Both the position numbers and the translations under genes were made by a program. From IMG/VR virus record IMGVR_UViG_3300042564_000716: 64,000 bases of DNA, one strand, 5' to 3'. The notes under the pieces are model-generated. The model did no database searches. It saw nothing but the letters and a program-made list of their open reading frames with translations, and had not been told where the DNA came from. The DNA is from an uncultured virus (IMG/VR IMGVR_UViG_3300042564_000716) (lineage: Duplodnaviria; Heunggongvirae; Uroviricota; Caudoviricetes). Within the stretch, counting starts at the first letter, position 1. Each line of letters opens with the position of its first letter. Shown here piece by piece: positions 1 through 64,000 of this stretch.

Positions 1-3000
1 GCCCGGCGCATGCTGGGGTCCTGCTGCTTTTGATAGATGCCTTCCAGCTCGCGTCCTGTGAAGAACGAGTAGTTGGTCCATGCTTCCAACAAAGGTTTGG
101 CAGCTTGCGGGATAGGCACCACACGGCCGACGTACTGCTCGAAGATGTAGGACAAAGCTGTGCGGGTTGCCTCCCATGCCTCTTGCTCCTCTGGGGTGCC
201 TTGGCGGCGCATGTACTCGACGATGCGCTCGGGGACGACCTTGAACAGCGCGCCCAGTTCGGTTGGTACGCCGATCTTGAACCCGCCCGGCAGTATCCAG
301 TTGCTGTCCCGAGTCCGCAGGTCCATCTCGTTGTACTCTTCGTCGTCATCCCCCTTGCCGAGTGCGTAAAACGTGCTCAGTGTCATGGCGATAGCCGCGC
401 GGTTGTAGAACATGCGACGCGCTTGGGCCCGGCCCACTGAGGAGCTGGAGTCCTTGCCGGATGCGGCGCGGTACAGCACGTCCATACCTTGGATGTATGC
501 GTTGAAAAACGGGATGGTGGTCACCATGGCACCGACAAAATCAGATGAGCCACGGCGGCGGAAGTTGATGAACTCTCGGGCCCGGGTCTGCGCCAGCAGT
601 TGGTCTTTGGACTCGTTGATGGTCTGGTCGTAGATGGCCTTGCGCACGGCCAAGTCAGACGCCCGGGTGATGCCCTCCAGCCGGTGCATGAGGGTCTCGA
701 ACTTACCGCGTGGGCGGTAGCCAAGGTCTTTGAGCAGTGACACTGCGGGTTTACCCTGCTGAAAGTCGAATTCACCCGTCAGGCCCAGAGCCTCCATCGC
801 GCTTACAGTGGGGTGGCGGATACCGCGCAGTTCGGCCAGCGCCAGCCCGCCGAAGTTAGAGAGCGTCATGCGCAGCAGTGCGCCGGGGTTCTTCACACCG
901 GAGGTCATGATGGCCCGCTGCACGTCGTCTGTTACCTGCTTGAGCGCGAAGGGCGGCAGGATCGTCACCGACTTGCGCAGCACGTTGGACACTTGGCCCA
1001 GCACCTGCAGCCACTTGGCCTTGGGTGGGTTGAGTTCTTGGAACGCTGCCACATCGTAGCTGGACGGCAGGTCCCAGTACATGAGCTCGCCCTTGACGTA
1101 TGCCTTGGCTGTGCGGTGCTTGGTGCCGGGCATGCGCGACGGCTTGCTGGTGTACCCTAAGTCCTCCAGACTGCGCAGGGTTTGCACCCGGGCATCGTTG
1201 GTCATGACTTGGCCGACCATCCAGCCCATGGTGTTGAGGTAGTTCTCGAACACGTTGCCCACGGGCCGCGTGAAGGAGCCCTTGAGTTCAGGGTTCTTGG
1301 TCAGCATCAATGGGGAACGGCCAGTGGTCTTCTTGACTGCAGTGAAGCGCTCTGCGAAATCGTCAATGCGGTCGAACGGCACGTAGCCGATCACGGACTT
1401 CCACTCGTCGCCCTGCTCCTTGGACAGCCTGCCCACCTTCACCATCTGGTCGACCAGCGCGACACGGGGCTTGTCCATGGCAGCAGACATCTTTGCAAAC
1501 GCTGGGTCTGCGTTGTACTCGGCCACCAGCAGCGCACGGTCTGAGTCTTTAATGTGTTTGGGGAAGTCAGGGTTGTCCTTGAGCACCTGCTCCAGACGGT
1601 AGGCTTCGATGACCCGGCTGGCGAACTGCTCGGCGCGCTCTTTGCTGCGGCCGGTGCGCTCGCCCCATGCGTAGATCATTGGGAACACATCGGTGGGCGC
1701 ACTGCCGTCCTTGGCCTTGGTCACCTTGTATTGGCCTGTTTCCGCCTCCTTTTGCAAGGAGCCTTCTTGGAAGTACGCCAGCAGCAGCTTGGAGTAATCT
1801 TGCGCCTGACGGTACAGGCCCATGGGGTTGAGCTTGCCCATGCTGTCGCGCACAGCGCCGTTGAAATGCCCACTGAGTTTGTCCTCGACGGCAGCAGCAG
1901 AGTCGGCTACAGCCACGCGGAACTTGACCCCACGGCCCGGCTCGGCCGCGCTGCGCTCGCTGTCCTGCGCCCCTTTGAACATGCCCAGCACGCCGCGCTT
2001 GTCGTTTGGCGTCAGGTCGCCCATGCTGTCCACCACATCGTCTGCGGTGTAGGTTTTGGAAAACTCTTCCTTGCTCAACGTGCGGCTTTGACTTTCCACC
2101 GGGGTGAAATCTGCTGGGCCCATCTTGTTCAAAAAGTCTGCAACCGCTTTGTTTGGCGGGTACTTACGGCCGGTAACGAGCGCAACCAAATCCCGCATCT
2201 TCTGTGCCACCTTGGAGAAGAACTTCTCGGTGATGGTCAGCGGCTTTTCGTTGGTTGTAGCCCAGCGGGACACGTTGTCTGCAAACCACTCAGCATAGGA
2301 AGACCAATAGGAATTAAACCCGGGCATGTCGGCAGCGGCTTTTGCGCCCGCAGGGCCTTCCAGCAGTGCGTCTTGCGATGCCACGTCCTCTCGGTTACGC
2401 AGGGAGTTCATGAACTCCTTGACGTCCATCTTTTTGGTTTTCTCCAGCCAAGCTTTGTACTCTGCGTCGAGCGCCTGTCGAGTTGAAGCGTCCGCAAGAC
2501 TTAGCAAGTGGTGCTCAATGATGTGGCCCATCTCATGCGAAATGGTTTCCAGCGTATACGACTCACTGCGGTTAGGCCGAATGAACATGCCATACTGGCT
2601 GCGCTCGTCGTTGAGCGGGCGCACCGCTCCCTGCAGGTCACGGCTTCGGTACTTCTGCAGTGTTGGGAAGTCTTTGCCGTAAAGTTTGTATTTCTCCGCG
2701 CCAGCCGCTCCCTGCGTGTCAGTATCAATGTACATAAACACTTTGATGTTGCCCAACCCGAGGGACTGCATCAGATCGTTCAGGTACTGCACGTACTTGG
2801 CGTCGATAGACTCGCTACCAATGACGCTTTTGCTTGTTCCAGTAAACGGGCCGTCAGGGTACTTGGCCGCGTTGGCGGCGTCGTCCGTTGCGGCTTTCCG
2901 GGCTTCTGCGCGAAGTTTGCGCTGCTGCTCCGCCGTGAGCACGCGCTCGTTGGTAATGGACTCAATCGGCGTAGTGACCATATACCCAGTACGATCCATG

Positions 3001-5669
3001 CCGTAGTACCGGGGCGTGTCCATACCGTCAAGCGCCCGCACCAGCGCCACTTCATCATCAACGTACACAACGGATTGGCTGCCGACTACCTTTTCGTCGG
3101 CCCACGAACGCTGGCGGGGCTCGGGCTTGGCTTCCACTGGTTCAGGCTTGACCTCTGCCTTTGGCGCAAGTTTTGCCTTTGGCTCCGCCTTAACTTTGGC
3201 CTCCTTGGTCACTTTCCCTTTGGCATCGAACAGCGCGCCTTGGGTGTCGGGAACATCACCTTCCTGCTCAATCTCCTCAAACAGCGCCGCCAGCTCACTG
3301 GTATCGCCTTCGTCTGCTTGCTCTTTGGCTTTTATGTATTCAGTGGCACGCTTGTCGTCAATCGGCTGCACCAGCATCTGCTTGCCGCGCTTCACTTCGC
3401 CAGTGCGTGCATCAACCCCAATAGGCTCGAAGAACGCGGAGGGGATGGCGCGAGTAGGCTTGGCTTTGCCGGTGGGTTTTTCTTTTTCCGCAGGGATCGG
3501 CGCGGCGGGTGCTTGGCGTGGGCGGGTCCGGTCCAGCGCAGCAGTGAACATCGGCTCAAACCCGGGAGCGGCCAGCGCGTCCGTAAGAAACTCGTTGACG
3601 GCCTCATGCTCCACATGCGCAGGGTCGCGGCGAATACGGGCGACTCCATCCAGTGCCGACTCCAGTTGCGACTTAGTTTTTGCCTGCGACAGCGTAACTA
3701 CAGCAGGGGACTGCTCGTACGCTTTAGGCGCGTCTTCCTCGACTGAAACGGGCTTTGGTGGTTTTGCAGGAGTTACTGCAGCAGGCTCTGTTCTTTGAGG
3801 CGCAACTCTCGGTACAACAGGCCGTCCAGCAGGTACCAATCCGCGTCCGTCAGGTGTGACAGGTTCTCCGGTGGGTGCGGGTACTCCGGCTCCGGGTTCA
3901 GGTGCGACGGGGGCGGCAGGTTCACTAGGAACTCCCACGCTTGACTCACCAGCTCGGGGCTCATCTCGCTGCTCAACTGCAGGCGTCGGGGCAGGGGTCG
4001 GCTCACTAGGTTTCTCCTCAAACGGCGCTGGCTGAGGGGCCAGCAGCTCACGCAAAATCTTGGCTCGGGGGTTCTGGCCCTTGGTCAGCTCAGGCTGGCG
4101 TTTCACAAGCTGCTGCAGCTCAGGCACGGTCTTGCCCACCACATTCTGCTCGAACCATGGTTGCATGCCAACGCGTAAGGGAATGCCGATGTCTTGGACG
4201 TTCTGCATGGACAACTCACCCGGGCGGGCCGGGATTGTCAGGTCACGATTGGGCTCTCGGCCTTCTGGCACTGTGCGCAGCGGCAGTTTGTACTGCAGGG
4301 GAGCCTTCTCTTTGGTCGAGCGCAGCGTAGGCTCCGCGATATCCGCGCCGGGTTCGGCCGGTGGGGTGCCGAGGTCTTCGCCCGGGAACAACTCGCCCTG
4401 CGTGCGGGCCTTGACCTCATCGGGCTGGGTCAGCAGATCAGGCGCTTCGGCCAGCGCCGGGAACTTCTTGCGGGTGGCGGCGTCTTCGGCGGCTGCAGCG
4501 GCAGTCAGCTCCTTCTCGGCACGGATGCTCTCAATGTCGCTCTGCGTGTACAGCGCCATCTGCTCGGCCAGCTCGGCGACTCGGGCCTTGACCTCTGGGG
4601 TCTGGGGCTGCTGGCGCAGGCGCTCGCGCTCCGTGGCCATGTCGGCGTACTCGCGCTGAAAGTCGAGGCCAAGGTCTTGCTGCCCTTCGGGTACGGCCGT
4701 GGCCGCAGGGGGCTCGGCCGGTTCTTTAGCGCGAACCACGGGGTTACCGAACAGGTCCCGATCGGGCTCGGCGGGGGCGGCGCGCTCGTCCGGCGCAAGC
4801 AACTCGCCCTGAACGCCCGGGGCGGTAACCAAGGGGAGGCTGGGGGCTGCTGGCTGCTCTCCAGTGGGCGCAGGGGCTGCGCCGCGTGCACGTCGGCCGA
4901 TCGCCAAGTCCATTAAACCCTGCACGATCGCACCGGTTGCGCCGCCGTAGGCAGCTTGTTCCCCCAGCCCCTCAATGAGCGCTTGCTCTGGCTTGTAGAT
5001 GCCTTTGGCAATCATGTTCTGGGCCAAGCCCGATGCGACTTCCTGCGCGGCTTCTTCACCGCCCGCGACAAAGGCACGTTTGACGGCCTCCACCCCTGCA
5101 GCTTTGGACGCTGTGGGAATACGGGACAGAATACGGATGGGGGCAAATGCTTCCAGTGCGCCGGGGATAATACCCAAGGCTGTGGCTGTGCTTCGCTGGT
5201 CTCCAGTGGCTCCGGCTTCTTCTGCGCGTGTGCGAGACTCACCAGCGCCAGCACCAACACCCAGACCTACGGCCGCAGCGCGACCGGCCAAGCCAAAGGG
5301 GCCTGCAAGTAGGAATGGTGCGGTAGAGCCCACTGCCTCACTCAGCTTACGCGTGACCGAATCTTCGTATCCGGGTGCTGCGGCAAACGGTTCTTTGACA
5401 GCAGTGGCTACCGACTTGATCTTCTCCCGGGCGGATTTCTCCATGTCCTCGGGCAGCAGCGCCGATGCACCTGTGGCAGCGCTTTCCAACAGATTGACTG
5501 CGCCGGGCACGAGGCCCTTGAACGCTTCTTTGACGTTGCCAAGCACCGTGGTTTGCGGGGCCCCAAGGTCGGGAAACTGTTGCCGGATGATGGCAGCAGC
5601 TTTGTCCTTTGATACGTCGTCTGGGAACTCTACGGTTCGGCCATCGGGCAAAGCTACTGTGTACGCCAT
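1..5669 (-). CDS. Large polyvalent-type virion/ejection protein, >1880 aa, truncated at the window edge; zincin-like HExxH domain and C-terminal LPD38-like domain
   Basis: ATG at 5669 (MAYTVALPDGRTVEFPDD). The same frame is open at the segments I translated and at the window edge, which explains its absence from the ORF track. It contains LETISHEMGHIIEH near 2520-2555, and its C-terminal part (EEYNEMDLRTRDSNWILPGGFKIGVPTELGALFKVVPE...LEAWTNYSFFTGRELEG) resembles LPD38. Last gene of the structural operon. Confidence 0.8.
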   Translation of the reverse strand, partial: MAYTVALPDGRTVEFPDDVSKDKAAAIIRQQFPDLGAPQTTVLGNVKEAFKGLVPGAVNLLESAATGASALLPEDMEKSAREKIKSVATAVKEPFAAAPGYEDSVTRKLSEAVGSTAPFLLAGPFGLAGRAAAVGLGVGAGAGESRTRAEEAGATGDQRSTATALGIIPGALEAFAPIRILSRIPTASKAAGVEAVKRAFVAGGEEAAQEVASGLAQNMIAKGIYKPEQALIEGLGEQAAYGGATGAIVQGLMDLAIGRRARGAAPAPTGEQPAAPSLPLVTAPGVQGELLAPDERAAPAEPDRDLFGNPVVRAKEPAEPPAATAVPEGQQDLGLDFQREYADMATERERLRQQPQTPEVKARVAELAEQMALYTQSDIESIRAEKELTAAAAAEDAATRKKFPALAEAPDLLTQPDEVKARTQGELFPGEDLGTPPAEPGADIAEPTLRSTKEKAPLQYKLPLRTVPEGREPNRDLTIPARPGELSMQNVQDIGIPLRVGMQPWFEQNVVGKTVPELQQLVKRQPELTKGQNPRAKILRELLAPQPAPFEEKPSEPTPAPTPAVEQRDEPRAGESSVGVPSEPAAPVAPEPGAGVPAPTGEPVTPDGRGLVPAGRPVVPRVAPQRTEPAAVTPAKPPKPVSVEEDAPKAYEQSPAVVTLSQAKTKSQLESALDGVARIRRDPAHVEHEAVNEFLTDALAAPGFEPMFTAALDRTRPRQAPAAPIPAEKEKPTGKAKPTRAIPSAFFEPIGVDARTGEVKRGKQMLVQPIDDKRATEYIKAKEQADEGDTSELAALFEEIEQEGDVPDTQGALFDAKGKVTKEAKVKAEPKAKLAPKAEVKPEPVEAKPEPRQRSWADEKVVGSQSVVYVDDEVALVRALDGMDTPRYYGMDRTGYMVTTPIESITNERVLTAEQQRKLRAEARKAATDDAANAAKYPDGPFTGTSKSVIGSESIDAKYVQYLNDLMQSLGLGNIKVFMYIDTDTQGAAGAEKYKLYGKDFPTLQKYRSRDLQGAVRPLNDERSQYGMFIRPNRSESYTLETISHEMGHIIEHHLLSLADASTRQALDAEYKAWLEKTKKMDVKEFMNSLRNREDVASQDALLEGPAGAKAAADMPGFNSYWSSYAEWFADNVSRWATTNEKPLTITEKFFSKVAQKMRDLVALVTGRKYPPNKAVADFLNKMGPADFTPVESQSRTLSKEEFSKTYTADDVVDSMGDLTPNDKRGVLGMFKGAQDSERSAAEPGRGVKFRVAVADSAAAVEDKLSGHFNGAVRDSMGKLNPMGLYRQAQDYSKLLLAYFQEGSLQKEAETGQYKVTKAKDGSAPTDVFPMIYAWGERTGRSKERAEQFASRVIEAYRLEQVLKDNPDFPKHIKDSDRALLVAEYNADPAFAKMSAAMDKPRVALVDQMVKVGRLSKEQGDEWKSVIGYVPFDRIDDFAERFTAVKKTTGRSPLMLTKNPELKGSFTRPVGNVFENYLNTMGWMVGQVMTNDARVQTLRSLEDLGYTSKPSRMPGTKHRTAKAYVKGELMYWDLPSSYDVAAFQELNPPKAKWLQVLGQVSNVLRKSVTILPPFALKQVTDDVQRAIMTSGVKNPGALLRMTLSNFGGLALAELRGIRHPTVSAMEALGLTGEFDFQQGKPAVSLLKDLGYRPRGKFETLMHRLEGITRASDLAVRKAIYDQTINESKDQLLAQTRAREFINFRRRGSSDFVGAMVTTIPFFNAYIQGMDVLYRAASGKDSSSSVGRAQARRMFYNRAAIAMTLSTFYALGKGDDDEEYNEMDLRTRDSNWILPGGFKIGVPTELGALFKVVPERIVEYMRRQGTPEEQEAWEATRTALSYIFEQYVGRVVPIPQAAKPLLEAWTNYSFFTGRELEGIYQKQQDPSMRR
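3773..3964 (-). CDS. Putative overprinted 63-aa protein nested in another frame of the giant gene
   Basis: MSPELVSQAWEFLVNLPPP...HLTDADWYLLDGLLYRELRLKEQSLLQ has a globular, helical pattern, and the host frame here is a low-complexity Pro/Ala linker. Confidence 0.5.
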   Translation of the reverse strand: MSPELVSQAWEFLVNLPPPSHLNPEPEYPHPPENLSHLTDADWYLLDGLLYRELRLKEQSLLQ

Positions 5670-5677
5670 CTGCTACC

Positions 5678-7540
5678 TCATTCAATTTTCCCCGTGGCGG
5701 GGTTGTATTTAAGACTGGTTCCGCCGGGGCCTGCTGCGCCGGGGGCTGGTAGCATTGTATCCAGTCCAGCCATTTTGGTAATCGCAGCCTCTACTGCACC
5801 CAGCTTGGTCTGCAGCGCAGCGCGCTCAGCCTTGTTGAACGTGGTCTTCATCTGGTTGGTGTACTGCGTCTGCAGGGCTTTCAACTCAGCCAACTGCTGT
5901 TTGTCGGCCCCACCACCCGCGCCACTCGTCCGGGCAGCCGCACCGATATTGGCCACCCTGATGTCTTTCACCATCTCCTCGCGGCGCAGCTCTGCCTGCT
6001 GCTTGAGCTCCAGCAGCTTGAGCGTTTCTTGCTGGGCCATCTTGCGGGTTTCCGTTTCGTTATTGCTAACTTGCTTGGCGGCTTCGTACTGGGCTTTGAA
6101 GATTTGGTCGAACTCTTTCTCGCCAACACCATACAGCTCTTTGGCGTATGCCCGAGCGCCGTCAATCTTGCCTTGCTCCTGCTCAATGATTTTGGTGCCA
6201 AGGTCAAAGCGTTTCTGGGCGCGCTGCTCCTCTAAGCCGCGCACGCCACGCGCACCGGTAGCGCCAGCTTGGAACGAAGACATGCCATTGGGCGCGGCCG
6301 AGATTTGCCCGAGGTACTCCATGAGTTGCCCCCATTGATCCTTTGGACCGGACTGGCGATCTCGCTCTCCCTGCAACTGCTTGATCATTGCATCGCGCTG
6401 CGTGGTGTCTGGAGCGCCAACTCGGGACCCGTACATCATCTCCTTGTTAGCAGCAGCAACTTGCGGGTCTTGCATCATGCGCTCGGCCAGAATTCGATCT
6501 GCGTCTGACTGAGGTGGTGGCATAGCGCTAGAAACTGCAACGGGTGGTGCTGCCTCTTCAACAGGTGGGCGGGTTACCTCTTGCCGCTTTTGAGCGGCAG
6601 CCAACGCCTTTAGGTCGGCCACTGGTTTCGGTGCGGGTGGAGCGCTGCGTACTGCTGCATCGGCCGCGTTGATTGCAGCACGGTTCTCCGCTGCGGTTCG
6701 GCCCGTCGTGGCAACTTCGTTTTTGGCATCCCGAGCGCGCGCTACATCCGTAAACGGCGTCATGCTTTCTGGGTCGGCCCCTTCTGGTGTCAGCTTTGGC
6801 GACAAGTAAGCGGCGTTTACGCCCGCAGCGCGCATTGGGCGGACAACTGCAGTGTCATACGCGCCGACCAGCCCCCTTGGCACCATGGTTGCAACGTCAG
6901 CAATGGCGCGGCCAGCCGATTCGCTACCGCCGCGCAGCGTCTCCAGCAACTTAGCAATGGCTGAGCGGTCTGCCGCTGCCTGCGCGTCAAGCGGCTTGTC
7001 CGGCTCGCGCTTCTTACGCTCCGCTGCCTCGCGGTTTTCGCGGTTCATCCGGTCGTAAGGCGTTTCGTATTCTTCGCCCTCGTCGCCACCTTTTTTGAAC
7101 GCAATGATGCCGCCCTCGGCCATATCAAAATTCACAGGCAGCTCGTCAATGCCTTGCGCGCCGGGCTGGGCTTCGGCAAACTGCGTCCCTTCTGGGACGG
7201 GGCCCGGGCCAGCTTGCTGCATCAGCGCTTGAAGACCTTGCTGTTGCTGCTGGGCCTGCAGGGCCTGAGCCTCCATCTTCTGGCGCGCTTGCTCCTGCAC
7301 GGATTCCATGACGGTGGGGGGCTTGCCTTGCGGGCCTTGCATCTGGGCGAGTTGGCTCAGGGCCTGCTGCTTGGCCATGGCATCTTTTTCGTTCGTGACG
7401 ATGTTTAACGCCATAAGCTTTTGCAGGTCAGGAGGCAGCCCGGGCTTGCCCTGCTGTTCTTGTTGAATACGCTGCTGGAGCGGTGCGGGGTTCCCACGGA
7501 ACAGTGAGGCAATGCCTTGAGCGCTGGGTTGTTGGGCCAT
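5678..7540 (-). CDS. Putative internal virion/ejection protein (620 aa, Gln/Ala-rich coiled coil)
   Basis: Long ORF, helical composition, sits among ejection genes, carries MAEGG/FKKGG motifs. Confidence 0.65.
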   Translation of the reverse strand: MAQQPSAQGIASLFRGNPAPLQQRIQQEQQGKPGLPPDLQKLMALNIVTNEKDAMAKQQALSQLAQMQGPQGKPPTVMESVQEQARQKMEAQALQAQQQQQGLQALMQQAGPGPVPEGTQFAEAQPGAQGIDELPVNFDMAEGGIIAFKKGGDEGEEYETPYDRMNRENREAAERKKREPDKPLDAQAAADRSAIAKLLETLRGGSESAGRAIADVATMVPRGLVGAYDTAVVRPMRAAGVNAAYLSPKLTPEGADPESMTPFTDVARARDAKNEVATTGRTAAENRAAINAADAAVRSAPPAPKPVADLKALAAAQKRQEVTRPPVEEAAPPVAVSSAMPPPQSDADRILAERMMQDPQVAAANKEMMYGSRVGAPDTTQRDAMIKQLQGERDRQSGPKDQWGQLMEYLGQISAAPNGMSSFQAGATGARGVRGLEEQRAQKRFDLGTKIIEQEQGKIDGARAYAKELYGVGEKEFDQIFKAQYEAAKQVSNNETETRKMAQQETLKLLELKQQAELRREEMVKDIRVANIGAAARTSGAGGGADKQQLAELKALQTQYTNQMKTTFNKAERAALQTKLGAVEAAITKMAGLDTMLPAPGAAGPGGTSLKYNPATGKIE

Positions 7541-7549
7541 GATCTGTCC

Positions 7550-10147
7550 TTATTTCGTGGTCGCGGGCGTTTCGCCGAGCAAAATTCTCATTGCTTGGTC
7601 TGCGGTCAGTGTTCCATCAGAGAATTTCTGAAGAGCGCTACGAGCCGCTGCGCTGTACGACTGAGATTGCAGTGGCATACCAGACAACAGAGACTGCTCA
7701 AACTGCAGCATCTTGAACGGATTCTCACGAGCCTCTTCAAACTGCTTCTTGTCCGCTGCGATGCCTTCGGACTCAATGCCGCGCTCGATGCCGCCCAGTG
7801 CTGTCAACTGGTTGAGCTGAGAAAGACCCAGATTGCCTTGACTTGTCAGAGCCTGCAACCGATTTGCATCCGCTGCGGAAGCCGCCGCGCTGTTGATCTG
7901 TGAAGCGGTAAGCGCAGCCGACTGGTTTGAAGTGCTGGCCCTAAGCGCCAAATCTGCTGCCGTCTTGGCTTGGTCAGAGCTTTGGCCGTATCCAAATTGA
8001 CCCGCCTGCTCTGTGGCTTTTTGCACATCAAGCGCCCGCAACTGGTCTGCATTGAACTGATCCATGGCCTTGTTGTAGGCGGTGTTGTACCCCGATGTCA
8101 GCAGCTCGTTTTGCTTACCCATCAGGTTGCGACTGCCCTCAGCCTCCATGATGGCTTGACGGCTACCGCCAAAAGCCCCGGCCTTGGTTAACCGACCAGC
8201 GTCACCTATACGAGAAATCTCCGCCTGACGGCGAGCCTCCGCCAGTTGTGGATCAAGCGCAGACTTCAAGTACGGGTTCATGTACTGCTGGGCCTCAGCC
8301 GTACCAAATGTGCCGGTAGAAAACGTCCCGGGTTTATACGCTTCGGGCGCGACATACGTGGACGAAACATTTGACGCGTTGGCACCGCCACCACCTGTTG
8401 GCGCGTAATCTGCCAGACCAGACAGAGCGCTAGTAAGACCGGACGGCCTAGCGCCAGAAGCCATATCAAATGCTTGCGTCTGCAAACCCGAAGCGCCAGC
8501 AGTCAATGGGCCTGTGTATGCCTGATACGGCGCTTTCGCCAGCGCACTGCCCCGACCCATCAGGTCCGTAACGTATTCTCCTGCCCAGTTGGATAGGCTG
8601 GACTCAACGCCGGTAGTCCCCGCCGGAACCTTGGGAGTGGTAGTGGTTACTCCGCCTGCGTCATATCGCTGAACAGAGCCACCCGGCATGAACTTGTTGG
8701 GGTCAATCTGCTTGCCCTGCTCTGTGCTACCCGTCCGGGCTTGACGGATGCTGTCCATCATGGCGTAGAGCTTCTTGGCACCCTTTTCAGCGCTACCACC
8801 GCCAATACGCTTGACCATTGCAGGCGAGATAAATGCTTCGTCATTTGCCACACGAGCCTCCTGAGAGCCGTCAATCGTTGTGGGGATGGAGTCACTCATG
8901 CCATCACCGGCACCCTTGATGGGCTTCGCCCCAAGGTTCTCTGCAAGCAGCTTTAAGCCAGCCTCGGAGCTACCATTGCCGTAGTGGCTGACCACATCGG
9001 CAGGAAGCACAAACCCGTTGCGCTCGAGCCCTTCCGCAATGCCACCCTTCGCAAACTTTGTTGCGTTGTAGCGACTTGTCACCACGTCCGGGCTGACATT
9101 CAAGGCTTCTGCTACTTGTTTTGGTGTTACAAGATTGGCGTCCATCGCAGTGGCAATAGTCTTGTCACTGGCACCTTTGTTGGTATTAAACCAGTTTGTA
9201 ATATCCGCGCTTGCCACAGGCGGAGTCGCAGCGCCGGATCGAGCCAGATCAATCTCCGAGGCCAACTTGGGGTCTGCCGCACGGACTGATTTGACCGTAT
9301 CCCCGAAAGTATCGAGCCCTTTATTCATCCAGTATTGGATGGCAGTTTCATCTGGAGTGAGAACTGCAAGGGGATTGTTTTTATAGGCATCAAGCACTTG
9401 CGCACGAGATGCGGACCCAGAAACGCTTGGAGTTTCGTAAGTTGCTTTTCTGCTAAACGGATTGGCCAGTGCTGCGGCGCGTAGATCGTCCAGCGTGCGT
9501 GCGTTGGACTGCACCACCTCGCCAGCAGCATTTTTAAACGTCACTCCGCCACCATAGTCAATGCCGCTCGAACCGGGACGACGGCCAACTTGGGGGTTGG
9601 TCAGCATCTGGCGCTCGGCGGTGTACTTTGGAATTGTGCCTTGATAGCCGGTTGCAATGCCCGCAGACCCACTGGGCCTTGTGGCCGAATAAAGACCAGC
9701 ACCAACCGAGAGCAGCCGCTTCCAATCAACTTTACCGTCCTTGCCTTTAAACAAGTCCAGAAGTTGCTGGCCCCCCTTTTTAATAAAACCCATCAAACCG
9801 CTGTCGTCTCCGGCAAGGTTTCCCTTGCTGTCTACAAAACCGCCTTTTGTGGTGTCATACGTAAATTCGGTCCCCTTGGAATCTTTGAATGCCACATTGC
9901 CAGAGGCGTCAATCTTGTAAAAATTTCCCAATTCATCTTGCGTCCAACCTTGGCCAACTTCCGTGGGGTTGTCAAGTCCACCCGGTGTCAATGGGCTTGG
10001 GGTTGAGTCTCGCTCTGGAATTTCAGCAGGAAGGTCGGTAGGAGGGGTAACTGGGTCCGAAGGTGGGTCAACAACAACGGGGGTTACCGGGGTCTCACTT
10101 TCGCCGTCATCGTACCAGTTTCCCAGTTCATCTTGTCGCATCGTCAT
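7550..10147 (-). CDS. Putative DNA-ejection/pilot protein (865 aa)
   Basis: Segments QQYMNPY and AGAFGGSRQAIMEAE are typical of podoviral ejection proteins, and the position fits. Confidence 0.65.
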   Translation of the reverse strand: MTMRQDELGNWYDDGESETPVTPVVVDPPSDPVTPPTDLPAEIPERDSTPSPLTPGGLDNPTEVGQGWTQDELGNFYKIDASGNVAFKDSKGTEFTYDTTKGGFVDSKGNLAGDDSGLMGFIKKGGQQLLDLFKGKDGKVDWKRLLSVGAGLYSATRPSGSAGIATGYQGTIPKYTAERQMLTNPQVGRRPGSSGIDYGGGVTFKNAAGEVVQSNARTLDDLRAAALANPFSRKATYETPSVSGSASRAQVLDAYKNNPLAVLTPDETAIQYWMNKGLDTFGDTVKSVRAADPKLASEIDLARSGAATPPVASADITNWFNTNKGASDKTIATAMDANLVTPKQVAEALNVSPDVVTSRYNATKFAKGGIAEGLERNGFVLPADVVSHYGNGSSEAGLKLLAENLGAKPIKGAGDGMSDSIPTTIDGSQEARVANDEAFISPAMVKRIGGGSAEKGAKKLYAMMDSIRQARTGSTEQGKQIDPNKFMPGGSVQRYDAGGVTTTTPKVPAGTTGVESSLSNWAGEYVTDLMGRGSALAKAPYQAYTGPLTAGASGLQTQAFDMASGARPSGLTSALSGLADYAPTGGGGANASNVSSTYVAPEAYKPGTFSTGTFGTAEAQQYMNPYLKSALDPQLAEARRQAEISRIGDAGRLTKAGAFGGSRQAIMEAEGSRNLMGKQNELLTSGYNTAYNKAMDQFNADQLRALDVQKATEQAGQFGYGQSSDQAKTAADLALRASTSNQSAALTASQINSAAASAADANRLQALTSQGNLGLSQLNQLTALGGIERGIESEGIAADKKQFEEARENPFKMLQFEQSLLSGMPLQSQSYSAAARSALQKFSDGTLTADQAMRILLGETPATTK

Positions 10148-10148
10148 A

Positions 10149-11342
10149 TCAACTCCTCAGTAGCCGCGTAAGTTCGCGGTTCCGTGCATTAAGATCACCT
10201 GCTGAGGTCGCAAACAGGCCAGTTCCAAAAATATCGTTCATCAATTGTACGTCTGCGGCGTTCTTCTTGTCATCTTCCGACTCGGCTTCACTGCCCGGAG
10301 CACGAAGGACATTACCCGCAAGATACCTAAGAACGTCGTTGTTTGCGCTGCTGGCGTTTGTAGCAGGTTGAGATGGACCCCCGGCATTGACCCCAAAAAG
10401 GGAGTCAAGGTTGTCCCCGCCTGCCGAGGTAGAAGAATCAGTTGACGCGGTTGTAGAGCCTGTTGCCGACGATCCCGAGGACGATCCAACACCCAAAGCG
10501 CCGTCAATGGCTGCCGCCAACGAAGAGGTGTTGGATTGCCCAGTGGGGGCCGCTCCGGTCGCCGAGTTAACTGCGCTAGATGTTGCTGACCCGATGGCTT
10601 GGCCAACACCCATTGCGGACATCCCAGAAGAAACCGTGCTTGCTGGAATTCCCGTTGCCTGAGAAATGGTTGAAGCCAGCGCAGCTACCACTGCCCCGGT
10701 TGTGGCGGCAGAAACGGCTTGCCCGGGGTTCCCGTTGACAATTCCAGAAACAACTCCAACAGGGATGCCAAGTGATGCGGCAACTTGGCCGATGGCTGCA
10801 TTTGCAATGCTCTGGCCAATGCTTGTTTGCCCAGACAGCATCCCCATAAGCCCTTGAGTCTGTGAAACCGCCAAGCCGAGCGTTGGGTTTATAAGTCCCA
10901 GTAGGGCGGGCAAGTTATTGGTCAAGGCGGTATTGGCATCCATCGCTGCCAGCGCCATATCAACCGTTTGAGTATCGGAAATACTCATACCCCCAAGGCC
11001 GTTTGCGGACAGCAAACCGAGCTCTGATTGAGTCATCCCGTTGGTGGCCACATTGGAGCCAGTCGCGTTCGACTGCGACATCATTGCCGCCTCAGTTGGG
11101 CTGATACCCAAAGCAGCGGCAATTTCCGAAAGCGATGTTACTGCGGGGTCAGATTCGGGAGTAGAAAAATCGGTGCTGGTAGAGCCCCCAGCGGGAGTCC
11201 CATTTCCCGTACCAGATGCGCCGGGTCCGGGGCCATCCCCAGTGGCAGACGAAGCAGCACCCGTACCACCGTCACCGCTATCCCCATCGCCATAACGGAA
11301 TGGGCGACCCAAAAGCTTGGCCTTGTAGTACAGGATGTTCAT
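10149..11342 (-). CDS. Gly/Ser/Ala-rich virion protein with hydrophobic glycine-zipper-like segments
   Basis: 397-aa ORF tightly packed between its neighbours. Confidence 0.6.
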   Translation of the reverse strand: MNILYYKAKLLGRPFRYGDGDSGDGGTGAASSATGDGPGPGASGTGNGTPAGGSTSTDFSTPESDPAVTSLSEIAAALGISPTEAAMMSQSNATGSNVATNGMTQSELGLLSANGLGGMSISDTQTVDMALAAMDANTALTNNLPALLGLINPTLGLAVSQTQGLMGMLSGQTSIGQSIANAAIGQVAASLGIPVGVVSGIVNGNPGQAVSAATTGAVVAALASTISQATGIPASTVSSGMSAMGVGQAIGSATSSAVNSATGAAPTGQSNTSSLAAAIDGALGVGSSSGSSATGSTTASTDSSTSAGGDNLDSLFGVNAGGPSQPATNASSANNDVLRYLAGNVLRAPGSEAESEDDKKNAADVQLMNDIFGTGLFATSAGDLNARNRELTRLLRS

Positions 11343-11343
11343 A

Positions 11344-11598
11344 TCAGACCTTCACTTTCAATACGTTGGAGGCAGAGGTGTCGCGGTACACATCGCCCGG
11401 GCGCAGATCGGCCACGTTTGCTTGTGTCGGCAAAGTGTTGATGTCGATGTTTAAACTGGAAATGTTGATGTGCTGTACGGCGGTGGTTTGCTGGAAGAAC
11501 AAGTTGAAGACCGTCTGCATCTGGTCCATAAACGCAGTGGTGTATTGCGCTGGCGCTGTGGTTGGCCGAGGCGGGGTAACGCGACTGAACATGCCCAT
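11344..11598 (-). CDS. Small tail-associated hypothetical protein
   Basis: 84 aa, packed directly after the tail nozzle-like gene. Confidence 0.6.
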   Translation of the reverse strand: MGMFSRVTPPRPTTAPAQYTTAFMDQMQTVFNLFFQQTTAVQHINISSLNIDINTLPTQANVADLRPGDVYRDTSASNVLKVKV

Positions 11599-11601
11599 AG
11601 G

Positions 11602-13785
11602 TCACCTCGCGCCATCAGGACGCAAATCAAAGCGCGGAGCCCCAAGCTGCCAAGTTACGCCAAGGCCGGTGCTCTCCACCTTCATGGACATCTGCCGTGC
11701 GCGAACCCGGGTAAAAATCTGCCCCGTAAATTCTTCAATTGGCAGCACGGCTGTACGCGTGATCGGTCGGTTGTTTTCACCGCCAACCGATGGAGGGGTA
11801 GTGTATCCTGAACCCGCGTTCTTTAAAGGCTGCATGTACATCCGGGCCGTAGGAGCTGCGGCCTCTGACCCACGGAACGTAATGTCCGGCAGGACGCGCC
11901 AAAGGAACATGAATTTGTGCCCATCATCCAGATCAAATTCAGCGGAAGTGATTGTTGCCGTAATCGGGGTTGGCACGTCGGTTGTCTTGTCGTCCACACC
12001 AAACTCGTGGTTCACAATGTTATTGGAGTACGTAGCCGCTATCGGGTAATCGAGCAACCCAGAATCCAGCCATGCTGTGCGACCTAAACTGCCGTAGTAC
12101 CAGATGTCTTCGGAGTAGTTGTAGATCGCGTACTTGTCAACCACAAGGGAACCAGTCGAGCAGTAAAACCACCAAACCTCATTAAAGCCTTCGTTGGTCC
12201 CAGCAAAAACTTGGGCGTACTGGTCTTTGTTTAGGTCTGAAAAAATATACTGACGCAAGTCGCACCGCAAGGTTTGAACTCGACCGTCGTACTTATAGAA
12301 CTTGTCCACACCCATCCAATAGACGACGCCAGAAGCAACGGCGGCGGCATTTTGCCCAACGATTGATGTGTTGTCACCAAGCAGTGTCGCACCCCAAACG
12401 ATTGGAGGGCCGAGATACTGAAGGGCGTACACCGCGTTATCCGTGAACACCACAATTTCTTGGCGGGACTGGATGGCAGAAACAATGCGCGAACCCCGCG
12501 ATAACTGCAATCCTCCAGCTTGGTTTGTTGGCGATGGCGTCCAATCTGCTGCGTTCTCTTGATCGGACCAGCGGATTAGCATTGGATTTTGCGCGGAGAG
12601 GCCGACATCATTGCACCCAAATGCCAACACAAAGCGGCTCACATCCGAAACCAGCAAGTAGTTCTGCACCGTAGGCGCATCTGATGCGCCGTTAAGAGCT
12701 GTCAAGCTAACCGCTCTGGTGCTAGTTCCCCCAGAGGAGGCCCAATAGTAAATGCCCCCACCCCGTGGCCCAAAAACCAAATCTTCGCCGAAGTTGAACT
12801 GACTCCACAGCCGAATAGTATCCAGTGTCGTTGCGCCTACGCCCCAAGGGCCAGCGCCCCAAGAGCCAGCGCCCCAACCCAGCAGAGGTACGGCGAACTC
12901 GCCCCCAGTATTGATCTGATACGCAGCAGCCACCGTCCCGCCGCCGGGAGAACCTGATACGTCCGTTGCGTTGGCGGTTGCGGACGCAGTGATGGCGTAC
13001 GAGTTTGCATTGAGGACTGTGAGTTGGTACTCGCGGTTAAGAACACCTGCCGTGATGTTGCCGCCAAGGCCCACGGCTCCGCTGAAAGTAACAAAGTCCC
13101 CCGTATTGCAGCCGTGCGCCGTATCCGCGACAGTGATGACGTTGGAGCCCAGTGTGGCACTGAAGGGGTTTGTCAGGACGAAATTGTACTTCGTGTATGT
13201 AGCTACCACAGCAGCCCCGCCACCGCCAGCCACCGTAGAAGTAGCTGCGGTAAACACGGTGATCGTGTAACTATCAACGCCAGTCACCGTAACCGTGTGA
13301 TTGGTGTTTAGGACTTCTGGGGGGATACCGCCAACTGCTACGGCCCCAGAAAAATTGGCAACGTCCCCGGTGACTAGGCCGTGCGCGGTGTCGGCCACGA
13401 CAATTACTGCCAAACCAGAGGTGGTGCTAAATGGATTGGTCAGCGTTACAGGTGCCTCGGTGTACGACCGCAAAGGGGTAATGTCGTAATAGGCACCACC
13501 GCGCTCAATGTAAAACTTCAGGTTTGTGCCAACACCAATAAGGTTTAGGCCATCAAGCGTCACCCAGTTCCACATAGACCGGCACACGCCCAAAAAGAAG
13601 TTTACGGAGATGCGCTCCCAGCCACCAATTTTTTCGGGAGACCCTGAGCGAAACCGAACCTTGTCGCAATCGTACCAGCCAGCCGAATACGCGCCGTTGA
13701 TCCCGGCAGGTCCGACATTTTCCGACAGGTATCTGGTGTTTTCGCGACTTACGCCGGGTCTGAACAGGAGTTTTTTGAGTGGCAC
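11602..13785 (-). CDS. Tail tubular/nozzle (stabilisation)-like beta-propeller protein with two inserted ~90-aa repeats
   Basis: 727 aa with IRWSDQEN, YWMG and NEVWWFY segments typical of this class; duplicated LTNPFS...VADTAHG..TGD...FSGAV units. Confidence 0.65.
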   Translation of the reverse strand: MPLKKLLFRPGVSRENTRYLSENVGPAGINGAYSAGWYDCDKVRFRSGSPEKIGGWERISVNFFLGVCRSMWNWVTLDGLNLIGVGTNLKFYIERGGAYYDITPLRSYTEAPVTLTNPFSTTSGLAVIVVADTAHGLVTGDVANFSGAVAVGGIPPEVLNTNHTVTVTGVDSYTITVFTAATSTVAGGGGAAVVATYTKYNFVLTNPFSATLGSNVITVADTAHGCNTGDFVTFSGAVGLGGNITAGVLNREYQLTVLNANSYAITASATANATDVSGSPGGGTVAAAYQINTGGEFAVPLLGWGAGSWGAGPWGVGATTLDTIRLWSQFNFGEDLVFGPRGGGIYYWASSGGTSTRAVSLTALNGASDAPTVQNYLLVSDVSRFVLAFGCNDVGLSAQNPMLIRWSDQENAADWTPSPTNQAGGLQLSRGSRIVSAIQSRQEIVVFTDNAVYALQYLGPPIVWGATLLGDNTSIVGQNAAAVASGVVYWMGVDKFYKYDGRVQTLRCDLRQYIFSDLNKDQYAQVFAGTNEGFNEVWWFYCSTGSLVVDKYAIYNYSEDIWYYGSLGRTAWLDSGLLDYPIAATYSNNIVNHEFGVDDKTTDVPTPITATITSAEFDLDDGHKFMFLWRVLPDITFRGSEAAAPTARMYMQPLKNAGSGYTTPPSVGGENNRPITRTAVLPIEEFTGQIFTRVRARQMSMKVESTGLGVTWQLGAPRFDLRPDGAR

Positions 13786-13793
13786 GTTTTACC

Positions 13794-14384
13794 TCATGCG
13801 GTCAGTACGTTGAGGGCGGTGTTGATGTGCGCAACCCTGTCTGCAAGCCCTATTGTCCCACCATTTATTTTTTTCGTCATCCCCGTGAAGTCTTTGGCAT
13901 CGGCTTCCTTGTTCAAGCCGCGCTTGTTCCAGTACCAAGCAGCCGTCAGGGCGGCATATTCTTTGGACAGAACCAGCTCGGGGTCGGCCACAAGGTCTAC
14001 GCCCAAGGCGTCAGAGGCAAGGCGGTAGTTGTCCTTGCCAGTCAACTGGATCAGGCCACGGCCACGGTACTTCCAGCCATCGCCCTCGTCGGTGTTGCCC
14101 ATCCGGCCAGAATATACCTTGTTGGCAATCTTCTCGGGGTTGCGGTGGAACGGCTGCGCAGCCTCCTCAGATGCAAAGCGGCTGGGCCAAGTGGCGTGCA
14201 AGCCCTTGGCGCTGTAGTTCAGATTCTCCTGCAAGGTCTTAAAGTTACCCGACTCGTGGGCACACTGGCCGATGAACGCCGCTTGGCGCTCAGGGGTGCT
14301 GATGTCAAAACGCTGAAATGCCGCCGTCAATGGCTCCAGCCAAGACGGGTCGATGTGCATTTCCTTGAGCTGGTCTTCTGTCAT
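13794..14384 (-). CDS. Endolysin, glycoside hydrolase family 19
   Basis: AAFIGQCAHESG, ENLNYSA, YRGRGLIQLTGKDNY, TKKINGG motifs. Confidence 0.92.
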   Translation of the reverse strand: MTEDQLKEMHIDPSWLEPLTAAFQRFDISTPERQAAFIGQCAHESGNFKTLQENLNYSAKGLHATWPSRFASEEAAQPFHRNPEKIANKVYSGRMGNTDEGDGWKYRGRGLIQLTGKDNYRLASDALGVDLVADPELVLSKEYAALTAAWYWNKRGLNKEADAKDFTGMTKKINGGTIGLADRVAHINTALNVLTA

Positions 14385-14878
14385 TTAGAAGCTCCAGCTT
14401 TTGAAAGAAGGTCGGTTTTGGCCTGCGATCCAGCAGAGGAGCCGAAGTAGTAGGCAATAATGCCCGTCCACGCCGTGCCCAAGCTGCCCAGCATCATCAA
14501 GATGGCGGGGTTGCTGCTGTCAATCTGGTTGAAGAACATCATCACCATGATGCCAAAGAACCCAATGGTCACAGCGCCAGCCAGCAGGGGTGGCATCAAA
14601 CTGCGGGTGGTGGCCTGCATCTCCCGTGCGGACTTGCGGTCTTCAACTTCCAACTTCTCAAAGTTCAGGCCCAGCTCCTGCGCTTGCTTCTGAAGCTCGA
14701 TCTCGGCAATCTTGACCTGTGCAATCTGTTCAGCCGACAGCTTGTTGTTGGAGATCATGTCGCCAACCTTGTCGGGGTCAACGCCGATGGCTTTTGAGAT
14801 GGCCGACACAGCCATCCCCGCCAGTGGACCCCCCATCGCCGTGGCAATGGTGGGAGCGATTTGTTTAAGCCAATCCAT
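14381..14878 (-). CDS. Holin-like membrane protein (3TM / GTA-holin-like)
   Basis: DRKSAREM, transmembrane segments and YYFGSSAGS; overlaps the endolysin start. Confidence 0.75.
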   Translation of the reverse strand: MDWLKQIAPTIATAMGGPLAGMAVSAISKAIGVDPDKVGDMISNNKLSAEQIAQVKIAEIELQKQAQELGLNFEKLEVEDRKSAREMQATTRSLMPPLLAGAVTIGFFGIMVMMFFNQIDSSNPAILMMLGSLGTAWTGIIAYYFGSSAGSQAKTDLLSKAGASK

Positions 14879-14883
14879 ATCAA

Positions 14884-15339
14884 TTACCCCTTTAAGTCAA
14901 AACTCAGGTTGGTGTGGCGGGGATACTGCACAACGCGCTCCCCTTCCGGACATTTGTATTTGATGGTCGCCAGCAAAGTTGCCTTACCGCTGGCAATTTT
15001 CTCTTTGTTAACCATCGTGAGTTCGTATGTAAACGTGTCAATTTCCGGCCCTGCTGGACCGCTGAACTTGCTTGCGGTGGTGGTTGCCTCATGCACCATG
15101 CCTGCTGCATCACGAATGCTTGGGGTAAAGCTCTCAACAGAGCAGTCGTCACGTTTTTTGATCCGGGCAACCGTGACGTTGATGGGCTTACCAGCCTCGG
15201 CCACAATTTTGAAATGCTCAGGAGTCCACTCAATAATGGCCCTGTCAAGCAACCCAAACTTGTCGGCAAGCGTGTAGCTTCCACCTAACGCAGCAACACT
15301 GGCGGCAACGGCTCCAATTGCTTTGGTAAGGTCAACCAC
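14884..15339 (-). CDS. Hypothetical protein with N-terminal membrane anchor (lysis region)
   Basis: 151-aa ORF, hydrophobic N-terminus, two Cys. Confidence 0.55.
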   Translation of the reverse strand: MVDLTKAIGAVAASVAALGGSYTLADKFGLLDRAIIEWTPEHFKIVAEAGKPINVTVARIKKRDDCSVESFTPSIRDAAGMVHEATTTASKFSGPAGPEIDTFTYELTMVNKEKIASGKATLLATIKYKCPEGERVVQYPRHTNLSFDLKG

Positions 15340-15340
15340 G

Positions 15341-15769
15341 TCACGCCCCCTTTGACGTGGTAATGCTGTCTTCTCCCTTGGAGACCGTAACCTTTTCGCC
15401 TTCTACAGTAACCCGCATTGGAGGCTCCTTGCGGTCCAGACGGTCCAGCTTGTCGATCAGGTTCTTGATGACCTCAAACTCGGGCTTCTCTTGCTTGGCG
15501 TTTGCACCAGCAATGCCGTTGAGCATGGAGATCAAAGCAGTCAGCGCAGAGCCCAGCAAGCCCATCACCGCAGCAATCTTGGACTCATCCAAAAACAGGG
15601 AAGCACCAACGCCGATGATGATGATCAGCGTGATGTAGAACAGTCCACCCTCGCCGATGGCCTTGCCAGCGATTTCTTTGGCCGGGGATGCTGCGTTCAG
15701 TTTGTCCAGCTCAACTTGAGCTTGGGCCTTGATGACGGCCAGCTCGTGCTTTAAAGTTTGCTCATCCAT
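15341..15769 (-). CDS. Two-TM membrane protein
   Basis: Two hydrophobic helices; GGAG ribosome-binding site upstream. Confidence 0.65.
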   Translation of the reverse strand: MDEQTLKHELAVIKAQAQVELDKLNAASPAKEIAGKAIGEGGLFYITLIIIIGVGASLFLDESKIAAVMGLLGSALTALISMLNGIAGANAKQEKPEFEVIKNLIDKLDRLDRKEPPMRVTVEGEKVTVSKGEDSITTSKGA

Positions 15770-15853
15770 ACATCACTCCAATAAAAACACGGGCGCACCA
15801 GACAATTAGCCCAACAATTAGGACCGCTGCAATGAATGCGACGGCCCAGTCTT

Positions 15854-16435
15854 TCATGGTGCTGCTGCCGGAGTGACCACCACCTCTGGCCTGACAATTA
15901 CAGGCGTAGGCTGAGTGACAATAATTGGCGCAGGCTGCGTGATGGTGATCGGCGCAGGTTGAGTCACAACAGTCGGGGCGTGCGTGCTGTCGGTGTTGGT
16001 CGTTGTGGTCGTTGTGGTGATCGCACCGGGCGCTTGAATCTTTCCAGCAAGACCCACAAAGGCAGCGTTGGTGCTTACGCCCAGAGTCGTGGCGTTGTTA
16101 CTCTGTGCGATACCAACTTGAGCCTGTTTGCTCACGCTGTAGATCTGGGTTGCAGTGGGCAGCAACACAGAGGTCCACTGAAGCAGATGGTCACCAAATG
16201 ACTTGGGCGCTGCGATCTGGGTTTGGTTCTGCACTGCACCCATTTGCAAGGACATCACAGCCGCGACTTTGGCCGCAGTGTCACCTTGCTTTGCAATTTC
16301 TGCCAGAGCCTGATAACGGGCCGTTTGAGATGCTGCCTGAGCCTTGTGGATGTCGGCATAGGCTGCGTATTCAGCAGTGGCGCAGCCTGTCAGGGACAGG
16401 ACTGCAATCAATGGTGCGATCAGCTTCATGGTCAA
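15854..16435 (-). CDS. Putative lipoprotein with Thr/Pro-rich repetitive C-terminus
   Basis: Signal peptide with lipobox LTGC; repeated (V/I)TQP(A/T)P units. Confidence 0.7.
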   Translation of the reverse strand: MTMKLIAPLIAVLSLTGCATAEYAAYADIHKAQAASQTARYQALAEIAKQGDTAAKVAAVMSLQMGAVQNQTQIAAPKSFGDHLLQWTSVLLPTATQIYSVSKQAQVGIAQSNNATTLGVSTNAAFVGLAGKIQAPGAITTTTTTTNTDSTHAPTVVTQPAPITITQPAPIIVTQPTPVIVRPEVVVTPAAAP

Positions 16436-16438
16436 TCC

Positions 16439-16684
16439 TTAGTTGGTCGGCAAAGGTGCAGACGGATTGTCGCGCTGCTCTTGCAGGTCGATTGCAGTCT
16501 GGTCTTTGGTAAACGCGCCCGTGGCGGGATCGTAGATGCAGAACTGGTTGATCCGAAAATCTCTGTCAGTAAAACCGTCTGGTGCGTTGACCTCTCCGGG
16601 TGCAATGTCTTCAGGCTCGTAGGAACCCCCGCGATACCCCGAGAGTCGGCTGTTGGTGTCAATTTGAAGAAATATCATGATCAA
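16439..16684 (-). CDS. Small acidic protein, possible tail-fibre chaperone
   Basis: 81 aa, overlaps the stop of the upstream fibre-like gene. Confidence 0.5.
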   Translation of the reverse strand: MIMIFLQIDTNSRLSGYRGGSYEPEDIAPGEVNAPDGFTDRDFRINQFCIYDPATGAFTKDQTAIDLQEQRDNPSAPLPTN

Positions 16685-17082
16685 AACTCCTCGACTGCTG
16701 AAAAATTGTATGTGGTACTGTTGCTGTCGCTAGTGCCGATAACAACCGTGCCGCCCGCTATCAGGTAAAATTCCGTATTCATAATGTAATAGCTAGTGCT
16801 ACCGCCTGCGACCTCACGCACTAGTTTTTGACCCGACCCCGGCGAAAGGCCAACAGGCCCGGTCCCGCTTAAAGTTGTATAACTGTTAAAATAAGAGGTA
16901 ACAAGAACTCCGCTATTTCCAGTTACAAACACGTATTGGCCCCCAACGATCAAATATGCATAGCCGGTGCCGCCATTAGTTGAAAGCATCCCAATGGTAA
17001 CTTTTGCCACTCGACTAGCGGGTACCGTATAGACCGTTGCAGCAGACGTTGACCCACTAAAAACTTTAATTGCTTTTGCCAT
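16681..17082 (-). CDS. Beta-rich tail-tip/receptor-binding module (start MAKAIKVF)
   Basis: AAGGAG upstream of the ATG at 17082; TVYTVPASR motif; AT-richer than its flanks. Confidence 0.6.
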   Translation of the reverse strand: MAKAIKVFSGSTSAATVYTVPASRVAKVTIGMLSTNGGTGYAYLIVGGQYVFVTGNSGVLVTSYFNSYTTLSGTGPVGLSPGSGQKLVREVAGGSTSYYIMNTEFYLIAGGTVVIGTSDSNSTTYNFSAVEEF

Positions 17083-17092
17083 TTTTTTCTCC

Positions 17093-17548
17093 TTAAAAAG
17101 CTGAAAATGCTGGGACAGTTGCCATGACAAATTCGGTTGTTGCAATCTGTGTTGTGTTGGTTCCAAAGGCGGCAGTTGGTGCTGTCGGAGTACCAGTAAA
17201 TGCAGGGGAATTGAGCGGAGCACCAGTTGCCGTACCGCTTGTCCAAGTTGTCCCGTTTGATAACAGCACGTTACCCGCTGTTCCGGGAGCGACCACTTGA
17301 ACAGCGGAAGTACCGTTGCCCAAGATGACGTTGTTGGCAGTCAATGATGCTGCACCAGTGCCGCCGTTAGATACAGGAGTGATGTTCGCAGCCAGCAGCT
17401 TCACAGTGCCAGCGGCGTTCTTGAAGTACAGCTTCTCGTCGGTCGTGTTGATGGCAAGTTCGCCGTCAGCAAGGTTGGTGTTAACTGGAACCGCAGCAGC
17501 CGTGGCCGTGCGGTAGAGTTGGATTGGGGTAAAACCTGTTGCAGCCAT
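17093..17548 (-). CDS. Short tail-fibre module with Mtd-N-like N-terminus
   Basis: LADGELAINTTDEKLYFK, then NGGTGA repeats and APLNSPAFTGTPTAPT...TTQIATTEFV fibre repeat; start overlaps the upstream stop (TAATG). Confidence 0.75.
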   Translation of the reverse strand: MAATGFTPIQLYRTATAAAVPVNTNLADGELAINTTDEKLYFKNAAGTVKLLAANITPVSNGGTGAASLTANNVILGNGTSAVQVVAPGTAGNVLLSNGTTWTSGTATGAPLNSPAFTGTPTAPTAAFGTNTTQIATTEFVMATVPAFSAF

Positions 17549-17973
17549 TAAAAAGTTCCTCCAGAGAAGATGTTGTTTGCAATTGTAGTGAAATCTAATC
17601 CGTCCCACGCAACTATTGCGTTAAAACCTGAAGGGATCAGCACCCCGGCTGTTGGGCCTGCGCCACGAACCACAATGCTCCCGGTTCCATCGTTGATGAC
17701 GATGTATGGCTTGCTCTGCGCAGGCGCTGTGATGTTGCGTGTCGTGGCCCCGTTGCTTGCCGTCCAGCGGATGATGGCTTGGCGGGCTTCGTTGGCCGCG
17801 AGGGCTGTGGTCGTTAGCGTAACATCGGCGTCTACGCTCAGTATGGTTGTACCCGCAACGGCGGAGTCCACCAGCGAGGTAATAGAGTTGTTGACGGTAG
17901 TGCCCCATGTACCGTCGAGTTCGCCTTCAACCGGCAGTGCCAGTCCAAGTAGTGTGGTATTTCCTGTTGGCAT
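17548..17973 (-). CDS. Tail-fibre-associated structural protein
   Basis: LGLALP...GTWG.TVN N-terminus; ends in GGTF. Confidence 0.65.
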   Translation of the reverse strand: MPTGNTTLLGLALPVEGELDGTWGTTVNNSITSLVDSAVAGTTILSVDADVTLTTTALAANEARQAIIRWTASNGATTRNITAPAQSKPYIVINDGTGSIVVRGAGPTAGVLIPSGFNAIVAWDGLDFTTIANNIFSGGTF

Positions 17974-17982
17974 ACGTATTCC

Positions 17983-18177
17983 TTAAAAAGTGCCGCCATT
18001 GACGTTGGCCCATATTGGAGCCACCCCTGCGCCTTGGGACACAGGCACTTGCCCTGCCGTGCCGTTTGTTCCGCCCAAAACAATCTTTGGGTCGGTCAGG
18101 GTTTTGTTTGTGACCGTGTTTGTGCTCGTCGCAGTCAAGACGTTGGTTGGGGTGATGATGTTTGAAAGTATTGCCAT
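17983..18177 (-). CDS. Mini tail-fibre peptide (64 aa)
   Basis: TNTVTNKTLT and GTAGQVPVSQGAG fibre repeats; ends in GGTF. Confidence 0.65.
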   Translation of the reverse strand: MAILSNIITPTNVLTATSTNTVTNKTLTDPKIVLGGTNGTAGQVPVSQGAGVAPIWANVNGGTF

Positions 18178-18180
18178 ATG

Positions 18181-18426
18181 TTACTCCGTGCCTTGCAAGA
18201 TGATTAGTAACGCGCTTGGGTCTTCGGCGCTATCAATGCTGGACTGAAGTGCCGCATACTTGTCACGGACCGCTTGGCGCTGCGCCTCCACGGCCTGTAC
18301 ATCTGTGCCGGGAATCTGCTTCATGATGACTTCATCAAGCGGCGCAAACTCCTCTGCGCGTCTTTGCCTGCGGAGGTCATGGCTGATTGTTTTTGCTTTG
18401 TCTAAGTTGATTGTGATCATGCCCAT
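18181..18426 (-). CDS. Tail-fibre assembly/chaperone-like helical protein
   Basis: ITINLDKAKTISHDLRR...EFAPLD...RQAVRD pattern. Confidence 0.55.
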   Translation of the reverse strand: MGMITINLDKAKTISHDLRRQRRAEEFAPLDEVIMKQIPGTDVQAVEAQRQAVRDKYAALQSSIDSAEDPSALLIILQGTE

Positions 18427-19076
18427 GTCCCCACGCTTGTGTTGCTGCCTGATGTTCCAATTGGATAGATGCGAAAATAAGCCCCCAATGCAACCGTGTA
18501 TGCGCCGCCGGGAGCTGCGCTTAGTTGGTACTGCGGAATAAATGTTCCACCAGCGTTGACCGAAACTGTTCCGGACAGTCGTGCGTGAAGAGCTACTGGG
18601 TTGGCTGATAATCCAACGCCTGTAAAAACGGCGGCGGTCGCCACTTGATAGTAGTAAATAGATGTCGCTATAGGAGAAGTAAGCGCTGTTGATGACGCGC
18701 CAGCAGCAACTATAGAGTAACCAATGTTGTTGAGGGTTGCAGTCCCCCCAAATAATGCGCTTACGCTGTGGGCCGTTGTACCTGCCGCCTTAGACATTGG
18801 GAAGTACGCCTCAAAAGCATAAACCGTACTACTGCTAAGAGTTACACCAACACCCAGCCAAGACTGCGCCCCAGTTGCGTTAGCCCCTACCAAGGCGCTA
18901 TCTAGTCTGTAATACTGCATGCCCGGCACGACACCGCGTTGCAACCCTTGCGGGGTGAAGTACGGAACTTTGCCGTCATACTCAAGCTCTCCTGCGACGG
19001 CAGAGCTCAAGGCGGCAGAATTCAGCACGATAGGTGGCGTTGTAATACCCGCCGTCCCGTCTAATACAATTGCCAT
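18417..19076 (-). CDS. Tail-fibre tip/receptor-binding module, paralog B
   Basis: Shares N- and C-terminal blocks with 19670..20293. Confidence 0.7.
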   Translation of the reverse strand: MAIVLDGTAGITTPPIVLNSAALSSAVAGELEYDGKVPYFTPQGLQRGVVPGMQYYRLDSALVGANATGAQSWLGVGVTLSSSTVYAFEAYFPMSKAAGTTAHSVSALFGGTATLNNIGYSIVAAGASSTALTSPIATSIYYYQVATAAVFTGVGLSANPVALHARLSGTVSVNAGGTFIPQYQLSAAPGGAYTVALGAYFRIYPIGTSGSNTSVGTWA

Positions 19077-19079
19077 GGT

Positions 19080-19286
19080 CTACCCCTTGGTTGGTGCGTT
19101 TGTAAAATCGGCTTGCCAAGCATTGCGAAATGTCCGCTCTGCTGGGATGTCGTCTACGTGTGCTATCAAATACGGCTTGCCAACAGGTACTGATTTCAAG
19201 GCTTCCGATTGTTCAATACCGGGAGCAGGCACGACTACGGCAACGCCGTCTGCGTCATTTGGGTAAATTATTCTGTAGTTTGACAT
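19080..19286 (-). CDS. Small tail-fibre assembly-type protein
   Basis: RIIYPN..GVAVVVP...DIPAERTFRNAW; GGAG ribosome-binding site. Confidence 0.6.
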   Translation of the reverse strand: MSNYRIIYPNDADGVAVVVPAPGIEQSEALKSVPVGKPYLIAHVDDIPAERTFRNAWQADFTNAPTKG

Positions 19287-19295
19287 TGAGTCTCC

Positions 19296-19679
19296 TTATC
19301 TAAACAATGCAACTGCCACATAGTTAACGTCTGCGAGCGTGCTTGGAATGCTGTAGGTGTTTATAAACGCAGCGCCTGCGGCCTGAGTTCCCGCAGAGCA
19401 ATAAGACCCCGCAACTCCAAAATTTCGAGCCGCTCCCACAACACAACCAGCACCGTCTGCCATGGAGGTAGTAAGGTTTACTGTGTAACTGCCAACGGCA
19501 CTGTCAGTGACACTGCTCACGTTAAAAGCCGCTTGTATCGCAACTGTACCCGTGCCATTAAATTGGACCCATGCTCGGCAGAACGTACCAATCTGAGTGC
19601 CCGCACTGTCGTTTATTACGGGGGGTGTAGAGGCCGTATTGCTTTGGATTGTTGTTACGTTCAGTGTGCTCATGCCCAT
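19296..19679 (-). CDS. Short tail-fibre module
   Basis: CRAWVQFNGTGT...FNVSSVTD..VGSYTVN, a recurrent fibre-tip domain. Confidence 0.7.
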   Translation of the reverse strand: MGMSTLNVTTIQSNTASTPPVINDSAGTQIGTFCRAWVQFNGTGTVAIQAAFNVSSVTDSAVGSYTVNLTTSMADGAGCVVGAARNFGVAGSYCSAGTQAAGAAFINTYSIPSTLADVNYVAVALFR

Positions 19680-20293
19680 TCCCCCACACTTGTGTTGCTG
19701 CCTGATGTGCTAATTGGGTAGATTAAAAAGTAAGCGCCAGATGCAACCGTATATGCGCCGCCCGGAGCTGCGCTAAGTTGGTACTGTGGAATAAATGTTC
19801 CACCAGCGTTAATTGACACTGTGCCCCTAAGCGTATATGTTGAAAATATAGTGGCTTGTGTTGATCCTGTCACCAGTGTTGTATTCGCCACACTTTGAAT
19901 ATACCCACCTAATTGTTGATATGAAGATACATCAGTGAAACTGGTCACGGACGCAGCTCTTGTAAACACAAAAGCAGCGTTGTTAACTGTAGCGGTCCCA
20001 CCAAAATTTAGTTGAAAATTATGCGATGTAGTTCCGGCGCTTTTACTTGTCGCAAAAATACATTCAAAGAAATAAACTGTGCTGCTGGACAGGGTTACTC
20101 CAGCCCCCAATATGCTTTGGGCTGCGGTTGAGTTAGCCCCTGCCAAGGCACTGTTTAACCTGTAATACTGCATCCCCGGCACAACGCCGCGCTGCAAACC
20201 TTGGGGTGTAAAGTAAGGAACTTTAGTGTCACACTCAAATGTTCCCGCACTTGCAGTTGTTAGGGTCTCGGCTGTTAAAACAAGTTTTCCCAT
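19670..20293 (-). CDS. Tail-fibre tip/receptor-binding module, paralog A
   Basis: Paralog of 18417..19076; AT-rich central part. Confidence 0.7.
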   Translation of the reverse strand: MGKLVLTAETLTTASAGTFECDTKVPYFTPQGLQRGVVPGMQYYRLNSALAGANSTAAQSILGAGVTLSSSTVYFFECIFATSKSAGTTSHNFQLNFGGTATVNNAAFVFTRAASVTSFTDVSSYQQLGGYIQSVANTTLVTGSTQATIFSTYTLRGTVSINAGGTFIPQYQLSAAPGGAYTVASGAYFLIYPISTSGSNTSVGEWA

Positions 20294-20302
20294 ATATTTC
20301 CT

Positions 20303-22360
20303 TTAAAGCACAACCCAACGCGAACCGCTGGATACGGTAACCGTGATGCCCGCATTTACAGTTACAGGGCCAGCGCTCATGCCATTATCGCCTGTTGCAA
20401 TTGTGTAGTTGGTGCTGATCGTTGCGTTGTTGACCACAATGCCGTTGCTGGCCCTTGGAGCCTTCACGCTAAGTTCGCCAGTGCTGGGCTTGAACAAATA
20501 CTGCGGATTGCTGGTGTATATCGTTGACGCTGTTCCACTCGTTGCTGCTGCAAATAACGGGTATACGTTTGTTGCCGTAGAGGTATCGTTGCTCAGCGTT
20601 ACTGAGGTGCCGCCGCCAGTACCGCCGTTGCCGCCGATCTGTGCGTACACCTCCCATGTGGAGCCATCATAGACAAACTGGACGCTGACCCCGGAAATGT
20701 CGCACACGAGGTTTTCAGCCAGACCGCCAATGGTTGATCCATTGCGCCCGACCGTTAGGTTGTTCGTCCCCCAATTGTTGCCAGCATCCGCCACAATCAC
20801 TTGAGCGCCTGCGGCTGGCGAAATAGGCAGTGTCACTGTGAACGACCCGCCAGAGGTGTCGGTCAAAACACCCTCTCTGTTGGCGGCGGTGTAGTTGGCT
20901 GTAACCAGAAAATAAGTAATGCCTGCCACCGGGCCTGTAGCCCAGTTAATCGACGAGCCGTCCCATGTGACGTTCTGCCCTGACACTGTTGGCGCTGGAA
21001 CAAAACCCGTGGCCCCTGCCCCAGTCTGGAAGGCAATTTGATTGGCTGCACCGCCTGCAAGGTTGGTAGACGTGGTGGCTGTCGTGGCGTTACCCGACAA
21101 AGCGGCTGTGATTGTTCCGGCAGCAAAGTTGCCCGAGGCGTCACGCGCTACGACCTTGGAGGCGGTGTTGGCCGATGTGGCATCAACAGCAATCGTGACT
21201 GGTGTTGTGCCGTTGTAGCTTGTACCAGTCAGATACCCATCAATGGTCAGGGCACTCGTGACACCACCAGACTGACCTGCAATATTGCCCGAGACCGCAG
21301 CGCCTGAAATGGCAATGGCTGTTGGCGTAACACCTGTGACCTGCCCTTGCGCGTTGGTTGTGATGACCGGGACGGAGGATGCAGAGCCGTACGTGCCCGC
21401 AGTACCGATGTTGGCAATGTTGAACGTGTAGGTTGGAGACTCGTTCAGGCCCGTGCCAGCCGTGTAGGTGATCGGCGCAGAGAACTGCTGAAAAACAATC
21501 GCTGTTGTGCCAATGGTTATGGGTGGAGGGGTCTGCTGCACCCAAGCGGTATTGACGTTTGCCGTGCCGCTGGTCACCAAGAAGAAGTCACCTTCGTCAA
21601 TCTCGTTAACTCCAGTGCCAACAGAATCAAAGTCTGTGGCACGGGTCAGGATGTAAGGTGTTCCAGCAGAGCCAACCTGCGTGACGGTGTAAACGCCGTT
21701 ATTGGCCCCTGCTGCTTCGTTCTTGACCAGTATCCGTTCTGTGGCAGTGGTCAGCGTGGAGTCCACGGACAGAGCGCCGTTGGCATTTCCTGTGAGCGTT
21801 GCCCCAACCCCGGATGTGCCGTTGTTGTAGGTATTTGCTGGCAGCGCTCCTGTGGTTGCCAAGTTGACCGCTTCATGGAAGTGGATGCCCGATGCAATTG
21901 CATCAGCGTATTGCTTGTTTACGATGTCCGTGTTGTTGACGGGCGCGTTGGCAACTGTTCCCGCCGTGATGTTAGCCGTTGAGATGTTGGCCGTACTAGT
22001 TCCCAGAGTTCCGATGTCCAGCGTTGTGACGGCGGAGCCTGCCGCGTCCAGATACACCGCCCGCGACGAGGGGTACGTGACAAACACGTCCTTGGTGCCA
22101 GCGCCAAAGTTCACCAACGAGCCCGCGTTACTGGACGACACCACGGTAGTCCGGGACAGGGTTGTGCCAGAGGCTGTGTAAGTGCCGACACCGACCTCCC
22201 AAGCGCCCGAGGTTGCGTCCACGATAGCGTAGAAGGTCTGGTTGCCATCACCCACAACAACAAAGGACTGGAAGCCTGCTGCCGCGCCCGCCAATGTGAC
22301 TGTGCCCGTGCCCGTCGTAGCAGTGGTTTCCTTGACGCGATCTTTGAGGACTAAAGCCAT
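20303..22360 (-). CDS. Main tail fibre protein (685 aa)
   Basis: LVLKDRVKET N-terminus, RILVKNE...NNGVY and LTRATDFD segments, G/T/A-rich fibre repeats. Confidence 0.85.
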   Translation of the reverse strand: MALVLKDRVKETTATTGTGTVTLAGAAAGFQSFVVVGDGNQTFYAIVDATSGAWEVGVGTYTASGTTLSRTTVVSSSNAGSLVNFGAGTKDVFVTYPSSRAVYLDAAGSAVTTLDIGTLGTSTANISTANITAGTVANAPVNNTDIVNKQYADAIASGIHFHEAVNLATTGALPANTYNNGTSGVGATLTGNANGALSVDSTLTTATERILVKNEAAGANNGVYTVTQVGSAGTPYILTRATDFDSVGTGVNEIDEGDFFLVTSGTANVNTAWVQQTPPPITIGTTAIVFQQFSAPITYTAGTGLNESPTYTFNIANIGTAGTYGSASSVPVITTNAQGQVTGVTPTAIAISGAAVSGNIAGQSGGVTSALTIDGYLTGTSYNGTTPVTIAVDATSANTASKVVARDASGNFAAGTITAALSGNATTATTSTNLAGGAANQIAFQTGAGATGFVPAPTVSGQNVTWDGSSINWATGPVAGITYFLVTANYTAANREGVLTDTSGGSFTVTLPISPAAGAQVIVADAGNNWGTNNLTVGRNGSTIGGLAENLVCDISGVSVQFVYDGSTWEVYAQIGGNGGTGGGTSVTLSNDTSTATNVYPLFAAATSGTASTIYTSNPQYLFKPSTGELSVKAPRASNGIVVNNATISTNYTIATGDNGMSAGPVTVNAGITVTVSSGSRWVVL

Positions 22361-22369
22361 TTTTGTTCC

Positions 22370-23086
22370 TTACGATGGCAGGTTGTTCCAGCCGGGAGAC
22401 TGCGCATCATTGATGTTCACCCAGCCGCTACCTTGAGCATTTACGATATTTTGCCAGTTTGGGTTCTGACTGTCGTCAATTACCACCCACACCAGCGTGC
22501 CGCCAATGTTAATGTAGAGCTGAACTCCGGTTGGATAGACGTTGGCCGTCTTGAGTACGCCTAGTTCGCTCAGAGCGCTAACCGCCTCAGAGATCGACAC
22601 AGAGAAGACGATGCCCCCCAGCAGCGCGTCCGCACCGCTGGCACCCTCCGCAATTGCCATAAAGACCGACACACTTCTGTTAGCAGCGTCCGCGCCTGTT
22701 GCGTTTTCTGCAACATCTACAGAGATCAGTAGGCCTCTATTTGCGGCATCAGCCCCTGTTGCGGCTTCTGACTGCGCGGCCAAGAAGGTGCCGATAGCAG
22801 CTTGGGCTTCGGTTGCCCCTGCTGCTTCAAAAACCTGCGCCAGCATGGTGGCAATGGCCGTTTGCAGACCTTGCGCTACAGCAGACTCCGATTGATTGGC
22901 GGATACGACTGCCGCTGCCGCCTGCACGGCTTGGCCCGCTACAGCCTCGTCAACAAGACCGCCGCGCAGCGAACTTATAACGACCACAGAATCAGTTGCA
23001 GTTGCCGTTTCTGCCTGCGCAACGGCGAACGTATTCCCGCCTAAAGCGGCGAAAGGTGCTTGGGCAAAAGTGACATCTCCAAACAC
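22370..23086 (-). CDS. Ala-rich repetitive structural protein
   Basis: Repeats of the ExAxGxD type; MFG...FAQAPFA N-terminus. Confidence 0.65.
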   Translation of the reverse strand: MFGDVTFAQAPFAALGGNTFAVAQAETATATDSVVVISSLRGGLVDEAVAGQAVQAAAAVVSANQSESAVAQGLQTAIATMLAQVFEAAGATEAQAAIGTFLAAQSEAATGADAANRGLLISVDVAENATGADAANRSVSVFMAIAEGASGADALLGGIVFSVSISEAVSALSELGVLKTANVYPTGVQLYINIGGTLVWVVIDDSQNPNWQNIVNAQGSGWVNINDAQSPGWNNLPS

Positions 23087-23098
23087 CGCACGTTCCGC

Positions 23099-23677
23099 TT
23101 AAGCGGCGTCAAGCGAGAAGGTGTACGTGACGTTCAGCGTGTCGCCGCTGTCAACCGTCTTGTCGCCGCCAGTGAAGTCGCCTGCCGAGAACAAGATGCC
23201 TGATGTGCCCGTGGCTACGCTGGAGAGAAACGCGCCAGCAACCACCGTGGCATTCACCAGCATGGCAAACGAAGACGGCGATGCGGAGTTGGTAATCACT
23301 GATGGGTCAGCCGTTGTGGCTGTACCAAACGTCACAGCCTTGCGGTTGCCAGTGTAGGCCGTGCCGGGAACCAGCTCCGTCCAACCAGCGTGCGAGGCAA
23401 GCGTGTCAGCAGCGGCAAATGTCGTACCAGAACCGGGGCCTTGCACCAAGCCCAAGTACCAATCGGCGGTGAAACCGATGCCCTTGAAATACTTGCTGTT
23501 CATATCTTGCAGACCTTGGTTGACCACAAGGTTGTGGAAGGTGTCAGACCATTTCTCTTGGCCATCTGCGCCCACGCAAGTGACGGTAAATACACCGCCA
23601 GCGCCCATGCGCTCACTGCCAGTGCGTTGGGTGATTAACCCTGCTGTGATGCTGTCTTGAGCTTTGCTGTGTTCCAT
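23099..23677 (-). CDS. Virion structural protein
   Basis: HNLVVNQG...GDTLNVTYT beta-rich fold, among tail genes. Confidence 0.7.
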   Translation of the reverse strand: MEHSKAQDSITAGLITQRTGSERMGAGGVFTVTCVGADGQEKWSDTFHNLVVNQGLQDMNSKYFKGIGFTADWYLGLVQGPGSGTTFAAADTLASHAGWTELVPGTAYTGNRKAVTFGTATTADPSVITNSASPSSFAMLVNATVVAGAFLSSVATGTSGILFSAGDFTGGDKTVDSGDTLNVTYTFSLDAA

Positions 23678-23686
23678 GATTTGTCC

Positions 23687-24133
23687 TTACGAGATACGCA
23701 CAATGGCGCTGTTGGCATCTGGGGTTGGGAAGATGATTTGGAAGGTGTCGTTGCTGACTGTCTTGTCTGCACCAAAATCCAGCACAGCCACAGACTTGTT
23801 GCCTTCGGTGCTGTTGTAGATTAGTGCGCCACGAGCCGTGAATGTGGCGCTTGTCCACGATGTGTTGGAGAAACTGAAGTAAGCCGTTGGCACGTTGGCG
23901 CTGTTGTTTGCCGCTACCGGTGTGACGTTGATGACCAGCGTGTTGCCGCCAGCCGTGTAGCCAGCACCAACAACTTCACCAGATGTTGTGTAAACAGCCG
24001 TTGACCCATCCAGATTGGCGGCAGCGGTGTACAGCGCAACCTTGAACGTGTCGGGCGATGTGGGGCCAAAGTTGTGGATGCCTTGCGGCAACTCGACCTT
24101 GAATGAAGTTGTTGCTGTTTGCGCGATTGTCAT
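23687..24133 (-). CDS. Virion structural protein
   Basis: TSFKVEL...FKVALYT...GYTAGG...ARGALIYN...VLDFG pattern. Confidence 0.7.
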   Translation of the reverse strand: MTIAQTATTSFKVELPQGIHNFGPTSPDTFKVALYTAAANLDGSTAVYTTSGEVVGAGYTAGGNTLVINVTPVAANNSANVPTAYFSFSNTSWTSATFTARGALIYNSTEGNKSVAVLDFGADKTVSNDTFQIIFPTPDANSAIVRIS

Positions 24134-24783
24134 GACACATTGACCCTTGTCTGGCCGTCACGGTATGTGTCGGTGCGTTGTTTGCCATCACCCAAATTCT
24201 TGAGTAACGAAAGAGCCTGTACGTACATATCTTGGTACAGCTTGACCATATCGGCCTCGCCCTTCATAAAGCGAATAGCTTCCACCAGTGAGCCGTTGAG
24301 CAGAGCAGAATCAAAATTCTCGCCTAACCATGTTACCCCGGCAGTCACGATGGACTCGGGGTAGTAGTAGTAATGCAGCTCAGCCGCGTACGCGGTATCC
24401 GGAGTAGGACCCAAAATGAACGTCAGCTCGTTCACATCGTTCGACTGAGGGCCAAAAATGGCGTAGTGCTTGGGCTTCCCAGTGGTTGCTGGATTGGGGT
24501 ACGCCTGACGGATGAAGTTCACATCCTTGTCCAACAAGAACTCGTAGTTCCCACCCGCCACCGGGTAGATGGCCAACGAGTACACCGACAGAAAATCATT
24601 GGGAGCTGCCAGATACTTGTTGTTCGCGGTCAACGATCCAGTGACGTTCTTGCGCAAGTTAGCCAACTGGACCGTGTTGTAGATTTTCTGTTCCGCTTGC
24701 TGGGCGAACATGGCGTACTGATCCTCTGTGAACTCGTTTTCACAGATGTCAGCAATGTTGGTCTTCAGCTCGGCGTAGTTCAT
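24130..24783 (-). CDS. Head-tail adaptor-like protein
   Basis: MNYAELK...GKPKHYA...GPTPD...LLNGSLVEA. Confidence 0.65.
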   Translation of the reverse strand: MNYAELKTNIADICENEFTEDQYAMFAQQAEQKIYNTVQLANLRKNVTGSLTANNKYLAAPNDFLSVYSLAIYPVAGGNYEFLLDKDVNFIRQAYPNPATTGKPKHYAIFGPQSNDVNELTFILGPTPDTAYAAELHYYYYPESIVTAGVTWLGENFDSALLNGSLVEAIRFMKGEADMVKLYQDMYVQALSLLKNLGDGKQRTDTYRDGQTRVNVS

Positions 24784-24786
24784 GCT

Positions 24787-25059
24787 TTATGCCATTGGGC
24801 CCCGGGCCATAACGCCCTTGGTAGCGCAGCCAGTACCACGGATTTTAATGCCGGTGGTCTTGACGTTATCCGCACCGGGATCGTTGGTGCTCACGCGGGG
24901 CGTGGCGGTATACCGCGTCATCTTGTTCGCGGCCAAGGTGTTGGGGTCTTTCATGACCTTTAGGCCCGTGCCAGCCTTGCCGTCCATGGTGTGCGGCTTG
25001 GCGTAGACGCTGGCATCACCAACTTCTTTGCCCATCATTTTTTTGCTGAAGGTTGCCAT
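24787..25059 (-). CDS. Small basic protein
   Basis: C-terminal IRGTGCATKG...RGPMA. Confidence 0.7.
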   Translation of the reverse strand: MATFSKKMMGKEVGDASVYAKPHTMDGKAGTGLKVMKDPNTLAANKMTRYTATPRVSTNDPGADNVKTTGIKIRGTGCATKGVMARGPMA

Positions 25060-25060
25060 T

Positions 25061-25228
25061 TCATTTCCCCTTGGGTGCAGACGATGTACGCTGGTTCATG
25101 ACCTTGGCCATGCCGCGTCCGTATTCTTTCATCTGCAAGTTGGTCTTGCCGCCCTTGGCAAGCTTGGTCGGTTTTGCACCGGGGTGCATGTTGGCTTCGT
25201 GTTTGCCCACTGCTTTTTTCGCGTCCAT
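25061..25228 (-). CDS. Small basic protein, 55 aa (below the ORF-track cutoff)
   Basis: AAGGAG ribosome-binding site; MDAKKAVGKHEANMHPGAKPTKLAKGGKT...; fills the gap exactly. Confidence 0.75.
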   Translation of the reverse strand: MDAKKAVGKHEANMHPGAKPTKLAKGGKTNLQMKEYGRGMAKVMNQRTSSAPKGK

Positions 25229-25239
25229 GTCAGACTCCT

Positions 25240-25629
25240 TTAAGATACCGATATTGTCACCGTGCCGATCAGCACAGTCAACGCCAATGTGTTGGGTGTG
25301 AGAAGCGTATCAAACGATCTCGACCCACCCACCGGGTTCCAACCCCACTGAATGTCCCTTGAGCCGCCAGACAGGTTCCCATCATCGTTTAAACCCGATG
25401 TGATGTAGGTCGTGTCCTTACGTGGGTTCCTGAGCGCTTGAGGGTCATCCACAGGAAATGTTCCAAGCATCAACTGCGGCTGATCCGGGTCCCAGCACTC
25501 CGGGCACACCAGCAGCTCATACTTGCGCTGCTTGATGATCTCGGTCCGCAACTTCTTGAGTTTGTACTGCTGCCCACAGCGGTCGCACATGGCAATCGCT
25601 TTGTGTCCAGATGCAAACCGGTTAGACAT
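25240..25629 (-). CDS. Zn-ribbon (CxxC...CxxC) protein; likely start MSNRF
   Basis: CDRCG...VCPECWD; start overlaps the upstream stop (TGATG). Confidence 0.7.
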   Translation of the reverse strand: MSNRFASGHKAIAMCDRCGQQYKLKKLRTEIIKQRKYELLVCPECWDPDQPQLMLGTFPVDDPQALRNPRKDTTYITSGLNDDGNLSGGSRDIQWGWNPVGGSRSFDTLLTPNTLALTVLIGTVTISVS

Positions 25630-26330
25630 CAGTAGCCACCGTTTCCAATGTGCGTTGCACGAGGAACAAACCTGACTGCCGCCTTCTCGCGGTCCTCGGT
25701 CGAGGCCAAATCCCAAGCCTCATCATACTGAGCCTTGAGCACCTGAAGGCGCTCCATGGCACCGGGAATCTTGAGCGCAAGGTGGTAGGCCAAGCCAGCC
25801 GTCATGGCCTCGTAGAAGCGAAACGGCATGTCCATGGTGTTCACACCCGTGCCAGCGTCCTGCATGCGGCGCAAGCGCCAGTACACGAACACGTAGGGCT
25901 GCGAGTTGTCTGGGATCGGATAAACCGTGAATCTTGGCGTGTCCAGACGCTCAATCCAAACCTGAATGGGACGGCCCTGAGCCAGCTTATTGGGGATCGT
26001 GGCGTAGGTAGAAACGCTGATCCGGGTGATGGTCAGGTCTGCCTGCGTTGACGCGCTGCCCGCGCCCGTTCGGATCACATGTTCCAGCAGGTCCACGGTG
26101 TCCGTTGGGAGCGGGTACGTGGCCTGCCCGGGCACCAGATTGATGGAGCCCTGCTCGTAGGTAAACATGTTCAGGCCACGGTTCGCCCAGTTAGAAAACA
26201 TGAGGTTCAGGGACCTACTGGCCGTGCGCAGGTCATAGCCGGTACGCAACTCACCGCCAGCGCGCTCAAACGCCTCCTCAACGATTTCCGTGAGGTCCAT
26301 ATTGAACGCTGTGGTGCCGGAGGTTGCCAT
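25629..26330 (-). CDS. Head-tail adaptor / tail tubular protein A-like
   Basis: EIVEEAFER...SLNLMFSNWANRG...GRPIQ...GLAYHLA. Confidence 0.65.
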   Translation of the reverse strand: MATSGTTAFNMDLTEIVEEAFERAGGELRTGYDLRTASRSLNLMFSNWANRGLNMFTYEQGSINLVPGQATYPLPTDTVDLLEHVIRTGAGSASTQADLTITRISVSTYATIPNKLAQGRPIQVWIERLDTPRFTVYPIPDNSQPYVFVYWRLRRMQDAGTGVNTMDMPFRFYEAMTAGLAYHLALKIPGAMERLQVLKAQYDEAWDLASTEDREKAAVRFVPRATHIGNGGY

Positions 26331-26581
26331 TATCTAAACCCTGCTGTTTTCTTTGCGATGGTCTTGGGCTGGGCTACAAACTGCTTGCCCGCCGCCTTAC
26401 CCGCACGCTTGGCTTTTGTGGTGGCCGCATACTCTGCGGGGCTGAGCGATTTTATCGCCTTCTCCGGCAAATAGCGCTCACCTGTTTTCGACGACGGCTT
26501 TCCACTCTTGGTGCGCCACTTCTGGTCGCCCCAGTCTTTGAGGGATTGCTGGGGCGCTTTCATGTCAGTCCCTGTACCCGC
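26330..26581 (-). CDS. Small basic protein; likely start MKAPQ near 26563
   Basis: QSLKDWGDQKWRTKSGK...GERYLP; the start is uncertain. Confidence 0.6.
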   Translation of the reverse strand, partial: AGTGTDMKAPQQSLKDWGDQKWRTKSGKPSSKTGERYLPEKAIKSLSPAEYAATTKAKRAGKAAGKQFVAQPKTIAKKTAGFR

Positions 26582-26840
26582 CGCCAGCGGCCTTGTACTT
26601 CTTGGCCACAAGCTGGGCCTTGCGGGCCGACCACTGGCCAGCTCCGGTGCCTTGCGTTGCAGCCGACTTGACTTGGCTCACGATCCGCTTGCGCAGCTCG
26701 GGCTTGGTGTAATTGCCAGCCGCGTTGACTTTACCGCCTTCAGCGTACTGCGTGAAGTCGGTGTCATCCCGGCGAGCTTTACGCTTGCCTTTGGGCATTT
26801 TGGAGGGGGAGATGGCCCCCATACCACGGCTGGCCAGCAT
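26565..26840 (-). CDS. Small basic protein
   Basis: NYTKPELR...GQWSARKAQL..K.YKAAGGGY. Confidence 0.7.
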   Translation of the reverse strand: MLASRGMGAISPSKMPKGKRKARRDDTDFTQYAEGGKVNAAGNYTKPELRKRIVSQVKSAATQGTGAGQWSARKAQLVAKKYKAAGGGYRD

Positions 26841-26841
26841 A

Positions 26842-27108
26842 TCAGCAGGTCTTTCCGCCCATGGCCATCTTGACCATCTTGCCTTTGGTGTGGCCCTTGG
26901 TCACACAGCCGTCAGCACGAGTCACTCCGCCTTTGGCGTAGCTTTTTTGGCCGCGCACGGCGTCACGAGGGTCGTCGGACGGCACTGTCTTCGACACCTT
27001 GTTATAGGCTTTGGTATCGGCTTCGGTAGCCTTCTTGTCCGCCATCATCTGACGGGCTTCTTTTTCTGCTGGACTCATGTTGATCTCCTTAGCAAGTTTT
27101 GCCGCCAC
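26842..27108 (-). CDS. Small basic protein (xxGG family)
   Basis: YAKGGVTRADGCVTKGHTKGKM; likely start at the ATG near 27078. Confidence 0.7.
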   Translation of the reverse strand: MAAKLAKEINMSPAEKEARQMMADKKATEADTKAYNKVSKTVPSDDPRDAVRGQKSYAKGGVTRADGCVTKGHTKGKMVKMAMGGKTC

Positions 27109-27475
27109 GGGTCATTTTGATCATGGTGCCCTTGGTTTTACCCTTGGTGGCAATACCGTCACGGCTTGGGGCTGCGGTTTTTACCGAACCCATCTTGGTC
27201 GTGCCAGCGGTGCCTCCAGCCTTCATGCCTTTGGCTTCCGCCATCTCGTGTTTGATCATGGATTTGGGAGCGCCCTTCTTCTTCATGAAGGCCATCTCTT
27301 TGCCAACCATTGCTTTAGATTCTTTCATATCGCCACCTTTTGAAAATTTGCGGCCCTTGTCCGCGTTGGAGAACTCTTTGCCCACTGATTGTGGGACGCC
27401 TGCTTTCTTCGCAAAGGCTGGGTTATTCGCCACAGCCGCCATGAAGTTGTGTTGCTTTTTACTCGTGCTGGGCAT
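27089..27475 (-). CDS. Small basic protein (xxGG family)
   Basis: MPSTSKKQHNFMAA...RDGIATKGKTKG. Confidence 0.7.
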   Translation of the reverse strand: MPSTSKKQHNFMAAVANNPAFAKKAGVPQSVGKEFSNADKGRKFSKGGDMKESKAMVGKEMAFMKKKGAPKSMIKHEMAEAKGMKAGGTAGTTKMGSVKTAAPSRDGIATKGKTKGTMIKMTRGGKTC

Positions 27476-27704
27476 GCCCGCCCCTCAGGTTGTCAATCTT
27501 GCGCTCAAGCCTGTCGAACCGGTCCAGCAACTGCTGCATATCTGCGCGAAACTCAGAACGGGTAATGTGGTCACGAGCAACTTCCTCGCGGGTCTTGTTC
27601 AGCAAAATGCTGAGCCGATCCAGCTCATCAAACTTGCCTTTAAGCAAGAAGCCCATGACCGCCACAATGGCGCTCAAGGCTGCGTTCCAAAGCATCATCT
27701 CCAT
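27459..27704 (-). CDS. Small membrane-anchored coiled-coil protein
   Basis: N-terminal TM, then TREEVARDHIT...FDRLERKID. Confidence 0.7.
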   Translation of the reverse strand: MEMMLWNAALSAIVAVMGFLLKGKFDELDRLSILLNKTREEVARDHITRSEFRADMQQLLDRFDRLERKIDNLRGGHAQHE

Positions 27705-27705
27705 G

Positions 27706-27966
27706 TCAGCACTTCCATCGCGCCAGTGACGCGGCTTTACGAGTGGGCTTGCCCTTCTCGTCTTTCATCGGACCCGGCATACCTGACATGCGTGCGCAGA
27801 ACGAGTCCTTGCGCTTGCCGCCCTGCGGCTGCGGGGCTTTGAGGTTGCTGCCGGTAGCGGCGTTGTATTTGGCACGGCCCTTGGCCGTCAGCCCAGCCCC
27901 CTTGGAGGCAGGCAGCTTCTCGCCACGACCGATTGCAAGGGAGGGGGTCTTCTTAGCCATTGACAA
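27706..27966 (-). CDS. Small basic protein
   Basis: GLTAKGR...RKDSFCARM...SLARWKC. Confidence 0.7.
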   Translation of the reverse strand: MSMAKKTPSLAIGRGEKLPASKGAGLTAKGRAKYNAATGSNLKAPQPQGGKRKDSFCARMSGMPGPMKDEKGKPTRKAASLARWKC

Positions 27967-28702
27967 CTTTCAGTTTGGGTGTGCAGTGCTGCTCGATCAG
28001 CGGCATGAGCACAGCTTCTTTGAAACTGCGGTGGTATTCCTGAGAGCCAACGTGCGGCAGGGTGATCTCTGGGTCGATGAAGACCGTGAAACCGTCCGCC
28101 CGGGCACGCTTGCAGAACGTGTAGTCCTCGCCAACGTACTGCCCATTGGTCAACTCGAAGTCGAACAGGGCGCTCTCGTTGCGGTTGTACACGTCGTTGA
28201 AGTAGGTCCACTCGGGGTGGCCTGCAACCATCTTCTCCAGCACATGGCGCTGGATCATCATGAAGCCTGTGGCCACGTTCTCAACGCGCAGCATGCCGTG
28301 CGGGTCAAACTCAAGCGTGTTGGCCTCGTCGATGTAGATGTCCAAGAAGAACTTGCGGTCCTCGGCTCTGCGGGTGTACATCCCGGCTGTGATGTCCTTG
28401 CCAGTGCTCAGCGCCAGCAGGCGAAGAACAGACTCTGCGTCCACCACGATGTCGGCATCGACGAACAACATGTCCGTGCAGTCCGACTCCAAGAAGTTGG
28501 CGACCAAAATGTTTCTGGCCTTGGTGATCAAAGAGCAGCCCGACAGATGCGACAGTTGAACTTGGACACCAAACTCCAAAGCCTTGACCACCAAATCGGC
28601 CAAGGCAAACGAAGTTTTGATGTTCAACTTGCCGTCGTAGGCAGGGATCGCAATCATCAGTTTGCGACCTGCAACAGCAATCGGGCGTGTCTCTTCAGCC
28701 AT
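27953..28702 (-). CDS. GT-A fold glycosyltransferase-like protein
   Basis: IAIPAY, SLITKARN, LFVDAD (DxD), ATGFMMI, GEDYTFC, LPHVG. Confidence 0.75.
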   Translation of the reverse strand: MAEETRPIAVAGRKLMIAIPAYDGKLNIKTSFALADLVVKALEFGVQVQLSHLSGCSLITKARNILVANFLESDCTDMLFVDADIVVDAESVLRLLALSTGKDITAGMYTRRAEDRKFFLDIYIDEANTLEFDPHGMLRVENVATGFMMIQRHVLEKMVAGHPEWTYFNDVYNRNESALFDFELTNGQYVGEDYTFCKRARADGFTVFIDPEITLPHVGSQEYHRSFKEAVLMPLIEQHCTPKLKVVNG

Positions 28703-29174
28703 AGAACACCGTGCAGTGAATACTTGCTGCCAAAAACACGCGAATGCCTTCAGTAGCCAAAATGCCTTCTCCGGGGATGACTAAGTTATACGCCGTAGCG
28801 TTTGAGGCGTCAGCCTGAAGCAACACCTTGTTGTACACAGTCACATTACCGCTTGCTGCGCCGCTGTCTGCCACAGTTACCGTAAAGACGTCGGCGTTTG
28901 TCACAGTCACTTGGTAAGGGTTGTCGGTCAAATCCCAGTCCAAGTACGCCCACTGACCGGTAGACAAACCGTGGTTTGCTGCGGTCACGGTTGCTGTCGT
29001 TGTGGTACGTGTGTACGTACCAGCAATCGAAGTGTTATCAACAAAAGCCGAGTAGCCCGTAGCGCCGCTGAAAGGGAATATCACAGCCCCCTTCAAACGA
29101 GTTCGGTACGGAACCATCAGGCCGGAAACAGCCGCGTGTTGCGACTTAACGTCAAATTGCATTGCCATAATCAA
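28695..29174 (-). CDS. Virion structural protein with FCCH-like insert
   Basis: MQFDVKS...IPGEGIL...TVFYG with a TVTAANHGLSTG insert. Confidence 0.6.
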   Translation of the reverse strand: MIMAMQFDVKSQHAAVSGLMVPYRTRLKGAVIFPFSGATGYSAFVDNTSIAGTYTRTTTTATVTAANHGLSTGQWAYLDWDLTDNPYQVTVTNADVFTVTVADSGAASGNVTVYNKVLLQADASNATAYNLVIPGEGILATEGIRVFLAASIHCTVFYG

Positions 29175-29182
29175 TCTCCTTT

Positions 29183-29203
29183 AAAACAGGGGCCGAGGCC
29201 CCC
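29183..29203 (-). terminator. Rho-independent terminator
   Basis: GC hairpin followed by TGTTTT on the minus strand. Confidence 0.5.
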
Positions 29204-29211
29204 GAGATCAA

Positions 29212-29730
29212 TTAAGCAGTGCGTGTAAACACGTATGCCGTGGCACTGGAGAACATGATTGTAAATCGCGCAAGGCCAGTCGCACCAGCAGCGACTGTCA
29301 AGTCGCCAAAGCTACCAGCCGTGTCGGCGGCGGCAGTAGACAAGATGCCGTTGACAGCGACAGCGATAGTCACAACGTCAGCGCCAGCGGTGTTGTCAAC
29401 GTATAGGTCCATTACGGTGCCACGAGTTGCGCCCAAGGCTGCGCCAAGCAAAGTGCCAGTGGGCAGAGTGATGGTTGTGGCTAGGGCCGAAGTGGAAGTG
29501 ATGTAACCGGTAGCAACCTGTGCTGCCGTGGCAGTAGCAGTGGCGTTGATGGCTGCGGTTGTTGGGTGATTTTGATCAGTGAAGACCAGATTGGTGGTCG
29601 TCAGATTGGTCACACTGGTCGTAGCGCCAAAGGTGGCATCGACGGTAACTGCGCCAGTGGTGGCGCTCACGGAAACAGATTGAAAGCCGTTCTCGGAACG
29701 AACTGGGCCGTTGAAGGTGGTATTAGCCAT
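29212..29730 (-). CDS. Capsid-associated/decoration-type structural protein
   Basis: MANTTFNGPVRSENGF N-terminus, Thr/Ala-rich. Confidence 0.65.
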   Translation of the reverse strand: MANTTFNGPVRSENGFQSVSVSATTGAVTVDATFGATTSVTNLTTTNLVFTDQNHPTTAAINATATATAAQVATGYITSTSALATTITLPTGTLLGAALGATRGTVMDLYVDNTAGADVVTIAVAVNGILSTAAADTAGSFGDLTVAAGATGLARFTIMFSSATAYVFTRTA

Positions 29731-29815
29731 GATGATTCCTCACATGCGAGTTGAGGTGCATCTGTCTGCATGTCGTCGGCCCGGAGCCGTCAGATACACC
29801 GGAAAGTCCGGGGTT
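29731..29815 (-). ncRNA. Candidate structured 5' leader (double pseudoknot)
   Basis: Three interleaved complementary pairs between a promoter and the ribosome-binding site (see findings). Confidence 0.5.
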
Positions 29816-29821
29816 GGTGGC

Positions 29822-29850
29822 AATATATCAGGTGGGGGTGGGGGCGTCAA
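29822..29850 (-). promoter_or_regulatory. Sigma70-like promoter TTGACG-17-TATATT
   Basis: Consensus match; overlaps the last codons of the GIY-YIG gene. Confidence 0.6.
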
Positions 29851-30646
29851 CGTGTTTACGTGACTCCGTGAAAGTTTTTCTGCCCTCTTCGGTCTGCCAA
29901 AACTCCTTCATCTGCTTGCGCTTTGATTCAGCGCGTTGCTCGGCACCACAGGCAGGACAACCACGCCCCTTGCGGAACTGTGCCGCGTACTGCGAAAACG
30001 TGCCGTGCTGCTCACAGAACACCCCCTCAATACGCACCAGAGCGCCGGTATAGACGGCATTGCTGAAGTCGTACTTGGCCTGAACGTCGGCGGGAAACTT
30101 AGCATGGACAGCTTCAAAGTCGGCTGGCACTTGCGGCTTGGCGTTGCGCTTCATGTTCTCACGGGCTCGCTTCAGTCCTTCAGGGGTGAAGGTGCGCGGG
30201 GCTTTGGCTACGCCGCGCTGGGCAGCACCGATCTTTTCGCGCACCTCGGGGGAAACCTCTTGCCCGAAACGATAGTGCTCTGAGCCTGCATGCTTGCCCT
30301 TTCTGTTGGCGCTCAATTGGTCTTTGCTTGCTTGCGTGTGCGGGATGCCTGTGCGCATACCAATAGCATCTGTGTTGATGTTGTAGCACTCAGGCTTCCC
30401 GACATGAATGTGTAGGTACGTGTTCTCTGCGGCAAACGCCGTTTTTTCTGCGGCAACATGTTCAAGAATCTCGAACACAAACGCTTCAGGTCCGTACTTG
30501 TTCCAAGCCGCCTGCAAGCGAGGGTTCTTGTGTGCGTTGCGCTTGAGGTCGTTTTTGTGCTGCCACTGACGACGCTCAAAAGATTCGGCGCTCCCAATGT
30601 AGTACTTGCCGTTGACCATGTTGGTAATCTGGTAGATGACTGCCAT
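29828..30646 (-). CDS. Free-standing GIY-YIG homing endonuclease with NUMOD3-like repeats and C-terminal Zn-finger
   Basis: VIYQITN...YYIGS...R..QH, E and YN motifs; HTQASKDQLS and SPEVREKIG; CEQHG.F...GRGCPAC. Confidence 0.9.
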   Translation of the reverse strand: MAVIYQITNMVNGKYYIGSAESFERRQWQHKNDLKRNAHKNPRLQAAWNKYGPEAFVFEILEHVAAEKTAFAAENTYLHIHVGKPECYNINTDAIGMRTGIPHTQASKDQLSANRKGKHAGSEHYRFGQEVSPEVREKIGAAQRGVAKAPRTFTPEGLKRARENMKRNAKPQVPADFEAVHAKFPADVQAKYDFSNAVYTGALVRIEGVFCEQHGTFSQYAAQFRKGRGCPACGAEQRAESKRKQMKEFWQTEEGRKTFTESRKHVDAPTPT

Positions 30647-30678
30647 TTCGATGTCCTGTATAAAGATAGAGAGTAGTC

Positions 30679-30706
30679 AGTGTACCATATGTGCGGTATA
30701 AATCAA
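30679..30706 (-). promoter_or_regulatory. Sigma70-like promoter for the endonuclease (TTGATT-16-TACACT, extended TG)
   Basis: Immediately downstream of the capsid terminator. Confidence 0.5.
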
Positions 30707-30714
30707 CAGGCAAG

Positions 30715-30740
30715 AAAAAAGGCCCCGAAGGGCCTTTTTT
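30715..30740. terminator. Bidirectional rho-independent terminator after the major capsid gene
   Basis: AAAAAA-GGCCC-CGAA-GGGCC-TTTTTT. Confidence 0.85.
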
Positions 30741-30753
30741 AGATACTTGGGTA

Positions 30754-31662
30754 TCAAGCTCCGGGGGAGCCGTACACACCAAGTGGATCGCTAACACCAA
30801 AAGAATAGCGCTCGCGTGCCTTGTATCTCACGTTCCCAGTGTCAAAATCGCCATCCATTGAATTCGCCAAAGGCGAACGGACGAAGTGCTTCAGACCGTT
30901 AGGCACGTCAGTCAACAGGAACCAAGCGTTGGTGTCGGTCAAGAAGTTGTTGATCGTGTAACCACCGGGGATGGAGCCGTTGTTCTTGATGGCGTTGATA
31001 TCGTTGTCAGCAGTGCCAACGCGGAGTTCAGTTTCCAGCAAGCGAGTTGCAACGAATTGCAGTGCAGGTGGAACCACCAATTTCTTGGGCTTGGCTGCGA
31101 TCAGCAGGCCGCGTTCGTCTGTCCAAGCAGCGATCTGAATGACGGCGTTTTCCAACGAAGTCTCGTTCAGGTCGGCAGGAGTAGCCGGACGGTTGCTGTT
31201 GACGCCACCAGAGATCAAGGGGTGTGCAGTCGAGAACAAGGTAACGCCGTCGCCGTAAGTTACGCCAGCGGTGAAACCAGTGTTCAAGATAGCAGCAGCT
31301 TTGACCTGCTTGGTGTACGACATACCACGGGCCAGAGCTTTGGTGTATCGGCTGGACAAGCTGTCATACAGGTTGTCTTCGATAGCTTCTTCAGTGATGG
31401 AGAAGCCCAAAGCGATGGTTTCGTGGGTGTAGCGAGCAGTGAAAGCTTCCTGCGCATTGTCATAAGCAATGGCAGCGCCTTCGTTCTTCACCGGAGCGGC
31501 GGAGAAGCCAGACAGCTTGGTTTCTTCTTCAAAGCTACGCTCCGATGTCTCGGTTTCGTAGATTTCTTTGTGCTGCTCGCCGTAACGGGCGTACTCAAGG
31601 CCGAACAAAGCGTTCAAGCCGGGGAGCAGTTCTTTCAGCAGTTGTGCGCGTGAAATAGCCAT
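30754..31662 (-). CDS. Major capsid protein
   Basis: MAISRAQLLKELLPGLNALFG...KARERYSFG; follows scaffold and decoration genes; strong codon bias; own terminator. Confidence 0.9.
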   Translation of the reverse strand: MAISRAQLLKELLPGLNALFGLEYARYGEQHKEIYETETSERSFEEETKLSGFSAAPVKNEGAAIAYDNAQEAFTARYTHETIALGFSITEEAIEDNLYDSLSSRYTKALARGMSYTKQVKAAAILNTGFTAGVTYGDGVTLFSTAHPLISGGVNSNRPATPADLNETSLENAVIQIAAWTDERGLLIAAKPKKLVVPPALQFVATRLLETELRVGTADNDINAIKNNGSIPGGYTINNFLTDTNAWFLLTDVPNGLKHFVRSPLANSMDGDFDTGNVRYKARERYSFGVSDPLGVYGSPGA

Positions 31663-31672
31663 GATTTACTCC

Positions 31673-32269
31673 TTAGACACCAGTGGTGTTGTTGTACTGG
31701 TGCGTGTTGATTTTCACCAACAGCTCGGTGTATGTGTCAGCAGCAGTAGCTGTCTCAGGCACAACGTCGATCACACGGATTGGGATGGTGGCGGTAGTGC
31801 CAGCGCCAGTCAAAGTGACGGCGAAAGCAGAATTACCGGTGGTGGTGTTACCAGCGTTCAGAACGAGCGCGAGGTTGGTACCAACAACAGTACGGCCAGC
31901 GGTGCCCATGGTAGTGCCAGAGGTCACAACAGCGACCTTGAACAGAGCCATCGGGTCATCCACAACGTAGGCGTAAGCCAGATTGGTGGACGTAGATGCC
32001 AGAGCGGGGATGAACTGACCTTGAATGGTTTGACCACTCGAGTTCACGTACTGACCGCCCATGCACACGCCAACAATGTTGCCAGAGTCAGTTGTGGTGG
32101 ATTTAACGAGATAGCCGTCACTGTTGATCACAACGGTATCGCCATCAAAAATGGCGGTGCCGAAGCCAGCAGCTACGGGAATCTGACGGATTGCACCTGC
32201 GTACGGCATGCCATCAATACGATTGATTGGTTGCAGACCGTAGGGTGCCGAAACGGTGGGGTAAGCCAT
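31673..32269 (-). CDS. Capsid decoration/cement-like protein
   Basis: PYGLQP...IFDGD.V...VVDDP; directly upstream of the capsid gene. Confidence 0.65.
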   Translation of the reverse strand: MAYPTVSAPYGLQPINRIDGMPYAGAIRQIPVAAGFGTAIFDGDTVVINSDGYLVKSTTTDSGNIVGVCMGGQYVNSSGQTIQGQFIPALASTSTNLAYAYVVDDPMALFKVAVVTSGTTMGTAGRTVVGTNLALVLNAGNTTTGNSAFAVTLTGAGTTATIPIRVIDVVPETATAADTYTELLVKINTHQYNNTTGV

Positions 32270-32287
32270 GTTTGGACTCCAAAAAAT

Positions 32288-32746
32288 TTATGTACCTTTA
32301 CCGAAAGTAACCTTCGTACTGCGCTCTTTGAAAAGCGGCATACGGGGGTCATTTTCTCGCATGTAAGCGTTGTCCACTGACTGCATCTGCGACTCGGCTT
32401 GTTGGCCGTAATGCGCGTTCCGCTGATCAATAAACTCAGCAGGTGTTTTGCAAAGAAGCAGACCGCCAACACAAATCGAGTCTGGGAATCGACCATTGGT
32501 CTCCCCGAACAACTGGATTTCTGGGTGATCAGACGCCTTCACGGGTTCCCATCCCTCGCGGAGTTTGGACGAAATGTTACGCGGATCATCTGCGTTTAGA
32601 GTGCTCACACGAATCCAGCGATAAGCGTACCCGGCCTCCGGAGTGGGGTCAGGTAGAAGCTGAGCAGGAGCCCATTTTGCGGGGCGCGCTGCGGTGACTC
32701 GTGTTTCGTTATCACGCTTGGTACGAATTTGTTCCGTCATGTTCAT
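32288..32746 (-). CDS. Conserved head-module protein
   Basis: YRWIR...KLREGWEPV...GGLLLCK. Confidence 0.7.
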   Translation of the reverse strand: MNMTEQIRTKRDNETRVTAARPAKWAPAQLLPDPTPEAGYAYRWIRVSTLNADDPRNISSKLREGWEPVKASDHPEIQLFGETNGRFPDSICVGGLLLCKTPAEFIDQRNAHYGQQAESQMQSVDNAYMRENDPRMPLFKERSTKVTFGKGT

Positions 32747-33690
32747 TTCCTCATTTCTTCCGCAACCTTACGAGCATAGAGTTCCAATGGAACGCCGAGC
32801 CGCTTGGCGATTTCGACCTGCGATTTGGTAAGTACGACCTTTCGGGGCGCAGTACTCCGCGTTGCCGGTGCGACAACATTTGATTTTCGCGACGGAGTTT
32901 GCGCATCCGTCTGGCTTCCAGACTCAAACTGATCTGGGAACCGCTCCCTGATGTCACTGTTGATACGCTTGTAGTATTCATCAGTGCCAGCCGGGATACC
33001 CTCGTTCACCAAGTCTTCATGAAGGCCAAGAGCGTAAGCCGTCATTCGCTTGTTGGGCCCGAACCACTGGTTATCGTCTTTCCACGATGCCAGCTTTGGG
33101 TCAACAGGCTGTTCTTGGGGAACTTGTTGTCGTGGTTGTACAACATTTTCTTCTTCCTGTAAAGGGGCAGGTCGGAAACTGTTGATTTTGTCTGCCTTGA
33201 GCTTGACCGAGGTCATCTCCTCTTGGGCCAAAACCAACGCATCCGAATCACCAGCCTCATAGGCCGTCTTGTATTTCCGACGGGCGTCTTCCATTTCGCC
33301 GGAAACAGTGCGCTTGGCTTGTTCCAGCAACGCATTTTGATTGGTGCTCAAGGAGCCCTTGAGCTTCTTGTTCTCCTCCACAATGGCGTAGGCAAGGCGA
33401 ATGGCCTCGTCTTTTTCGCGCACCGCAGCCTCTTTGGCCCGGCGCTCTTCGTGGTAGCCCTTGGTGAAGTGCTTAATGCGCTTTTGGACGCCCTCGTCGT
33501 ACTTGGACAGCTCCTCATCAGTCACGTCCTTGGGGGGCGTTTCCATGGGTTTGCGGTTGCGATCTACTTCCGGGGTATCGTCGACAATTTCAACCTCCGT
33601 ATCGGTCTCTACGACCTTTGATCCAGCGCGCGACTGCTTGTCCGCAATCTCATCAGGAAACTCAAACTCGGTTTTTTCAAATTCAGCCAT
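32743..33690 (-). CDS. Scaffolding protein
   Basis: Acidic coiled coil with C-terminal LTKSQVEIAKRLGVPLELYA; lies between portal and capsid genes. Confidence 0.75.
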   Translation of the reverse strand: MAEFEKTEFEFPDEIADKQSRAGSKVVETDTEVEIVDDTPEVDRNRKPMETPPKDVTDEELSKYDEGVQKRIKHFTKGYHEERRAKEAAVREKDEAIRLAYAIVEENKKLKGSLSTNQNALLEQAKRTVSGEMEDARRKYKTAYEAGDSDALVLAQEEMTSVKLKADKINSFRPAPLQEEENVVQPRQQVPQEQPVDPKLASWKDDNQWFGPNKRMTAYALGLHEDLVNEGIPAGTDEYYKRINSDIRERFPDQFESGSQTDAQTPSRKSNVVAPATRSTAPRKVVLTKSQVEIAKRLGVPLELYARKVAEEMRK

Positions 33691-33699
33691 GGTGCCTCC

Positions 33700-34107
33700 T
33701 TATACGCGCTGGATGCCGCGCGGGTCTTGCACCACCGCTTCGACAGAATCGTCATTGATCAAACGCCACTCAGTGCCGTGAATTTTCATGCGGGTGCCGC
33801 TGTTGGGGCGCACCAGAACAAAGTCACCTACCTTGCAGCTTGGGCCGCTCGGAAAGCGTTTTTCGTCCTTGAAGGCATCGGGCCCGATCTTGGCCACGAA
33901 CAGCACGGGCGACAACAGCTCTTCAAACTGCATTGTCTGGCTGGCTTTGAGCAAGCCGCCTTCGTACTCTTCTTTGGCCTGCGGGAGCATGCACAGCAGG
34001 TGGTAGGTAGCGGGGTCTGGAATCTGCTTGGCTTTGTCCTCAACGGGTTTGTTGAGGAGGCCGGACAGGTCCACCGCCTGAGCATCAAAGTTAGTCGTCA
34101 TTGTCAT
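33700..34107 (-). CDS. GroES-like co-chaperonin
   Basis: EGGLL...VAKIGPDA...CKVGDFVL...GT......EWRLINDDSVEAVV. Confidence 0.8.
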   Translation of the reverse strand: MTMTTNFDAQAVDLSGLLNKPVEDKAKQIPDPATYHLLCMLPQAKEEYEGGLLKASQTMQFEELLSPVLFVAKIGPDAFKDEKRFPSGPSCKVGDFVLVRPNSGTRMKIHGTEWRLINDDSVEAVVQDPRGIQRV

Positions 34108-34288
34108 CTTTCAGGTTACGCACGAGGTCGCCAATTTCACGCTGTGCGGTCTGGAGACCTCGGATGACCCCGCACAACTCCCGGTAGTAGGCATAGTCTT
34201 TCGGCTGCCCAGATACCAAAGCTTCTGAATGACTTTTGACTTGCTCCTCAATTTTGCGGTTGAGGAGCTCCAAAATTTGATTGTCCAT
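34091..34288 (-). CDS. Small helical protein after portal
   Basis: KDYAYYRELCGVIRGL. Confidence 0.7.
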   Translation of the reverse strand: MDNQILELLNRKIEEQVKSHSEALVSGQPKDYAYYRELCGVIRGLQTAQREIGDLVRNLKDDNDD

Positions 34289-34296
34289 TTTTTCTC

Positions 34297-36807
34297 TTAG
34301 TTCTCCGGCGGTTCAGCAGCCGGTCTATTTGCAAGTTCCATCAGCTTGGTCTGCATCTTTATAGATGCCTCCCGCTGCTTCTGGGCCATTTTTTGATCGA
34401 ACTCCTGCTGGCGCTGCGCCATCTCCTGCTCGTGCACTTGACGCTCTATGGCCAACTCTTGCTGCGCTCTGGCGGCGGCAATGTCTGGGTCTTCGCCTTG
34501 GCGGTTCGCAGCTTCCTGAACCTTGAGCTGCAGCTCCTGACCCTTGAGGGCCAACTCGCCCTGCACTTTTTGCTCTTTGATTGCGGAATCTTTCATCTTG
34601 ATCTGCAGCTCTTGCTGCTGCATCTGCACGATCGGGTCTTGCGCCTGCTGCTGGGCTTGCTGCTGAGCGGCTTCGCCTTGATGAATCTGCGTGAGCTGCT
34701 TCGCTGCTTGCGCGACCAGCTTGGCCAACTGAACCTCGACCTGCTCGGGCAGCTCTGCGTTGGGTGCAGGCAGCGACGCGCCAAGGCGCTCTTCGATCTG
34801 GTTGCGGTACTGGAACGCGACGTGCTCCGCAACGTGCGCCATGACGGCGGCTTGCATCTGCTGCGCCATGGGGTTCTGCCCCATCTGTCCCATGACCATC
34901 GGGTCCTGCGTCATGGACATGTGCACCGCAATGTGGGCGTCGTGGTCTTGGTAGATGAACGCCTTGGTGGGCTTGCCAGTCAAGAACGCCATGTTCTCGC
35001 TGACCGGATCGCGCGGCTTCATGTCTTCGTCGATCGGCACCAGCTTGTCAGCGTTCTTGATCCCCAGCACTTCCAGCATCTGGCGGTGCAACTGCGGCAA
35101 GTCGTAAATCTGCGGCGCGCCTTGAGCCAACTGAATCGCGGCTTGGTACTGCATGATCCGCTGGGCCATGGTCGAGCTGTTGGGGTCCGACACGGGGATA
35201 ACCTCCACCATGTCGTAGTCTTCCCGCTTGGCCTTGGGGTTGCCGCCGTTGGGCACGTACTCGTAGTCGCCCGGGGTGTTGTCGCGGATGATGGCCTTGA
35301 GGAGCTTGAACTCCTCTTTCATCGAGTAGTGCACACGAGCCTGCACGGCCGACATCGTTTTGAGCTGGCGCTCAAGGATGGCCAGTGTGGTACCCACGGG
35401 CGCGTTGGCGCTCATGTCGCTGACCTTCATGTCGGCCACAGAGCCGAGGCGGCGGGCTTCGTCCGTGATCTGCGCAAGCAGCGCCATCAGAACTTGGCTT
35501 GGCTCTTTGTATGGCAGGGGCATGATGCTGTCGCGCACCGTGCCGCTGGTCACGTCTACGTCGCGGAACTCGCCGGGTGCGATCGGAGTGTCGTCGCCCT
35601 TGATCCGCAGACCGCGCGACTTCAAGCCGCCGGGCAAGTTGGACAGCGTGCCAGCATCTACCAACTGGCGGATGATGGAGGTACCTGCGCGCGCGTAGCC
35701 CCCGATGATGTGGATCAGGCCGAGACCATACACCCCGAAGCCGGGCACGTAGGTGTACTGCACGAAGTGCTGGCGCTTAAGTTTGAGCTTGTCGTCCTCG
35801 TTCCAGTTACGGCGGATGGCCAGCACTTTGGTCGTGCTGCGGTCGATCGTGATGACGTACGGCAGTGCGATGCCGTCCTCGTCTTCGTAGCCGGGCAGGT
35901 CGTAGTCAACGCACATCTCGAGCAACTGATACCGGTTGTCGTCACTGAGGGTAAACCCTTGGTCTTCTGCTTTGCGCTTCTCGATATCAGAGTGAAACGT
36001 AAGGGGGTCCCCCAAGTCGACGTCCTTGTAAAAGCCCGCGACCTGCAGCTTCTTGACGTCGTTTTTGGTTTTACGCATGACGTGGGTCACACGCTCTGCG
36101 GTGCGCGCGCTGGACGCGCCGTACGGAATGATGATGTCTTCGGCCGGGATAAACACTGCGGCCTGCCGCCCCAAGCTGGGGTCGAAATACACCTTCTTGA
36201 ACGCGGCACCGGCCAGCCCCAAGTTGTACAACATGCGCTCGTGCTCAGGGCGGTACTCCGGCATTTCTTCCGTGAGCTTGAAGTTCATGTCGGTGCGCAC
36301 GCGCTCGGCAGCTTCTTCCTTCAACTTATCTATGGCCCCGATGATTTCCGTCTTGACGGGCCCCTGTGATGGGAACGTCTCGATGATCGTCTCAGATTGA
36401 AACCTGATGGCCGCTTCGGTCAACACCGTGGAGTACACCCCGCACGCGCCAGTCCAAGGCTCGGTGCGCTCTTCATACTTCATGCCCAGAACTTCGAGGC
36501 CCTTGACGTACATGTCCGCCCACTCTTTGCGGGACGCAATGTCAGAGTCGTACTCTCCCAGCAGGTCACTGGCCAGTGTGCCCAGCTCCCCGTCGTCCAT
36601 GAACTCGGCCAAGTTGGCATCGAAGTCCTCGTCCGTTTCGTCCTCCGGCATCAAGTCGATGGTCAGGCCGTCGACGCCAATCTGCACGCCCTCGGGGTCC
36701 TCAATCATGATCTCTATGTCCGGGGTGTCGTCTGGGGTAATGCCTGAGAGCGCGTCCAAACCCAACGGGGCCGGAGTGAGCGAAGAGGTCATGCTGTTTG
36801 CTGCCAT
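34297..36807 (-). CDS. Portal protein
   Basis: 836 aa directly after terminase; FKKVYFD, GVYGLGL, RQLVDAGTL; Gln-rich C-terminal coil. Confidence 0.9.
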   Translation of the reverse strand: MAANSMTSSLTPAPLGLDALSGITPDDTPDIEIMIEDPEGVQIGVDGLTIDLMPEDETDEDFDANLAEFMDDGELGTLASDLLGEYDSDIASRKEWADMYVKGLEVLGMKYEERTEPWTGACGVYSTVLTEAAIRFQSETIIETFPSQGPVKTEIIGAIDKLKEEAAERVRTDMNFKLTEEMPEYRPEHERMLYNLGLAGAAFKKVYFDPSLGRQAAVFIPAEDIIIPYGASSARTAERVTHVMRKTKNDVKKLQVAGFYKDVDLGDPLTFHSDIEKRKAEDQGFTLSDDNRYQLLEMCVDYDLPGYEDEDGIALPYVITIDRSTTKVLAIRRNWNEDDKLKLKRQHFVQYTYVPGFGVYGLGLIHIIGGYARAGTSIIRQLVDAGTLSNLPGGLKSRGLRIKGDDTPIAPGEFRDVDVTSGTVRDSIMPLPYKEPSQVLMALLAQITDEARRLGSVADMKVSDMSANAPVGTTLAILERQLKTMSAVQARVHYSMKEEFKLLKAIIRDNTPGDYEYVPNGGNPKAKREDYDMVEVIPVSDPNSSTMAQRIMQYQAAIQLAQGAPQIYDLPQLHRQMLEVLGIKNADKLVPIDEDMKPRDPVSENMAFLTGKPTKAFIYQDHDAHIAVHMSMTQDPMVMGQMGQNPMAQQMQAAVMAHVAEHVAFQYRNQIEERLGASLPAPNAELPEQVEVQLAKLVAQAAKQLTQIHQGEAAQQQAQQQAQDPIVQMQQQELQIKMKDSAIKEQKVQGELALKGQELQLKVQEAANRQGEDPDIAAARAQQELAIERQVHEQEMAQRQQEFDQKMAQKQREASIKMQTKLMELANRPAAEPPEN

Positions 36808-36815
36808 GGTAAATC

Positions 36816-38333
36816 CTAATAATATGCAGCCCGGCGGGCCCGCTGGAAGCCGTCATTATCCTCGTGGTCGGTGCTCAGGCGCAACAGGCCACCTTTTCGC
36901 ACGCGCATCAAGGCCAAAGTCATCGTGTCCACCTCGTCGTCGTGCTCACCGGCCGGGAACGCCAAAATCTCCTCGACGGCCTTGGCCGCCCACGCTGTCT
37001 CGGGGAACCAGACGTGGCCGGAGGCGAACATGTCGGCCACCGCGTTGAGCCGCGCAATCTTGTCTTGGCCCTTGCCCGGGCTGAAGTCCTGCACAAATAT
37101 GCCCGACCTTCGCATCTCGTCGATCAGCGGCTGGCCGCTGGCCTTGGCTTCCACAATCACGGAGTCCGGCTGCCAGTCCGCGTACTGCTCGTGGGCCATC
37201 GCCTTGAGCTCTGGGAACTCGTACTTGCCCTTGACAGAGTTGAGCAGGATGACGTTCTGGGTGTTGTCGACCTCGTTGAACCACACGCCCCACGTATGGC
37301 ACACCGAATAGTCCGAGCGCTGCTTGGTCGTGAGCGCCGTGTCGAACGCCTGCACAAGAAACTCGCACTCTGGCGGCTCGTCGCCGGTCCACCACTTGAT
37401 CCAGTCACGCTTGATGATCGCAGCTTCGGCAGCGGTGGGGTTTTGCTGGTACTGGGCATACCACTGCCACATGATGTGGTGCATCGACGCCCGGGTTTGT
37501 TGCAGGGATTCGATCGTCCACTGCTCTGGCCAGATGGATTTCTCGTTCTCGGTGCCTTCGTTCAGGATGGCCGGGAACTCAAACGCTTCGTAGTTGTCTC
37601 CGCCCTCATTCATGGCAGAGTCTTTGAGCAGTCGACCGATCAGGTCCCGCTGGTGCCAGCGCGTGTGGAGCACGCAAATCTTCCCATCCGGCATCAGACG
37701 CGTTCGCAGACCAGCGCTGAACCACTCGTAGGCGTTATCCAGTGAGTTGGTGTTTCCTGCCTTGATGTCCTGCTCAGACAGCGGGTCGTCGGCAATGATG
37801 AGGTGTGCACCCCGTCCGGCCAGCGCGCCGCCCACACCGATCGCAAAATACTCGCCCCCGTCAGTGGTGTTCCACTGGGCAGCGGCCTTGGCGTCCGAGG
37901 CAATCTTGGTTTTGGGGAAAATGCGCGCGTACTCGGCCGACTGGATCAGGTTACGCACCTTGCGCGCCATGACGATCGCCAAATCTGCAGTGTGTGATGC
38001 CACAATCACCTTGTGGTCCGGGTGACGGCCGAGGTACCACGCCGGGTAGTAGATCGAGATCATCTGGGACTTGCCCATACGCGGTGCCATAGACACGGCA
38101 ATCCGGTTTTTGATGTTCTGCTCAACGTCCATGAGGAGGTGGCCCAGCCGTTTGAGGTGGATGCCGAACTTGTAGGTCTTGTCGATGGCCGCAATGAACG
38201 CCAAGAAGTCGTCTTGGGCTGCAGCGATCGTTTTGCGCTCCTCCAACTCGTCAAACATGGCCAAAAGCTCGGCAGCCTCCTCCCGGGGCATGTTCTTGAC
38301 CAGCTTTTCGATGATTTGGGGCGTCAATTCCAT
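36816..38333 (-). CDS. terL: Terminase large subunit
   Basis: Walker A MAPRMGKS, LIIADDP, TRWH..DL, AFDTA, EAKASG, HDDEVD. Confidence 0.95.
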   Translation of the reverse strand: MELTPQIIEKLVKNMPREEAAELLAMFDELEERKTIAAAQDDFLAFIAAIDKTYKFGIHLKRLGHLLMDVEQNIKNRIAVSMAPRMGKSQMISIYYPAWYLGRHPDHKVIVASHTADLAIVMARKVRNLIQSAEYARIFPKTKIASDAKAAAQWNTTDGGEYFAIGVGGALAGRGAHLIIADDPLSEQDIKAGNTNSLDNAYEWFSAGLRTRLMPDGKICVLHTRWHQRDLIGRLLKDSAMNEGGDNYEAFEFPAILNEGTENEKSIWPEQWTIESLQQTRASMHHIMWQWYAQYQQNPTAAEAAIIKRDWIKWWTGDEPPECEFLVQAFDTALTTKQRSDYSVCHTWGVWFNEVDNTQNVILLNSVKGKYEFPELKAMAHEQYADWQPDSVIVEAKASGQPLIDEMRRSGIFVQDFSPGKGQDKIARLNAVADMFASGHVWFPETAWAAKAVEEILAFPAGEHDDEVDTMTLALMRVRKGGLLRLSTDHEDNDGFQRARRAAYY

Positions 38334-38336
38334 GAT

Positions 38337-38900
38337 TTACTTGGCGTCCACGTCGTCTACGGAGATTTCTGGCATGTGGGAGGTGCCATTTGGCACCACT
38401 TCCCCCTCAATGACACGCGTCAAGCGCTCGCGCAGCAGTTGTTCCAGCTCTTCGGTCGGCCGGTGGCGCATGGTGATCTCGGTTTTGTCCGTGAACAGCC
38501 CCACGTCTGAGATTTTGCCCAGCAATTCCAGCGATTTCATGCGGATGCGGGGGTCTGGGTTGGCCGTCTCGGCAATCAACTTGTTGGTGACGTAGGTTCT
38601 GATCTGGGATGCGGACTTGACCACCACCTTGTCGTACTCGTTGAGCAGGGACTGCAGGTATACAACCGTTTGTGGAGAGGATAGGTCCTCGTCGGAGGCC
38701 AACTTATTGCCTGCAAAGATGTCGCGGGCGTTGTCTTTGTCGAATTCCGTGATTTCGGACGGGTCTGGCAGGCTGTCGGTGTCCACGATTGCAGCCATGG
38801 CTGCAGCCACTCGGGTCTCCAGTGACTCAAAAGTCGGCGCGTAGTCCGCGATCGGGATGTCGTAGTCGATGGTGGTTTGATACATGGGAGGGAATCGCAC
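38337..38900 (-). CDS. Probable terminase small subunit (start may be at 38885)
   Basis: Directly upstream of terL; RMKSLELLGK..DVGLF. Confidence 0.7.
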   Translation of the reverse strand: MRFPPMYQTTIDYDIPIADYAPTFESLETRVAAAMAAIVDTDSLPDPSEITEFDKDNARDIFAGNKLASDEDLSSPQTVVYLQSLLNEYDKVVVKSASQIRTYVTNKLIAETANPDPRIRMKSLELLGKISDVGLFTDKTEITMRHRPTEELEQLLRERLTRVIEGEVVPNGTSHMPEISVDDVDAK

Positions 38901-39133
38901 TCCGGGTTGTTGGGCAAATTGTATAGTGAAATTTTTGGAATGGCTTTTATTTTTGCATGGGGGGTGTTTCCTGTGGGGGGATTTAGTTATGTATAGGTTG
39001 GATTTTGAGAGGTGGTGGCGGATACGCCACTCAGCGTAAAGGCACGCGCGGAGTCCCAGTTCACAGCGCGGGGGGCCGGGTACGGGTGGGTCGCGGCGGC
39101 TGGACTTTTAAGGTTAGAACATAGGTATAGGGG

Positions 39134-39162
39134 TTGACAATTAGCTATGGTTGAGTTACATT
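39134..39162 (+). promoter_or_regulatory. Early sigma70 promoter TTGACA-17-TACATT
   Basis: Consensus match upstream of the first plus-strand gene; followed by the hairpin TCTGAATC-AATTCC-GATTCAGA. Confidence 0.75.
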
Positions 39163-39209
39163 AAAGGCTCTGAATCAATTCCGATTCAGACAACCAAAAG
39201 GTAAATCAA

Positions 39210-39743
39210 ATGTCAGTAATCAATCAATCCCTCATTTCCGCTGTCATCAAGTCATTCGAAGGCGAAGCCAAGGCTATTGCCAAGGCGCGCACCTCACAGG
39301 ATCAAGCCATTCAAGCAACCCTTGACGCTATGCTGATTGCTTGTGACCAACCCAAGCCCCTTTTCATGAAGGGCAATGCTAAGACCAACGAAGCGCGCGG
39401 GCAGATCAAAGCCATGTTCGATGCCATTTGCGAAAAGGGTTTTATCTCCAAGTCATCGGCAGCATCTTATCAATCAGCGTTTTGGATTGCTTTTGAACAG
39501 GGCATTCCCTTTCAGCGTGACTTGAACAACAACAAAGCGAAGCCTGACACCACTGGCACAAGCGAAGCGAAGCCCACGACATCCGGCAAAGTGGAGACAA
39601 CCGACATCCCCGCGCTTCACAAAACCTTGTCAAAAGCATTGGCACAAGCCCGGATTTTGAATCAGTCAATTTTTGCGGCTGATTTGGTTGACCTGATCGT
39701 TGACACATGGCCTGACTTTAAAGAGACAGTGTTGGCGAAGTAA
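39210..39743 (+). CDS. First early gene, hypothetical helical protein
   Basis: 177 aa, AAGG ribosome-binding site, follows the promoter. Confidence 0.8.
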   Translation: MSVINQSLISAVIKSFEGEAKAIAKARTSQDQAIQATLDAMLIACDQPKPLFMKGNAKTNEARGQIKAMFDAICEKGFISKSSAASYQSAFWIAFEQGIPFQRDLNNNKAKPDTTGTSEAKPTTSGKVETTDIPALHKTLSKALAQARILNQSIFAADLVDLIVDTWPDFKETVLAK

Positions 39744-39793
39744 TCAACCCGGCCCGGCCTAGGCCGGGCCTTTAATCTTAAAGGAACAACCAA

Positions 39794-40030
39794 ATGAATG
39801 AATTGTATTTTCAACATGCTTTGGATTGCGGAATCAACATGACAGGCAAAACCACTTTGCCAATTGAAAACTCTGACGGCCGGTTGCTTATGTGCGATAT
39901 CATTGACCCTGAATCAAGGGATGTTGTTATCCATTCGGGCACGACATTGGACATTCAGCTTATCGAAATCTGCCAGTCCTATGGTGTCGATTACGCTATT
40001 GTATACAAGGGACGCCACACACCCGCTTAA
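39794..40030 (+). CDS. Early protein resembling the RNAP beta/beta' BBM2 module
   Basis: GRLLMCDIIDPESRDVVIHSGTTLDIQLIEICQSYGVDYAIV; AAGGA ribosome-binding site. Confidence 0.6.
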   Translation: MNELYFQHALDCGINMTGKTTLPIENSDGRLLMCDIIDPESRDVVIHSGTTLDIQLIEICQSYGVDYAIVYKGRHTPA

Positions 40031-40050
40031 CCCCTACTGGCTAACCCTAG

Positions 40051-40075
40051 GCCCGCCACCCGGCGGGCTTTTTTT
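40051..40075 (+). terminator. Rho-independent terminator
   Basis: GCCCGCC-ACCC-GGCGGGC-TTTTTTT. Confidence 0.85.
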
Positions 40076-40706
40076 CGTCTGGACTTTTCTGGCCCCGCCG
40101 CCGCGCGGGGCGCGTCATAGTAGTCGGACCGTGGGGGAGAGCGAGAGGGCGAGTGCGTGCAGCGGCAGGCGAGGGCGAGGGAGGGCGCAACGGCTCGGCG
40201 AAAGTTTTAAGCTTAAAGCTATTGGTAGTATCGCTACAATGCACAAAACAGGCGTCGCGTGTTACAAAACGCCTGTGCATCAAAGTAAAGATAATACTAA
40301 GCCTATTTTGTAATACTGCAGGTCTCAAAAACAGCAGAGAAGAGAGAGAGATAGAGATATATTATTTATTTATTGTATGTGTGTTACGGGCGTACAGACT
40401 TTTAATCATACCAATCCTTGGGAAGCTTTGGTCGTTTGCTCTTGGCATGTGGACGAAATTTTAAGCTTAAAAGTTTTGGGGGGCCCGGGCAGGCTGGTAG
40501 GGTTTCAAAACCCCGTTGCAACGTACACACATAGCAAGAGCTAAAACCACGTCACTCCGCAAATGGTGATTTCAGGGGGCTCCCAGCCGTTAGTATGTCC
40601 CCACTCGGCCTTTGTAACATAAAACGCACTTTCTGTGCGGCTGTAACGTACACACCACCACTAGATATGTGATATCATCCACACCTCACCAACCCCGAGG
40701 ACTACT

Positions 40707-41567
40707 ATGACTCCAGACACCAACCCCATGCGGCCCATCACCTTCAGCATCCCCCATGCCGTAGCCATCAAAATATCCGAATGGCACGAAGGCCCACTCG
40801 AAGATGCAGCACTCACCGCCCTGCGGCTCTACCACGGCATTGGCCCCACCGCGCACGCTGAACTCCTGCAGGCTGCCCAGATTCTTGGCATCAGCCAACT
40901 CAAAGCCATGCGAACTGCGATCGACATGTTCGTCGAACAGACCAGCAAGCTCAAGACCACCCCCCACCCCAAGGGCCGACCCGTCACCAACCAAGAGCGC
41001 GACACTGCCATATTCCTGCGCGTCACCGAAGGGGCAACCCAAGCAGCGGTGGCACACACGTTCAACATATCCATTGTGCGAGTCGGGCAGATCATGGCCC
41101 AGCAACGCGCACTGCGCGGACTCACATCCAACCGCAAACCCCGCACACCCAACCAAGGTCAACCACACACGAGCGCCCAACCGCAACCACAAACCCCAGA
41201 CATCGGCACACTCTTTGAGGCACTGGACTCCGGCATGACCCGCCTCACTGCAGCCACCACATACAACCTGACCATTGAGCAGGTCGAACGCGCCTATGCC
41301 GCGTACAAGGCAGACCTACCACTGAACCCAACCAAGGGAGACAAGGCATCTGCCACGTTCGCAGGCATCCATGCGACGGAAGAAGTTTTAACCTTAAAAC
41401 ATACCAACGGTATGGAAACGCCCGCACCACCCCCACGCAGGCTTGCAGTCATCCCACCATCCATGCGAGCCAAACCCGAAACCCTGCCGCCTCTCCCTGC
41501 AGACTCCACACCGGGCCAGTCTGCGGTGGACTTGATGAACAGCTTCCAACTGAGCGACCAACTATGA
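40707..41567 (+). CDS. Multi-HTH DNA-binding protein
   Basis: GATQAAVAHTFNISIVRVGQI and GMTRLTAATTYNLTIEQVERAY HTH-like segments. Confidence 0.7.
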   Translation: MTPDTNPMRPITFSIPHAVAIKISEWHEGPLEDAALTALRLYHGIGPTAHAELLQAAQILGISQLKAMRTAIDMFVEQTSKLKTTPHPKGRPVTNQERDTAIFLRVTEGATQAAVAHTFNISIVRVGQIMAQQRALRGLTSNRKPRTPNQGQPHTSAQPQPQTPDIGTLFEALDSGMTRLTAATTYNLTIEQVERAYAAYKADLPLNPTKGDKASATFAGIHATEEVLTLKHTNGMETPAPPPRRLAVIPPSMRAKPETLPPLPADSTPGQSAVDLMNSFQLSDQL

Positions 41568-41812
41568 CAACACCCATGCACACCCTTGAGCTCGAACTAT
41601 CGCTCGACGTGGCCGATGAACTCGCTGCCAAGGCTGGCAGTCTTGATGCGGCCGTGATCCAAGCTCTGCAGGACTATCTGCAGACGGAACCCAAACACAG
41701 GGCCACACGGGACAGGGCAGTCAAGCACCTCGTGACGAACGGCAAACCCATCGAGGAGGCTGCTGCAATCTTTGGCCTGACGCCGAAAGCCGTGAAAATC
41801 ATCGTGGAGTAG
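41564..41812 (+). CDS. Small DNA-binding protein (RHH-like plus HTH)
   Basis: C-terminal GKPIEEAAAIFGLTPKAVKII. Confidence 0.65.
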   Translation: MTTPMHTLELELSLDVADELAAKAGSLDAAVIQALQDYLQTEPKHRATRDRAVKHLVTNGKPIEEAAAIFGLTPKAVKIIVE

Positions 41813-41858
41813 CCAATCAGGGGGGCCAAAACGCCCCCCTACACATAGCAAATAACAC

Positions 41859-41887
41859 TTGACTTATGAGCTCTTTTGTGTTACAAT
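41859..41887 (+). promoter_or_regulatory. Strong sigma70 promoter TTGACT-17-TACAAT with extended -10
   Basis: Near-consensus elements with an AT-rich upstream tract. Confidence 0.8.
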
Positions 41888-41895
41888 ATGAGTCT

Positions 41896-41963
41896 GAGTG
41901 GGAAATCGTGCCCAACTCGCGGCCAGCCTTACATATCTGCGGCCCTGTTCCTTAACAACTTAT
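41896..41963 (+). promoter_or_regulatory. boxB-like hairpin plus boxA-like antitermination element
   Basis: GAGTGGG...CCCAACTC hairpin, then TGTTCCTTAACAACTTA, close to rrn boxA TGCTCTTTAACAATTTA. Confidence 0.55.
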
Positions 41964-42000
41964 ATACCGTTAGGATTAACCAAGACTTTTAAGGTTAAAA

Positions 42001-42512
42001 GTTCTTGGCTCCGATCAAGCCGCCGCTGCAATTGCAGAAATCGTTTAGTAGGAATTGCGCTGACAACAAGAAGGACATGGGACGAGCGTCGTGTAGGTAG
42101 ATTGACAGTCAATTAAACGACTGCATCTTATGCCAACCCACACAGCACGCAACGCCCAGCACACCCATAAGCAGACATGAGATCACTTCCCTCGATGAAT
42201 AGGCGTCCCGTGTAGCCGGGTCATGTGTGTGGAGTACCCCGATAGGCCAGAGTCAGCCGGGGGAAAGCATCATGCAATGCATATGCATACTACTTAAATG
42301 AGGGCGCTCCTCTCCGAGAAATCGTGACGAGCGCTAGGAAGCTGGAGACCTGTGACATGACAACCAGCATCTGGGATGTGGAACCGGCAAGCCGGGCTAA
42401 GCCACACCGACAACCTCTATCGTAGTCCAAGGACACCTCGCAAGAGGTGGCATCCTGAAGGGCATGGAGACTGACCTCCGTGTCCTTTGTGATGTGGCAA
42501 TTCCGCCATATC
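42001..42512 (+). ncRNA. Candidate large structured non-coding RNA
   Basis: No credible ORF; many stems including a GCAA tetraloop hairpin; bounded by two palindromic sites. Confidence 0.55.
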
Positions 42513-42530
42513 TTTTAAGGTTAAAAGATC

Positions 42531-42815
42531 ATGACTACCTTTGAATGGACTACCTCATCGCGGGGCTTCGCCAACTATATCTATCACGAGACCACAGAAG
42601 AACTGTCGCGCTCAGTAGGTATTGCAGGGATACACCACATACCAACCAAGAACTACTACCAAGTCAGCCTCAGCTATATGCTCAACGAGCTTGTGCCATC
42701 CAAGGCGTACATTTTCAAGCACAAGTTCCCAACGCTTGAAGCTGCCAAACGTGCAGTCGAGCGCAAAGTCCCGCCCCTCGTGGCTGTACTCAAGATGCAA
42801 GGAATAACCATATGA
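42531..42815 (+). CDS. Small early protein (TLEAAK family)
   Basis: ATG directly after a palindrome. Confidence 0.75.
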   Translation: MTTFEWTTSSRGFANYIYHETTEELSRSVGIAGIHHIPTKNYYQVSLSYMLNELVPSKAYIFKHKFPTLEAAKRAVERKVPPLVAVLKMQGITI

Positions 42816-43063
42816 AAACCACATGGCACAACGCCCCGGGCAGCAAGCAGCACTGGCTGTACAAGGGCTCATCAATCGGAGCATCGGGCGTCGTCGGGAT
42901 GATCTACGAGGTCAACCCCACTGCGTTCACTGTGTACAAAGAATACCCACAACAGACATGGGACATCGCTCGCCGCGAGTTCATCACGCAAGTCGAGACC
43001 TTGGAGGAAGCCCAAGGCTTGCTCCTCACCGTAGTCAACAGCCGCATGGAAGGTACATCATGA
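42812..43063 (+). CDS. Small early protein (TLEEAQ family)
   Basis: ATGA overlap with the previous gene. Confidence 0.75.
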   Translation: MKTTWHNAPGSKQHWLYKGSSIGASGVVGMIYEVNPTAFTVYKEYPQQTWDIARREFITQVETLEEAQGLLLTVVNSRMEGTS

Positions 43064-43185
43064 AGAAGTACAAAGGGCCAGCCAAGCCCATACCCACAAC
43101 CCGCGAGATCATTACCGACAAAGCCGAGCGTGTGATCTTCCTGCTGTTTGCCGTATTCATGGCCGTGTACCTGTTGGTGGAGTGA
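43060..43185 (+). CDS. 41-aa protein with a C-terminal TM helix
   Basis: MKKYKGPAK...VIFLLFAVFMAVYLLVE; ATGA overlap. Confidence 0.6.
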   Translation: MKKYKGPAKPIPTTREIITDKAERVIFLLFAVFMAVYLLVE

Positions 43186-43188
43186 GCC

Positions 43189-43476
43189 ATGAACATAGCC
43201 GACACCGTGATCTGGTGTGACCTAGCGCGCCGGGAGTTCGATGACCACATCCAGTGGGTGCCGAGCTGGTTGATAAGCCGAGATGATGTTCACCACTGGC
43301 GGTACAGCGTGCACCGATACCCATTCGTGCAGGGCTACCACCTCGTGCACTACCCCGGCGACGACGCAGATGACGACGACGATGTTGTCATCAGCACACA
43401 CAAGACACTGGCCGAGGCCATGTCCATCCTCAAACTCCTGCTGGCCAACGGCGGGGTTGTTTACTTCGACAACTAA
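43189..43476 (+). CDS. Small early protein (TLAEAM family)
   Basis: GGAG ribosome-binding site; acidic DDADDDDD run. Confidence 0.7.
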   Translation: MNIADTVIWCDLARREFDDHIQWVPSWLISRDDVHHWRYSVHRYPFVQGYHLVHYPGDDADDDDDVVISTHKTLAEAMSILKLLLANGGVVYFDN

Positions 43477-43494
43477 CTTTTAAGGTTAAAAGAA

Positions 43495-43707
43495 ATGACT
43501 GAACCCATCTGCCCCTCGTGCTACATCGAGGACATACCCCTGCCGCGCTACGCGCTCGGGTATCGCACATGCCTCACATGCGGTGAGAAGCAAGCCAAGA
43601 AGGTCAAGCACACCATCGCACCCATGCCCAAGAGTAACTACATGCTGTTCACAGACCTGTCGCTGCTCAAGGGACTTAACTCATCACACAAGGGAGGTTC
43701 GCTATGA
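43495..43707 (+). CDS. C4 Zn-finger protein, DksA/TraR-finger-like
   Basis: CPSC..EDIP..R...G..TCLTC. Confidence 0.65.
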   Translation: MTEPICPSCYIEDIPLPRYALGYRTCLTCGEKQAKKVKHTIAPMPKSNYMLFTDLSLLKGLNSSHKGGSL

Positions 43708-43910
43708 GATTAGAACACGGCTCGTTTATTCTTTTACAAGACGGCAAGGTCAATGTCTATGCATCCGACTACAACACCATCGTGGACCGACTCAACGCGC
43801 AGTATGCAAAGAATCCCGCCAGCGACTTCATCATCACGCAAGTGGTGGGCACAGTGGACAAACCCAAGGTGCCTGTCGTGCACTGCGTATACAACGCACA
43901 AAACCTTTAA
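43704..43910 (+). CDS. Small hypothetical protein
   Basis: GGAGG ribosome-binding site; the stop lies inside a palindrome. Confidence 0.7.
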   Translation: MRLEHGSFILLQDGKVNVYASDYNTIVDRLNAQYAKNPASDFIITQVVGTVDKPKVPVVHCVYNAQNL

Positions 43911-43929
43911 CCTTAAAAGAAAGCACATC

Positions 43930-44664
43930 ATGAACGCACACACCAAACTCACAATGCACCTGTCACGTCACGCATACAAGCGTGGCCAATTCAAAGGCGA
44001 CGCCCCTGCCGACTGCGGGCGCAGGGCTAAGACACACTTCCGTGTCATCAAGGGCAACGGCGGGACGATGCTGGTGCGTATGCACAACGCTGACCTCATC
44101 ACTGCCTACGAGGACGGGCGCATCAAACTGCACACCAACGGCTGGCACACATCACGCACAACCCGGGACTGCATGGGAGAGGCACTGACAAACTTCTTTG
44201 GGTGGGGGTATCTCCACAGCGTGCGTATGGGTGGCTACTCACAGACCGGCATCAAGATGAACGGCAAGACGTATCGCTACTATGACGGGATGGAATTCAG
44301 CGCCGACGGCGCACCACTCACATCGCTCAAGGTGTTCACAGCCAGACGCGCAGACCGTGAGGAAACCGCTGAGTTCCGCAAAGAAATCAAAGAGTCTGGG
44401 TTCGTTGGCATGTTCCCTATTCTGTACAACGCAGCCGGGGTTGCTGAAAACAGTTGGTTGTTACGCACTAAAGAAAAGATCACCGATGCAGACTCTGCCG
44501 ATTCATGGCCCGAGATTGTGTCGATATACAAATACCCAAGATACACCCACCGCATGAAGCTTATCCCTGCATACCCCGATCACAAAGCTGCACTGCGAGC
44601 AATCGTTGCAAGCTTCACCAAGAACATGACTAAGTTCGTCGATACCGACGTGACCGTCCTGTAA
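43930..44664 (+). CDS. Hypothetical protein (start MNAHTKL)
   Basis: IKLHTNGW.T.TTR...YRYYDGMEF; follows a palindrome. Confidence 0.75.
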   Translation: MNAHTKLTMHLSRHAYKRGQFKGDAPADCGRRAKTHFRVIKGNGGTMLVRMHNADLITAYEDGRIKLHTNGWHTSRTTRDCMGEALTNFFGWGYLHSVRMGGYSQTGIKMNGKTYRYYDGMEFSADGAPLTSLKVFTARRADREETAEFRKEIKESGFVGMFPILYNAAGVAENSWLLRTKEKITDADSADSWPEIVSIYKYPRYTHRMKLIPAYPDHKAALRAIVASFTKNMTKFVDTDVTVL

Positions 44665-44735
44665 GCCGAGCGCAAGCTCATTGTTTTAACCTTAAAACTT
44701 CTCTCAACTCTTTCACTTCAATCTAGGAAATCATC

Positions 44736-45797
44736 ATGAACGTCAATCTCAAGCAAGCCGCCACCCTCATCCGTAACGTGGGCTCCTCCAACACGCTCCT
44801 CCTGCGGGGCCAGCCCGGTATCGGCAAGTCCTCTATCCTGCAGACACTCGAACGTGACCTGCCTGACTATCAGGTGTGCTACATCGACGTGGCCAACCTC
44901 GACCTCGGTGACCTCGGCATGCCAGTCATCGACAAGGACACCATGACAACCAGCTACGCACCCAACGTGCGCTTCGGTGTGGGTAAGGGTCAGACACGCC
45001 CTGTCGTGCTCATGCTCGACGAGCTGGGCAAGGCGTCCCGCCCTGTGCTCAACATGCTGCTGCCTGTCATCCTCGAACATCGCATCGGTGATGTAGCTCT
45101 GCCTACTGGCTCTATTGTGTTCGGCACAACCAACCTCGACACTGACGGCGTGGGTGACAACATCCCTGCCCATGCGTTCAACCGCATGACTGTCGTGACT
45201 GTGGCTAACCCTACGGCCGACGAGTGGATCGAGTGGGCCTCATCGCACAGCGTAGCGCCCGAGATCATGGCGTTCGCCAAGCAGTATCCGCAGGTGTTCG
45301 ACTGCTATGCAGACCTCGACAAGAAGGACAAGAACCCCTACATCTTCAACCCCATGACGGGTAACATTCGGGCATTCTGCTCACCTCGCTCGCTGGCCAA
45401 GGCATCGAACCTCATCAAGCAGCGCAACGTGCTCGGCTCTGCCCTGCTGCCAGCCCTCGCAGGTACTGTCGGTGAAGCTGCGGCCCGTGACATGGAAGCC
45501 CTTGTGAATCTGGCCGATCAACTGCCGCTGTTCGAGACCATCGTGAAGCAACCACTCAAGGCCAAGGTGCCCGATGGTGCTGGTGCACTGTTCATCCTTG
45601 CATTCATGCTGGCGGGCCGAGTGGACGCTGACACCCTCGACCCTGTGATGGACTACGCCGAGCGCATGGCAGACGCATCGTTCGAGGCACACGCCCTGTT
45701 TATCACAGCGCTGGCATCCAACCGCACCAAGGTCGGTATGGCATGCAAGAACCGCAAGTTCACCGCAGCAGCCGCCAAGCTGGGCAAATACTTTTAA
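44736..45797 (+). CDS. MoxR-like AAA+ ATPase
   Basis: Walker A GQPGIGKS, Walker B LMLDE, sensor N, NR, SPRS. Confidence 0.9.
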   Translation: MNVNLKQAATLIRNVGSSNTLLLRGQPGIGKSSILQTLERDLPDYQVCYIDVANLDLGDLGMPVIDKDTMTTSYAPNVRFGVGKGQTRPVVLMLDELGKASRPVLNMLLPVILEHRIGDVALPTGSIVFGTTNLDTDGVGDNIPAHAFNRMTVVTVANPTADEWIEWASSHSVAPEIMAFAKQYPQVFDCYADLDKKDKNPYIFNPMTGNIRAFCSPRSLAKASNLIKQRNVLGSALLPALAGTVGEAAARDMEALVNLADQLPLFETIVKQPLKAKVPDGAGALFILAFMLAGRVDADTLDPVMDYAERMADASFEAHALFITALASNRTKVGMACKNRKFTAAAAKLGKYF

Positions 45798-45813
45798 GGT
45801 TAAAGGAATCACC

Positions 45814-46008
45814 ATGCTAATCATCGAATCAACCAGCAACGGCCAGCACATGGTCAAGATCAAGAAGGACTGGCACCCCGGCAGGATGGGGTCTCAGTAC
45901 ACACCGCCTCTGCGTAACTACGTGAGTGGGGACAGTGCCGAGCGCGTGCAGCGGGCACTGCTCAAGAAACCCGTGGCCTATCTCACCCCGTGGTGGGTGG
46001 GCAAGTAA
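45814..46008 (+). CDS. Small hypothetical protein
   Basis: Bounded by palindromes on both sides. Confidence 0.7.
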   Translation: MLIIESTSNGQHMVKIKKDWHPGRMGSQYTPPLRNYVSGDSAERVQRALLKKPVAYLTPWWVGK

Positions 46009-46611
46009 CTTTTAACCTTAAAACAATTGGAGAGAATCATGAGTGAGAACGCTTTCGATATGGTGCGCAAAATACGCCACCTTCCCGGCTTGAAACTGAC
46101 GGCAGTTATTGAGCCTCAACGCATCACCAAGCGCGTGAAGAACGCCGCGCAGAAGATGCTACGTACTGGTGTTCTAGCGAACGGGTACACCAGCAAGTCT
46201 CGTATGTTGGCTGAGCAGTTGTTAAGTGCCGCTGGCCTACAAGCCTCTGCAACCAACACAAAGTGGGGGGTTCGTATCTTTGATGCTGGCCAACTCACCG
46301 AGGATGATCGCGCGCAGATCGTAGAGTTTATCCAAGCTGCGCGGATGATCGAGCTGGCCAGTACGACCAGTAATAACTCGTACGTACACGACCGGTACAC
46401 AAGCCTAGTGAACCAGTTCAATAGACAGAGTGGCGGGCAGTTCGCGTTCAACATGTATCAGCCAGAACTGCAAGCACAGCTTACTGAGCTGGTGGCCGCA
46501 CGTCGCACCCCCGAGCAGGTCAAGGCACACGAGGCACTGGCCGACAGGCTCGACAGTACTGAACCCATCCACATCAACTTTTAACCTTAAAACAATTGGA
46601 GAGAATCATGA
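46007..46611 (+). repeat. 36-bp perfect direct repeat (46007-46042 and 46576-46611)
   Basis: AACTTTTAACCTTAAAACAATTGGAGAGAATCATGA occurs twice. Confidence 0.95.
46039..46584 (+). CDS. Hypothetical protein flanked by the direct repeat
   Basis: ATG lies in repeat 1 and the stop in repeat 2. Confidence 0.8.
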   Translation: MSENAFDMVRKIRHLPGLKLTAVIEPQRITKRVKNAAQKMLRTGVLANGYTSKSRMLAEQLLSAAGLQASATNTKWGVRIFDAGQLTEDDRAQIVEFIQAARMIELASTTSNNSYVHDRYTSLVNQFNRQSGGQFAFNMYQPELQAQLTELVAARRTPEQVKAHEALADRLDSTEPIHINF

Positions 46612-47810
46612 ACGTACAAGATCGCATCAAGCGAGCACACATCAGCATCATGCAGCACAAGAAGTTCTGTGCTTACTCAGGCGTGCTGGCCTGTGGCAAG
46701 GTCACTGTGGGGGACGGTGTACCCACGGCGGCGACCGATGGCTGGAACGTCATCTACAACCCCAAGTTCGTCGAGGAGCATGCCAAGACTGACCCCGAGC
46801 TGCGCTTCCTCGTACTGCATGAGGCAACGCACAAAGCCTATCGGCACATGGTCACATGGCGTGCACTGCACGAAGAAAACCCACGGCTTGCCAACATCGC
46901 GGCCGACTACTTCGTCAACCTGAACCTGCAGGACACAGACGATGGTGAGGGCTTCGTCCAGATGCTCAAGATCGGCGTACCGCCCGAGGCCAAGTATCGC
47001 GGCTGGTCTGTGCAGATGATCTTCGCCGACCTCAAGAAACAGCAACAACAGCAGGAAGACGGCAGCGGTGGGGGTGGCGGCGACAACCCAGATGACCCCG
47101 ATGACGGCGCAGGGTTCGACGAGCATGATTGGGACGGCAACCCAACCAACGGCGACCCTGCCAAAGAGCAAGAGCAAGCCAACGAGATTCAACGCGCCAT
47201 TCGCCAAGGTGAAATCCTGCGCAAGAAGCTGGCGGGTAAGGGTGCTGGTCAGTCCGATGGTGTGTTCGGTGACCTCATGACGCCCAAGATCGACTGGAAG
47301 AAAGTGCTGCGGGAGTTCATCACCGAGACCTGCGCGGGGCGTGACGAGTCCTCATGGCGCAAGCCCAACAGGCGCTACCTCGGCATGGACATCTACATGC
47401 CCTCTATGGTCGGCACCACTATGACGGAGCTGGTAATCGGCTTCGACACATCGGGCTCGATCTTTGGCGGCGACGAGATGACGCGCTTCGTGTCTGAGAT
47501 TAAGACCATCGTTGAGGACGTCAAGCCAAGCAAGGTGCATGTGATCTATTGGGACACCGAGGTGGCAGGACATCAGACGTTCGAGGATGGTCAGTTCGCT
47601 GTGCAAGACCTGCGCATCAAGGGCGGTGGCGGCACGGACGGTTCGGTGTTGTTTGACTACCTGCGAGACAAGAACATCAACCCTCAAGCCATTGTGCAGT
47701 TCACCGATGGCTATGTCGGTAGCTGGGGCCGCACTGATGTGCCCACACTGTGGGCTGTGACATCTGATCTGCAAGCTCCGTTTGGCACGACGATTCGTGT
47801 CGAGGTCTGA
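46608..47810 (+). CDS. Metallopeptidase-like (HExxH) plus vWA domain protein, DUF2201-like
   Basis: TAATDG, LHEATH, NIAADY.VN, MIDAS DTSGS, GGGGTD, FTDGY. Confidence 0.88.
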   Translation: MNVQDRIKRAHISIMQHKKFCAYSGVLACGKVTVGDGVPTAATDGWNVIYNPKFVEEHAKTDPELRFLVLHEATHKAYRHMVTWRALHEENPRLANIAADYFVNLNLQDTDDGEGFVQMLKIGVPPEAKYRGWSVQMIFADLKKQQQQQEDGSGGGGGDNPDDPDDGAGFDEHDWDGNPTNGDPAKEQEQANEIQRAIRQGEILRKKLAGKGAGQSDGVFGDLMTPKIDWKKVLREFITETCAGRDESSWRKPNRRYLGMDIYMPSMVGTTMTELVIGFDTSGSIFGGDEMTRFVSEIKTIVEDVKPSKVHVIYWDTEVAGHQTFEDGQFAVQDLRIKGGGGTDGSVLFDYLRDKNINPQAIVQFTDGYVGSWGRTDVPTLWAVTSDLQAPFGTTIRVEV

Positions 47811-47836
47811 AACTTTTAAGGTTAAAGGAATTCATC

Positions 47837-48235
47837 ATGGGATACAGATCAAATTTAATGGTGCTCATCTACCCCGATATACAAAACCCCAGCGAGGAGC
47901 AGCCGCTGTACGACCAGCTCAAGGTGCTGATGGCTACGACGTTCAAAGATGTGTCCGAGGAGTTTGGTGGGTACATGACGTGGATCGACGCCGACCATGT
48001 GCTGAAGTTCACGCTCGACGATGTGAAGTGGTATCCGAGTTATGGGGATGTGCAGATGTTCGAGAATATGCTGGAGGCGTTCAAGGGCAGCGGCGATGAC
48101 GACGAGGACATCAAGGGTTACTGCACAGAGTTCGTACGTGTTGGTGAGGACACTGATGACGTGGAGGAAGTGCACACCGGGCACAACAACCACTACTACC
48201 TGCAGGTGCGCAGGACTATCGAAAGTAACGTATGA
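47837..48235 (+). CDS. Acidic hypothetical protein
   Basis: MGYRS...DVKWY...FVRVGEDTDDVE. Confidence 0.75.
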   Translation: MGYRSNLMVLIYPDIQNPSEEQPLYDQLKVLMATTFKDVSEEFGGYMTWIDADHVLKFTLDDVKWYPSYGDVQMFENMLEAFKGSGDDDEDIKGYCTEFVRVGEDTDDVEEVHTGHNNHYYLQVRRTIESNV

Positions 48236-48537
48236 CCATCGACGACTTCGAGTGGGTTGAAGAAGGGTTTGACAGCTACGCCCTCGCCCACAAGACACGC
48301 GAGATGACCATCGCTGTCATCAAAAACTTCAACGGGTGGTACATACATGCGCTGAAAGTCCCGACGGGTGTTGCGAAGATCGCTGAGCACCTCGACAACT
48401 TCGAAGCGGCGAAAGTCATCGCCACAATTTACGTTAGCCAAAACATGGAGAACTTTCCTGATGTCAAAAATTACCGCACAAGAGCTCTCAGAGCAGGACC
48501 CCAAAAGATTCCGCGAGGAGTATTTAAAGTGGACTGA
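48232..48537 (+). CDS. Small early protein (FEAAK family)
   Basis: ATGA overlap with the previous gene. Confidence 0.6.
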   Translation: MTIDDFEWVEEGFDSYALAHKTREMTIAVIKNFNGWYIHALKVPTGVAKIAEHLDNFEAAKVIATIYVSQNMENFPDVKNYRTRALRAGPQKIPRGVFKVD

Positions 48538-49069
48538 GTACGCCTGTGACCACGAATGGTGGGACTACATGGAGGAGACCTTCAAGAGCGACATGTCCCT
48601 CAAGGGTGTCTCCGTCACGCACATCTACTTCAGCGTGTCGTACAGCCAGAGCGACTACGCATCGTTCGAGGGGAGTATCAGCGTGGACGAGTGGATGGCG
48701 TACAAGGGCTACGACGAAACGTACCCGGCCCTGTATCTGGCGGCTGTGGACTACTGCGAGTTTGCCAGTGTGTCCGACCGTAGCCGAGGTAGCTGGCCGC
48801 GAGTGAACCTAGAGGGCGGTACTGTAGGCAACACACCCCCTACGGGTATCTTTGCTGGGCTTGATACCGAGGCATGGGATGAGTTGATCGAGGAGCAGTA
48901 CAGCTCTGCAGGGCTTGAAGATGAGATGCAGTCGTTTGTCGAAGACGAGTGCCGCAAGCTGTACCGTGACTTGCGTGATGAGTACGAGCACCTGACGAGT
49001 GAGGAATCGTTTATCGAGTCGTGCGAATGCAACGACGTAACTTTTGAAACTGAGGAGTGTGAAGCATGA
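48461..49069 (+). CDS. Very acidic protein (start MSKITAQ)
   Basis: Asp/Glu-rich throughout; YFSVSYSQSDYASFEG...LYRDLRDEYEHLTSEE. Confidence 0.75.
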   Translation: MSKITAQELSEQDPKRFREEYLKWTEYACDHEWWDYMEETFKSDMSLKGVSVTHIYFSVSYSQSDYASFEGSISVDEWMAYKGYDETYPALYLAAVDYCEFASVSDRSRGSWPRVNLEGGTVGNTPPTGIFAGLDTEAWDELIEEQYSSAGLEDEMQSFVEDECRKLYRDLRDEYEHLTSEESFIESCECNDVTFETEECEA

Positions 49070-49323
49070 GATATCAAGTAACTGTCAGCGGCAAAACTAT
49101 CTTGTTAACCCAGCACCAACTGGAAATTCTGATGACCGCAGTGCAAGACGCAGAGCAGATCGGAGAGCAACACGTAGGCAACGGCAAGGGGTCGCAGGGC
49201 TATCAAAAAGCCTACGTACCCACTATTGAGACCAAGCAACCACACGAATGGCTGTCAGTGTTTGTCGTTGCTGACGACTTCGTTGATGCCACCAAACTGG
49301 CAATGAAACTTACCACCGAATAA
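49066..49323 (+). CDS. Small hypothetical protein
   Basis: GAGGAG upstream and ATGA overlap. Confidence 0.7.
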   Translation: MRYQVTVSGKTILLTQHQLEILMTAVQDAEQIGEQHVGNGKGSQGYQKAYVPTIETKQPHEWLSVFVVADDFVDATKLAMKLTTE

Positions 49324-49341
49324 CTTTTAAGGTTAAAAGAA

Positions 49342-50262
49342 ATGAACTACATCACTGACACCCAACCCAGCACCGTAGCCGGTGTTGCTCGCTCCGCCAT
49401 GATGGTGGACCTGCACATCTCCGTGTACTCGGGGCGCAAGCAGGACAAGACCACGCAAGGCGAGGTCACCACGGCCAAGGGCTCCGGCTCGAAGAAGGCT
49501 GCGTCCGTGTACAAGAACTTGTTTGCTGAGTGCAAAGAACTCGACGACTTGACCAAGTTCCAAGCCCGGGCCCGCGCTGAGCACTACCGCCTGACACTGC
49601 CGTGGAATGACCAAGGCGCACGGCTGTTACCCACTGCGTCACTGCTGGAGTACCAGCAGACCATGGGCCGGTATCGCAACGAGTTCGAGCGACTGGTGGA
49701 CGCGTTCCTTGACAAGTACGACACGCTGGTTGCGGCCGCTGCGTTTCAGCTCGGCACGCTGTTCGATCGCCAAGAGTACCTGTCCCGCGCTCAGGTGGCG
49801 CTGCGCTTTCGTATGGAGTCGAGCTTCACACCACTGCCTACCTCGGGTGACTTCCGCCTTGACGTGGAGAGCTCAGTGCAGCGTGATCTGGTCGAGCAGT
49901 ACGAGCGCCGCATGGAGGCCAAGCTGGCACAGGCTAACCAAGACTCGTGGAGTCGCTTGCACGAAGCCCTACTGCGTTTGTCTGATCGGCTGATCGTCGA
50001 TGAGGATGGCAAGAAGCGCAAGTTTCACGACACGATGGTGACAGGTGCACTGGAGCTGTGTGACCTGCTGACCGTGATGAACGTCACCAAAGACCCGCAG
50101 CTTGAGTCAGCGCGCCGTAAGGTTGAGGAGGTATTGTCCGGTGTAACACCAAAGGAATTGCGAGATGAAGACAGCACACGTATCCAAACCAAGCAGAGAG
50201 TCGATGCCATCCTCGACGCCTTCGACTGGGGAGACACACCAGATGAGATCGTGGAGGTTTAA
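49342..50262 (+). CDS. Helical protein, DUF3150-like
   Basis: HYRLTLPW...GARLLP...NVTKDPQLE; this type usually accompanies AAA/vWA pairs. Confidence 0.65.
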   Translation: MNYITDTQPSTVAGVARSAMMVDLHISVYSGRKQDKTTQGEVTTAKGSGSKKAASVYKNLFAECKELDDLTKFQARARAEHYRLTLPWNDQGARLLPTASLLEYQQTMGRYRNEFERLVDAFLDKYDTLVAAAAFQLGTLFDRQEYLSRAQVALRFRMESSFTPLPTSGDFRLDVESSVQRDLVEQYERRMEAKLAQANQDSWSRLHEALLRLSDRLIVDEDGKKRKFHDTMVTGALELCDLLTVMNVTKDPQLESARRKVEEVLSGVTPKELRDEDSTRIQTKQRVDAILDAFDWGDTPDEIVEV

Positions 50263-50299
50263 AGATGCCGCACGCCAATACAGCAACACAAGAAAACAC

Positions 50300-50554
50300 A
50301 TGCAACAAACACACGAACGCGAATACAGATACGAAGAACGGTACGACGAGTACATGCTCAAGTGCTGGCATGACGGCGTTGAGACCTCATGGCGAGGGGG
50401 CATGGACTCACGGCCTAAATGGCTTGAGCGCATCCTTGTTACAGCAACGGTTGGAGGGCACCTCAAGCGTGTCGCCCAACCCCCGCCCGACGCCATCGTC
50501 TGGTTCACCACCGACCTCGACAACAACCTCTTAACTTTTTTGGAGCTTACATGA
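50300..50554 (+). CDS. Small hypothetical protein
   Basis: Fills the gap; the start is uncertain. Confidence 0.55.
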   Translation: MQQTHEREYRYEERYDEYMLKCWHDGVETSWRGGMDSRPKWLERILVTATVGGHLKRVAQPPPDAIVWFTTDLDNNLLTFLELT

Positions 50555-50715
50555 TCTACGACAACTTAACGGACAAAGAGCTGCTACGAGTAGCTGACGG
50601 CCAAGCAGGGCTTATCAAAGCCCTTGCCGAACGATTGGAGATGCGCTTGCGAGACATCGAAGATCAAAACAAATCCACCCCGGTCGAAGACGACCGTCAA
50701 CTTAAATTGTTTTAA
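50551..50715 (+). CDS. 54-aa protein ending in QLKLF (not in the ORF track)
   Basis: GGAG ribosome-binding site; MIYDNLTDKELLRVAD...EDDRQLKLF*. Confidence 0.75.
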   Translation: MIYDNLTDKELLRVADGQAGLIKALAERLEMRLRDIEDQNKSTPVEDDRQLKLF

Positions 50716-50727
50716 GGTTAAAAGTTT

Positions 50728-51249
50728 ATGCCCGATCTCAAATCTGAACTGAGCAAAGTGCTCAACGAATGGAATCCCTCGGAGACAACTATGACGCAAC
50801 CCGCAGCGCCCGCAGCCACGCCATACTTCACCATAAGCAACAACGTGTGCCGCACCACGTTTGCCTTCGTGCAAGACAACCCCGGCAAGACCCGTACAGA
50901 GGTGGCCAAGGCGCTGGCGCAACAAGGCTACAAGACCGGTTCTGTGTCCTCACTGCTGGGGCAGATGCTCAAGCAAGGCATGTTGCGCGAGAGTGCACAC
51001 CTGCTGTACGCCAGACAAGACGAGTACACCCCGTTGAAATCAACCAAGGCACTCAAGGCGATGTCTGAGAAGCCTCAAGAACAACAGCGCAAGATCGTCA
51101 AGATTGTCAACCCCAACACAGGGAAAGTGCTCAACCCAACACTTGCACCCGTAGAAAAAGAGTGGTCACCGAACGATGTGATCGACAAGCTGACGGTGCA
51201 CCAAGCACTCGCACTGTTCAAAGAGTTACGTAACATTTTGGTGGGGTGA
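50728..51249 (+). CDS. Winged-helix DNA-binding protein
   Basis: NPGKTRTEVAKAL...SVSSLLGQMLKQGML. Confidence 0.7.
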   Translation: MPDLKSELSKVLNEWNPSETTMTQPAAPAATPYFTISNNVCRTTFAFVQDNPGKTRTEVAKALAQQGYKTGSVSSLLGQMLKQGMLRESAHLLYARQDEYTPLKSTKALKAMSEKPQEQQRKIVKIVNPNTGKVLNPTLAPVEKEWSPNDVIDKLTVHQALALFKELRNILVG

Positions 51250-51341
51250 AGCATGAATACATGCAAACACATGTGGGAGCCCATCATTGGGCCGGGAATG
51301 TACAGGTGCGCCCGATGCGGTGCGTTTAGGAGGATCATCAA

Positions 51342-51563
51342 ATGAGCAACACAAACACAGGTGGGCCAGCGTTTCCATTTGTATGTGACGCTGACTTTGA
51401 CTACGGCACAGGCATGACCATGAGGGACTACTTTGCAGCCAAGGCGATGCAGGGTCTTGTGGAGCGCAATAAAAATCTTGACCTTACACCACACGAAGCC
51501 TGCGTCACGTCCGTATTTGCCTATCAAATGGCAGATGCAATGCTGAAAGCGAGGGAAGCATGA
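51342..51563 (+). CDS. Small conserved phage protein
   Basis: GGPAFP...GMTMRDYFAAKAMQG...AYQMADAMLKAR. Confidence 0.85.
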   Translation: MSNTNTGGPAFPFVCDADFDYGTGMTMRDYFAAKAMQGLVERNKNLDLTPHEACVTSVFAYQMADAMLKAREA

Positions 51564-51666
51564 AACTAAAAACAATCCTGATCGGCGGGGCTGTTGCCTC
51601 TGCCGTGGTGTCCATCACCCTGATGTGGGGTGTGTGGACGGGTATTGCTTATTTGATGGAGGCTGT

Positions 51667-51870
51667 ATGAGAGATGTGATTGAGATGGCCCGTGAAGTCA
51701 AGATGCCCTATGACTTTGTAACTGGTGAGCCAATCTACCTTGAAAAGTTGAAAGACTTTGAAGCCCTTGTCCGTGCTGATGAGCGTGAGGTGGTTGAGGA
51801 TTTGCTGAAGGAATATGACATGGTTAACTCGGCATTTGCCAAAGATTTCCGAAACAGGGGTGACAAATGA
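51667..51870 (+). CDS. Small hypothetical protein (paralog of the next gene)
   Basis: IEMARE...FEALVRADERE. Confidence 0.7.
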   Translation: MRDVIEMAREVKMPYDFVTGEPIYLEKLKDFEALVRADEREVVEDLLKEYDMVNSAFAKDFRNRGDK

Positions 51871-52181
51871 AAACCACGATAGACATGGCCCGTGAGGCTG
51901 GCTTCCCGTTTAACAAGTACGGATTGCTGCAGGGTGACGATGGCGGTGAAATTGATGCCGACAAGATGTTCGAAGCCTTCGCCGCCCTTGTCCGTGCTGG
52001 TGAGCGCGAAGAATTTCAACGGTGGTTTGATGCTGTGACAGCGCAGCACAAGCAATTAATTCTTGCCGAGCGTGAGGCGTGTGCAAAGGTGTGTGATGCC
52101 CGATACATGGGTGACAACAATCGTGAAGACACGGAGTCAAGGAGATGCGCCGAAGCAATCCGAGCAAGGGGAAACACATGA
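51867..52181 (+). CDS. Small hypothetical protein
   Basis: IDMAREAG...FAALVRAGERE...EREACAKVCD. Confidence 0.75.
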   Translation: MKTTIDMAREAGFPFNKYGLLQGDDGGEIDADKMFEAFAALVRAGEREEFQRWFDAVTAQHKQLILAEREACAKVCDARYMGDNNREDTESRRCAEAIRARGNT

Positions 52182-52696
52182 AAGCACAGCCAACAACAAA
52201 ACAACTTATTGAGATGCTGTATGAGCGACTGCCTGAATTGTTTGACCGAGCCAAAGCACAGCCAGCACCTGTGCAGCCTGTGGCGTGGGTCCCCGTAACT
52301 GAGACATTGCTGCACGAACAGCACGCTTGGCTTTACGAGACAATGTGGATTGCCATGAAAGATGGCCGAGTGTTGAAGGGCCGCTATGAGTGGAGGCAGG
52401 GCCGCAAACCTGATCGTTTTTATTCCGATGGTGCTGGCGATGAATGGGCTTATGCCGCATCTCATGTCATGCCGCTGCAAGCACCCGCGCACCCAAGCAC
52501 CACCCCACCCGCAGCACAACCAGCACCTGCGCCAATGGCGCACATCGTGGGTGAGATTGACCACAATGGCAAAGTGTGGACACCCGCACAGCCAGCCGTG
52601 CCTGATGCGTTTGGAACGCGAGAGGGTGAGCATCCCCAATACATCCAAGGCTGGAACGACTGCCGGGCAGAAACTTTAAAGATGAGGAAGCCATGA
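52178..52696 (+). CDS. Mosaic hypothetical protein with AQPA repeats
   Basis: QPVAW...YIQGWNDCRA modules; ATGA overlap. Confidence 0.65.
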   Translation: MKAQPTTKQLIEMLYERLPELFDRAKAQPAPVQPVAWVPVTETLLHEQHAWLYETMWIAMKDGRVLKGRYEWRQGRKPDRFYSDGAGDEWAYAASHVMPLQAPAHPSTTPPAAQPAPAPMAHIVGEIDHNGKVWTPAQPAVPDAFGTREGEHPQYIQGWNDCRAETLKMRKP

Positions 52697-52860
52697 CAAA
52701 AGAAGAAGCCCTCGCAGCCATCAAGCTGCTGTCCGCACTGGAGTCGTGGAGCTTCAGCTTAAAACAGACCATACCCGACTACCTGCACGAAGACCTTTGC
52801 AGGTCAATGGAAGTGCTGGAGAAGATTGTTTTGGAGCAACAAAGAAATGCGCAAGCGTAG
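52693..52860 (+). CDS. 55-aa hypothetical protein (not in the ORF track)
   Basis: GAGGA ribosome-binding site; MTKEEALAAIKLLSALESW. Confidence 0.65.
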   Translation: MTKEEALAAIKLLSALESWSFSLKQTIPDYLHEDLCRSMEVLEKIVLEQQRNAQA

Positions 52861-53329
52861 CAAGTACAAACCCAAGGGCGTACGCCTTGACAACATGGCG
52901 TGGGTGCAGTCGGGCCTTCGCCGAGTTGAGGACGTTAGCGAGAGCGCCACGATCAAGATCAGGAACCACGACGCGATGAACACCTTGCGGCTGGGCACTG
53001 CGACGAGAGCAGAGATTGACATCATCATCAGCGCGCTTAACGTGGCTGAAGCACTGGCCGACAGGGGGTGGGGCAAAGACTGGAAGCCGGAGATTCGCAC
53101 GGGCCAAGACGCATTGCTTGCGCTGGCTAAGCGAGGTGTGGCCAACTCCATGCGGTTTATTGTCAAGGGTGAAGAACTCAAGGCACTGAACCTGTGCATG
53201 GAGGTGCATGACGCGCAGCTTGAAGCTGTCACTGTGCGCGAATTAGAGCTTGCCATGGACGACGTAATAGCGGCCCAGCGTTTAAAGAAGATGCGGCATA
53301 TTGTGGAGACTCCCCATGCTGGTGTCTGA
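52847..53329 (+). CDS. Hypothetical protein (start MRKRSKYKPK)
   Basis: GGAG ribosome-binding site; helical pattern. Confidence 0.7.
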   Translation: MRKRSKYKPKGVRLDNMAWVQSGLRRVEDVSESATIKIRNHDAMNTLRLGTATRAEIDIIISALNVAEALADRGWGKDWKPEIRTGQDALLALAKRGVANSMRFIVKGEELKALNLCMEVHDAQLEAVTVRELELAMDDVIAAQRLKKMRHIVETPHAGV

Positions 53330-53606
53330 TCTTGTCCAGTACGACTCCGTACTAAACTGTTTTGTTTTGAAAGCTCCTATGTATAAGCAACCCACATGGC
53401 CCGACGGCACAATCAAGTCCATGAACAACGTGTTCAACTGGCGCGCGGGCACCACGGACTCTTCATCCTTAAAACCCAAGGCAACCAATGGCAGATCAAA
53501 AGACCTCAACTCCACTGGCAACATCAACACGTACAGCAAAGCCAGCGTCACTCGTATCCCCTACGGTCGAACTAAAAAGCTTGAAAACTATTCGGCCAAA
53601 ATATGA
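53316..53606 (+). CDS. Hypothetical protein
   Basis: GGAG upstream of the ATG; fills the gap. Confidence 0.5.
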   Translation: MLVSDLVQYDSVLNCFVLKAPMYKQPTWPDGTIKSMNNVFNWRAGTTDSSSLKPKATNGRSKDLNSTGNINTYSKASVTRIPYGRTKKLENYSAKI

Positions 53607-53662
53607 TTCGACGTGGCCCTTCCGCGTCGTTTACGGCACTATCCCAACCATGAAAGAAAACC

Positions 53663-53917
53663 ATGCAGCAAATTGAAATGTTCCCCGATTTGGAAACCAG
53701 CGCCGACGACATACAGGTCAGCGGCAACCACTACAAGGATATGCCCATCCAACCTTGGCACATCATGGAGGCCGTGCTGACAAACGAGGAGTTTGTTGGG
53801 TTTCTTAAAGGCAACGTGATTAAGTACAGCCTGCGGGCTGGGCGCAAGGACGGCACCGATGACGCTGGCAAGGCCAAGCACTACATGCAGAAGCTCAAAG
53901 AAGTTCGGGGGTACTGA
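53663..53917 (+). CDS. DUF3310 (SaV-like) protein
   Basis: QVSGNHYK...GFLKGNVIKYSLRAGRK...DAGKAKHY. Confidence 0.85.
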   Translation: MQQIEMFPDLETSADDIQVSGNHYKDMPIQPWHIMEAVLTNEEFVGFLKGNVIKYSLRAGRKDGTDDAGKAKHYMQKLKEVRGY

Positions 53918-53918
53918 G

Positions 53919-54302
53919 ATGGCAACGCCTGAAGCAAAAGTCAAGAAGTACATCCATGCGCTGCTCAAGGCGCATGGGGCCTACGCCGTCAACTACATTG
54001 GTGGGGTCAGTGCCAACAACGGAACGCCGGACATCCTTGCGTGTCTCAACGGGCGGTTCATCGGCATCGAAGCCAAGGCTGGTAAGAACAAGCCCACCGA
54101 CCTGCAAACTATTAACCTTAAAAGAATTGACGAAGCTGGTGGCCTTGCACTGGTCATCAACGAAACATGTCTTGTTACTTTGGAGTTAATGTTACGTGAC
54201 CCAATCCAAGCCCGATCCAATTACCACCTTTTTGCAAAACCACTCACCGAAGCTGACGGTGGAGCAAAAGCGCCAGCTAAACGCAAACCTAAAGAGGCGT
54301 GA
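53919..54302 (+). CDS. VRR-NUC nuclease / Holliday-junction resolvase-like
   Basis: TPEAKVK...GTPDI...FIGIEAKA...PTDLQ...GGLALVIN. Confidence 0.88.
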   Translation: MATPEAKVKKYIHALLKAHGAYAVNYIGGVSANNGTPDILACLNGRFIGIEAKAGKNKPTDLQTINLKRIDEAGGLALVINETCLVTLELMLRDPIQARSNYHLFAKPLTEADGGAKAPAKRKPKEA

Positions 54303-54838
54303 ACGATATGCCAAAAAGAAAAATCTCAACTGGACCCCGGCAGGTGGACTGCTCGGACGGAGCCAAGATGCTGATCGACCAGATGAAGGAACACCCTGAA
54401 GAGTTCAGGAACTACGCTGGGAAGTTCACCAACATGCTGGATACGGCCCGCGAAGCCATGCAGGGGCCGCAGCGAAATGTACGCATGTCCATGCGCGATG
54501 CCGAGGCTATCTTGGATGCTGCTGAAACGCACCTCTACGAAGTGTGGCTGGCCGAGGATGTGCTGACCGCGATCATGCGGCCGGAGCCGAACGAAGAGCC
54601 CGTGAAATACCGCACTCCAGTCAAGGCGGGGCTTGGGACCCTGACGGGCTCGGTCATAGCCAACACGGCCTATAACAACCTTGCGTCCGGCTCCGTTACC
54701 GACACCAGCACCTCACAATACATGGAGCAGGTGTACCGAATGGAGCAGGAGAAATACAGGCTGGAGATGGAGAAGCTACGGCAGCAAGACAACGAACACG
54801 CGATGCGCAGCACCAAACTTTTTAAGGGCTTCATATGA
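54299..54838 (+). CDS. Hypothetical protein
   Basis: 179 aa, overlapping its neighbours by GTGA and ATGA. Confidence 0.7.
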   Translation: MNDMPKRKISTGPRQVDCSDGAKMLIDQMKEHPEEFRNYAGKFTNMLDTAREAMQGPQRNVRMSMRDAEAILDAAETHLYEVWLAEDVLTAIMRPEPNEEPVKYRTPVKAGLGTLTGSVIANTAYNNLASGSVTDTSTSQYMEQVYRMEQEKYRLEMEKLRQQDNEHAMRSTKLFKGFI

Positions 54839-56724
54839 AATTAGTGGTACTGGATTGCGAAACATATTACGACCGCGAGTACAGCCTGAGCAAGATCACG
54901 ACCGAGGACTACGTGCGATCGCCGCAGTTCGAGCTGATTGGTTTTTCCATCAAGACCAACGCTGGCCCCACCCAGTGGGTGGCCAAGCCCGACTGCACCG
55001 CGTTCCTCAAGTCCTTTGACTGGTCTGATGCCATGGTCGTGTGCCAGAACACAGCGTTCGACGGAGCCATCCTCAACTGGCGATATGGTGTGAACCCGCA
55101 GGTGTGGGCGGATACGCTGGGCATGTCACGAGCGCTCTACCCGCACGACAGGGCGCACAGCCTCAAGGCGCAAGCCGAACGCATGGGCGTGGGCGTCAAG
55201 GGGGATGAGGTGCTGAACGCCATAGGCAAGCGCTACGCTGACTTCTACGATGTAGAGCTGGCACGCTACGCCTCTTACTGCATCAACGACGTGGAGCTGA
55301 CGTACGACATCTTCATGAAGTACATGGCCATGGGTTTCCCTAAGCAGGAACTCAAGCTGATCGACCTGACGCTGCGCATGTTCATCGACCCTGTGCTGGA
55401 GCTGGACCCTAAGCTGCTGCGGGACCACTTGGAAACTGTCAAAGAGAACAAGCTGGCGCTGCTCGAAACCGTGCGGGACCACATGCTCAAAGACGCTGAC
55501 CCGGAGTTCGTGCACGCGATCTACACCGAAGGCATGGCGGGTATCAAGACCCTGCTCATGTCCAACGACAAGTTCGCACTGGCACTGCAGTCACTGGGCA
55601 TCGACCCACCTACGAAAATAAGCCCGGCCACCAAGAAGACGGCATGGGCGTTTGCCAAAACTGATGAGGCGTTTAAGGCGCTGGAGGAGCACGAAGATGA
55701 GCGAGTACAAGCCCTTGTTGCCGCGCGACTTGGAAATAAAACGACACTTGAAGAGACTCGTACTGAGCGCTTTATTGGCATGTCTGGTCGAGGCCGTTTT
55801 CCTGTACCTCTTCGTTACTACGGTGCTCACTCCGGCCGCTGGTCTGGGCAAGACTCTGTAAACCTGCAGAACCTGCCGTCACGCGGCGCGCACGCTGGCA
55901 AGATCAAGAAAGCCATCATGGCCCCTGACGGGTACGTGGTGATCGACTGTGACTCTGCGCAGATCGAAGCGCGGGTGTTGGCGTGGCTGGCGGGGCAGGA
56001 TGACTTGGTGCAAGCGTTTAAGGACAAGCAAGATGTTTACAAACTCATGGCGACGAAAATTTACGGTATCGCGATTGGCGATGTCGACAAAACACAGCGT
56101 CAGGTTGGCAAAACTGTTGTTCTTGGGGCTGGTTACGGGGTCGGCCACGTTAAGCTACAAACATTCCTTAAAAACCAAGCGGGCGTTGAAGTTACGCTTG
56201 AGGAAGCCAAGCGCATTATTGACACGTACCGCAGCACCTCGTTCAAGATTGCCAATCTCTGGCGCAACGCGGGTGACGCGCTCAAAGCGATGCTGACTGG
56301 CCAGTCGATGCAGATCGACGTTGTGGGGCTGGTCAAAGCGATTCCCGGCAAGGGATTGACACTGCCCAGCGGGTTGCACATTCAGTACCCGGGCTTGCGG
56401 GAGATTGCCAACTCTGACACGGGCAAGTTTGAGCTGGTCTATTACTCCAAGGGGCTGCCTGTTCGCATCTACGGCGGGAAGGTCGTGGAGAACATCTGTC
56501 AGGCGGTGGCCCGGCAGGTTGTGGCTGAGCAGATGCTGCGTGTGTCCAAGCGGTACAAGGTCGTGTTGACTGTGCATGACGCCGTGGCCATCATTGCCAA
56601 GAAGGAAGAAGCCGATGAGGCCCAAGCCTATCTGGAGGAGTGCATGAGCTGGAACCCTAAGTGGGCGGTGGGCTTGCCGCTGGCGTGTGAATCTGGTGTG
56701 GGCGCTTCCTACGGCGACTGTTGA
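54835..56724 (+). CDS. polA: Family A DNA polymerase with 3'-5' exonuclease
   Basis: Exonuclease DCET, NTAFD, YCINDV; motif A DSAQIEAR, motif B RQVGKTVVLGAGYG, motif C VHD. Confidence 0.93.
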   Translation: MKLVVLDCETYYDREYSLSKITTEDYVRSPQFELIGFSIKTNAGPTQWVAKPDCTAFLKSFDWSDAMVVCQNTAFDGAILNWRYGVNPQVWADTLGMSRALYPHDRAHSLKAQAERMGVGVKGDEVLNAIGKRYADFYDVELARYASYCINDVELTYDIFMKYMAMGFPKQELKLIDLTLRMFIDPVLELDPKLLRDHLETVKENKLALLETVRDHMLKDADPEFVHAIYTEGMAGIKTLLMSNDKFALALQSLGIDPPTKISPATKKTAWAFAKTDEAFKALEEHEDERVQALVAARLGNKTTLEETRTERFIGMSGRGRFPVPLRYYGAHSGRWSGQDSVNLQNLPSRGAHAGKIKKAIMAPDGYVVIDCDSAQIEARVLAWLAGQDDLVQAFKDKQDVYKLMATKIYGIAIGDVDKTQRQVGKTVVLGAGYGVGHVKLQTFLKNQAGVEVTLEEAKRIIDTYRSTSFKIANLWRNAGDALKAMLTGQSMQIDVVGLVKAIPGKGLTLPSGLHIQYPGLREIANSDTGKFELVYYSKGLPVRIYGGKVVENICQAVARQVVAEQMLRVSKRYKVVLTVHDAVAIIAKKEEADEAQAYLEECMSWNPKWAVGLPLACESGVGASYGDC

Positions 56725-56765
56725 CTGGTAAACTGGGGGTCCAAACAAACCTCCGGGTCACTTCT

Positions 56766-57428
56766 ATGGCACTTGCACATTCCTATTCGTCGGTCAAAGA
56801 TTACGAAGGATGTCCCCGTCGTTATCACGAAGTCCGTATCCTTAAAAAATTCAAGTCGCAAGACACGCAAGCAACCCTTTATGGCACCGCAGTACATAGC
56901 GCATTCGAGCACTACATCAAAGACGGCACCCCGTTGCCCGAGCAGTTCGCACAGTTCCAACCTTTCATCGAGCCTCTTGCCGCCGTTGACGGAGAAATCC
57001 GCTGCGAAGACAAAATGGCAATCCGAGTTGACTTTAGCCCGTGTGGCTTTTTTGACAAAGACGTATGGTTCCGGGGAATACCGGACTACCTTGCCATCAG
57101 CACATCAGGAAAGACTGCTCGCGTAGCCGACTACAAGACTGGCAAGTCCAGCAAGTACGCGGACACCGCGCAGCTCGAACTCATGGCCGCCATGGTCATG
57201 CTGCACCACCCAACGGTTGATAAAGTCAAAGGCGTACTGCTGTTTGTGGTGGTTGGCGACATCATCAAAGCTGAGTACACTCGCGCACAACTCCCCGAGA
57301 TTCTGTCAAAGTGGGCAGGCAGAGCCGGGGCCATCGAGAAGGCCGTTGATGTGGGGGTGTGGAATCCTCGCAGTTCGGCCCTCTGCAAATTCTGCCCCGT
57401 CTTTTCATGTGAGCACCATCATGGCTGA
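56766..57428 (+). CDS. PD-(D/E)xK exonuclease (Cas4/RecB-like)
   Basis: SYSS...CPRRY, GTAVH, DYKTGK, QLELMA, CKFCP...C. Confidence 0.88.
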   Translation: MALAHSYSSVKDYEGCPRRYHEVRILKKFKSQDTQATLYGTAVHSAFEHYIKDGTPLPEQFAQFQPFIEPLAAVDGEIRCEDKMAIRVDFSPCGFFDKDVWFRGIPDYLAISTSGKTARVADYKTGKSSKYADTAQLELMAAMVMLHHPTVDKVKGVLLFVVVGDIIKAEYTRAQLPEILSKWAGRAGAIEKAVDVGVWNPRSSALCKFCPVFSCEHHHG

Positions 57429-57711
57429 TAAAAAACCACGCGATTACGTCGCCGAGTACCGCAATTATCAGGGCACACCTAAACAACTGGCCGCGCAGTC
57501 CGAGCGACACAAAGCGCGGCGTGCCTACGAGAAGGCCAACGGCACACTGCCGGACACCGTGGACGTCCACCATAAAAAGGCTATGTCCAAGGGCGGCAAA
57601 AACCATGCCTCCAATCTAGCGGCGATGCACGAGTCCAAGAACACCAGCTTTGCGCGCAAGAAGGACGGCTCCATGAAGTCCGAAATTTCCAAGCGCGAGC
57701 GCAAAAAATAA
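57421..57711 (+). CDS. Small HNH-like protein
   Basis: DVHHKKAMSKGGKN..SNL......KN. Confidence 0.75.
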   Translation: MADKKPRDYVAEYRNYQGTPKQLAAQSERHKARRAYEKANGTLPDTVDVHHKKAMSKGGKNHASNLAAMHESKNTSFARKKDGSMKSEISKRERKK

Positions 57712-57767
57712 GGTACGATTTAACCGCCAGCGCCAACTGGCATCTGTGATTTTTCCTGTTGAGATTT

Positions 57768-57797
57768 AGCCGGGTAGGCAACTACCCGGCTTCTTTT
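57768..57797 (+). terminator. Rho-independent terminator
   Basis: AGCCGGGTAG-GCAA-CTACCCGGCT-TCTTTT. Confidence 0.8.
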
Positions 57798-57826
57798 GTC
57801 GTCCATCCATTTCTATTCATCACATC

Positions 57827-59386
57827 ATGCAAATTATCGAAGACAGAGCGTTGCTGTTCAACACACGCAAAGCAGGGCAGATCACTGCCATCATCCCCAA
57901 AAGCAAAGTCGTTAGCAGCAACGGCGACGTAGACCAGCTACTGGTCAATTGGGGATTCGATGAAGTGCAACTGCTGCGCAATATGGGCATCAAAGACGTG
58001 CCTAGCCCCATCCTCGGCCGGTACAAATGGCCCGGCATGTTTACCCCTTTCAACCACCAACGATCCACTGCAGAATTCTTAACGCTGTACTCGCGCTGCT
58101 TTGTGTTTAACGAGGCTGGCACCGGCAAGACAAACGCAGCGGCGTGGGCAGCCGACTACCTCATGGCGCAAGGCAAGGTCAAGCGCGTGCTGATCGTGTG
58201 CCCTGTGTCGATCATGGAAACTGCGTGGCGGTCCGACCTGTTCAAGACGCTGATGCACCGCACTGCGGCTATTGCGCAAGGCACCCGCACACAGCGGCAA
58301 AAGATCATCGCGGGCAACTACGAATTCGTCATCATTAACTTCGATGGCGTGAAAGTCGTGGCCGATGAACTCTCCAAGGGCGGGTTTGATCTGGTCATCG
58401 TGGACGAGGCCAACGCCATCAAGAACGTGCAGACCGATCGGTGGAAGTGCCTCGCCGCGCTGATTACGCCAAGCACCCGGCTGTGGATGATGACGGGCAC
58501 CCCTGCATCGCAGTCTCCGCTCGACGCCTACGGCTTGGCCAAGCTCGTGAACCCTGACGCTGTGCCGCGCTTCTTTGGATCGTTCCGTGACCGCGTGATG
58601 ATTAAGATGTCGCAGTACAGGTGGGCCCCCCGGCAAGACGCGCAAGCTATCGTGCATCAAGTTCTGCAGCCCGCTATCCGGTTCACCAAAGCCGAGTGCC
58701 TTGACCTGCCGGACATGCTGTACTCCACCCGCGAGGTGCCGCTCACGCCCCAGCAGAGCAAGTACTATGACGCAATCAAAAAACAAATGGCGGTCATCGC
58801 AGCCGGTTCGGAAGTTACGGCCGTCAACGCAGCGTCCATGCTCAACAAGCTGCTGCAGATTTCTCAAGGCGCGGTCTACACTGACGACAAAGATGTGGTC
58901 GAGTTTGATGTGGACAACAGGGTCAACGAGCTGCTGGATGTGATCGCTGGCACCAACGAAAAGGTGCTGGTGTTCGTGCCCTACCGACACACGCTGGAGA
59001 TGCTGCAGGACCGCATCATCAAGGCCGGGTACACCACGGCCACCATCCACGGTGGTGTGGCGGCGAACAAGCGCGCAGACATCATCAAGCAGTTCCAGAC
59101 AGAAGACGACCCGCGCATTCTGGTGATGGTGCCACAGGCCACAGCACACGGGATTACCCTAACCCGGGCCAATCAAGTTGTGTGGTGGGGGCCGGTATCA
59201 TCTACGGAGATTTACATCCAAGCCAACTCCCGTGCCCACCGCGCCGGGCAGAAGAACTGCGTAACCGTCACGCACCTACAGGGCAGCCCCGTCGAGCGGC
59301 GCATGTACACACTGCTGCAGGGGAAGATTGATCTTCATCTGGCACTGGTCGATTTATACAAACAAGTGCTTGACGACAAGATTTGA
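57827..59386 (+). CDS. SNF2-family helicase
   Basis: GTGKT, VDEAN, MTGTP, HGITLT, QANSRAHRAGQ. Confidence 0.92.
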   Translation: MQIIEDRALLFNTRKAGQITAIIPKSKVVSSNGDVDQLLVNWGFDEVQLLRNMGIKDVPSPILGRYKWPGMFTPFNHQRSTAEFLTLYSRCFVFNEAGTGKTNAAAWAADYLMAQGKVKRVLIVCPVSIMETAWRSDLFKTLMHRTAAIAQGTRTQRQKIIAGNYEFVIINFDGVKVVADELSKGGFDLVIVDEANAIKNVQTDRWKCLAALITPSTRLWMMTGTPASQSPLDAYGLAKLVNPDAVPRFFGSFRDRVMIKMSQYRWAPRQDAQAIVHQVLQPAIRFTKAECLDLPDMLYSTREVPLTPQQSKYYDAIKKQMAVIAAGSEVTAVNAASMLNKLLQISQGAVYTDDKDVVEFDVDNRVNELLDVIAGTNEKVLVFVPYRHTLEMLQDRIIKAGYTTATIHGGVAANKRADIIKQFQTEDDPRILVMVPQATAHGITLTRANQVVWWGPVSSTEIYIQANSRAHRAGQKNCVTVTHLQGSPVERRMYTLLQGKIDLHLALVDLYKQVLDDKI

Positions 59387-59397
59387 CAGTGTATAAT
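59370..59397 (+). promoter_or_regulatory. Sigma70-like promoter TTGACG-16-TATAAT
   Basis: Perfect -10 hexamer at the end of the helicase gene. Confidence 0.65.
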
Positions 59398-59434
59398 TTC
59401 AATTCGTTCAACGTAAATCAAAAGAGAAACTCCC

Positions 59435-59821
59435 ATGGATGCAAACACACTTGTGAAGGTCTACGTCAAGATTCGTGACGCTAAGGCCGCAAAAACCAAA
59501 GAGCTGGAAGCCGAGATTGCTGCGCTCGACGTGCAACTGGATACCATCGAAACAGAGCTGCTGGAACTGTGCAAGACCACAGGCCAAGACGGCGGCAAAA
59601 CACAATTCGGATCGTTTCGACGGTCTGTCAAGACGCGGTACTGGACGTCCGATTGGGATAGCATGTACCGCTTCATCAAAGAACACGACGCCCCGGAACT
59701 TCTGGAGCGCCGCGTAAGTCAGACGACCTTCAAGGAATTCCTGCAGGCCAACCCTGACAAATTACCAGAGGGTATGAACGTAGATTCCCGCTACGCAATT
59801 ACCATCACCCGTGCACGTTAA
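59435..59821 (+). CDS. Conserved replication-module coiled-coil protein
   Basis: LVKVYVKIRD...DWDSMYRFI...LLERRV. Confidence 0.75.
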   Translation: MDANTLVKVYVKIRDAKAAKTKELEAEIAALDVQLDTIETELLELCKTTGQDGGKTQFGSFRRSVKTRYWTSDWDSMYRFIKEHDAPELLERRVSQTTFKEFLQANPDKLPEGMNVDSRYAITITRAR

Positions 59822-59836
59822 ACCAAGGAAATCAAC

Positions 59837-60742
59837 ATGAGCAATATGACACTTTTCAAATCCGGTTCCGCTGTTCCTGACTACCTGCGCGAAGCCGCAG
59901 ACGCTACAACCAAAGACATCGCAGGCTCCTCTGGCGGCAAGCAAATCTCCATCAAGGGCGGCGTATGGCGCATGGTGGTCGGCGGTGAAGAGGTGGCCAA
60001 GAACGAAGATCGTTCCATGAACGTGGTGGTGATCTCCGCCGGTAAGGGTGTGTCCCGTACGTTCTACGCTGACAAGTATGAAGAAGGCAAGGACGTCAAG
60101 CCTGCCTGCTGGTCGGCCGAAGGCGTAGTGCCCAACGAAGAAGTGCCAGAGCCACAGGGCAAGACCTGCGCTACGTGCCCACAGAACATTGAAGGCTCCG
60201 GCGATGGCAAGTCCCGCGCATGCCGTTACAGCAAGCGTCTGGCCGTGGCTTTGGAAAACGATATCGGCGGCAACATCTACCGCCTGTCGGTTCCTGCCAA
60301 GTCGTATTTTGGCAAAGCTGATGGCGACAAGATGCCCCTGCAAGCGTATGGCAAGTTCTTGTCTGGCCACGGTATCCCAATCACTGGCGTGGTGACCGAG
60401 GCTCGCTTCGACACTGCTGAGGCTGTGCCTGTGCTGAAGTTCCGCGCAGTGCGTCCGCTGACCCGTGAGGAGTGGGAGTTGGCCAAGGCACAGAGCCAGA
60501 CTGAAGACGCTATGCAAGCAGTCGAGTTCAAGATGGTGCCAAGCAGGAAGGAAAGCCAACCTGCGTTACCCGCAGCGTTCAAGGAAGCAGAAGTGCCCGC
60601 CAAAGCTGCTGTCGAGAAAGTGGAAGCCGAAGAGGTCGCTGAGCCTACGAAGCGCCCATCCAAGGCAAAAGCTGAAGCTGCGCCCGCCCCTGCAAAGAAC
60701 GTGGCTGACATCTTGAACGACTGGTCGACCGACGATGAGTGA
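59837..60742 (+). CDS. Putative ssDNA-binding protein
   Basis: ISIKGG.WR, CWS, CATCPQN...ACR; acidic/aromatic C-terminal tip DWSTDDE. Confidence 0.65.
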   Translation: MSNMTLFKSGSAVPDYLREAADATTKDIAGSSGGKQISIKGGVWRMVVGGEEVAKNEDRSMNVVVISAGKGVSRTFYADKYEEGKDVKPACWSAEGVVPNEEVPEPQGKTCATCPQNIEGSGDGKSRACRYSKRLAVALENDIGGNIYRLSVPAKSYFGKADGDKMPLQAYGKFLSGHGIPITGVVTEARFDTAEAVPVLKFRAVRPLTREEWELAKAQSQTEDAMQAVEFKMVPSRKESQPALPAAFKEAEVPAKAAVEKVEAEEVAEPTKRPSKAKAEAAPAPAKNVADILNDWSTDDE

Positions 60743-60983
60743 CCGCACCCGAGGGTACGACTCCCTGTTCATTCGTCGAATTGAAGACGCCGACCAGAAG
60801 CCCGCTGTCATGCGGCTGGCTGATGCGTGCATCGAGAAAAACGTGGCGGTGCCGGAAGTGGCTGCCATGTTCGGTGTGTCGCGCGCGACTGTCTACAACT
60901 GGCTGACTGGACGGACTACGCCCAACCCTCGGTATATGGCGCTCATCCCTAAGATTACTGCCCGCTTGCTCAAGCGTAAGTGA
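60735..60983 (+). CDS. Cro/CI-like HTH protein
   Basis: VPEVAAMFGVSRATVYNWLTG. Confidence 0.85.
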   Translation: MSDRTRGYDSLFIRRIEDADQKPAVMRLADACIEKNVAVPEVAAMFGVSRATVYNWLTGRTTPNPRYMALIPKITARLLKRK

Positions 60984-60995
60984 TCGCGCCCAGTG

Positions 60996-61027
60996 GGGGC
61001 GGCAGGACAACCTGCCGCCCCTTTTTT
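60996..61027 (+). terminator. Rho-independent terminator
   Basis: 11-bp GC stem followed by TTTTTT. Confidence 0.85.
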
Positions 61028-61050
61028 GTTCCAGTTACCCGTGAGGTTAT

Positions 61051-63885
61051 GTGACTGACTTTCTCAACTCCGTTCTGCCCGCTCAGGGCGTTTATTGCAC
61101 GGTGGGGATACGGGCAGGTGTAGTCAAGCAATCGTTCCAAACAACGGTTGACGACGTAGATGCAGTGGGTGTTGGCATGAACTCCAACGGCGTTGATGCG
61201 TATTTCGCATTGGCCTCGTACAAGGATGATTCAGCTCGTACCGTAGACAACGCCGCGTACCTACGTGCGTTCTTTCTTGATCTTGACTGCGGCACGGGCA
61301 AGCCGTATGTAGATCAACCTGCCGCTGCACAAGCACTCTCCATATTCATTACCGACACTGGGCTGCCAAGCCCTACCGTGGTCAATTCAGGCGGTGGCCT
61401 GCACGTCTACTGGCCGCTGACGGCCGACGTACCCACGACTGTGTGGATACCCCACGCTCGATCACTCAAGCGCCTGTGTGCGCAGCACAACTTACATGCC
61501 GACCCCGCAGTCACTGCGGACGCTGCGCGTATCTTGCGCACCCCGGGCACCCACAACTTCAAGGGCGGGCAGTCCCGCCCCGTTCAGATCATTGCACAAG
61601 GTCAGCCGACTGATCTTGCCGTGTTCACCGCGTGCCTGCCCCCGGCCCCTGTTGACTTGTCTGCAGCCAAGCAGTTCGGGCTGGATGACACCTCCCGTGA
61701 GATGTCCGGTGGGGACTTCCCCCCATGCTCGTTTCAGCGCATCGCCTCCCGCAGTCTCAAGGACAAGGGCTGTGCCCAGATCAAACACGCACTGGTCGAC
61801 GCCGCTGTACTGGCCGAGCCGTTGTGGCGTGGCATGCTGTCGATCGCTATCCGGTGCGAAGACGGTGCTACAGCCATCCACACTGCGTCCAAGGCGCACC
61901 CCGGATACACCGCTGCCAACACGGAAGCCAAAGCGGCGGAAACCAAGGGCCCGTACACTTGCCAGTGGTACAAGGACAACAACGGCAGTTTGTGCAAAGG
62001 CTGCACTCAGACCGTATCCACTCCCTTGCTGATTGGCAAGACCGTGGTGGCTGCCGAAGTAACTGACGATGCCTATGTGGTTGTGAAGGACGCGGACGAT
62101 GAGGCCCCGGCTGTGGCTATCTCCATCCCGGCATATCCGTTCCCCTACTTTCGTGGTGCCAACGGCGGGGTATTCCGCAAGGACCGGGACAAAGACGGAG
62201 AAGAGGTTGAGGTTGAGATATACCCAGACGACCTCTACTTAACAGAACGCTTTTTTGATTCAGACGACCACGGCAGTGGCGACGGTGAGATGGTGGGTAT
62301 CAACCTGCACATGCGCAAAGACGGCGTGCGCCGGTTCTTCGCCCCTGTCACAACGCTGTTCTCCACGGAGAAGCTGCGTGACTTGCTGGTGCGCAACGGG
62401 GTCGTCGCCTATGGTAAAAAATTGGAGCAACTCATGGCTTACTTCGCCTCTGCAATTCGCAAGCTGCAGTCGCAGTACGCAGCAAACCGCACCCGCAATC
62501 AGATGGGGTGGACCCCTGACCTGCTGGGCTTCGTTGTCGGTGAGATCGAGTACACCGCGTCTGGCGCAAAGCTTGCACCCCCTGCCAGCGGCACCCGGCA
62601 ACTGGCCGCTGCGTTCAAACCCACGGGCTCACTGGACGAGTGGAAGAAGATCGCCAACTTCTACGATCGCCCGGGGCTGGAGCCACATGCGCTGTCGTTG
62701 TTCTTCGGGTTCGGCTCGCCGCTCCTGCGGTTGATCGAGGGCAACGTGGTCAAGGGGGCTATGGTTCACCTGAAGCACAACGGGTCAGGCTCCGGCAAGT
62801 CAACTGCGCAGATGGTGGCCAACTCGATCTTTGGACACCCTGACGATCTGCTGATGAAGAAGGAAGACACGTATGCTGCCAAGATGCACATGCTCGGCAT
62901 GGTCAACAGCTTGGTCTTCACGGTCGATGAGATCACCAACGAGAAAGCTGAAGTCCTGTCTGACATGGCCTACGGGTTCACATCCGGCCGGGGCAAGCAC
63001 CGCATGGAGTCGCAGAGCAACAAGATGCGCGTCAACCACACGACGTGGTGCAACATCACCCTGACATCCGGCAACGCTTCAGCCACGGACGTCCTGCAGC
63101 AATACAAGAGCACTGCAGAGGGGGAGTTGCGCCGCGTGTTGGAAATCTCCGTGCCCAAGTACACAGGTGCCACGAAGCAAGAGATCGACGCTGTGTTTGG
63201 CAAGCTCAACACCAACTACGGCCTTGCTGGGCCCCTCTACATTGAGTACGTCCTGAAGAACATGGCGCAGGTGCGCAAGCTGCTGGTCAACATGCAAAAC
63301 AAGATTGACGAAGAACTGCAGCTCGATCAGGCCGATCGGTTCCACTCCTCTATTCTTACCTGTGCGTTTGTCGGAGCCTTGATCGCTGCACGGCTGGGCC
63401 TGCACTCCATTGAGACCTCACGCATCTACCAGTACGCGCTGAACGTGGTCAGGGACAGCAGGTCAGCTACCAAGGCAGACGTTGGCGACCCCACACTGAT
63501 TGCACAGGAAACACTGGCGGCGTTCATAAACGAGAACGTGAACAACGCGCTTGTCGCGCCCACCGTGAATAGCGCGGGTCTGCCCGAGCGCCCGGCAATA
63601 GCTCCAAAAGGCCCGTTGCGCATGCGCTACGATCCAGTCACACGGGAGCTGGCCGTGTCCGTTGCGGAGTTCCGCAAGTTCTTCTCTCTGCGGCAAGTGG
63701 ATGTGCGCGACAGCTTGGTAAGGCTCACGCAGGCCAAGTATCTCAAGCACGATGGGCGCTCGCATCCAGTGCGTATTGGTGCCGGTGCCGTGGGCGGCTT
63801 GAGCGGCATTGCGATTCGTTGCTACGTATTTGATGGGGACGCCATCGGTGTCGACGAAACAGCGTTCATTACCCCCGAGGTCTGA
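61051..63885 (+). CDS. Primase-helicase (AEP/RepB-like primase plus DUF927/SF3 helicase)
   Basis: FFLDLD, SGGGLHVYW, RILRTPGT.N, GSGSGKST, VDEITN. Confidence 0.88.
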   Translation: MTDFLNSVLPAQGVYCTVGIRAGVVKQSFQTTVDDVDAVGVGMNSNGVDAYFALASYKDDSARTVDNAAYLRAFFLDLDCGTGKPYVDQPAAAQALSIFITDTGLPSPTVVNSGGGLHVYWPLTADVPTTVWIPHARSLKRLCAQHNLHADPAVTADAARILRTPGTHNFKGGQSRPVQIIAQGQPTDLAVFTACLPPAPVDLSAAKQFGLDDTSREMSGGDFPPCSFQRIASRSLKDKGCAQIKHALVDAAVLAEPLWRGMLSIAIRCEDGATAIHTASKAHPGYTAANTEAKAAETKGPYTCQWYKDNNGSLCKGCTQTVSTPLLIGKTVVAAEVTDDAYVVVKDADDEAPAVAISIPAYPFPYFRGANGGVFRKDRDKDGEEVEVEIYPDDLYLTERFFDSDDHGSGDGEMVGINLHMRKDGVRRFFAPVTTLFSTEKLRDLLVRNGVVAYGKKLEQLMAYFASAIRKLQSQYAANRTRNQMGWTPDLLGFVVGEIEYTASGAKLAPPASGTRQLAAAFKPTGSLDEWKKIANFYDRPGLEPHALSLFFGFGSPLLRLIEGNVVKGAMVHLKHNGSGSGKSTAQMVANSIFGHPDDLLMKKEDTYAAKMHMLGMVNSLVFTVDEITNEKAEVLSDMAYGFTSGRGKHRMESQSNKMRVNHTTWCNITLTSGNASATDVLQQYKSTAEGELRRVLEISVPKYTGATKQEIDAVFGKLNTNYGLAGPLYIEYVLKNMAQVRKLLVNMQNKIDEELQLDQADRFHSSILTCAFVGALIAARLGLHSIETSRIYQYALNVVRDSRSATKADVGDPTLIAQETLAAFINENVNNALVAPTVNSAGLPERPAIAPKGPLRMRYDPVTRELAVSVAEFRKFFSLRQVDVRDSLVRLTQAKYLKHDGRSHPVRIGAGAVGGLSGIAIRCYVFDGDAIGVDETAFITPEV

Positions 63886-64000
63886 GATACGGCAGTTCAC
63901 CCTTCACGGGGTGGACTACTTCATCCAGTGGGAACACCTGTCGATCGGGGCGTCGTTCTTCCTACCCACCACGGCCACCAAAACCCAAGCCCATTACGCC
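63848..64000 (+). CDS. Partial hypothetical protein running off the window
   Basis: Open frame ...GVDYFIQWEHLSIGASFFLPT; the GTG start is tentative. Confidence 0.5.
   Translation, partial: MSTKQRSLPPRSEIRQFTLHGVDYFIQWEHLSIGASFFLPTTATKTQAHYA

What the first reader, a model, noticed from the sequence alone, without database searches (positions are those of the whole stretch)
29731..29815. Compact double-pseudoknot leader abutting the RBS of the post-capsid structural operon
Seen on the minus strand, starting right after promoter TTGACG-17-TATATT: CCCGGA (a, 29812-07), GGTGTATCTG (b, 29800-791), TCCGGG (a', 29785-80), ACATGC (c, 29773-68), CAGATGCACC (b', 29764-55), GCATGT (c', 29747-42), then GAGGA and the ATG. 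The order a-b-a'-c-b'-c' gives two interlocked pseudoknots. An alternative CCTCA/TGAGG pair would sequester the Shine-Dalgarno sequence. Inference: a riboswitch-like or protein-binding translational switch, for example coupling decoration-protein synthesis to capsid assembly, or a small ribozyme.
Basis: partly seen in the sequence, partly recalled or inferred. Interest (0 to 1): 0.75.

Follow-up and report, generated by a model that had tools for sequence, protein, structure and literature searches.

The report
Conserved knotted RNA leader in phages
The short stretch in front of a phage capsid-accessory gene encodes a real, widely conserved RNA that folds into a compact three-armed knot pressed against the ribosome-binding site, a fold matching no catalogued RNA family and found in some of the most abundant phages of lakes and oceans.

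Summary
All six segments sit at the stated coordinates.

The window sequence alone proves nothing: nested folding gives z = -0.91. Comparison with relatives is decisive.
- A structure-blind alignment of 64 homologous leaders pairs 87.0% of cells, against 26.5-40.6% when partners are slid. 23 of 24 pairs change on both sides, and 0 of 500 shuffles reach this.
- On 100 rows the figure is 89.7%, with 24 of 25 pairs changing on both sides.

With them the fold is a three-way junction:
- b closes the element.
- Hairpin d presents a' as its loop, and hairpin f presents c as its loop.
- Three near-invariant single adenines link the arms.
- The 5' tail (a) and the 3' tail (c') each capture one loop.

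A promoter-like -10 box ends 5-11 nt before a. Segment c' overlaps or abuts the Shine-Dalgarno sequence in 77 of 99 leaders. The element always lies between the major capsid gene and the 'cement/minor capsid' gene, in freshwater relatives and in marine HTVC023P-type pelagiphages.

Rfam has no match. Function is inferred, not shown. I think it is most likely a cis-acting gate on translation that also buries the mRNA 5' end. A homing endonuclease was inserted just upstream in this window.

The parts
30712..30740 (-). Intrinsic terminator after the major capsid gene: GGCCC-TTC-GGGGCC, then a T-run.
   Evidence: Read directly. Homologous in the insertion-free relatives L003 and L004. The consensus scan did not list it.
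29828..30710 (-). Inserted cassette of about 0.88 kb carrying a GIY-YIG homing endonuclease (ORF 29828-30646). It is absent from the closest relatives. Its last bases supply the -35 box.
   Evidence: Pfam GIY-YIG E = 1.6e-08 and PHROG homing endonuclease E = 1.7e-27. Junctions were mapped against L003 and L004, whose capsid protein is 97% identical.
29822..29850 (-). Promoter-like site TTGACG-17-TATATT. The -10 box (29827-29822) is native; the -35 box (29850-29845) comes from the inserted cassette.
   Evidence: 10 of 12 consensus matches, TG before the -10. In all 68 leaders examined, a -10 with at most 2 mismatches ends 5-11 nt before a. A -35 with at most 1 mismatch occurs in 13 of 22 loci with an insertion and in 0 of 46 without.
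29807..29812 (-). a: the 5' tail strand of pseudoknot 1. It pairs with a'.
   Evidence: Helix a/a' is 84.4% paired on MAFFT alignment A1, 94.1% on A2 and 92.0% on A4. All 5 pairs change on both sides.
29791..29800 (-). b 5' strand: the closing stem of the three-way junction.
   Evidence: 52 distinct b/b' types among 66 leaders. All pairs change on both sides: 10 of 10 on A1 and 9 of 9 on A4.
29777..29790 (-). Junction adenine A29790, then hairpin d (29789-29787 paired with 29779-29777). Its loop, 29786-29780, contains a' (29785-29780).
   Evidence: Helix d is 97.9% paired and 98.7% paired. Its middle pair is UA 57, AU 25, GC 11, CG 7. A36, C37 and G49 are invariant in 99 of 99 rows.
29766..29776 (-). 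Junction adenine A29776, then minimal hairpin f (C29775-G29766 plus the weak pair 29774/29767). Its 6-nt loop is c (29773-29768).
   Evidence: C-G in 99 rows and U-A in 1 of 100 rows. The second pair is a standard pair in 39 of 100 rows (UA 26, GC 10, AU 3). This is the weakest helix.
29755..29765 (-). Junction adenine A29765, then the b 3' strand (29764-29755).
   Evidence: A61 is invariant in 99 of 99 rows.
29742..29747 (-). c': the 3' tail strand of pseudoknot 2. It pairs with loop c.
   Evidence: Helix c/c' is 85.8%, 86.2% and 82.4% paired. All 6 pairs change on both sides. 26 distinct types among 66 leaders.
29728..29741 (-). Shine-Dalgarno GAGGA (29741-29737), a 6-nt spacer, and the ATG (29730-29728) of the downstream gene.
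   Evidence: The end of c' overlaps the Shine-Dalgarno core in 43 of 99 leaders and lies 0-1 nt from it in 34 of 99.
29212..29730 (-). Downstream gene (172 aa). Its positional counterparts are annotated 'cement protein' and 'minor capsid protein'. The N-terminus MA.TTF.GPV is conserved and the rest is hypervariable.
   Evidence: Annotations in relatives. The alignment of 55 such proteins has 22% mean column identity. No Pfam or PDB match. The AlphaFold model is unusable, pLDDT 40.
30754..31662 (-). Major capsid protein gene, the upstream anchor of the locus.
   Evidence: Pfam Phage_capsid_4 E = 4.4e-16. PHROG major head protein.

Best explanation
The region encodes the 5' leader, about 85 nt long, of the mRNA for the capsid 'cement/minor capsid' gene and the structural genes behind it.

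Transcription appears to start a few bases before segment a, from a promoter that overlaps the capsid-gene terminator. This is inferred from a conserved -10 box at a fixed distance.

The RNA folds into a three-way junction. Stem b closes it. Hairpins d and f carry 6-7-nt loops, and single near-invariant adenines link the three arms. The 5' tail (a) pairs with the loop of d. The stretch just before, or overlapping, the Shine-Dalgarno sequence (c') pairs with the loop of f. Both ends of the element are therefore tied back onto its core. This fold is shown by covariation.

My preferred reading of its function is inferred, not shown. It is a cis-acting post-transcriptional control element. The 3' pseudoknot holds the ribosome-binding site against or inside a rigid fold. 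How firmly the knot is folded would then set how often ribosomes start on the cement gene. An unknown factor recognising the invariant junction may lock the fold, and I judge a protein more likely than a small molecule. The 5' pseudoknot buries the transcript's 5' end, which should slow decay that depends on a free 5' end.

Roughly: the structure is real, 0.97; its main job is control of translation and/or stability in cis, 0.75; specifically a gate on translation, 0.5.
For: Structure:
- Structure-blind MAFFT alignment of 64 leaders: 87.0% of cells paired against 26.5-40.6% for slid partners; 305 compensatory cells against 29-69; 23 of 24 pairs change on both sides; 0 of 500 shuffles reach these values.
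- On an alignment fitted only to b and d, the unfitted helices a/a' and c/c' pair at 94.1% and 86.2%.
- On 100 rows spanning freshwater and marine clades: 89.7% paired and 708 compensatory cells.
- The junction bases A36, C37, G49, A50, C51, G60 and A61 are conserved in 96-99 of 99 rows.

Context:
- Covariance models hit once per locus, always in gene orientation between the capsid gene and the cement gene. The counts are 68 leader hits (plus 1 weak second hit in L075) in the window plus 82 loci, and 54 of 80 marine loci.
- The window's 64 kb has a single hit, 76.9 bits, E = 1.6e-15.
- A search anchored only on the junction pattern gave 72 model hits in 80 loci. Of the 71 full-length hits, 69 have a capsid gene upstream on the same strand and 69 end on an ATG that opens an MA.TTF.GPV protein.

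Link to translation:
- c' overlaps the Shine-Dalgarno core in 43 of 99 leaders and lies 0-1 nt away in 34 of 99.
- In several classes c is a literal anti-Shine-Dalgarno sequence: CCTCA pairing with TGAGG, or CCTAG pairing with CTAGG of CTAGGAGG.

Link to the 5' end:
- A -10 box with at most 2 mismatches ends 5-11 nt before a in 68 of 68 leaders.
- Inserted cassettes bring a near-consensus -35 in 13 of 22 loci, against 0 of 46 loci without an insertion. A promoter is therefore kept at this spot.

Strand: 68 G.U cells against 38 A.C cells, which favours the sense strand.
Against: - No experiment and no usable RNA 5'-end data bear on function.
- The metatranscriptome contigs do not reach the predicted start. 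They stop at 29789-29791.
- In 22 of 99 leaders c' ends 2-9 nt before the Shine-Dalgarno core, so occlusion is not universal.
- No candidate binding factor was identified.
- The alternative pairings that a switch would need are only weakly supported: a with a nearby CCGG pairs in 72.8% of cells, and the anti-Shine-Dalgarno helix in 61.9%.
- Near-invariant junction adenines would equally suit a purely architectural knot, a ligand pocket or an active site.
- The relatedness of the sequences inflates the shuffle-based statistics. The slid-partner controls do not have this flaw.
Confidence: 0.5

Rival explanations
1. A purely protective knot. The fold acts as a mechanical or 5'-end-hiding block against 5'-end-dependent decay (RppH with RNase E, or the 5'-to-3' exonuclease RNase J), in the manner of flavivirus exonuclease-resistant RNAs. 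Its nearness to the Shine-Dalgarno sequence only reflects tight packing.
For: The strand order a, b5', d, a', d', f, c, f', b3', c' gives a three-way junction, a 5'-end pairing, and a loop-to-3'-tail pseudoknot. Passages of PMC5760640 describe the same ingredients for xrRNAs, and report that an xrRNA stops bacterial RNase J1. Segment a sits at the predicted 5' end.
Against: - In xrRNAs the 5' end pairs with 2 junction nucleotides. Here a 5-7-bp helix forms with a hairpin loop.
- c' overlaps or touches the Shine-Dalgarno sequence in 77 of 99 leaders, and is a literal anti-Shine-Dalgarno partner in some classes. Mere packing does not explain this.
- Whether the hosts have RNase J was not examined.
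Confidence: 0.2
2. A small-molecule or ion riboswitch. The invariant junction forms a ligand pocket, and ligand binding stabilises the 3' pseudoknot and hides the Shine-Dalgarno sequence.
For: The element is compact, with 7 near-invariant junction bases among freely varying helices. A pseudoknot strand overlaps the Shine-Dalgarno sequence. From memory, this is the layout of pseudoknot-type translational riboswitches.
Against: - The regulated gene is a capsid accessory protein, always the same gene, with no link to metabolism.
- A junction with three single-nucleotide linkers leaves little room for a pocket.
- No Rfam riboswitch family matches, even at E up to 10.
Confidence: 0.1
3. A cis-acting RNA that modifies RNA polymerase for processive antitermination, like the put RNAs of phage HK022. 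It would carry transcription through the long structural operon.
For: The element lies immediately after a promoter, at the head of about 24 kb of same-strand structural genes. The put comparison is recalled from memory and was not tested.
Against: The consistent contact with the Shine-Dalgarno sequence has no role in this model. No downstream terminators that would need bypassing were identified.
Confidence: 0.07
4. [quoted passage not shown] This comparison is from memory. Three RNA contigs from two runs end at 29789-29791, exactly at the junction.
Against: - Those ends lie 30 nt (k-1 for 31-letter words) from a variable site near 29759 (table 4). That is what a branch in the assembly graph would give.
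- No known ribozyme family matches.
- A promoter directly upstream leaves little to cut off.
Confidence: 0.05
5. Not an RNA structure at all. It would be a DNA-level feature (homing-endonuclease target, promoter or terminator remnants) or chance complementarity among palindromic words such as CCGG and CATG.
For: The site is an insertion hotspot. Segments a and c contain palindromic cores in the window. The single-sequence statistics are unremarkable.
Against: - Five helices keep pairing through 15, 52, 6 and 26 distinct sequence types for a, b, d and c.
- The element extends to phages whose capsid proteins are only about 40% identical.
- Insertions land upstream of the element and leave it intact.
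Confidence: 0.02

Closest known systems
S4-binding leader of the E. coli alpha (rpsM) operon, and the S15-binding rpsO leader
   Same: Both are 5'-UTR pseudoknots that touch the translation start. Passages of PMC3616713 call the S4 site 'a complex double pseudoknot' that represses translation by trapping the ribosome. This is the nearest known way of working for a double pseudoknot set against a ribosome-binding site.
   Different: - No match to any Rfam family in the region. PMC3616713 gives the S4 and S15 leaders as RF00140 and RF00114.
- The topology differs: a three-way junction with two tail-to-loop helices.
- The gene is a phage structural gene, not a ribosomal-protein operon.
- The binding factor, if there is one, is unknown.
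Flavivirus exoribonuclease-resistant RNAs (xrRNAs)
   Same: A three-way junction, pairing of the 5' end back into the core, and a pseudoknot between a hairpin loop and the 3' flank (PMC5760640 passages). The order of strands is nearly the same.
   Different: - The 5' pairing here is 5-7 bp with a hairpin loop, not 2 bp with the junction.
- The conserved bases are different.
- It lies in the 5' leader of a DNA phage mRNA beside a Shine-Dalgarno sequence, not in a 3' UTR.
- Ring formation and nuclease resistance were not tested.
Phage T4 gene 32 leader pseudoknot
   Same: A phage mRNA leader pseudoknot used by a phage protein to control its own translation. This is stated in a passage of PMC10690425.
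   Different: From memory, that element is a simple hairpin-type pseudoknot well upstream of the start, followed by an unstructured binding tract. Here the fold is a double pseudoknot touching the Shine-Dalgarno sequence, and no regulator is known.
Pseudoknot-type translational riboswitches (preQ1-II, SAM-II and the like; recalled from memory)
   Same: The 3' strand of a pseudoknot overlaps the Shine-Dalgarno sequence, so folding controls ribosome access.
   Different: No Rfam match. No metabolic gene context. The core architecture is different.
Unnamed candidate structured RNAs of the IMG/VR catalogue (PMC10690425)
   Same: That study mined the same collection (IMG/VR) for covarying intergenic structures. 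It lists 879 candidates lying within 25 bases upstream of genes with assigned domains.
   Different: I could not check whether a nested part of this motif is among its 8,495 entries. The two zip archives (mmc4, mmc5) could not be searched, and the readable files held none of six core strings. The main text I read describes no such element.

Membership tests
Any Rfam 15 family (4227 models), including riboswitches, ribozymes and ribosomal-protein leaders | A covariance-model match at or near the family's gathering score. | tested here: not met
   - Window 29000-30500 at E up to 10: one unrelated weak hit at 30191-30245.
- Window 29700-29860: two hits at E = 9.
- HTVC023P locus L083 3400-3650: all 23 hits score 11.5-29.3 bits against gathering scores of 41 or more, and most centre on the terminator just upstream of the leader.
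Flavivirus-type xrRNA | Three-way junction. | tested here: met
   Stems b and d covary. Stem f has one near-invariant C-G pair (one U-A exception) plus a partly covarying second pair.
Flavivirus-type xrRNA | The 5' end pairs with nucleotides of the junction. | tested here: not met
   The 5' tail pairs with the loop of hairpin d (5-7 bp), not with the junction. The feature is as described in PMC5760640.
Flavivirus-type xrRNA | A pseudoknot between a hairpin loop and the 3' flank. | tested here: met
   c (the loop of f) pairs with c'. 82-86% of cells are paired and all 6 pairs change on both sides.
Flavivirus-type xrRNA | A ring around the 5' end, and a halt of 5'-to-3' exonucleases. | not testable with these tools
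   This needs a 3D structure and nuclease assays.
Autogenous translational operator (S4, S15 or T4 gp32 type) | A structured element overlapping or touching the ribosome-binding site. | tested here: met
   c' overlaps the Shine-Dalgarno core in 43 of 99 leaders and lies 0-1 nt away in 34 of 99.
Autogenous translational operator (S4, S15 or T4 gp32 type) | A specific protein binds the RNA and represses translation. | not testable with these tools
   No candidate was identified. The downstream protein gave no family, no PDB match and no usable model.
Small self-cleaving ribozymes | Site-specific self-cleavage. | tested here: inconclusive
   RNA contigs from 2 runs end at 29789-29791. This lies 30 nt from a variable site, as an assembly branch would. 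No ribozyme family matches.
Sigma-70-type promoter directly upstream | -35 and -10 hexamers 16-18 nt apart, conserved in relatives. | tested here: met
   Window: TTGACG-17-TATATT, 10 of 12 matches. A -10 is present in 68 of 68 leaders. A good -35 is present only in loci with an insertion, 13 of 22. Actual initiation was not shown.

The most novel reading that the evidence does not exclude
This is a new class of functional RNA fold: a three-way junction whose two loops are captured by its own 5' and 3' tails. It acts either as the first exonuclease-resistant, xrRNA-like knot found in a bacteriophage mRNA, or as a factor-sensing switch that ties synthesis of a capsid cement protein to the state of the infected cell or of capsid assembly. 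It is carried by the most abundant known group of marine pelagiphages and by their lake relatives.
Probability: 0.25. Interest if true: 0.85.

Novelty: new variant of a known kind. Interest (0 to 1): 0.72.

Why it matters
- **A new, unusually well-supported RNA fold.** Few new RNA motifs come with this much covariation in so small an element. Five helices are supported across more than 170 sequences, and the junction is near-invariant.
- **It is very common in nature.** It sits in HTVC023P-type phages. [quoted passage not shown] This is probably one of the commonest structured viral RNAs in surface waters, yet no Rfam family describes it.
- **It can be tested.** Two carriers, HTVC023P and HTVC027P, are cultured, so the function is open to experiment.
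- **Possible general lessons.** If it gates translation, it would show how a tailed phage tunes a high-copy capsid accessory protein after transcription. If it protects the 5' end, it would extend knot-like nuclease blocks from RNA viruses of animals to DNA phages.
- **A design template.** The compact, pseudo-symmetric fold is also an attractive object for RNA structure work and for engineered mRNA leaders.

Tried and rejected
- **Nested folding of the window sequence.** z = -0.91, uninformative.
- **Rfam.** Three scans, nothing.
- **Earlier notes of this scan.** Nothing by place or by sequence.
- **My own topology descriptor.** Too permissive: 126 hits in shuffled DNA against 253 in real DNA. 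I used it only to read variants by eye.
- **Alternative hairpin a/a''** (a with a CCGG 3-5 nt downstream) **and anti-Shine-Dalgarno helix e.** 72.8% and 61.9% paired, with little change on both sides. They are features of subfamilies at most and are not part of the core model.
- **Metatranscriptome contigs** (4 RNA runs).
  - They cover the capsid gene and, separately, 29577-29791.
  - Three contigs from two runs end at 29789-29791, and none bridges further 5'.
  - I considered self-cleavage or a processing site.
  - I rejected this as evidence because the ends lie k-1 = 30 nt from a variable position near 29759.
  - Contigs cannot show RNA ends. The parts without cover say nothing.
- **Identity of the downstream protein.** No Pfam family, no PDB sequence match, and an AlphaFold model at pLDDT 40. 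No fold search was run, because a poor model gives meaningless matches. The name 'cement/minor capsid' rests on annotations in relatives.
- **More distant relatives.**
  - Pag-Yong1 (L001), Roseobacter phage CRP-902 (L085) and locus L050 gave no model hit.
  - L050 shows all helices by eye and in the descriptor.
  - In one search I read an a-b-a'-c-b'-c' arrangement into L001, but it lacks hairpin d and the junction motifs, so I do not count it.
  - CRP-902 remains unclear.
- **The window's own assembly.** Not held, so no genome-wide search was run.
- **The IMG/VR candidate-RNA catalogue.** The archives with alignments could not be read.

Full report
**What the window is.** The window is a phage genome. 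On the minus strand run, in order:
- large terminase, 36816-38333
- portal, 34297-36807
- a GroES-like gene
- the major capsid protein, 30754-31662 (Pfam Phage_capsid_4, E = 4.4e-16)
- a GIY-YIG homing endonuclease, 29828-30646
- a 172-aa gene, 29212-29730
- adaptor and tail genes.

The nearest named relatives by capsid DNA are Synechococcus phage MinM2, Planktothrix phages Pag-Yong1 and Pra-JY27, lake phage DSL-LC04, and the Pelagibacter phages HTVC023P and HTVC027P. In DSL-LC04 and Pag-Yong1 the capsid gene is followed, after 104-131 nt, by a gene annotated 'cement protein' or 'minor capsid protein'. DNA runs that hold the stretch are lake-water metagenomes.

**The observation.** The promoter-like TTGACG-17-TATATT is the only such site in 28600-31000, though about one is expected by chance. 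The single sequence carries no statistical weight. Nested folding gives z = -0.91. A permissive descriptor of the topology is found 126 times in shuffled DNA.

**Comparative test.**
- *Collecting leaders.* The capsid protein retrieved 80 IMG/VR loci, out of more than 600. In 63 loci (61 of these 80, plus L001 and L002) I located the downstream gene by its N-terminus. With the window, that gave 64 leaders, all different in sequence.
- *Structure-blind test.* MAFFT knows nothing of structure. There are 305 compensatory cells against 29-69. 23 of 24 pairs change on both sides, and no shuffle of 500 reaches the observed values.
- *Test on unfitted helices.* I built a covariance model using only b and d (R1). 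On the alignment it produced, the two pseudoknot helices were not fitted. They still pair at 94.1% (a/a') and 86.2% (c/c'), and all 11 pairs change on both sides.
- *Wider set.* On 100 rows covering both clades the whole structure pairs at 89.7% against 25.1-40.1%, with 708 compensatory cells.
- *Diversity.* Among 66 parsed leaders there are 15 a/a' types, 52 b/b' types, 6 d types and 26 c/c' types.
- *Caveat.* Related sequences inflate the shuffle control. The slid controls and the counts of pairs do not suffer from this.

**Refined anatomy.**
- a' is the loop of a 3-bp hairpin d. Its closing C-G pair is invariant, and its middle pair is UA 57, AU 25, GC 11, CG 7.
- c is the loop of a minimal hairpin f. 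One pair is C-G in 99 of 100 rows and U-A in 1. The second pair is a standard pair in 39 of 100 rows. f is the weakest helix.
- With closing stem b, this makes a three-way junction whose three linkers are single adenines. A36, A50 and A61 are conserved in 99, 96 and 99 of 99 rows. C37, G49, C51 and G60 are conserved in 98-99.
- The 5' tail pairs with one loop and the 3' tail with the other, so the element is pseudo-symmetric.
- In window coordinates:
  - a 29812-29807
  - b 29800-29791
  - A 29790
  - d 29789-29787 with 29779-29777
  - a' 29785-29780
  - A 29776
  - f 29775 with 29766
  - c 29773-29768
  - A 29765
  - b' 29764-29755
  - c' 29747-29742

**Distribution and context.**
- R1 hits once per locus, in gene orientation, just before the downstream gene. 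There were 68 leader hits in the window plus 82 loci, plus one weak second hit in L075 (E = 0.32) that I take for noise. The 64-kb window has a single hit, 76.9 bits.
- HTVC023P scores 59.8 bits.
- A second model with b, d and f (R2) finds the element in 54 of 80 loci retrieved with the HTVC023P capsid protein. It also finds it in HTVC027P (E = 2.7e-07) and phage 023Pt_psg01 (E = 0.0019).
- It gives no hit in Pag-Yong1, CRP-902 or L050. Several of the loci without a hit end soon after the capsid gene.
- A search that does not use the capsid gene, anchored only on the junction word pattern, gave 80 loci with 72 model hits. Of the 71 full-length hits:
  - 69 have a capsid gene upstream on the same strand. 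The other two have under 320 nt of upstream DNA.
  - 69 end on an ATG opening a protein that starts MA.TTF.GPV.
  - Capsid identity to the queries falls to about 40%.
- The RNA is therefore tied to this one gene junction across a broad phage lineage.

**Relation to transcription.**
- A -10-like hexamer with at most 2 mismatches ends 5-11 nt (mode 8-9) before a in 68 of 68 leaders. A start 6-8 nt after the -10 box would put a within a few bases of the 5' end.
- In loci without an insertion, the -35 region falls in the capsid-gene terminator and is poor: 0 of 46 have at most 1 mismatch.
- In 22 loci a gene has been inserted between terminator and leader, and 13 of these carry TTGACA or a one-off variant at the right spacing.
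- In the window the inserted segment is about 29828-30710. The -10 box TATATT is native, and the -35 box TTGACG lies in the last codons of the endonuclease gene.
- A promoter is thus preserved here whatever is inserted. This is indirect evidence that initiation at this spot matters. Actual initiation was not shown.

**Relation to translation.**
- Across 99 leaders the 3' end of c' overlaps the Shine-Dalgarno core in 43, lies 0-1 nt from it in 34, 2-5 nt in 20, and 8-9 nt in 2. The spacing from Shine-Dalgarno to ATG is a normal 5-11 nt.
- In five freshwater leaders c is CCTCA and c' is the TGAGG of the Shine-Dalgarno sequence itself. In the main marine class c is CCTAG and c' is the CTAGG of CTAGGAGG.

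**What it most likely does.**
- *Shown:* the fold, its position, and its linkage to one gene junction.
- *Inferred:* it acts in cis on the mRNA. I favour a gate on translation initiation, with burial of the 5' end as a second role.
  - The pseudoknot strand is welded to the ribosome-binding site in most members.
  - The closest working analogues are the S4 and S15 leaders, pseudoknots at the start site that trap the ribosome (PMC3616713, passages).
- The near-invariant junction suggests a recognition site for a factor. I could not identify one.
- The topology also resembles flavivirus xrRNAs: a three-way junction, 5'-end pairing, and a loop-to-3'-tail pseudoknot. An xrRNA stops bacterial RNase J1 (PMC5760640, passages). 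A protective-knot reading is therefore a serious rival.
- Riboswitch, antitermination and ribozyme readings are less likely, for the reasons given under rivals.
- RNA contigs from lake metatranscriptomes cover the leader's 3' half and end at 29789-29791 in two runs. This is best explained by an assembly branch, and I draw nothing from it.

**Novelty.**
- No Rfam 15 family matches.
- No paper in the held library contains both 'pelagiphage' and 'pseudoknot'.
- In searches on double pseudoknots in phage leaders and on exonuclease-resistant RNAs in phages, no listed title or abstract describes such an element.
- A 2023 catalogue of 8,495 unnamed candidate structured RNAs from IMG/VR (PMC10690425; passages read) may contain a nested part of it. 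Its alignment archives could not be opened here. The readable files lacked six core strings.
- I therefore call it a new variant of a known kind: a pseudoknotted cis-acting leader with a fold not described before.

Noticed in passing
window 29828-30710 (minus strand): A free-standing GIY-YIG homing endonuclease cassette is inserted between the capsid-gene terminator and the leader. The closest relatives, L003 and L004 (capsid protein 97% identical), lack it. The cassette's 3' end supplies a -35 box for the downstream promoter.
   Followed up: yes
loci L003-L082, between the capsid gene stop and the leader: This junction is an insertion hotspot: 22 of 68 leaders have 0.45-1.15 kb inserted. In 23 inserted or truncated loci, the largest ORF is a GIY-YIG endonuclease in 5 (plus 1 weak match), a methyltransferase in 1, and without a Pfam match in 16. 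Ten of those 16 belong to a roughly 200-aa family with the motif KTRKEA...YFTG.PC.
   Followed up: partly
L083 3460-3500 (HTVC023P) and L087: Terminator and promoter overlap. A -35-like TTCACA sits in the loop of the capsid-gene terminator hairpin, 17 nt before TATAAT.
   Followed up: partly
window 29212-29730 and its homologues: The downstream 'cement' protein keeps only its first dozen or so residues (MA.TTF.GPV.S). The rest is hypervariable: mean column identity is 22% over 55 sequences, and lengths run from about 130 to 250 aa.
   Followed up: partly
window 29801-29812 and about 45 of 66 relatives: In one large subfamily, a second copy of the a' word (for example CCGG) lies 3-5 nt after a and overlaps the first two bases of b. 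It changes together with a (CCGAG/TCGG, CCAGG/CCTGG, CTGGG/CCAG). This could be a competing 5' hairpin used during folding.
   Followed up: partly
window 30785-31700: RNA-library contigs from four lake and freshwater metatranscriptome runs cover the capsid gene of this phage or close relatives. DNA carried over into these libraries cannot be excluded.
   Followed up: no
window 27706-27966 and 27953-28702 (minus strand): A DUF6321 protein (E = 7.3e-23) and a protein with weak glycosyltransferase-like PHROG matches sit among the structural genes.
   Followed up: no

What the first reader, a model, noticed from the sequence alone, without database searches (positions are those of the whole stretch)
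39106..54123. Early region punctuated gene by gene by a 14-bp palindrome (TTTTAA-NN-TTAAAA): cassette-like system
Seen: about 17 copies (39106, 39770, 40205, 40459, 41386, 41987, 42513, 43478, 43905, 44684, 45792, 46010, 46579, 47814, 49325, 50710, degenerate 54110) of an AT-rich dyad in a GC-rich genome. I noticed none in the 39-kb structural arm. The arms are nearly invariant while the central 2 bp vary (GG/CC, i.e. both orientations, also GC and TC). Most copies sit exactly at gene junctions: the left arm often supplies the upstream stop (...GKYF*, ...HINF*, ...QLKLF*, ...QNL*) and the right arm runs into the next ribosome-binding site or ATG. Two copies lie inside coding sequence and one sits just upstream of the first early promoter. 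Inference: orientation independence and dyad symmetry point to a site for a dimeric DNA-binding protein or recombinase rather than an RNA signal. It could be a distributed operator/roadblock network silencing the early region (candidate binders 40707, 41564, 50728, 60735), an entry or nucleoid-organising signal, or recombination joints that shuffle accessory genes as cassettes.
Basis: partly seen in the sequence, partly recalled or inferred. Interest (0 to 1): 0.9.

Follow-up and report, generated by a model that had tools for sequence, protein, structure and literature searches.

The report
Lineage-specific palindromes at phage gene junctions
A 14-base mirror-image DNA word sits in nearly every gap between the early genes of an uncultured lake phage, and each related phage lineage uses its own version of it, which points to a phage-made DNA-binding regulator that is not yet proven.

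Summary
TTTTAA-NN-TTAAAA occurs 10 times exactly (0.00 expected). At up to 2 mismatches there are 18 matches (0.9 expected), and 17 of them lie at 39106-54123. Eleven of these 17 lie 0-40 nt upstream of a start codon. The motif is one version of a clade-wide feature. Of 51 related viral contigs, 40 carry at least 5 copies of a palindrome of their own, placed at the same gene junctions. Even copies inside coding sequence switch with lineage. No promoter signal flanks the sites, the RNA hairpin is no more stable than shuffled sequence, and no integrase or resolvase was found.

Best reading, about 0.5: the sites are dispersed operators for a phage-encoded dimeric DNA-binding protein acting on early transcription. 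The best candidate is the 40707 product, with a ribbon-helix-helix-like dimer domain plus an HTH. That link is only correlative, and two motif classes have no detectable homolog. Candidates 50728 and 60735 are disfavoured. Gene-block boundaries do fall on the sites, probably as a by-product. An earlier finding of this scan (e1-5973259) reached the same reading on another genome of this clade.

The parts
39106..39119 (.). site 1 (TTTTAAGGTTAGAA, 1 mismatch), 14 nt upstream of the -35 of promoter P_E1
   Evidence: A palindrome, often degenerate, sits just upstream of the orthologous promoter in G002, G003, G005 and G006, at 0-14 nt from the -35.
39134..39162 (+). sigma-70-like promoter P_E1 (TTGACA-17-TACATT) of the first rightward gene, 39210-39743
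   Evidence: Conserved in 5 of the 6 genomes scanned.
39751..39770 (+). GC-rich terminator-like hairpin whose T-tract is the left arm of site 2
39770..39783 (.). site 2 (CTTTAATCTTAAAG, 2 mismatches that are complementary to each other), 10 nt before ATG 39794
40049..40070 (+). terminator-like hairpin ending the first early unit
40205..40218 (.). site 3, first of a pair spaced about 250 bp apart upstream of the candidate regulator gene
   Evidence: The pair recurs with similar spacing in L133, L134, L135 and L142.
40459..40472 (.). site 4 (exact, GC centre), 234 nt upstream of ATG 40707
40707..41567 (+). candidate binder, 286 aa: ribbon-helix-helix-like N-terminal dimer domain (residues about 6-83) and an HTH (residues about 95-137)
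41386..41399 (.). site 5 (exact, CC), inside the 40707 gene, read as EVLTLK; kept in G002 and G003 although the surrounding protein diverges
41564..41812 (+). 82-aa short paralog of the 40707 product (same strand-helix N-terminus and HTH), found only in this motif class
   Evidence: hhalign probability 95.6, E 1.1e-8
41859..41887 (+). sigma-70-like promoter P2 (TTGACT-17-TACAAT, TG before the -10), the likely start of the long rightward operon
   Evidence: Conserved in all 6 genomes, with a site centre 134.5-152.5 bp downstream of the -35 in five of them (G006: 86 bp upstream).
41987..42000 (.). site 6 (exact, GG) in the conserved P2 leader
42513..42526 (.). site 7 (exact, GG), 4 nt before ATG 42531
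43478..43491 (.). site 8 (exact, GG), after stop 43476, 3 nt before ATG 43495
43905..43918 (.). site 9 (1 mismatch, CC); its TAA ends 43704-43910; 11 nt before ATG 43930
44684..44697 (.). site 10 (exact, CC), 38 nt before the AAA ATPase gene 44736-45797
45792..45805 (.). site 11 (1 mismatch, GG); its TAA is the ATPase stop; 8 nt before ATG 45814
46007..46042 (+). 36-nt junction module (site 12 at 46010-46023, an SD-like GGAGA, then ATG), first copy of a perfect direct repeat
46576..46611 (+). second copy of the 36-nt junction module (site 13 at 46579-46592), before the DUF2201 gene; the two copies bracket gene 46039-46584
   Evidence: The gene is absent from G002 and G005.
47814..47827 (.). 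site 14 (1 mismatch, GG), 9 nt before ATG 47837
49325..49338 (.). site 15 (exact, GG), 3 nt before ATG 49342 (306-aa conserved protein)
50710..50723 (.). site 16 (exact, GG); its TAA ends 50551-50715; 4 nt before ATG 50728
54110..54123 (.). site 17 (1 mismatch, CC) inside the Hjc-like endonuclease gene 53859-54302; the orthologous position in G004 carries that lineage's palindrome

Best explanation
The 17 copies are a dispersed set of operator-like DNA sites for a phage-encoded, sequence-specific protein that binds as a dimer and acts on transcription of the rightward early/middle arm. The full site is about 20-22 bp: AAAC, then 6-bp arms around a free 2-bp centre, then G/C and, in related classes, TTT.

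Shown:
- The sites are non-random and confined to the first 12-15 kb of the rightward arm.
- They occupy the short gaps between stop codon and ribosome-binding site.
- Related phages keep a site at the same places while changing its sequence in concert.

Inferred:
- The reader of the sites is a dimeric DNA-binding protein.
- The most likely one is the product of 40707, an early gene bracketed by three copies.
- Once made, it occupies the site beside promoter P_E1 and the junction sites downstream of P2. There it damps or blocks host RNA polymerase, as an autoregulated early shut-off or roadblock.
- The direction of the effect, repression or something else, is not shown.

Secondary consequences in this lineage:
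- The left arm is reused as the upstream stop codon.
- The GG-centred form is reused as the Shine-Dalgarno sequence.
- The near-identical junctions act as crossover points where genes are gained, lost or swapped.
For: 1. Non-random and arm-specific. Searches give the counts above. In five complete relatives, 0 of 82 sites (16+14+21+17+14, at up to 1 mismatch) lie in the structural arm.

2. Concerted, lineage-specific change. Only 10 of 51 related loci carry this motif. However, 40 of 51 carry at least 5 exact copies of a palindrome of their own, 5 more carry 3-4 copies, and 6 carry 2 or fewer. Examples are TCTAA-N2-TTAGA, TCTAATATTAGA, ATCTAA-N3-TTAGAT, TCTTAA-N2-TTAAGA, TTATAA-N2-TTATAA, TTCTAA-N2-TTAGAA and CTAACA-N0/1/2-TGTTAG.

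3. Same places, different word. The junctions before the ATPase, DUF2201, 306-aa and 244-aa genes carry the local palindrome in each class. The same upstream gene allele is followed by a different palindrome in genomes of different class. So the class is a property of the genome, which points to a trans-acting factor.

4. Selection on the DNA itself. The in-gene sites 41386 and 54110 are kept, and the 54110 ortholog switches to the class-B word at the cost of amino-acid changes.

5. Dyad with a free centre and symmetric AAA...TTT flanks. There is no information beyond about 6 nt on either side, so the motif is not part of a larger promoter.

6. A copy lies beside the -35 of P_E1, outside the rightward transcript, in WIN, G002, G003, G005 and G006.

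7. The candidate protein.
- The HTH is modelled with block pLDDT of 86-91, in a model with mean pLDDT 71.1 and pTM 0.34.
- The homodimer prediction scored 0.72 (runs 0.73, 0.72, 0.70) against a best control of 0.00. That mark was reached by 20 of 30 proteins solved as pairs of one chain and by 1 of 23 solved as single chains. The runs agree in at least 75% of contacts, and partner pLDDT is at least 73.
- The interface covers residues 6-83, with residues 9-14 paired antiparallel, as in ribbon-helix-helix dimers. Such dimers are common among solved structures, so the pass may reflect likeness only.
- The family was found in 20 loci of classes A, B, B2, D, E and F.
- The recognition helix reads S[IL]VR[VI]GQ in 6 of 6 class-A loci, S..R.[TVS]Q in class B, and S[EL][IV]R[VI]HQ in classes D/E/F.
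- In classes A, C, D and F, 2-4 sites cluster around the gene at this position, which in class C shows no detectable homology to 40707.

8. The other HTH candidates have class-invariant recognition helices.
Against: - No binding was measured, and the link between protein and site is correlative, resting on only 3-4 independent class changes.
- The recognition helix does not separate classes D, E and F, although their genomes are almost pure for TCTTAA, TTATAA or TTCTAA (19 of 20, 16 of 18, 22 of 22 arms).
- The two protein subtypes cut across those classes.
- A search for class-discriminating columns in 18 protein families of that sub-clade found none convincing.
- The family profile matched only 1 of 5 further complete genomes. 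Class C (G006) and class H (G007-G009) have palindromes but no detectable member (hhalign probability 0.5 for the syntenic G006 protein).
- L154 mixes two arm types, with 4 hybrid sites of 10, so recognition may be loose at arm positions 2-3.
- All sites lie in the rightward-transcribed region directly 5' of ribosome-binding sites, centre orientation is biased (D: CC 25 vs GG 6; H2: AA 18 vs TT 3), and the 5' flank AAAC is not mirrored. All of this would also fit an RNA-level role.
- No consensus promoter lies between P2 (41859) and P3 (59370). Full roadblocking would therefore also shut off the replication genes.
- The phage looks lytic, unlike the known stoperator systems.
Confidence: 0.5

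Rival explanations
1. RNA-level signal. The transcribed copy, a weak AU mini-hairpin directly 5' of the ribosome-binding site, is bound or cut by a phage-encoded RNA-binding protein or endoribonuclease. That protein would control translation or processing of the long polycistronic early mRNA. This would be analogous to T4 RegA/RegB acting at early translation-initiation regions (recalled, not checked here).
For: - All sites but 39106 lie in the rightward transcription units. Eleven of 17 lie 0-40 nt before a start codon, and 0 of 20000 permutations reached that.
- In this class the GG form carries the Shine-Dalgarno: 38 of 57 GG sites have ATG within 4 nt, against 0 of 31 CC sites. Fourteen of the 25 CC sites that have a start codon carry their own SD-like sequence.
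- Centre orientation is biased and the AAAC 5' flank is asymmetric.
- Arm changes keep complementarity in every class.
Against: - The hairpin is marginal, at -2.1 kcal/mol, with z-scores of -0.29 and -0.93 against shuffles, and is not formed at the 46010 site.
- The copy beside the P_E1 -35, conserved in position class by class, is outside the rightward transcript.
- The palindromes of other classes carry no SD-like sequence, so the ribosome-binding role is a local add-on.
- No RNA-binding or RNase candidate was found, and Rfam gave nothing.
- The strand composition skew of this arm could explain the centre bias.
Confidence: 0.2
2. Recombination linkers. The palindromes are mainly conserved junction sequences at which phage recombination, possibly helped by breaks at small cruciforms cut by the Hjc-like nuclease, exchanges gene cassettes. 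Within-genome uniformity then comes from repeated crossing-over rather than from a binder.
For: - Ten of 15 blastn block ends between the window and G002 in 42.5-50.8 kb fall within 20 nt of a site (my count).
- A perfect 36-nt junction repeat brackets gene 46039-46584, which G002 and G005 lack.
- The same cassette allele sits next to different palindromes.
- L154 has hybrid left and right arms at 4 of 10 sites.
- One lake-metagenome contig joins 49338, the end of a site, to 42811, a gene start, at depth 3.4 (table 5c).
Against: - Sites coincide with gene boundaries, where phage mosaic joints fall anyway. No control separating the two was run.
- 14-22 bp is short for homologous exchange.
- No integrase or resolvase was found in 0 of 5 complete relatives.
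- This reading does not explain the palindromy, the restriction to the early arm, the copy beside the P_E1 -35, or the sites conserved inside coding sequence.
- L154 is 70-87% identical to all sampled relatives in every segment, so its hybrids cannot be traced to crossovers.
- The single contig joint was found at likeness 88, where the tool warns of other organisms and repeats.
Confidence: 0.15
3. The motif is a promoter or recognition element for a phage-specific RNA polymerase or sigma factor, like the roughly 20-bp promoters of T7-like phages that also sit at gene junctions and co-vary with the polymerase (recalled).
For: Copy number, junction placement and lineage-specific concerted change resemble phage-specific promoters. 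The 40707 product has a weak Sigma70_r4 match (E 0.0025, below the cut-off).
Against: - The element is a dyad found in both centre orientations.
- Start codons follow within 2-4 nt at 38 of 57 GG sites, leaving no room for a leader.
- No RNA polymerase gene turned up among the 69 window proteins scanned against PHROGs.
- Three strong sigma-70 promoters are conserved instead.
Confidence: 0.05
4. The sites are bound by a host protein, such as a nucleoid-associated protein or global regulator, and lineages differ because their hosts differ.
For: AT-rich dyads in a 52-63% GC genome. Motif classes partly follow GC content.
Against: Classes D, E and F have 48-50% GC and ATPases 90-96% identical, yet use three different words. 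At least ten classes exist within one phage clade from similar lake samples.
Confidence: 0.05

Closest known systems
Stoperators and operators of Cluster A mycobacteriophages (L5, Bxb1, Trixie). PMC6550527: passages read. PMC9283540: abstract start seen in the listing.
   Same: There are 20-30 short repressor sites spread through the genome. Most are not at promoters but between genes, where they block elongation. Each phage has its own consensus, and that consensus co-varies with the repressor across relatives.
   Different: Stoperators are asymmetric, oriented with transcription, bound by a monomeric immunity repressor, present in both arms, and belong to temperate phages. Here the sites are dyads, are confined to the early arm (0 of 82 in structural arms), and no integrase or resolvase was found.
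KorA/KorB global operator network of IncP-1 plasmid RK2. PMC11790492: passages read. The numbers of sites on RK2 are recalled, not checked.
   Same: Short AT-ended palindromic operators (core sequences OA and OB given in the paper's methods) are dispersed over a roughly 60-kb mobile element. Some lie far from promoters. They are read by dimeric HTH regulators that coordinate the whole element's expression.
   Different: KorB is a ParB-type CTP-dependent sliding clamp. No ParB-like domain was seen in the 37 early-arm proteins scanned against Pfam. The sites here sit at stop/RBS junctions and change word between close relatives.
PeSLs (promoter-early stem-loops) of T4-type phages. PMC2839356: abstract read.
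   Same: A repeated junction element lies between small non-essential early genes. Recombination between copies explains insertions, deletions and replacements between related phages.
   Different: PeSLs are composite elements made of a strong sigma-70 promoter and a terminator stem-loop. Here no -35/-10 information flanks the motif and the hairpin is not stable.
Phage Mu Mor/C activators (PDB 1rr7, 9l0x, 9l0y; titles seen)
   Same: Small phage regulators with an N-terminal dimer domain and a C-terminal HTH that read dyad sites. The family profile gave a weak match to Mu C (E 0.1, HTH region).
   Different: The similarity is not significant. Mor/C sites lie at a fixed place overlapping the -35 of a few promoters (recalled). 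Here no -10 follows the sites, and start codons follow within a few bases.
phiC31 repressor and its conserved inverted repeats (recalled; my search found no paper describing them in the held library)
   Same: As recalled: about 17-bp inverted repeats at many intergenic places of the early region, bound by one phage repressor.
   Different: phiC31 is temperate.

Membership tests
Cluster A stoperator system | many (20-30) dispersed copies of one short site, mostly between genes and not at promoters | tested here: met
   17 copies. 11 lie at stop/RBS junctions and only 1 beside a promoter.
Cluster A stoperator system | [quoted passage not shown] | tested here: not met
   The arms are a perfect dyad, and centres occur in both orientations (class A: GG 57, CC 31).
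Cluster A stoperator system | immunity repressor of a temperate phage (integrase or parABS present) | tested here: not met
   PF00589 and PF00239 were found in 0 of 5 complete relatives. No ParB-like hit among the scanned proteins.
Cluster A stoperator system | site consensus co-varies with the repressor among relatives | tested here: inconclusive
   The recognition helix differs between classes A, B and D/E/F but not within D/E/F. No homolog was found in classes C and H.
PeSL regulatory cassettes | strong sigma-70 promoter within the repeat | tested here: not met
   No information content beyond about 6 nt of flank in 108 unique class-A sites. The promoter scan found only 4 sites in 17 kb, none at junction motifs.
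PeSL regulatory cassettes | stable stem-loop acting as terminator | tested here: not met
   -2.1 kcal/mol, z-scores -0.29 and -0.93.
PeSL regulatory cassettes | recombination between copies creates indels and replacements | tested here: inconclusive
   Block ends fall at sites and a 36-nt repeat brackets a gene, but this is confounded with gene boundaries.
Integron gene cassettes (attC/IntI) | tyrosine integrase acting on the cassette sites | tested here: not met
   PF00589 in 0 of 5 complete relatives, with the control ringing in 14 of 14 genomes.
Integron gene cassettes (attC/IntI) | long imperfect palindromes at cassette 3' ends (lengths recalled) | tested here: not met
   The element is 14-22 bp with perfect arms.
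KorA/KorB-type global operator network | short palindromic operators dispersed over the element | tested here: met
   No ParB-like Pfam hit among the 37 early-arm proteins scanned.
Ribbon-helix-helix (CopG/Arc/MetJ-like) regulators, for the 40707 product | N-terminal strand pairs antiparallel with the partner's strand in an intertwined dimer | tested here: inconclusive
   Predicted only. Residues 9-14 pair with 9-14; score 0.72 against a control of 0.00. The PDB profile matches to ORF56 and CopG have E 0.71 and 0.87. Atlas neighbours with RHH_10+HTH_23 scored 0.85, which is a lead only.
Mor/C transcription activators, for the 40707 product | significant sequence or fold similarity | tested here: not met
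   Profile E 0.1 to Mu C. Foldseek E 0.46-0.95, and no match at E 0.001 or better.

The most novel reading that the evidence does not exclude
The palindromes form a junction code with two roles. Each lineage's word is read by a co-evolving phage regulator that gates transcription at every cassette boundary. The same near-identical junctions are also the crossover points for gene exchange. Motif class would then define recombination-compatibility groups, a gene-flow barrier that can arise by a one- or two-base switch, among phages that co-occur in the same lakes. The nearly pure genomes, the same cassette allele carrying the resident word, the hybrid-arm genome L154 and the bracketing 36-nt repeat are all compatible with this reading.
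Probability: 0.15. Interest if true: 0.85.

Novelty: new variant of a known kind. Interest (0 to 1): 0.66.

Why it matters
Dispersed operator sets are known from temperate mycobacteriophages and from IncP plasmids. This would be a symmetric, early-arm-only version in lytic-looking, uncultured freshwater phages.

- It is present in most of a large clade: 40 of 51 relatives carry at least 5 copies.
- The recognised word turns over fast, with three different words among phages whose ATPases are 90-96% identical.
- That gives a natural series for studying how a protein and about 15 target sites change specificity together.
- It also shows extreme junction economy, with one 14-bp word acting as stop codon, ribosome-binding site and regulatory site.
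- It offers a concrete way to test whether regulatory repeats drive modular gene exchange in phages.

For annotation, the lineage word is a cheap marker of early-gene boundaries in these metagenomic phages.

Tried and rejected
- Megablast of 12 kb and 20 kb of the window against isolated phages found no match. By protein, the nearest isolates are only 25-37% identical: DNA polymerase to Rhizobium and Pseudomonas phages, ATPase to N4-like phages. The 39210 product had no match.
- The nearest held record, G001, covers only the structural arm and has no motif.
- No tRNA genes and no Rfam family.
- No RNA holder was listed among the sequencing runs, so expression could not be examined.
- Laying DNA contigs of 4 lake runs gave many fragmentary joints. 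Only one touches a site (49338 to 42811, depth 3.4, found at likeness 88), so it is not decisive.
- 39210 product as binder: rejected. Its variants do not follow motif class and it has no DNA-binding signature.
- 60735 product (HTH_3, 24.7 bits against a cut-off of 23): rejected as the class-specific reader. Its recognition helix is the same in classes A, B, B2 and C.
- 50728 product (weak MarR/winged-helix-like hits, E 0.028-0.063): rejected for the same reason, across 19 sequences.
- A column-wise search for residues separating classes D, E and F in 18 families found none convincing.
- A segment-wise identity test of L154 as a recent recombinant found no parental pattern.
- Pfam on 30 early ORFs of classes C and H found no HTH.
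- The search for related loci with the family alignment was not possible, because the alignment has no conserved stretch.
- The top hits of the PDB profile search were designed helical-repeat proteins (E 1.2e-7). I read these as helical-repeat likeness, not homology.
- Foldseek against the PDB gave no match at E 0.001 or better.
- Literature searches found no description of this feature in the held library. Paywalled papers are not covered, and no supplements were consulted.

Full report
**What is there.** The pattern TTTTAA-NN-TTAAAA has 10 exact matches in the 64-kb window, where shuffles give none. At up to 2 mismatches there are 18 matches against 0.9 expected. The eighteenth, 17085 with 2 mismatches, is the only one in the leftward structural arm and is within chance. 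The centres are GG x8, CC x6, GC x2 and TC x1.

**The phage.** The window is a tailed phage.
- The leftward structural arm carries terminase, portal, head and tail genes.
- The rightward arm begins at about 39.1 kb. It carries small early genes, an AAA ATPase, a DUF2201/VWA protein, DNA polymerase, exonuclease, helicase and primase.
- No close isolate exists.
- Near-identical DNA is held by lake-water metagenomes.

**Placement of the sites.**
- Eleven of the 17 sites end 0-40 nt before a start codon. Random positions give a mean of 1.44, and 0 of 20000 permutations reached 11.
- The TAA of the left arm is the upstream stop at five sites.
- The motif is not at every junction. It fills almost every real gap between 42.5 and 50.7 kb. 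Overlapping genes and the replication module from 51 to 64 kb lack it.
- Two copies are inside genes: 41386 and 54110.
- One copy, 39106, ends 14 nt before the -35 of the first rightward promoter.
- Strong sigma-70-like promoters at 39134, 41859 and 59370 are conserved in relatives: the latter two in all six genomes scanned, the first in five of the six. Terminator-like hairpins follow the first two genes.
- Pooling 108 unique class-A sites, the conserved unit is AAAC-TTTTAA-NN-TTAAAA-G/C. Nothing is conserved further out, so the motif is not part of a larger promoter.
- As RNA the hairpin is worth only -2.1 kcal/mol and is no better than shuffled sequence.

**The key comparative result.** The ATPase found 51 related viral contigs at 25-100% identity.
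- Only the 10 closest (88% identity or more) carry this motif.
- Yet 40 of the 51 carry at least 5 exact copies of some other palindrome, 5 more carry 3-4 copies, and 6 carry 2 or fewer.
- The words fall into classes: TCTAA-N2-TTAGA, TCTAATATTAGA, ATCTAA-N3-TTAGAT, TCTTAA-N2-TTAAGA, TTATAA-N2-TTATAA, TTCTAA-N2-TTAGAA, CTAACA-N0/1/2-TGTTAG and a few more.
- In five complete relatives, all 82 sites (at up to 1 mismatch) lie in the rightward arm.
- Orthologous junctions, before the ATPase, DUF2201, 306-aa and 244-aa genes, carry the local word in each class.
- The same upstream gene allele is followed by different words in genomes of different class.
- The in-gene copy at 54110 is replaced in G004 by that lineage's word, changing the encoded residues.

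The word is therefore a property of the genome, selected at the nucleotide level. This points to a phage-specific reader.

**Local add-ons in this lineage.** GG-centred sites are used as the ribosome-binding site: 38 of 57 have ATG within 4 nt. No CC-centred site does (0 of 31), and 14 of the 25 CC sites that have a start codon carry their own SD-like sequence. Other classes' words contain nothing SD-like, so this is a secondary use.

**Who reads the sites.**
- The 39210 product does not follow class.
- The 60735 product (HTH_3) and the 50728 product (weak winged-helix-like hits) have recognition helices that stay the same across classes.
- The 40707 product is the best candidate. A profile of 15 homologs models an HTH at residues 95-137 with block pLDDT of 86-91, in a model with mean pLDDT 71.1 and pTM 0.34.
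- The homodimer prediction scored 0.72 (runs 0.73, 0.72, 0.70) against a best control of 0.00. That mark was reached by 20 of 30 proteins solved as pairs of one chain and by 1 of 23 solved as single chains. The runs agree in at least 75% of contacts, and partner pLDDT is at least 73.
- The interface is residues 6-83, with 9-14 paired antiparallel, which is the ribbon-helix-helix pattern. This supports a dimer but does not show one, and it may reflect likeness to solved RHH dimers.
- Sequence and fold searches gave only weak hints: Mu C at E 0.1, CopG and ORF56 at E 0.7-0.9, and no Foldseek match at E 0.001 or better. The atlas neighbours are leads only.
- The 41564 product is a short paralog.
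- The family occurs in 20 loci of classes A, B, B2, D, E and F.
- Its recognition helix differs between A (6 of 6 with G), B (T/V/S) and D/E/F (H).
- In classes A, D and F, 2-4 sites cluster around the gene; in class C they cluster around the syntenic gene, which shows no detectable homology.

**Evidence against that assignment.**
- The helix does not separate D, E and F, although those genomes are nearly pure for their word.
- Protein subtypes cut across those classes.
- No class-discriminating protein was found in that sub-clade.
- Complete genomes of classes C and H have palindromes but no detectable family member.
- L154 mixes two arm types, with 4 hybrid sites of 10, so recognition at arm positions 2-3 may be loose.

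I put the 40707 product specifically at about 0.3, and a phage-encoded dimeric DNA binder of some kind at about 0.5-0.55.

**What it does.** The direction of regulation is inferred, not shown. The sites have no promoter geometry. The copy near P_E1 varies from 0 to 14 nt from the -35 between classes, which speaks against helical-phase-dependent activation. Start codons follow too closely for the sites to be upstream activator sites. That leaves occupancy-type effects: autoregulated repression or roadblocking of host polymerase through the early arm, as for stoperators or the KorA/KorB operators. One difficulty is that no consensus promoter lies between 41859 and 59370, so a full block would also stop the replication genes.

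**Recombination.**
- Homology blocks between the window and G002, G003 and G004 break at the sites. By my count, 10 of 15 block ends in 42.5-50.8 kb versus G002 lie within 20 nt of a site.
- A perfect 36-nt junction module occurs twice and brackets gene 46039-46584, which G002 and G005 lack.
- One metagenome contig joins the end of site 49325 to gene start 42812, but this is weak evidence.
- No integrase or resolvase exists in five complete relatives.

I read this as recombination at short repeated junctions, as with PeSLs. It is a by-product or second role rather than a dedicated cassette machine. Because sites and gene boundaries coincide, this was not separated.

**Prior work in this scan and in print.** An earlier finding (e1-5973259) on another genome that shares ATPase words with this one reached the same reading, a lineage-specific palindrome with the binder unidentified. 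The present session adds the class catalogue, the SD co-option, the test of candidates and a named candidate protein. My literature searches found analogues but no description of this feature in the held library.

**Verdict.** The feature is a new variant of dispersed operator networks, with an unproven reader and mechanism.

Noticed in passing
window 29828-30646 (- strand), beside the major head gene 30754-31662: A free-standing GIY-YIG-type homing endonuclease gene (phrog_314, E 1.7e-27) lies inside the structural arm next to the head gene.
   Followed up: no
G002:C1:56440-57114 and 57994-58860: The large terminase of a close relative matches in two pieces (residues 1-225 and 216-505) within one 818-codon open frame. 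This suggests an in-frame insertion such as an intein.
   Followed up: no
window 59370-59397: A strong sigma-70-like promoter (TTGACG-16-TATAAT, TG before the -10) lies at the 3' end of the helicase gene. It is conserved in all six genomes examined and has no palindrome nearby.
   Followed up: partly
window 50728-51249: A conserved early protein begins MPDLKSE and has a serine/threonine-rich winged-helix-like segment. It is present in classes A, B, B2, D, E and F, and the putative recognition helix hardly varies. It is probably a second DNA-binding protein with a different, conserved target.
   Followed up: partly
window 40051-40082 (loose ends of runs X8 and X14): Lake contigs match the window up to the terminator at 40049-40070 and then continue with another class's palindrome (the CTAACA-type). 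Phages of different motif class therefore co-occur and share this terminator segment (table 7).
   Followed up: no
G004 (rotated coordinates 2908-3715; same contig as L138): The homolog of the candidate regulator is split over two overlapping frames in G004, whereas the near-identical L139 has one open frame. This is a frameshift or an assembly error.
   Followed up: no
window 41894-42530: About 640 nt downstream of promoter P2 has no convincing gene but is conserved in relatives, including a GATCAAGCCGCCG-like stretch right after site 41987. A G005 relative has three sites, each followed by an alanine-rich repeat coding stretch, reminiscent of the tetrapeptide-repeat paralogs of earlier finding e1-6227967.
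   Followed up: no
L154 (G010) 7136-16231: One relative mixes two arm types: 12 TTATAA and 8 TTCTAA arms, with 4 hybrid sites of 10. It is a natural intermediate or tolerant lineage that would be useful for specificity tests.
   Followed up: partly

What the first reader, a model, noticed from the sequence alone, without database searches (positions are those of the whole stretch)
42001..42512. Candidate ~510-nt structured ncRNA occupying its own palindrome-bounded cassette
Seen: a gene-sized gap with no credible ORF in an otherwise tightly packed genome, lying just downstream of a near-consensus promoter and bounded exactly by palindromes at 41987 and 42513. It is dense in complementary segments: TGCAG..TCGTTTA (42033-47) with TAAACGA-CTGCA (42114-25); CCACACA (42138-44) with TGTGTGG (42226-32); ACATGA with TCATGT; GGGACG (~42079) with CGTCCC (~42204), a crossing pseudoknot-type pair; CCCCG with CGGGG (42237-62); GCGCTC with GAGCGC (42304-34); GCTGG with CCAGC; CACCTC-GCAA-GAGGTG (GNRA loop, 42434-49); AAGGGCATGGAG with CTCCGTGTCCTT (G-U pairs); GATGTGGC-AATTCC-GCCATATC. 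G-U pairs and the GNRA loop favour a plus-strand RNA. I do not recognise it as tRNA, tmRNA, RNase P or an intron. Inference: an abundant early phage RNA of unknown class (decoy, anti-defence sponge, scaffold or ribozyme).
Basis: partly seen in the sequence, partly recalled or inferred. Interest (0 to 1): 0.85.

Follow-up and report, generated by a model that had tools for sequence, protein, structure and literature searches.

The report
Folded phage early RNA with boxA
The gene-free stretch is a real, intricately folded, untranslated RNA of about 600 bases that a group of uncultured lake-water phages place behind a strong host-type promoter and a ribosomal-RNA-style anti-termination signal at the head of their early genes; it matches no catalogued RNA family and its job is unknown.

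Summary
Window 42001-42512 has no conserved ORF, follows a near-consensus sigma70 promoter (41859-41887) and lies between two copies of CTTTTAAGGTTAAAAG.

Homologues occur in 42 full-length copies (37 distinct) from IMG/VR and JGI contigs. An RNAalifold model of 110 pairs is 88.9% paired, against 35-39% when partners are slid. In the best-aligned domain (42287-42429), 21 of 23 pairs show compensatory changes (0 of 500 shuffles as good).

The RNA starts about 108 nt upstream of the flagged stretch, near 41893. Its leader has two hairpins and then a boxA element (41947-41957), laid out as in bacterial rRNA-operon leaders.

It is not a free cassette. A same-strand gene follows directly, with no convincing terminator.

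Rfam 15 gives no hit for the window or for 12 homologous loci.

Best reading: an rRNA-operon-like unit, with Nus/boxA-assisted synthesis of a large folded RNA at the head of the early operon. Whether the core acts in trans or in cis is open.

The scan found the same family earlier on other DNA (e1-5358313). I reached boxA before looking that up.

The parts
41820..41840 (+). G+C-rich hairpin GGGGGGCC-AAAA-CGCCCCCC ending the upstream unit (no U tract)
   Evidence: Sequence. Kept in L003 and, with changes on both arms, in L004. Picked up only as a spurious hairpin match.
41859..41887 (+). Sigma70-type promoter TTGACT-17-TACAAT with TG extension; the start site is inferred near 41893-41896
   Evidence: 10 of 12 consensus positions, one of only two such sites in 38500-55000. 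The hexamers are conserved and the spacer diverged in relatives.
41896..41918 (+). Leader hairpin H1
   Evidence: 86.4% of cells paired, 25 compensatory cells, against 36-58% when partners are slid.
41921..41944 (+). Leader hairpin H2, directly upstream of boxA (the position of boxB)
   Evidence: 76.1% paired, 36 compensatory cells. Alignment with the E. coli rrn leader.
41947..41957 (+). boxA-like element GTTCCTTAACA (one mismatch to GYTCTTTAANA)
   Evidence: One search gives the site in the window; 21 of 37 family members match the consensus perfectly, 16 of 37 with one mismatch, and C at position 4 is present in 37 of 37, always at the same place. tie the motif to the E. coli rrn leader and to the published consensus.
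41980..42008 (+). Internal hairpin built on the phage's own palindrome (core 41986-42001); its position is conserved in the family and its sequence is phage-specific
   Evidence: I4; 89.1% paired, 27 compensatory cells; the same palindrome recurs 3-16 times in 17 of 19 loci.
42009..42507 (+). Core of the structured RNA: domain 1 (42021-42205, holding a lineage-specific insertion at about 42047-42187), domain 2 (42207-42288), domain 3 (42289-42426) and 3' hairpins
   Evidence: fold constrained by 99 family-supported pairs.
42287..42429 (+). Junction domain: two nested closing helices (ACUAC/GUAGU, then a GGGU/ACCC-type helix) around two hairpin arms; the best-conserved part
   Evidence: Alignment A5. 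RNAalifold gives 23 pairs, 21 with compensatory changes; 92.7% paired against 33-46% slid, 0 of 500 shuffles as good. Model R1 hits this place at 106.4 bits, the only copy in the window.
42434..42449 (+). Hairpin CACCUC-GCAA-GAGGUG inside the outer AGGA/UCCU stem
   Evidence: the outer stem is 95% paired; the inner stem covaries (CACCUC/GAGGUG against CACCCA/UGGGUG).
42450..42495 (+). Terminal long hairpin with an internal loop (CAUC..AAGGGCAUGGAG/CUCCGUGUCCUU..GAUG); a possible processing site or weak terminator
   Evidence: 11 pairs, 99.6% paired, 7 with compensatory changes. It was not called as a terminator.
42512..42527 (+). Second copy of the palindrome, 4 nt before the start codon of the next gene
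42531..42815 (+). First downstream gene (94 aa, no family hit); absent from the close relative L003/L011

Best explanation
Window about 41893 to about 42507 (+) is a non-coding, highly folded RNA at the 5' end of the phage's main early transcription unit.

Shown:
- It is conserved in a clade of uncultured freshwater phages.
- It has no conserved ORF.
- It folds into at least 15 helices kept by compensatory changes.
- It is always preceded by a strong sigma70-type promoter and followed by same-strand genes.
- Its first ~65 nt hold two hairpins and then a boxA element, laid out as in bacterial rRNA-operon leaders.

Inferred:
- Host RNA polymerase starts at 41859-41887.
- The nascent boxA recruits NusB/S10 and the other Nus factors, as at rrn operons. 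This makes the polymerase Rho-resistant over about 600 untranslated nt and into the early genes, and helps the long-range helices form.
- The next element is a hairpin carrying the phage's own intercistronic palindrome, presumably recognised by the same phage-specific factor that acts at the gene starts.
- The ~500-nt core, with invariant junction nucleotides and expansion-segment-like insertions, is a functional RNA module. I think it is most likely a stable RNA released from, or persisting at, the head of the early transcript, and that it binds a specific protein or complex soon after the DNA enters, without needing translation.

In short, it is a 'mini rRNA operon' for a phage RNA.

The confidence of 0.5 is for the whole statement, including the released, partner-binding core. 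The shown part alone I hold at about 0.9.
For: Family:
- nhmmer finds 42 full-length copies, 37 distinct.
- All come from IMG/VR and JGI contigs fetched.

Structure:
- 110 RNAalifold pairs are 88.9% paired, against 35.0-39.2% when partners are slid.
- There are 511 compensatory cells, against 75-106 when slid.
- Junction domain: 21 of 23 pairs carry compensatory changes. Covariation score is 0.524, against at most 0.084 slid, with 0 of 500 shuffles as high.
- 3' hairpins: 90.3% paired, with 0 of 500 shuffles as high on four of five measures and 1 of 500 on pair types.
- Long-range helix CCGYCG/RCGG: 32 of 32 paired, with C-G in 22 and U-A in 10.

Strand: 362 G-U cells against 125 A-C cells, and the promoter orientation.

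Non-coding: ORFs are short and inconsistent in place and strand.

boxA:
- 21 of 37 members match GYTCTTTAANA perfectly and 16 of 37 with one mismatch, at a fixed position.
- Against the 13-nt rrn form (TGCTCTTTAACAA), 24 of 37 members have at most 2 mismatches, a level reached in only 0.09% of shuffled sequences.
- A relative's leader aligns to the E. coli leader 120 nt upstream of a 16S gene.
- The rrnB boxA and the consensus come from passages of PMC2176067 and of 10.1101/091223.
- The abstracts of PMC4807359 and PMC6614801 describe the rrn complex as Rho-resistant and as aiding rRNA folding.

Operon head:
- A same-strand ORF follows in 37 of 37.
- The first downstream gene differs between relatives.
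- Only two 10-of-12 promoters lie in 38500-55000.

No known family.
Against: - There is no direct evidence of transcription, of the RNA's ends or of its stability. The metatranscriptome contigs of relatives cover parts of the RNA and also the flanking genes, and contigs cannot rank expression.
- The window's own boxA has one mismatch (T5 to C). As a lone motif it is not above chance in the window: 4 matches against 3.9 expected. Its weight comes only from positional conservation in the family.
- No convincing terminator or known processing site separates the RNA from the downstream genes, so release as a free RNA is an inference.
- T7 also has a perfect boxA in its early leader without any known large functional RNA, so boxA alone does not imply a stable RNA product.
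- The single-sequence folding z-score is only -2.62.
- The structure was derived from these same sequences, which favours it in the slid-partner control.
- Two predicted helices (41947-50/42431-34 and 41951-56/41969-74) have almost no covariation and should be disregarded.
Confidence: 0.5

Rival explanations
1. It is purely a cis-acting early-operon leader. The boxA part gives processive antitermination. The folded core acts only on its own transcript, as a 5' stabiliser, a polymerase-modifying (put-like) element, or a sensor that sets read-through at the terminal hairpin. No free RNA is made.
For: - It is always directly upstream of same-strand genes (37 of 37).
- No terminator-like site was called after it, and no other strong promoter for the roughly 12 kb downstream.
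- T7 has boxA in a plain early leader.
- The terminal hairpin is followed by a short U-containing run (UUUGUGAU), so it could be a weak, regulated terminator.
- In the window subgroup, 42063-42080 can pair with the 3' strand of that hairpin, which would give an alternative structure (I2).
Against: - The known cis antitermination RNAs are, as I recall, 60-120 nt. Nothing known needs about 500 nt with invariant junction nucleotides and fixed insertion sites.
- The first downstream gene is not conserved, so a gene-specific regulator is unlikely.
- The alternative pairing exists only in members carrying the insertion.
Confidence: 0.35
2. It is a DNA-level element (replication origin, packaging site or array of protein-binding sites) rather than an RNA.
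For: - It lies in the early region near the switch between the two gene blocks.
- It contains the phage-specific palindrome that recurs through the early region.
Against: - Compensatory changes keep Watson-Crick and G-U pairs between distant segments.
- The G-U excess is strand-specific: 362 G-U cells against 125 A-C cells.
- No repeat arrays were found beyond the palindromes.
- The promoter and boxA point to transcription.
Confidence: 0.04
3. It is a decayed or unconventional protein-coding gene, or a cluster of small ORFs.
For: A 72-aa GTG ORF (41898-42116) exists in the window, and similarly placed ORFs exist in a few relatives.
Against: - An 8-nt insertion in the closest relative shifts that frame.
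- The longest ORFs differ in position and strand among the 37 members.
- Indels are not multiples of three.
- The substitutions follow pairing, not codons.
Confidence: 0.02

Closest known systems
Leader of bacterial rRNA operons (boxB hairpin, boxA, boxC; rrn antitermination complex of NusA/B/E/G, SuhB and S4)
   Same: Both have a strong sigma70 promoter, a hairpin directly upstream of boxA, and a boxA matching GYTCTTTAANA. In several relatives the TTTATCAG spacer and a GU-rich stretch follow, as in E. coli. A long, highly folded, untranslated RNA with long-range helices comes next.
   Different: The folded RNA has no detectable likeness to rRNA (no Rfam hit). It is followed by protein genes. 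No flanking processing stem between the 5' and 3' ends was found. Nus binding is untested.
Phage T7 early control region (host promoters A1-A3, boxA, then gene 0.3)
   Same: Both have host-type promoters at the head of the early operon, a boxA in the untranslated leader (a perfect GCTCTTTAACA at T7 813-823, between A3 at 750 and gene 0.3 at 925), and hairpins between the early cistrons. That T7 has RNase III sites between its early genes is recalled, not tested here.
   Different: From the nearest host promoter, A3, the T7 leader is much shorter (about 175 nt), and it is not known to hold a large conserved fold. The intercistronic hairpins here are short (6-10 bp), A+T-rich palindromes that are phage-specific in sequence, unlike RNase III substrates.
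GOLLD and ROOL: large ornate RNAs often carried by phages (bioRxiv 10.1101/2024.12.08.627333; abstract seen)
   Same: Similar size range (450-700 nt). Many covarying helices. Conserved junction nucleotides. Found in phages and lake-water data. Function unknown.
   Different: No match to their Rfam models. This RNA sits behind a boxA leader at the head of an operon. No evidence for or against multimer formation.
Lambda nut and HK022 put antitermination RNAs (recalled, not tested)
   Same: An RNA element at the start of phage early operons that changes the elongating host polymerase. Lambda nut contains boxA.
   Different: Those are under 100 nt. No N-like protein or put-like twin hairpin was identified here. 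The core here is about five times larger.

Membership tests
rrn-type boxA antitermination leader | boxA sequence matching GYTCTTTAANA, with C at position 4 | tested here: met
   Window 41947-41957 is GTTCCTTAACA, 10 of 11. In the family, 21 of 37 match perfectly, 16 of 37 have one mismatch, and C4 is present in 37 of 37. The consensus comes from passages of 10.1101/091223.
rrn-type boxA antitermination leader | boxA lies in the transcribed leader shortly after a host promoter, with a hairpin (boxB) before it and a G/U-rich boxC after it | tested here: inconclusive
   The position about 55 nt after the inferred start, and hairpin H2 directly upstream, are conserved. The GU-rich stretch is clear in many relatives but weak in the window (GTTAGGATTAACC). 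The start site is inferred.
rrn-type boxA antitermination leader | Binds NusB/S10 and confers resistance to Rho | not testable with these tools
   Needs binding and read-through assays.
Any Rfam 15 family (including GOLLD, ROOL, HEARO, RNase P, group I/II introns, 6S, riboswitches) | Covariance-model score at or near the family's gathering threshold | tested here: not met
   No hits at gathering score in the window or in 10 homologous loci. At E up to 10, only trivial short matches appear in the window, L027 and L033.
tRNA / tmRNA | ARAGORN detection | tested here: not met
   0 genes in the whole window.
Free-standing sRNA or ncRNA gene | Own promoter and own intrinsic terminator | tested here: not met
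   The promoter is present. No terminator-like site was called between 42450 and 42531. A gene follows directly in 37 of 37 members.
Protein-coding gene | ORF conserved in frame and position among relatives | tested here: not met

The most novel reading that the evidence does not exclude
Phages of this clade carry a 'pseudo-rRNA operon'. They use the host's rRNA-synthesis and rRNA-folding machinery (strong promoter plus boxA/Nus complex) to make, as their very first product, a new class of large ornate RNA that works in trans, for example as a decoy or inhibitor of a host defence or of part of the host expression machinery, or as a self-assembling scaffold. Earlier notes of this scan report boxA followed by large, unrelated folded RNAs in several other phage groups. 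If those hold, this would be a general and so far undescribed phage strategy.
Probability: 0.35. Interest if true: 0.88.

Novelty: new variant of a known kind. Interest (0 to 1): 0.72.

Why it matters
Large RNAs with many covarying helices and conserved junctions are rare, and those studied have usually proved to be machines, such as ribozymes, RNPs or self-assembling cages. This one is clearly real, is confined to a phage clade, and is expressed before any phage protein can be made.

It is also coupled to the host's rRNA antitermination signal. That coupling gives a direct experimental handle: boxA mutants, nus mutants and Rho inhibition.

If the core acts in trans, it would be an RNA-only early takeover or anti-defence factor. 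If it acts in cis, it would be by far the largest known leader device on a phage early operon.

The phage-specific palindromes placed just before start codons, one of which is built into the RNA, point to an unknown sequence-specific factor that co-evolves with them.

Tried and rejected
- blastn and megablast of the region, and of 14 kb around it, against 50,697 named phage records: no match.
- The window's own assembly is not held. The nearest record, G001 (a 31.5-kb fragment), has no match.
- Metatranscriptome and cDNA contigs of four runs were laid on 39000-46000. Pieces cover parts of the RNA (41937-42146, 42033-42177, 42242-42506) and also the flanking genes. Contigs cannot rank expression or show ends, so nothing follows for or against transcription.
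- Genome-contig scan with the two-block pattern: one hit, in Psychrobacter immobilis. Model R1 scores it 8.7 bits, so it is a chance match.
- Five metagenome pattern hits (L070, L075, L082, L086, L091) are likewise weak, at 20 bits or less, and were not counted as members.
- Model R1 found no copy in the more distant relatives L037-L060 (ATPase at most 63% identical). Some of those loci hold little upstream DNA, so absence is not proven.
- mafft-qinsi was not usable, so E-INS-i was used instead.
- Supplements of Fremin et al. 2023 (PMC10690425) were searched for a conserved 16-mer and two contig numbers. There were no occurrences in the 6 files searched, and 3 files were not searched. The family may still be among their 10,006 candidates.
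- Literature searches listed no description of this RNA. I saw only listings and abstracts.
- I considered the palindromes as RNase III sites. The stems are too short and the sequences are phage-specific.
- I considered them as hairpin promoters of an N4-type virion polymerase. The centre dinucleotide occurs as GG, CC or GC, so they have no fixed direction, and no polymerase gene was detected. Neither idea was tested further.

Full report
**Setting.** The window is a phage genome.
- Structural genes run on the - strand: terminase 36816-38333, portal 34297-36807, and an ORF of at least 1889 aa at 3-5669 that carries only an LPD38 domain.
- Early and replication genes run on the + strand from about 39100. 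They include an AAA ATPase (44736-45797), a DUF2201 metallopeptidase/VWA protein (46608-47810), DNA polymerase, helicase and primase.
- The ATPase's best named relatives are N4-like phages, at 26-28% identity.
- Near-identical DNA occurs in lake-water metagenomes.

**The observation.**
- 42001-42512 has no + strand ORF over 33 aa.
- TTGACT-17-TACAAT lies at 41859-41887. It is one of only two 10-of-12 promoter matches in 38500-55000.
- CTTTTAAGGTTAAAAG stands at 41986-42001 and at 42512-42527.
- The + strand folds at z = -2.62, with 2 of 100 shuffles as good. The - strand folds at z = -1.03.
- Rfam 15 gives nothing at gathering score in the window, and only trivial matches at E up to 10.
- ARAGORN finds no tRNA or tmRNA.

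**Relatives.**
- One IMG/VR contig is identical to the window here.
- L003 is 87-93% identical across 41560-42534, and the changes are informative. The promoter hexamers are kept while the spacer diverges. Loops change inside kept stems. A-U becomes G-C in the terminal hairpin.
- Anchoring on the ATPase gave 51 IMG/VR loci. One two-block pattern gave 30 metagenome loci.
- nhmmer then found 42 full-length copies, 37 of them distinct. Five near-duplicates (L066, L092, L078, L093, L069) were dropped before the structure counts, leaving 32.
- Sizes run from about 450 to 700 nt. Insertions sit at fixed sites. The window's 42047-42187 insertion is shared only with L011 and L023, and partly with L004.

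**Structure.**
- RNAalifold on 547 consensus columns of the 32 sequences gives 110 pairs.
- Of the cells, 88.9% are standard pairs, against 35.0-39.2% when 3' partners are slid by 1-3 columns. There are 511 compensatory cells, against 75-106.
- Strong helices include:
  - the long-range CCGYCG/RCGG helix (42021-24/42202-05), 32 of 32 paired, with C-G in 22 and U-A in 10;
  - CCC/GGG swapping to GGG/CCC (42207-10/42217-20);
  - 42222-30/42267-74;
  - ACUAC/GUAGU (42289-93/42422-26).
- For the junction domain (42287-42429), the tool's own alignment A5 gives 23 pairs, 21 with compensatory changes. It is 92.7% paired against 32.8-46.0% slid. The covariation score is 0.524 against at most 0.084, with 0 of 500 shuffles as high.
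- The 3' hairpins give 90.3% paired, with 0 of 500 shuffles as high on four of five measures and 1 of 500 on further pair types.
- G-U cells outnumber A-C cells 362 to 125, which fits a + strand RNA.
- Two predicted helices (41947-50/42431-34 and 41951-56/41969-74) have almost no covariation, and I discard them.
- A window fold constrained by 99 family pairs is given.
- No ORF is conserved in place, frame or strand.

**The leader.**
- Conservation starts at about 41893, not at 42001.
- Two covarying hairpins (41896-41918 and 41921-41944) are followed by a motif kept at one position in all members. The window has GTTCCTTAACA at 41947-57.
- Of the 37 members, 21 match GYTCTTTAANA perfectly and 16 match with one mismatch. 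All 37 have C at position 4.
- Against the 13-nt rrn form (TGCTCTTTAACAA), 24 of 37 members have at most 2 mismatches. Shuffled sequences reach that in only 0.09% of cases.
- That consensus is the boxA consensus derived in 10.1101/091223 (passages).
- The leader of relative L033 matches E. coli DNA 120 nt upstream of a 16S gene. That sequence is the one PMC2176067 calls the boxA of rrnB (passages).
- The alignment also shows a shared TTTATCAG spacer and a GU-rich stretch in several relatives.
- In the window alone, the one-mismatch motif is not above chance: 4 matches against 3.9 expected. Its weight is positional conservation.
- By the abstracts of PMC4807359 and PMC6614801, and the introduction passage of 10.1101/091223, boxA-bound Nus factors make RNA polymerase Rho-resistant and aid rRNA folding.
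- Phage T7 has a perfect boxA between promoter A3 and gene 0.3.

**The palindrome.**
- It recurs at 15 sites between 39106 and 50723. In 11 of the 15, it ends 3-12 nt before a start codon.
- In 17 of 19 related loci, the hairpin at the same position inside the RNA has that phage's own palindrome. Examples are TCTAAGGTTAGA, TCTAATATTAGA, GTCTTAAGCTTAAGAC, GTTCTAACCTTAGAAC and GTTATAACGTTATAAC.
- That palindrome recurs 3-16 times in the same locus, against about 0 in shuffles.
- So the 5' 'boundary' is a conserved internal element of the RNA. It shares a phage-specific, co-evolving recognition factor with the gene starts.
- Many relatives have no 3' palindrome.

**Context.**
- A same-strand ORF follows in 37 of 37 members. 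Some of the starts called by the script lie inside the terminal hairpin and are probably spurious.
- The first downstream gene differs between relatives. L003/L011 lack 42531-42815 altogether.
- No terminator-like site was called after the RNA.
- Model R1 finds one copy in the window and none in the distant relatives L037-L060.

**Reading.**
- Shown: a conserved, untranslated, multi-domain RNA with an rrn-style leader at the head of the early operon, in no catalogued family.
- Inferred: a host-polymerase start, Nus loading at boxA, Rho resistance and assisted folding.
- The role of the ~500-nt core is open. I put about 0.5 on a stable RNA that acts as a ligand for a protein or complex, about 0.35 on a purely cis-acting leader, and little on DNA-level or coding readings.

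**Prior notes and print.**
- After reaching boxA, I looked up earlier notes of this scan.
- The same family was reported on another genome with the same reading (e1-5358313). Analogous boxA-plus-folded-RNA leaders were noted in unrelated phages.
- Four literature searches listed no description of this RNA.
- A catalogue of 10,006 viral candidates (PMC10690425) could be checked only in part.

Noticed in passing
window 39106-50723 (15 sites, e.g. 43478, 46010, 49325, 50710): The phage-specific palindrome TTTTAA-SS-TTAAAA sits 3-12 nt before a start codon at 11 of 15 sites and is confined to the early/middle region. Relatives carry a different palindrome at the equivalent places. This points to an unknown sequence-specific factor acting at gene starts or cassette joints.
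   Followed up: partly
window 40031-40706: A second ORF-poor stretch of about 680 nt. It begins with a strong terminator-like hairpin (40049-40070 plus a T run) and holds two palindrome copies (40205, 40459). It may be another non-coding element or the region of the genome ends.
   Followed up: no
window 42531-42815 versus L003:2150: The 94-aa gene right after the RNA is missing from the close relative. The junction falls exactly at the palindrome, as if genes are swapped as cassettes at these sites.
   Followed up: partly
L056:5100-5125: In one relative, a copy of that phage's palindrome (CTTCTAAGGTTAGAAG) sits inside a variable loop of the RNA's second domain, so the palindrome can be gained at new places.
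   Followed up: no
window 42063-42080 and 42478-42495: A segment of the lineage-specific insertion is 78% complementary to the 3' strand of the terminal hairpin and resembles that hairpin's 5' strand. It may be an alternative pairing (a switch) or the trace of a duplication.
   Followed up: no
window 41386-41399 inside ORF 40707-41567: A palindrome copy lies inside the 286-aa ORF, 12 nt before an in-frame ATG. The ORF may really be two genes. Both it and the next 82-aa ORF have weak helix-turn-helix matches below Pfam cut-offs, which makes them candidates for the palindrome-binding factor.
   Followed up: no
window 3-5669 (-): An ORF of at least 1889 aa that runs off the window. It has no PHROG hit and only an LPD38 domain near residue 1776-1888. 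No RNA polymerase gene was recognised anywhere in the window, although the ATPase-VWA pair resembles N4-like phages.
   Followed up: no
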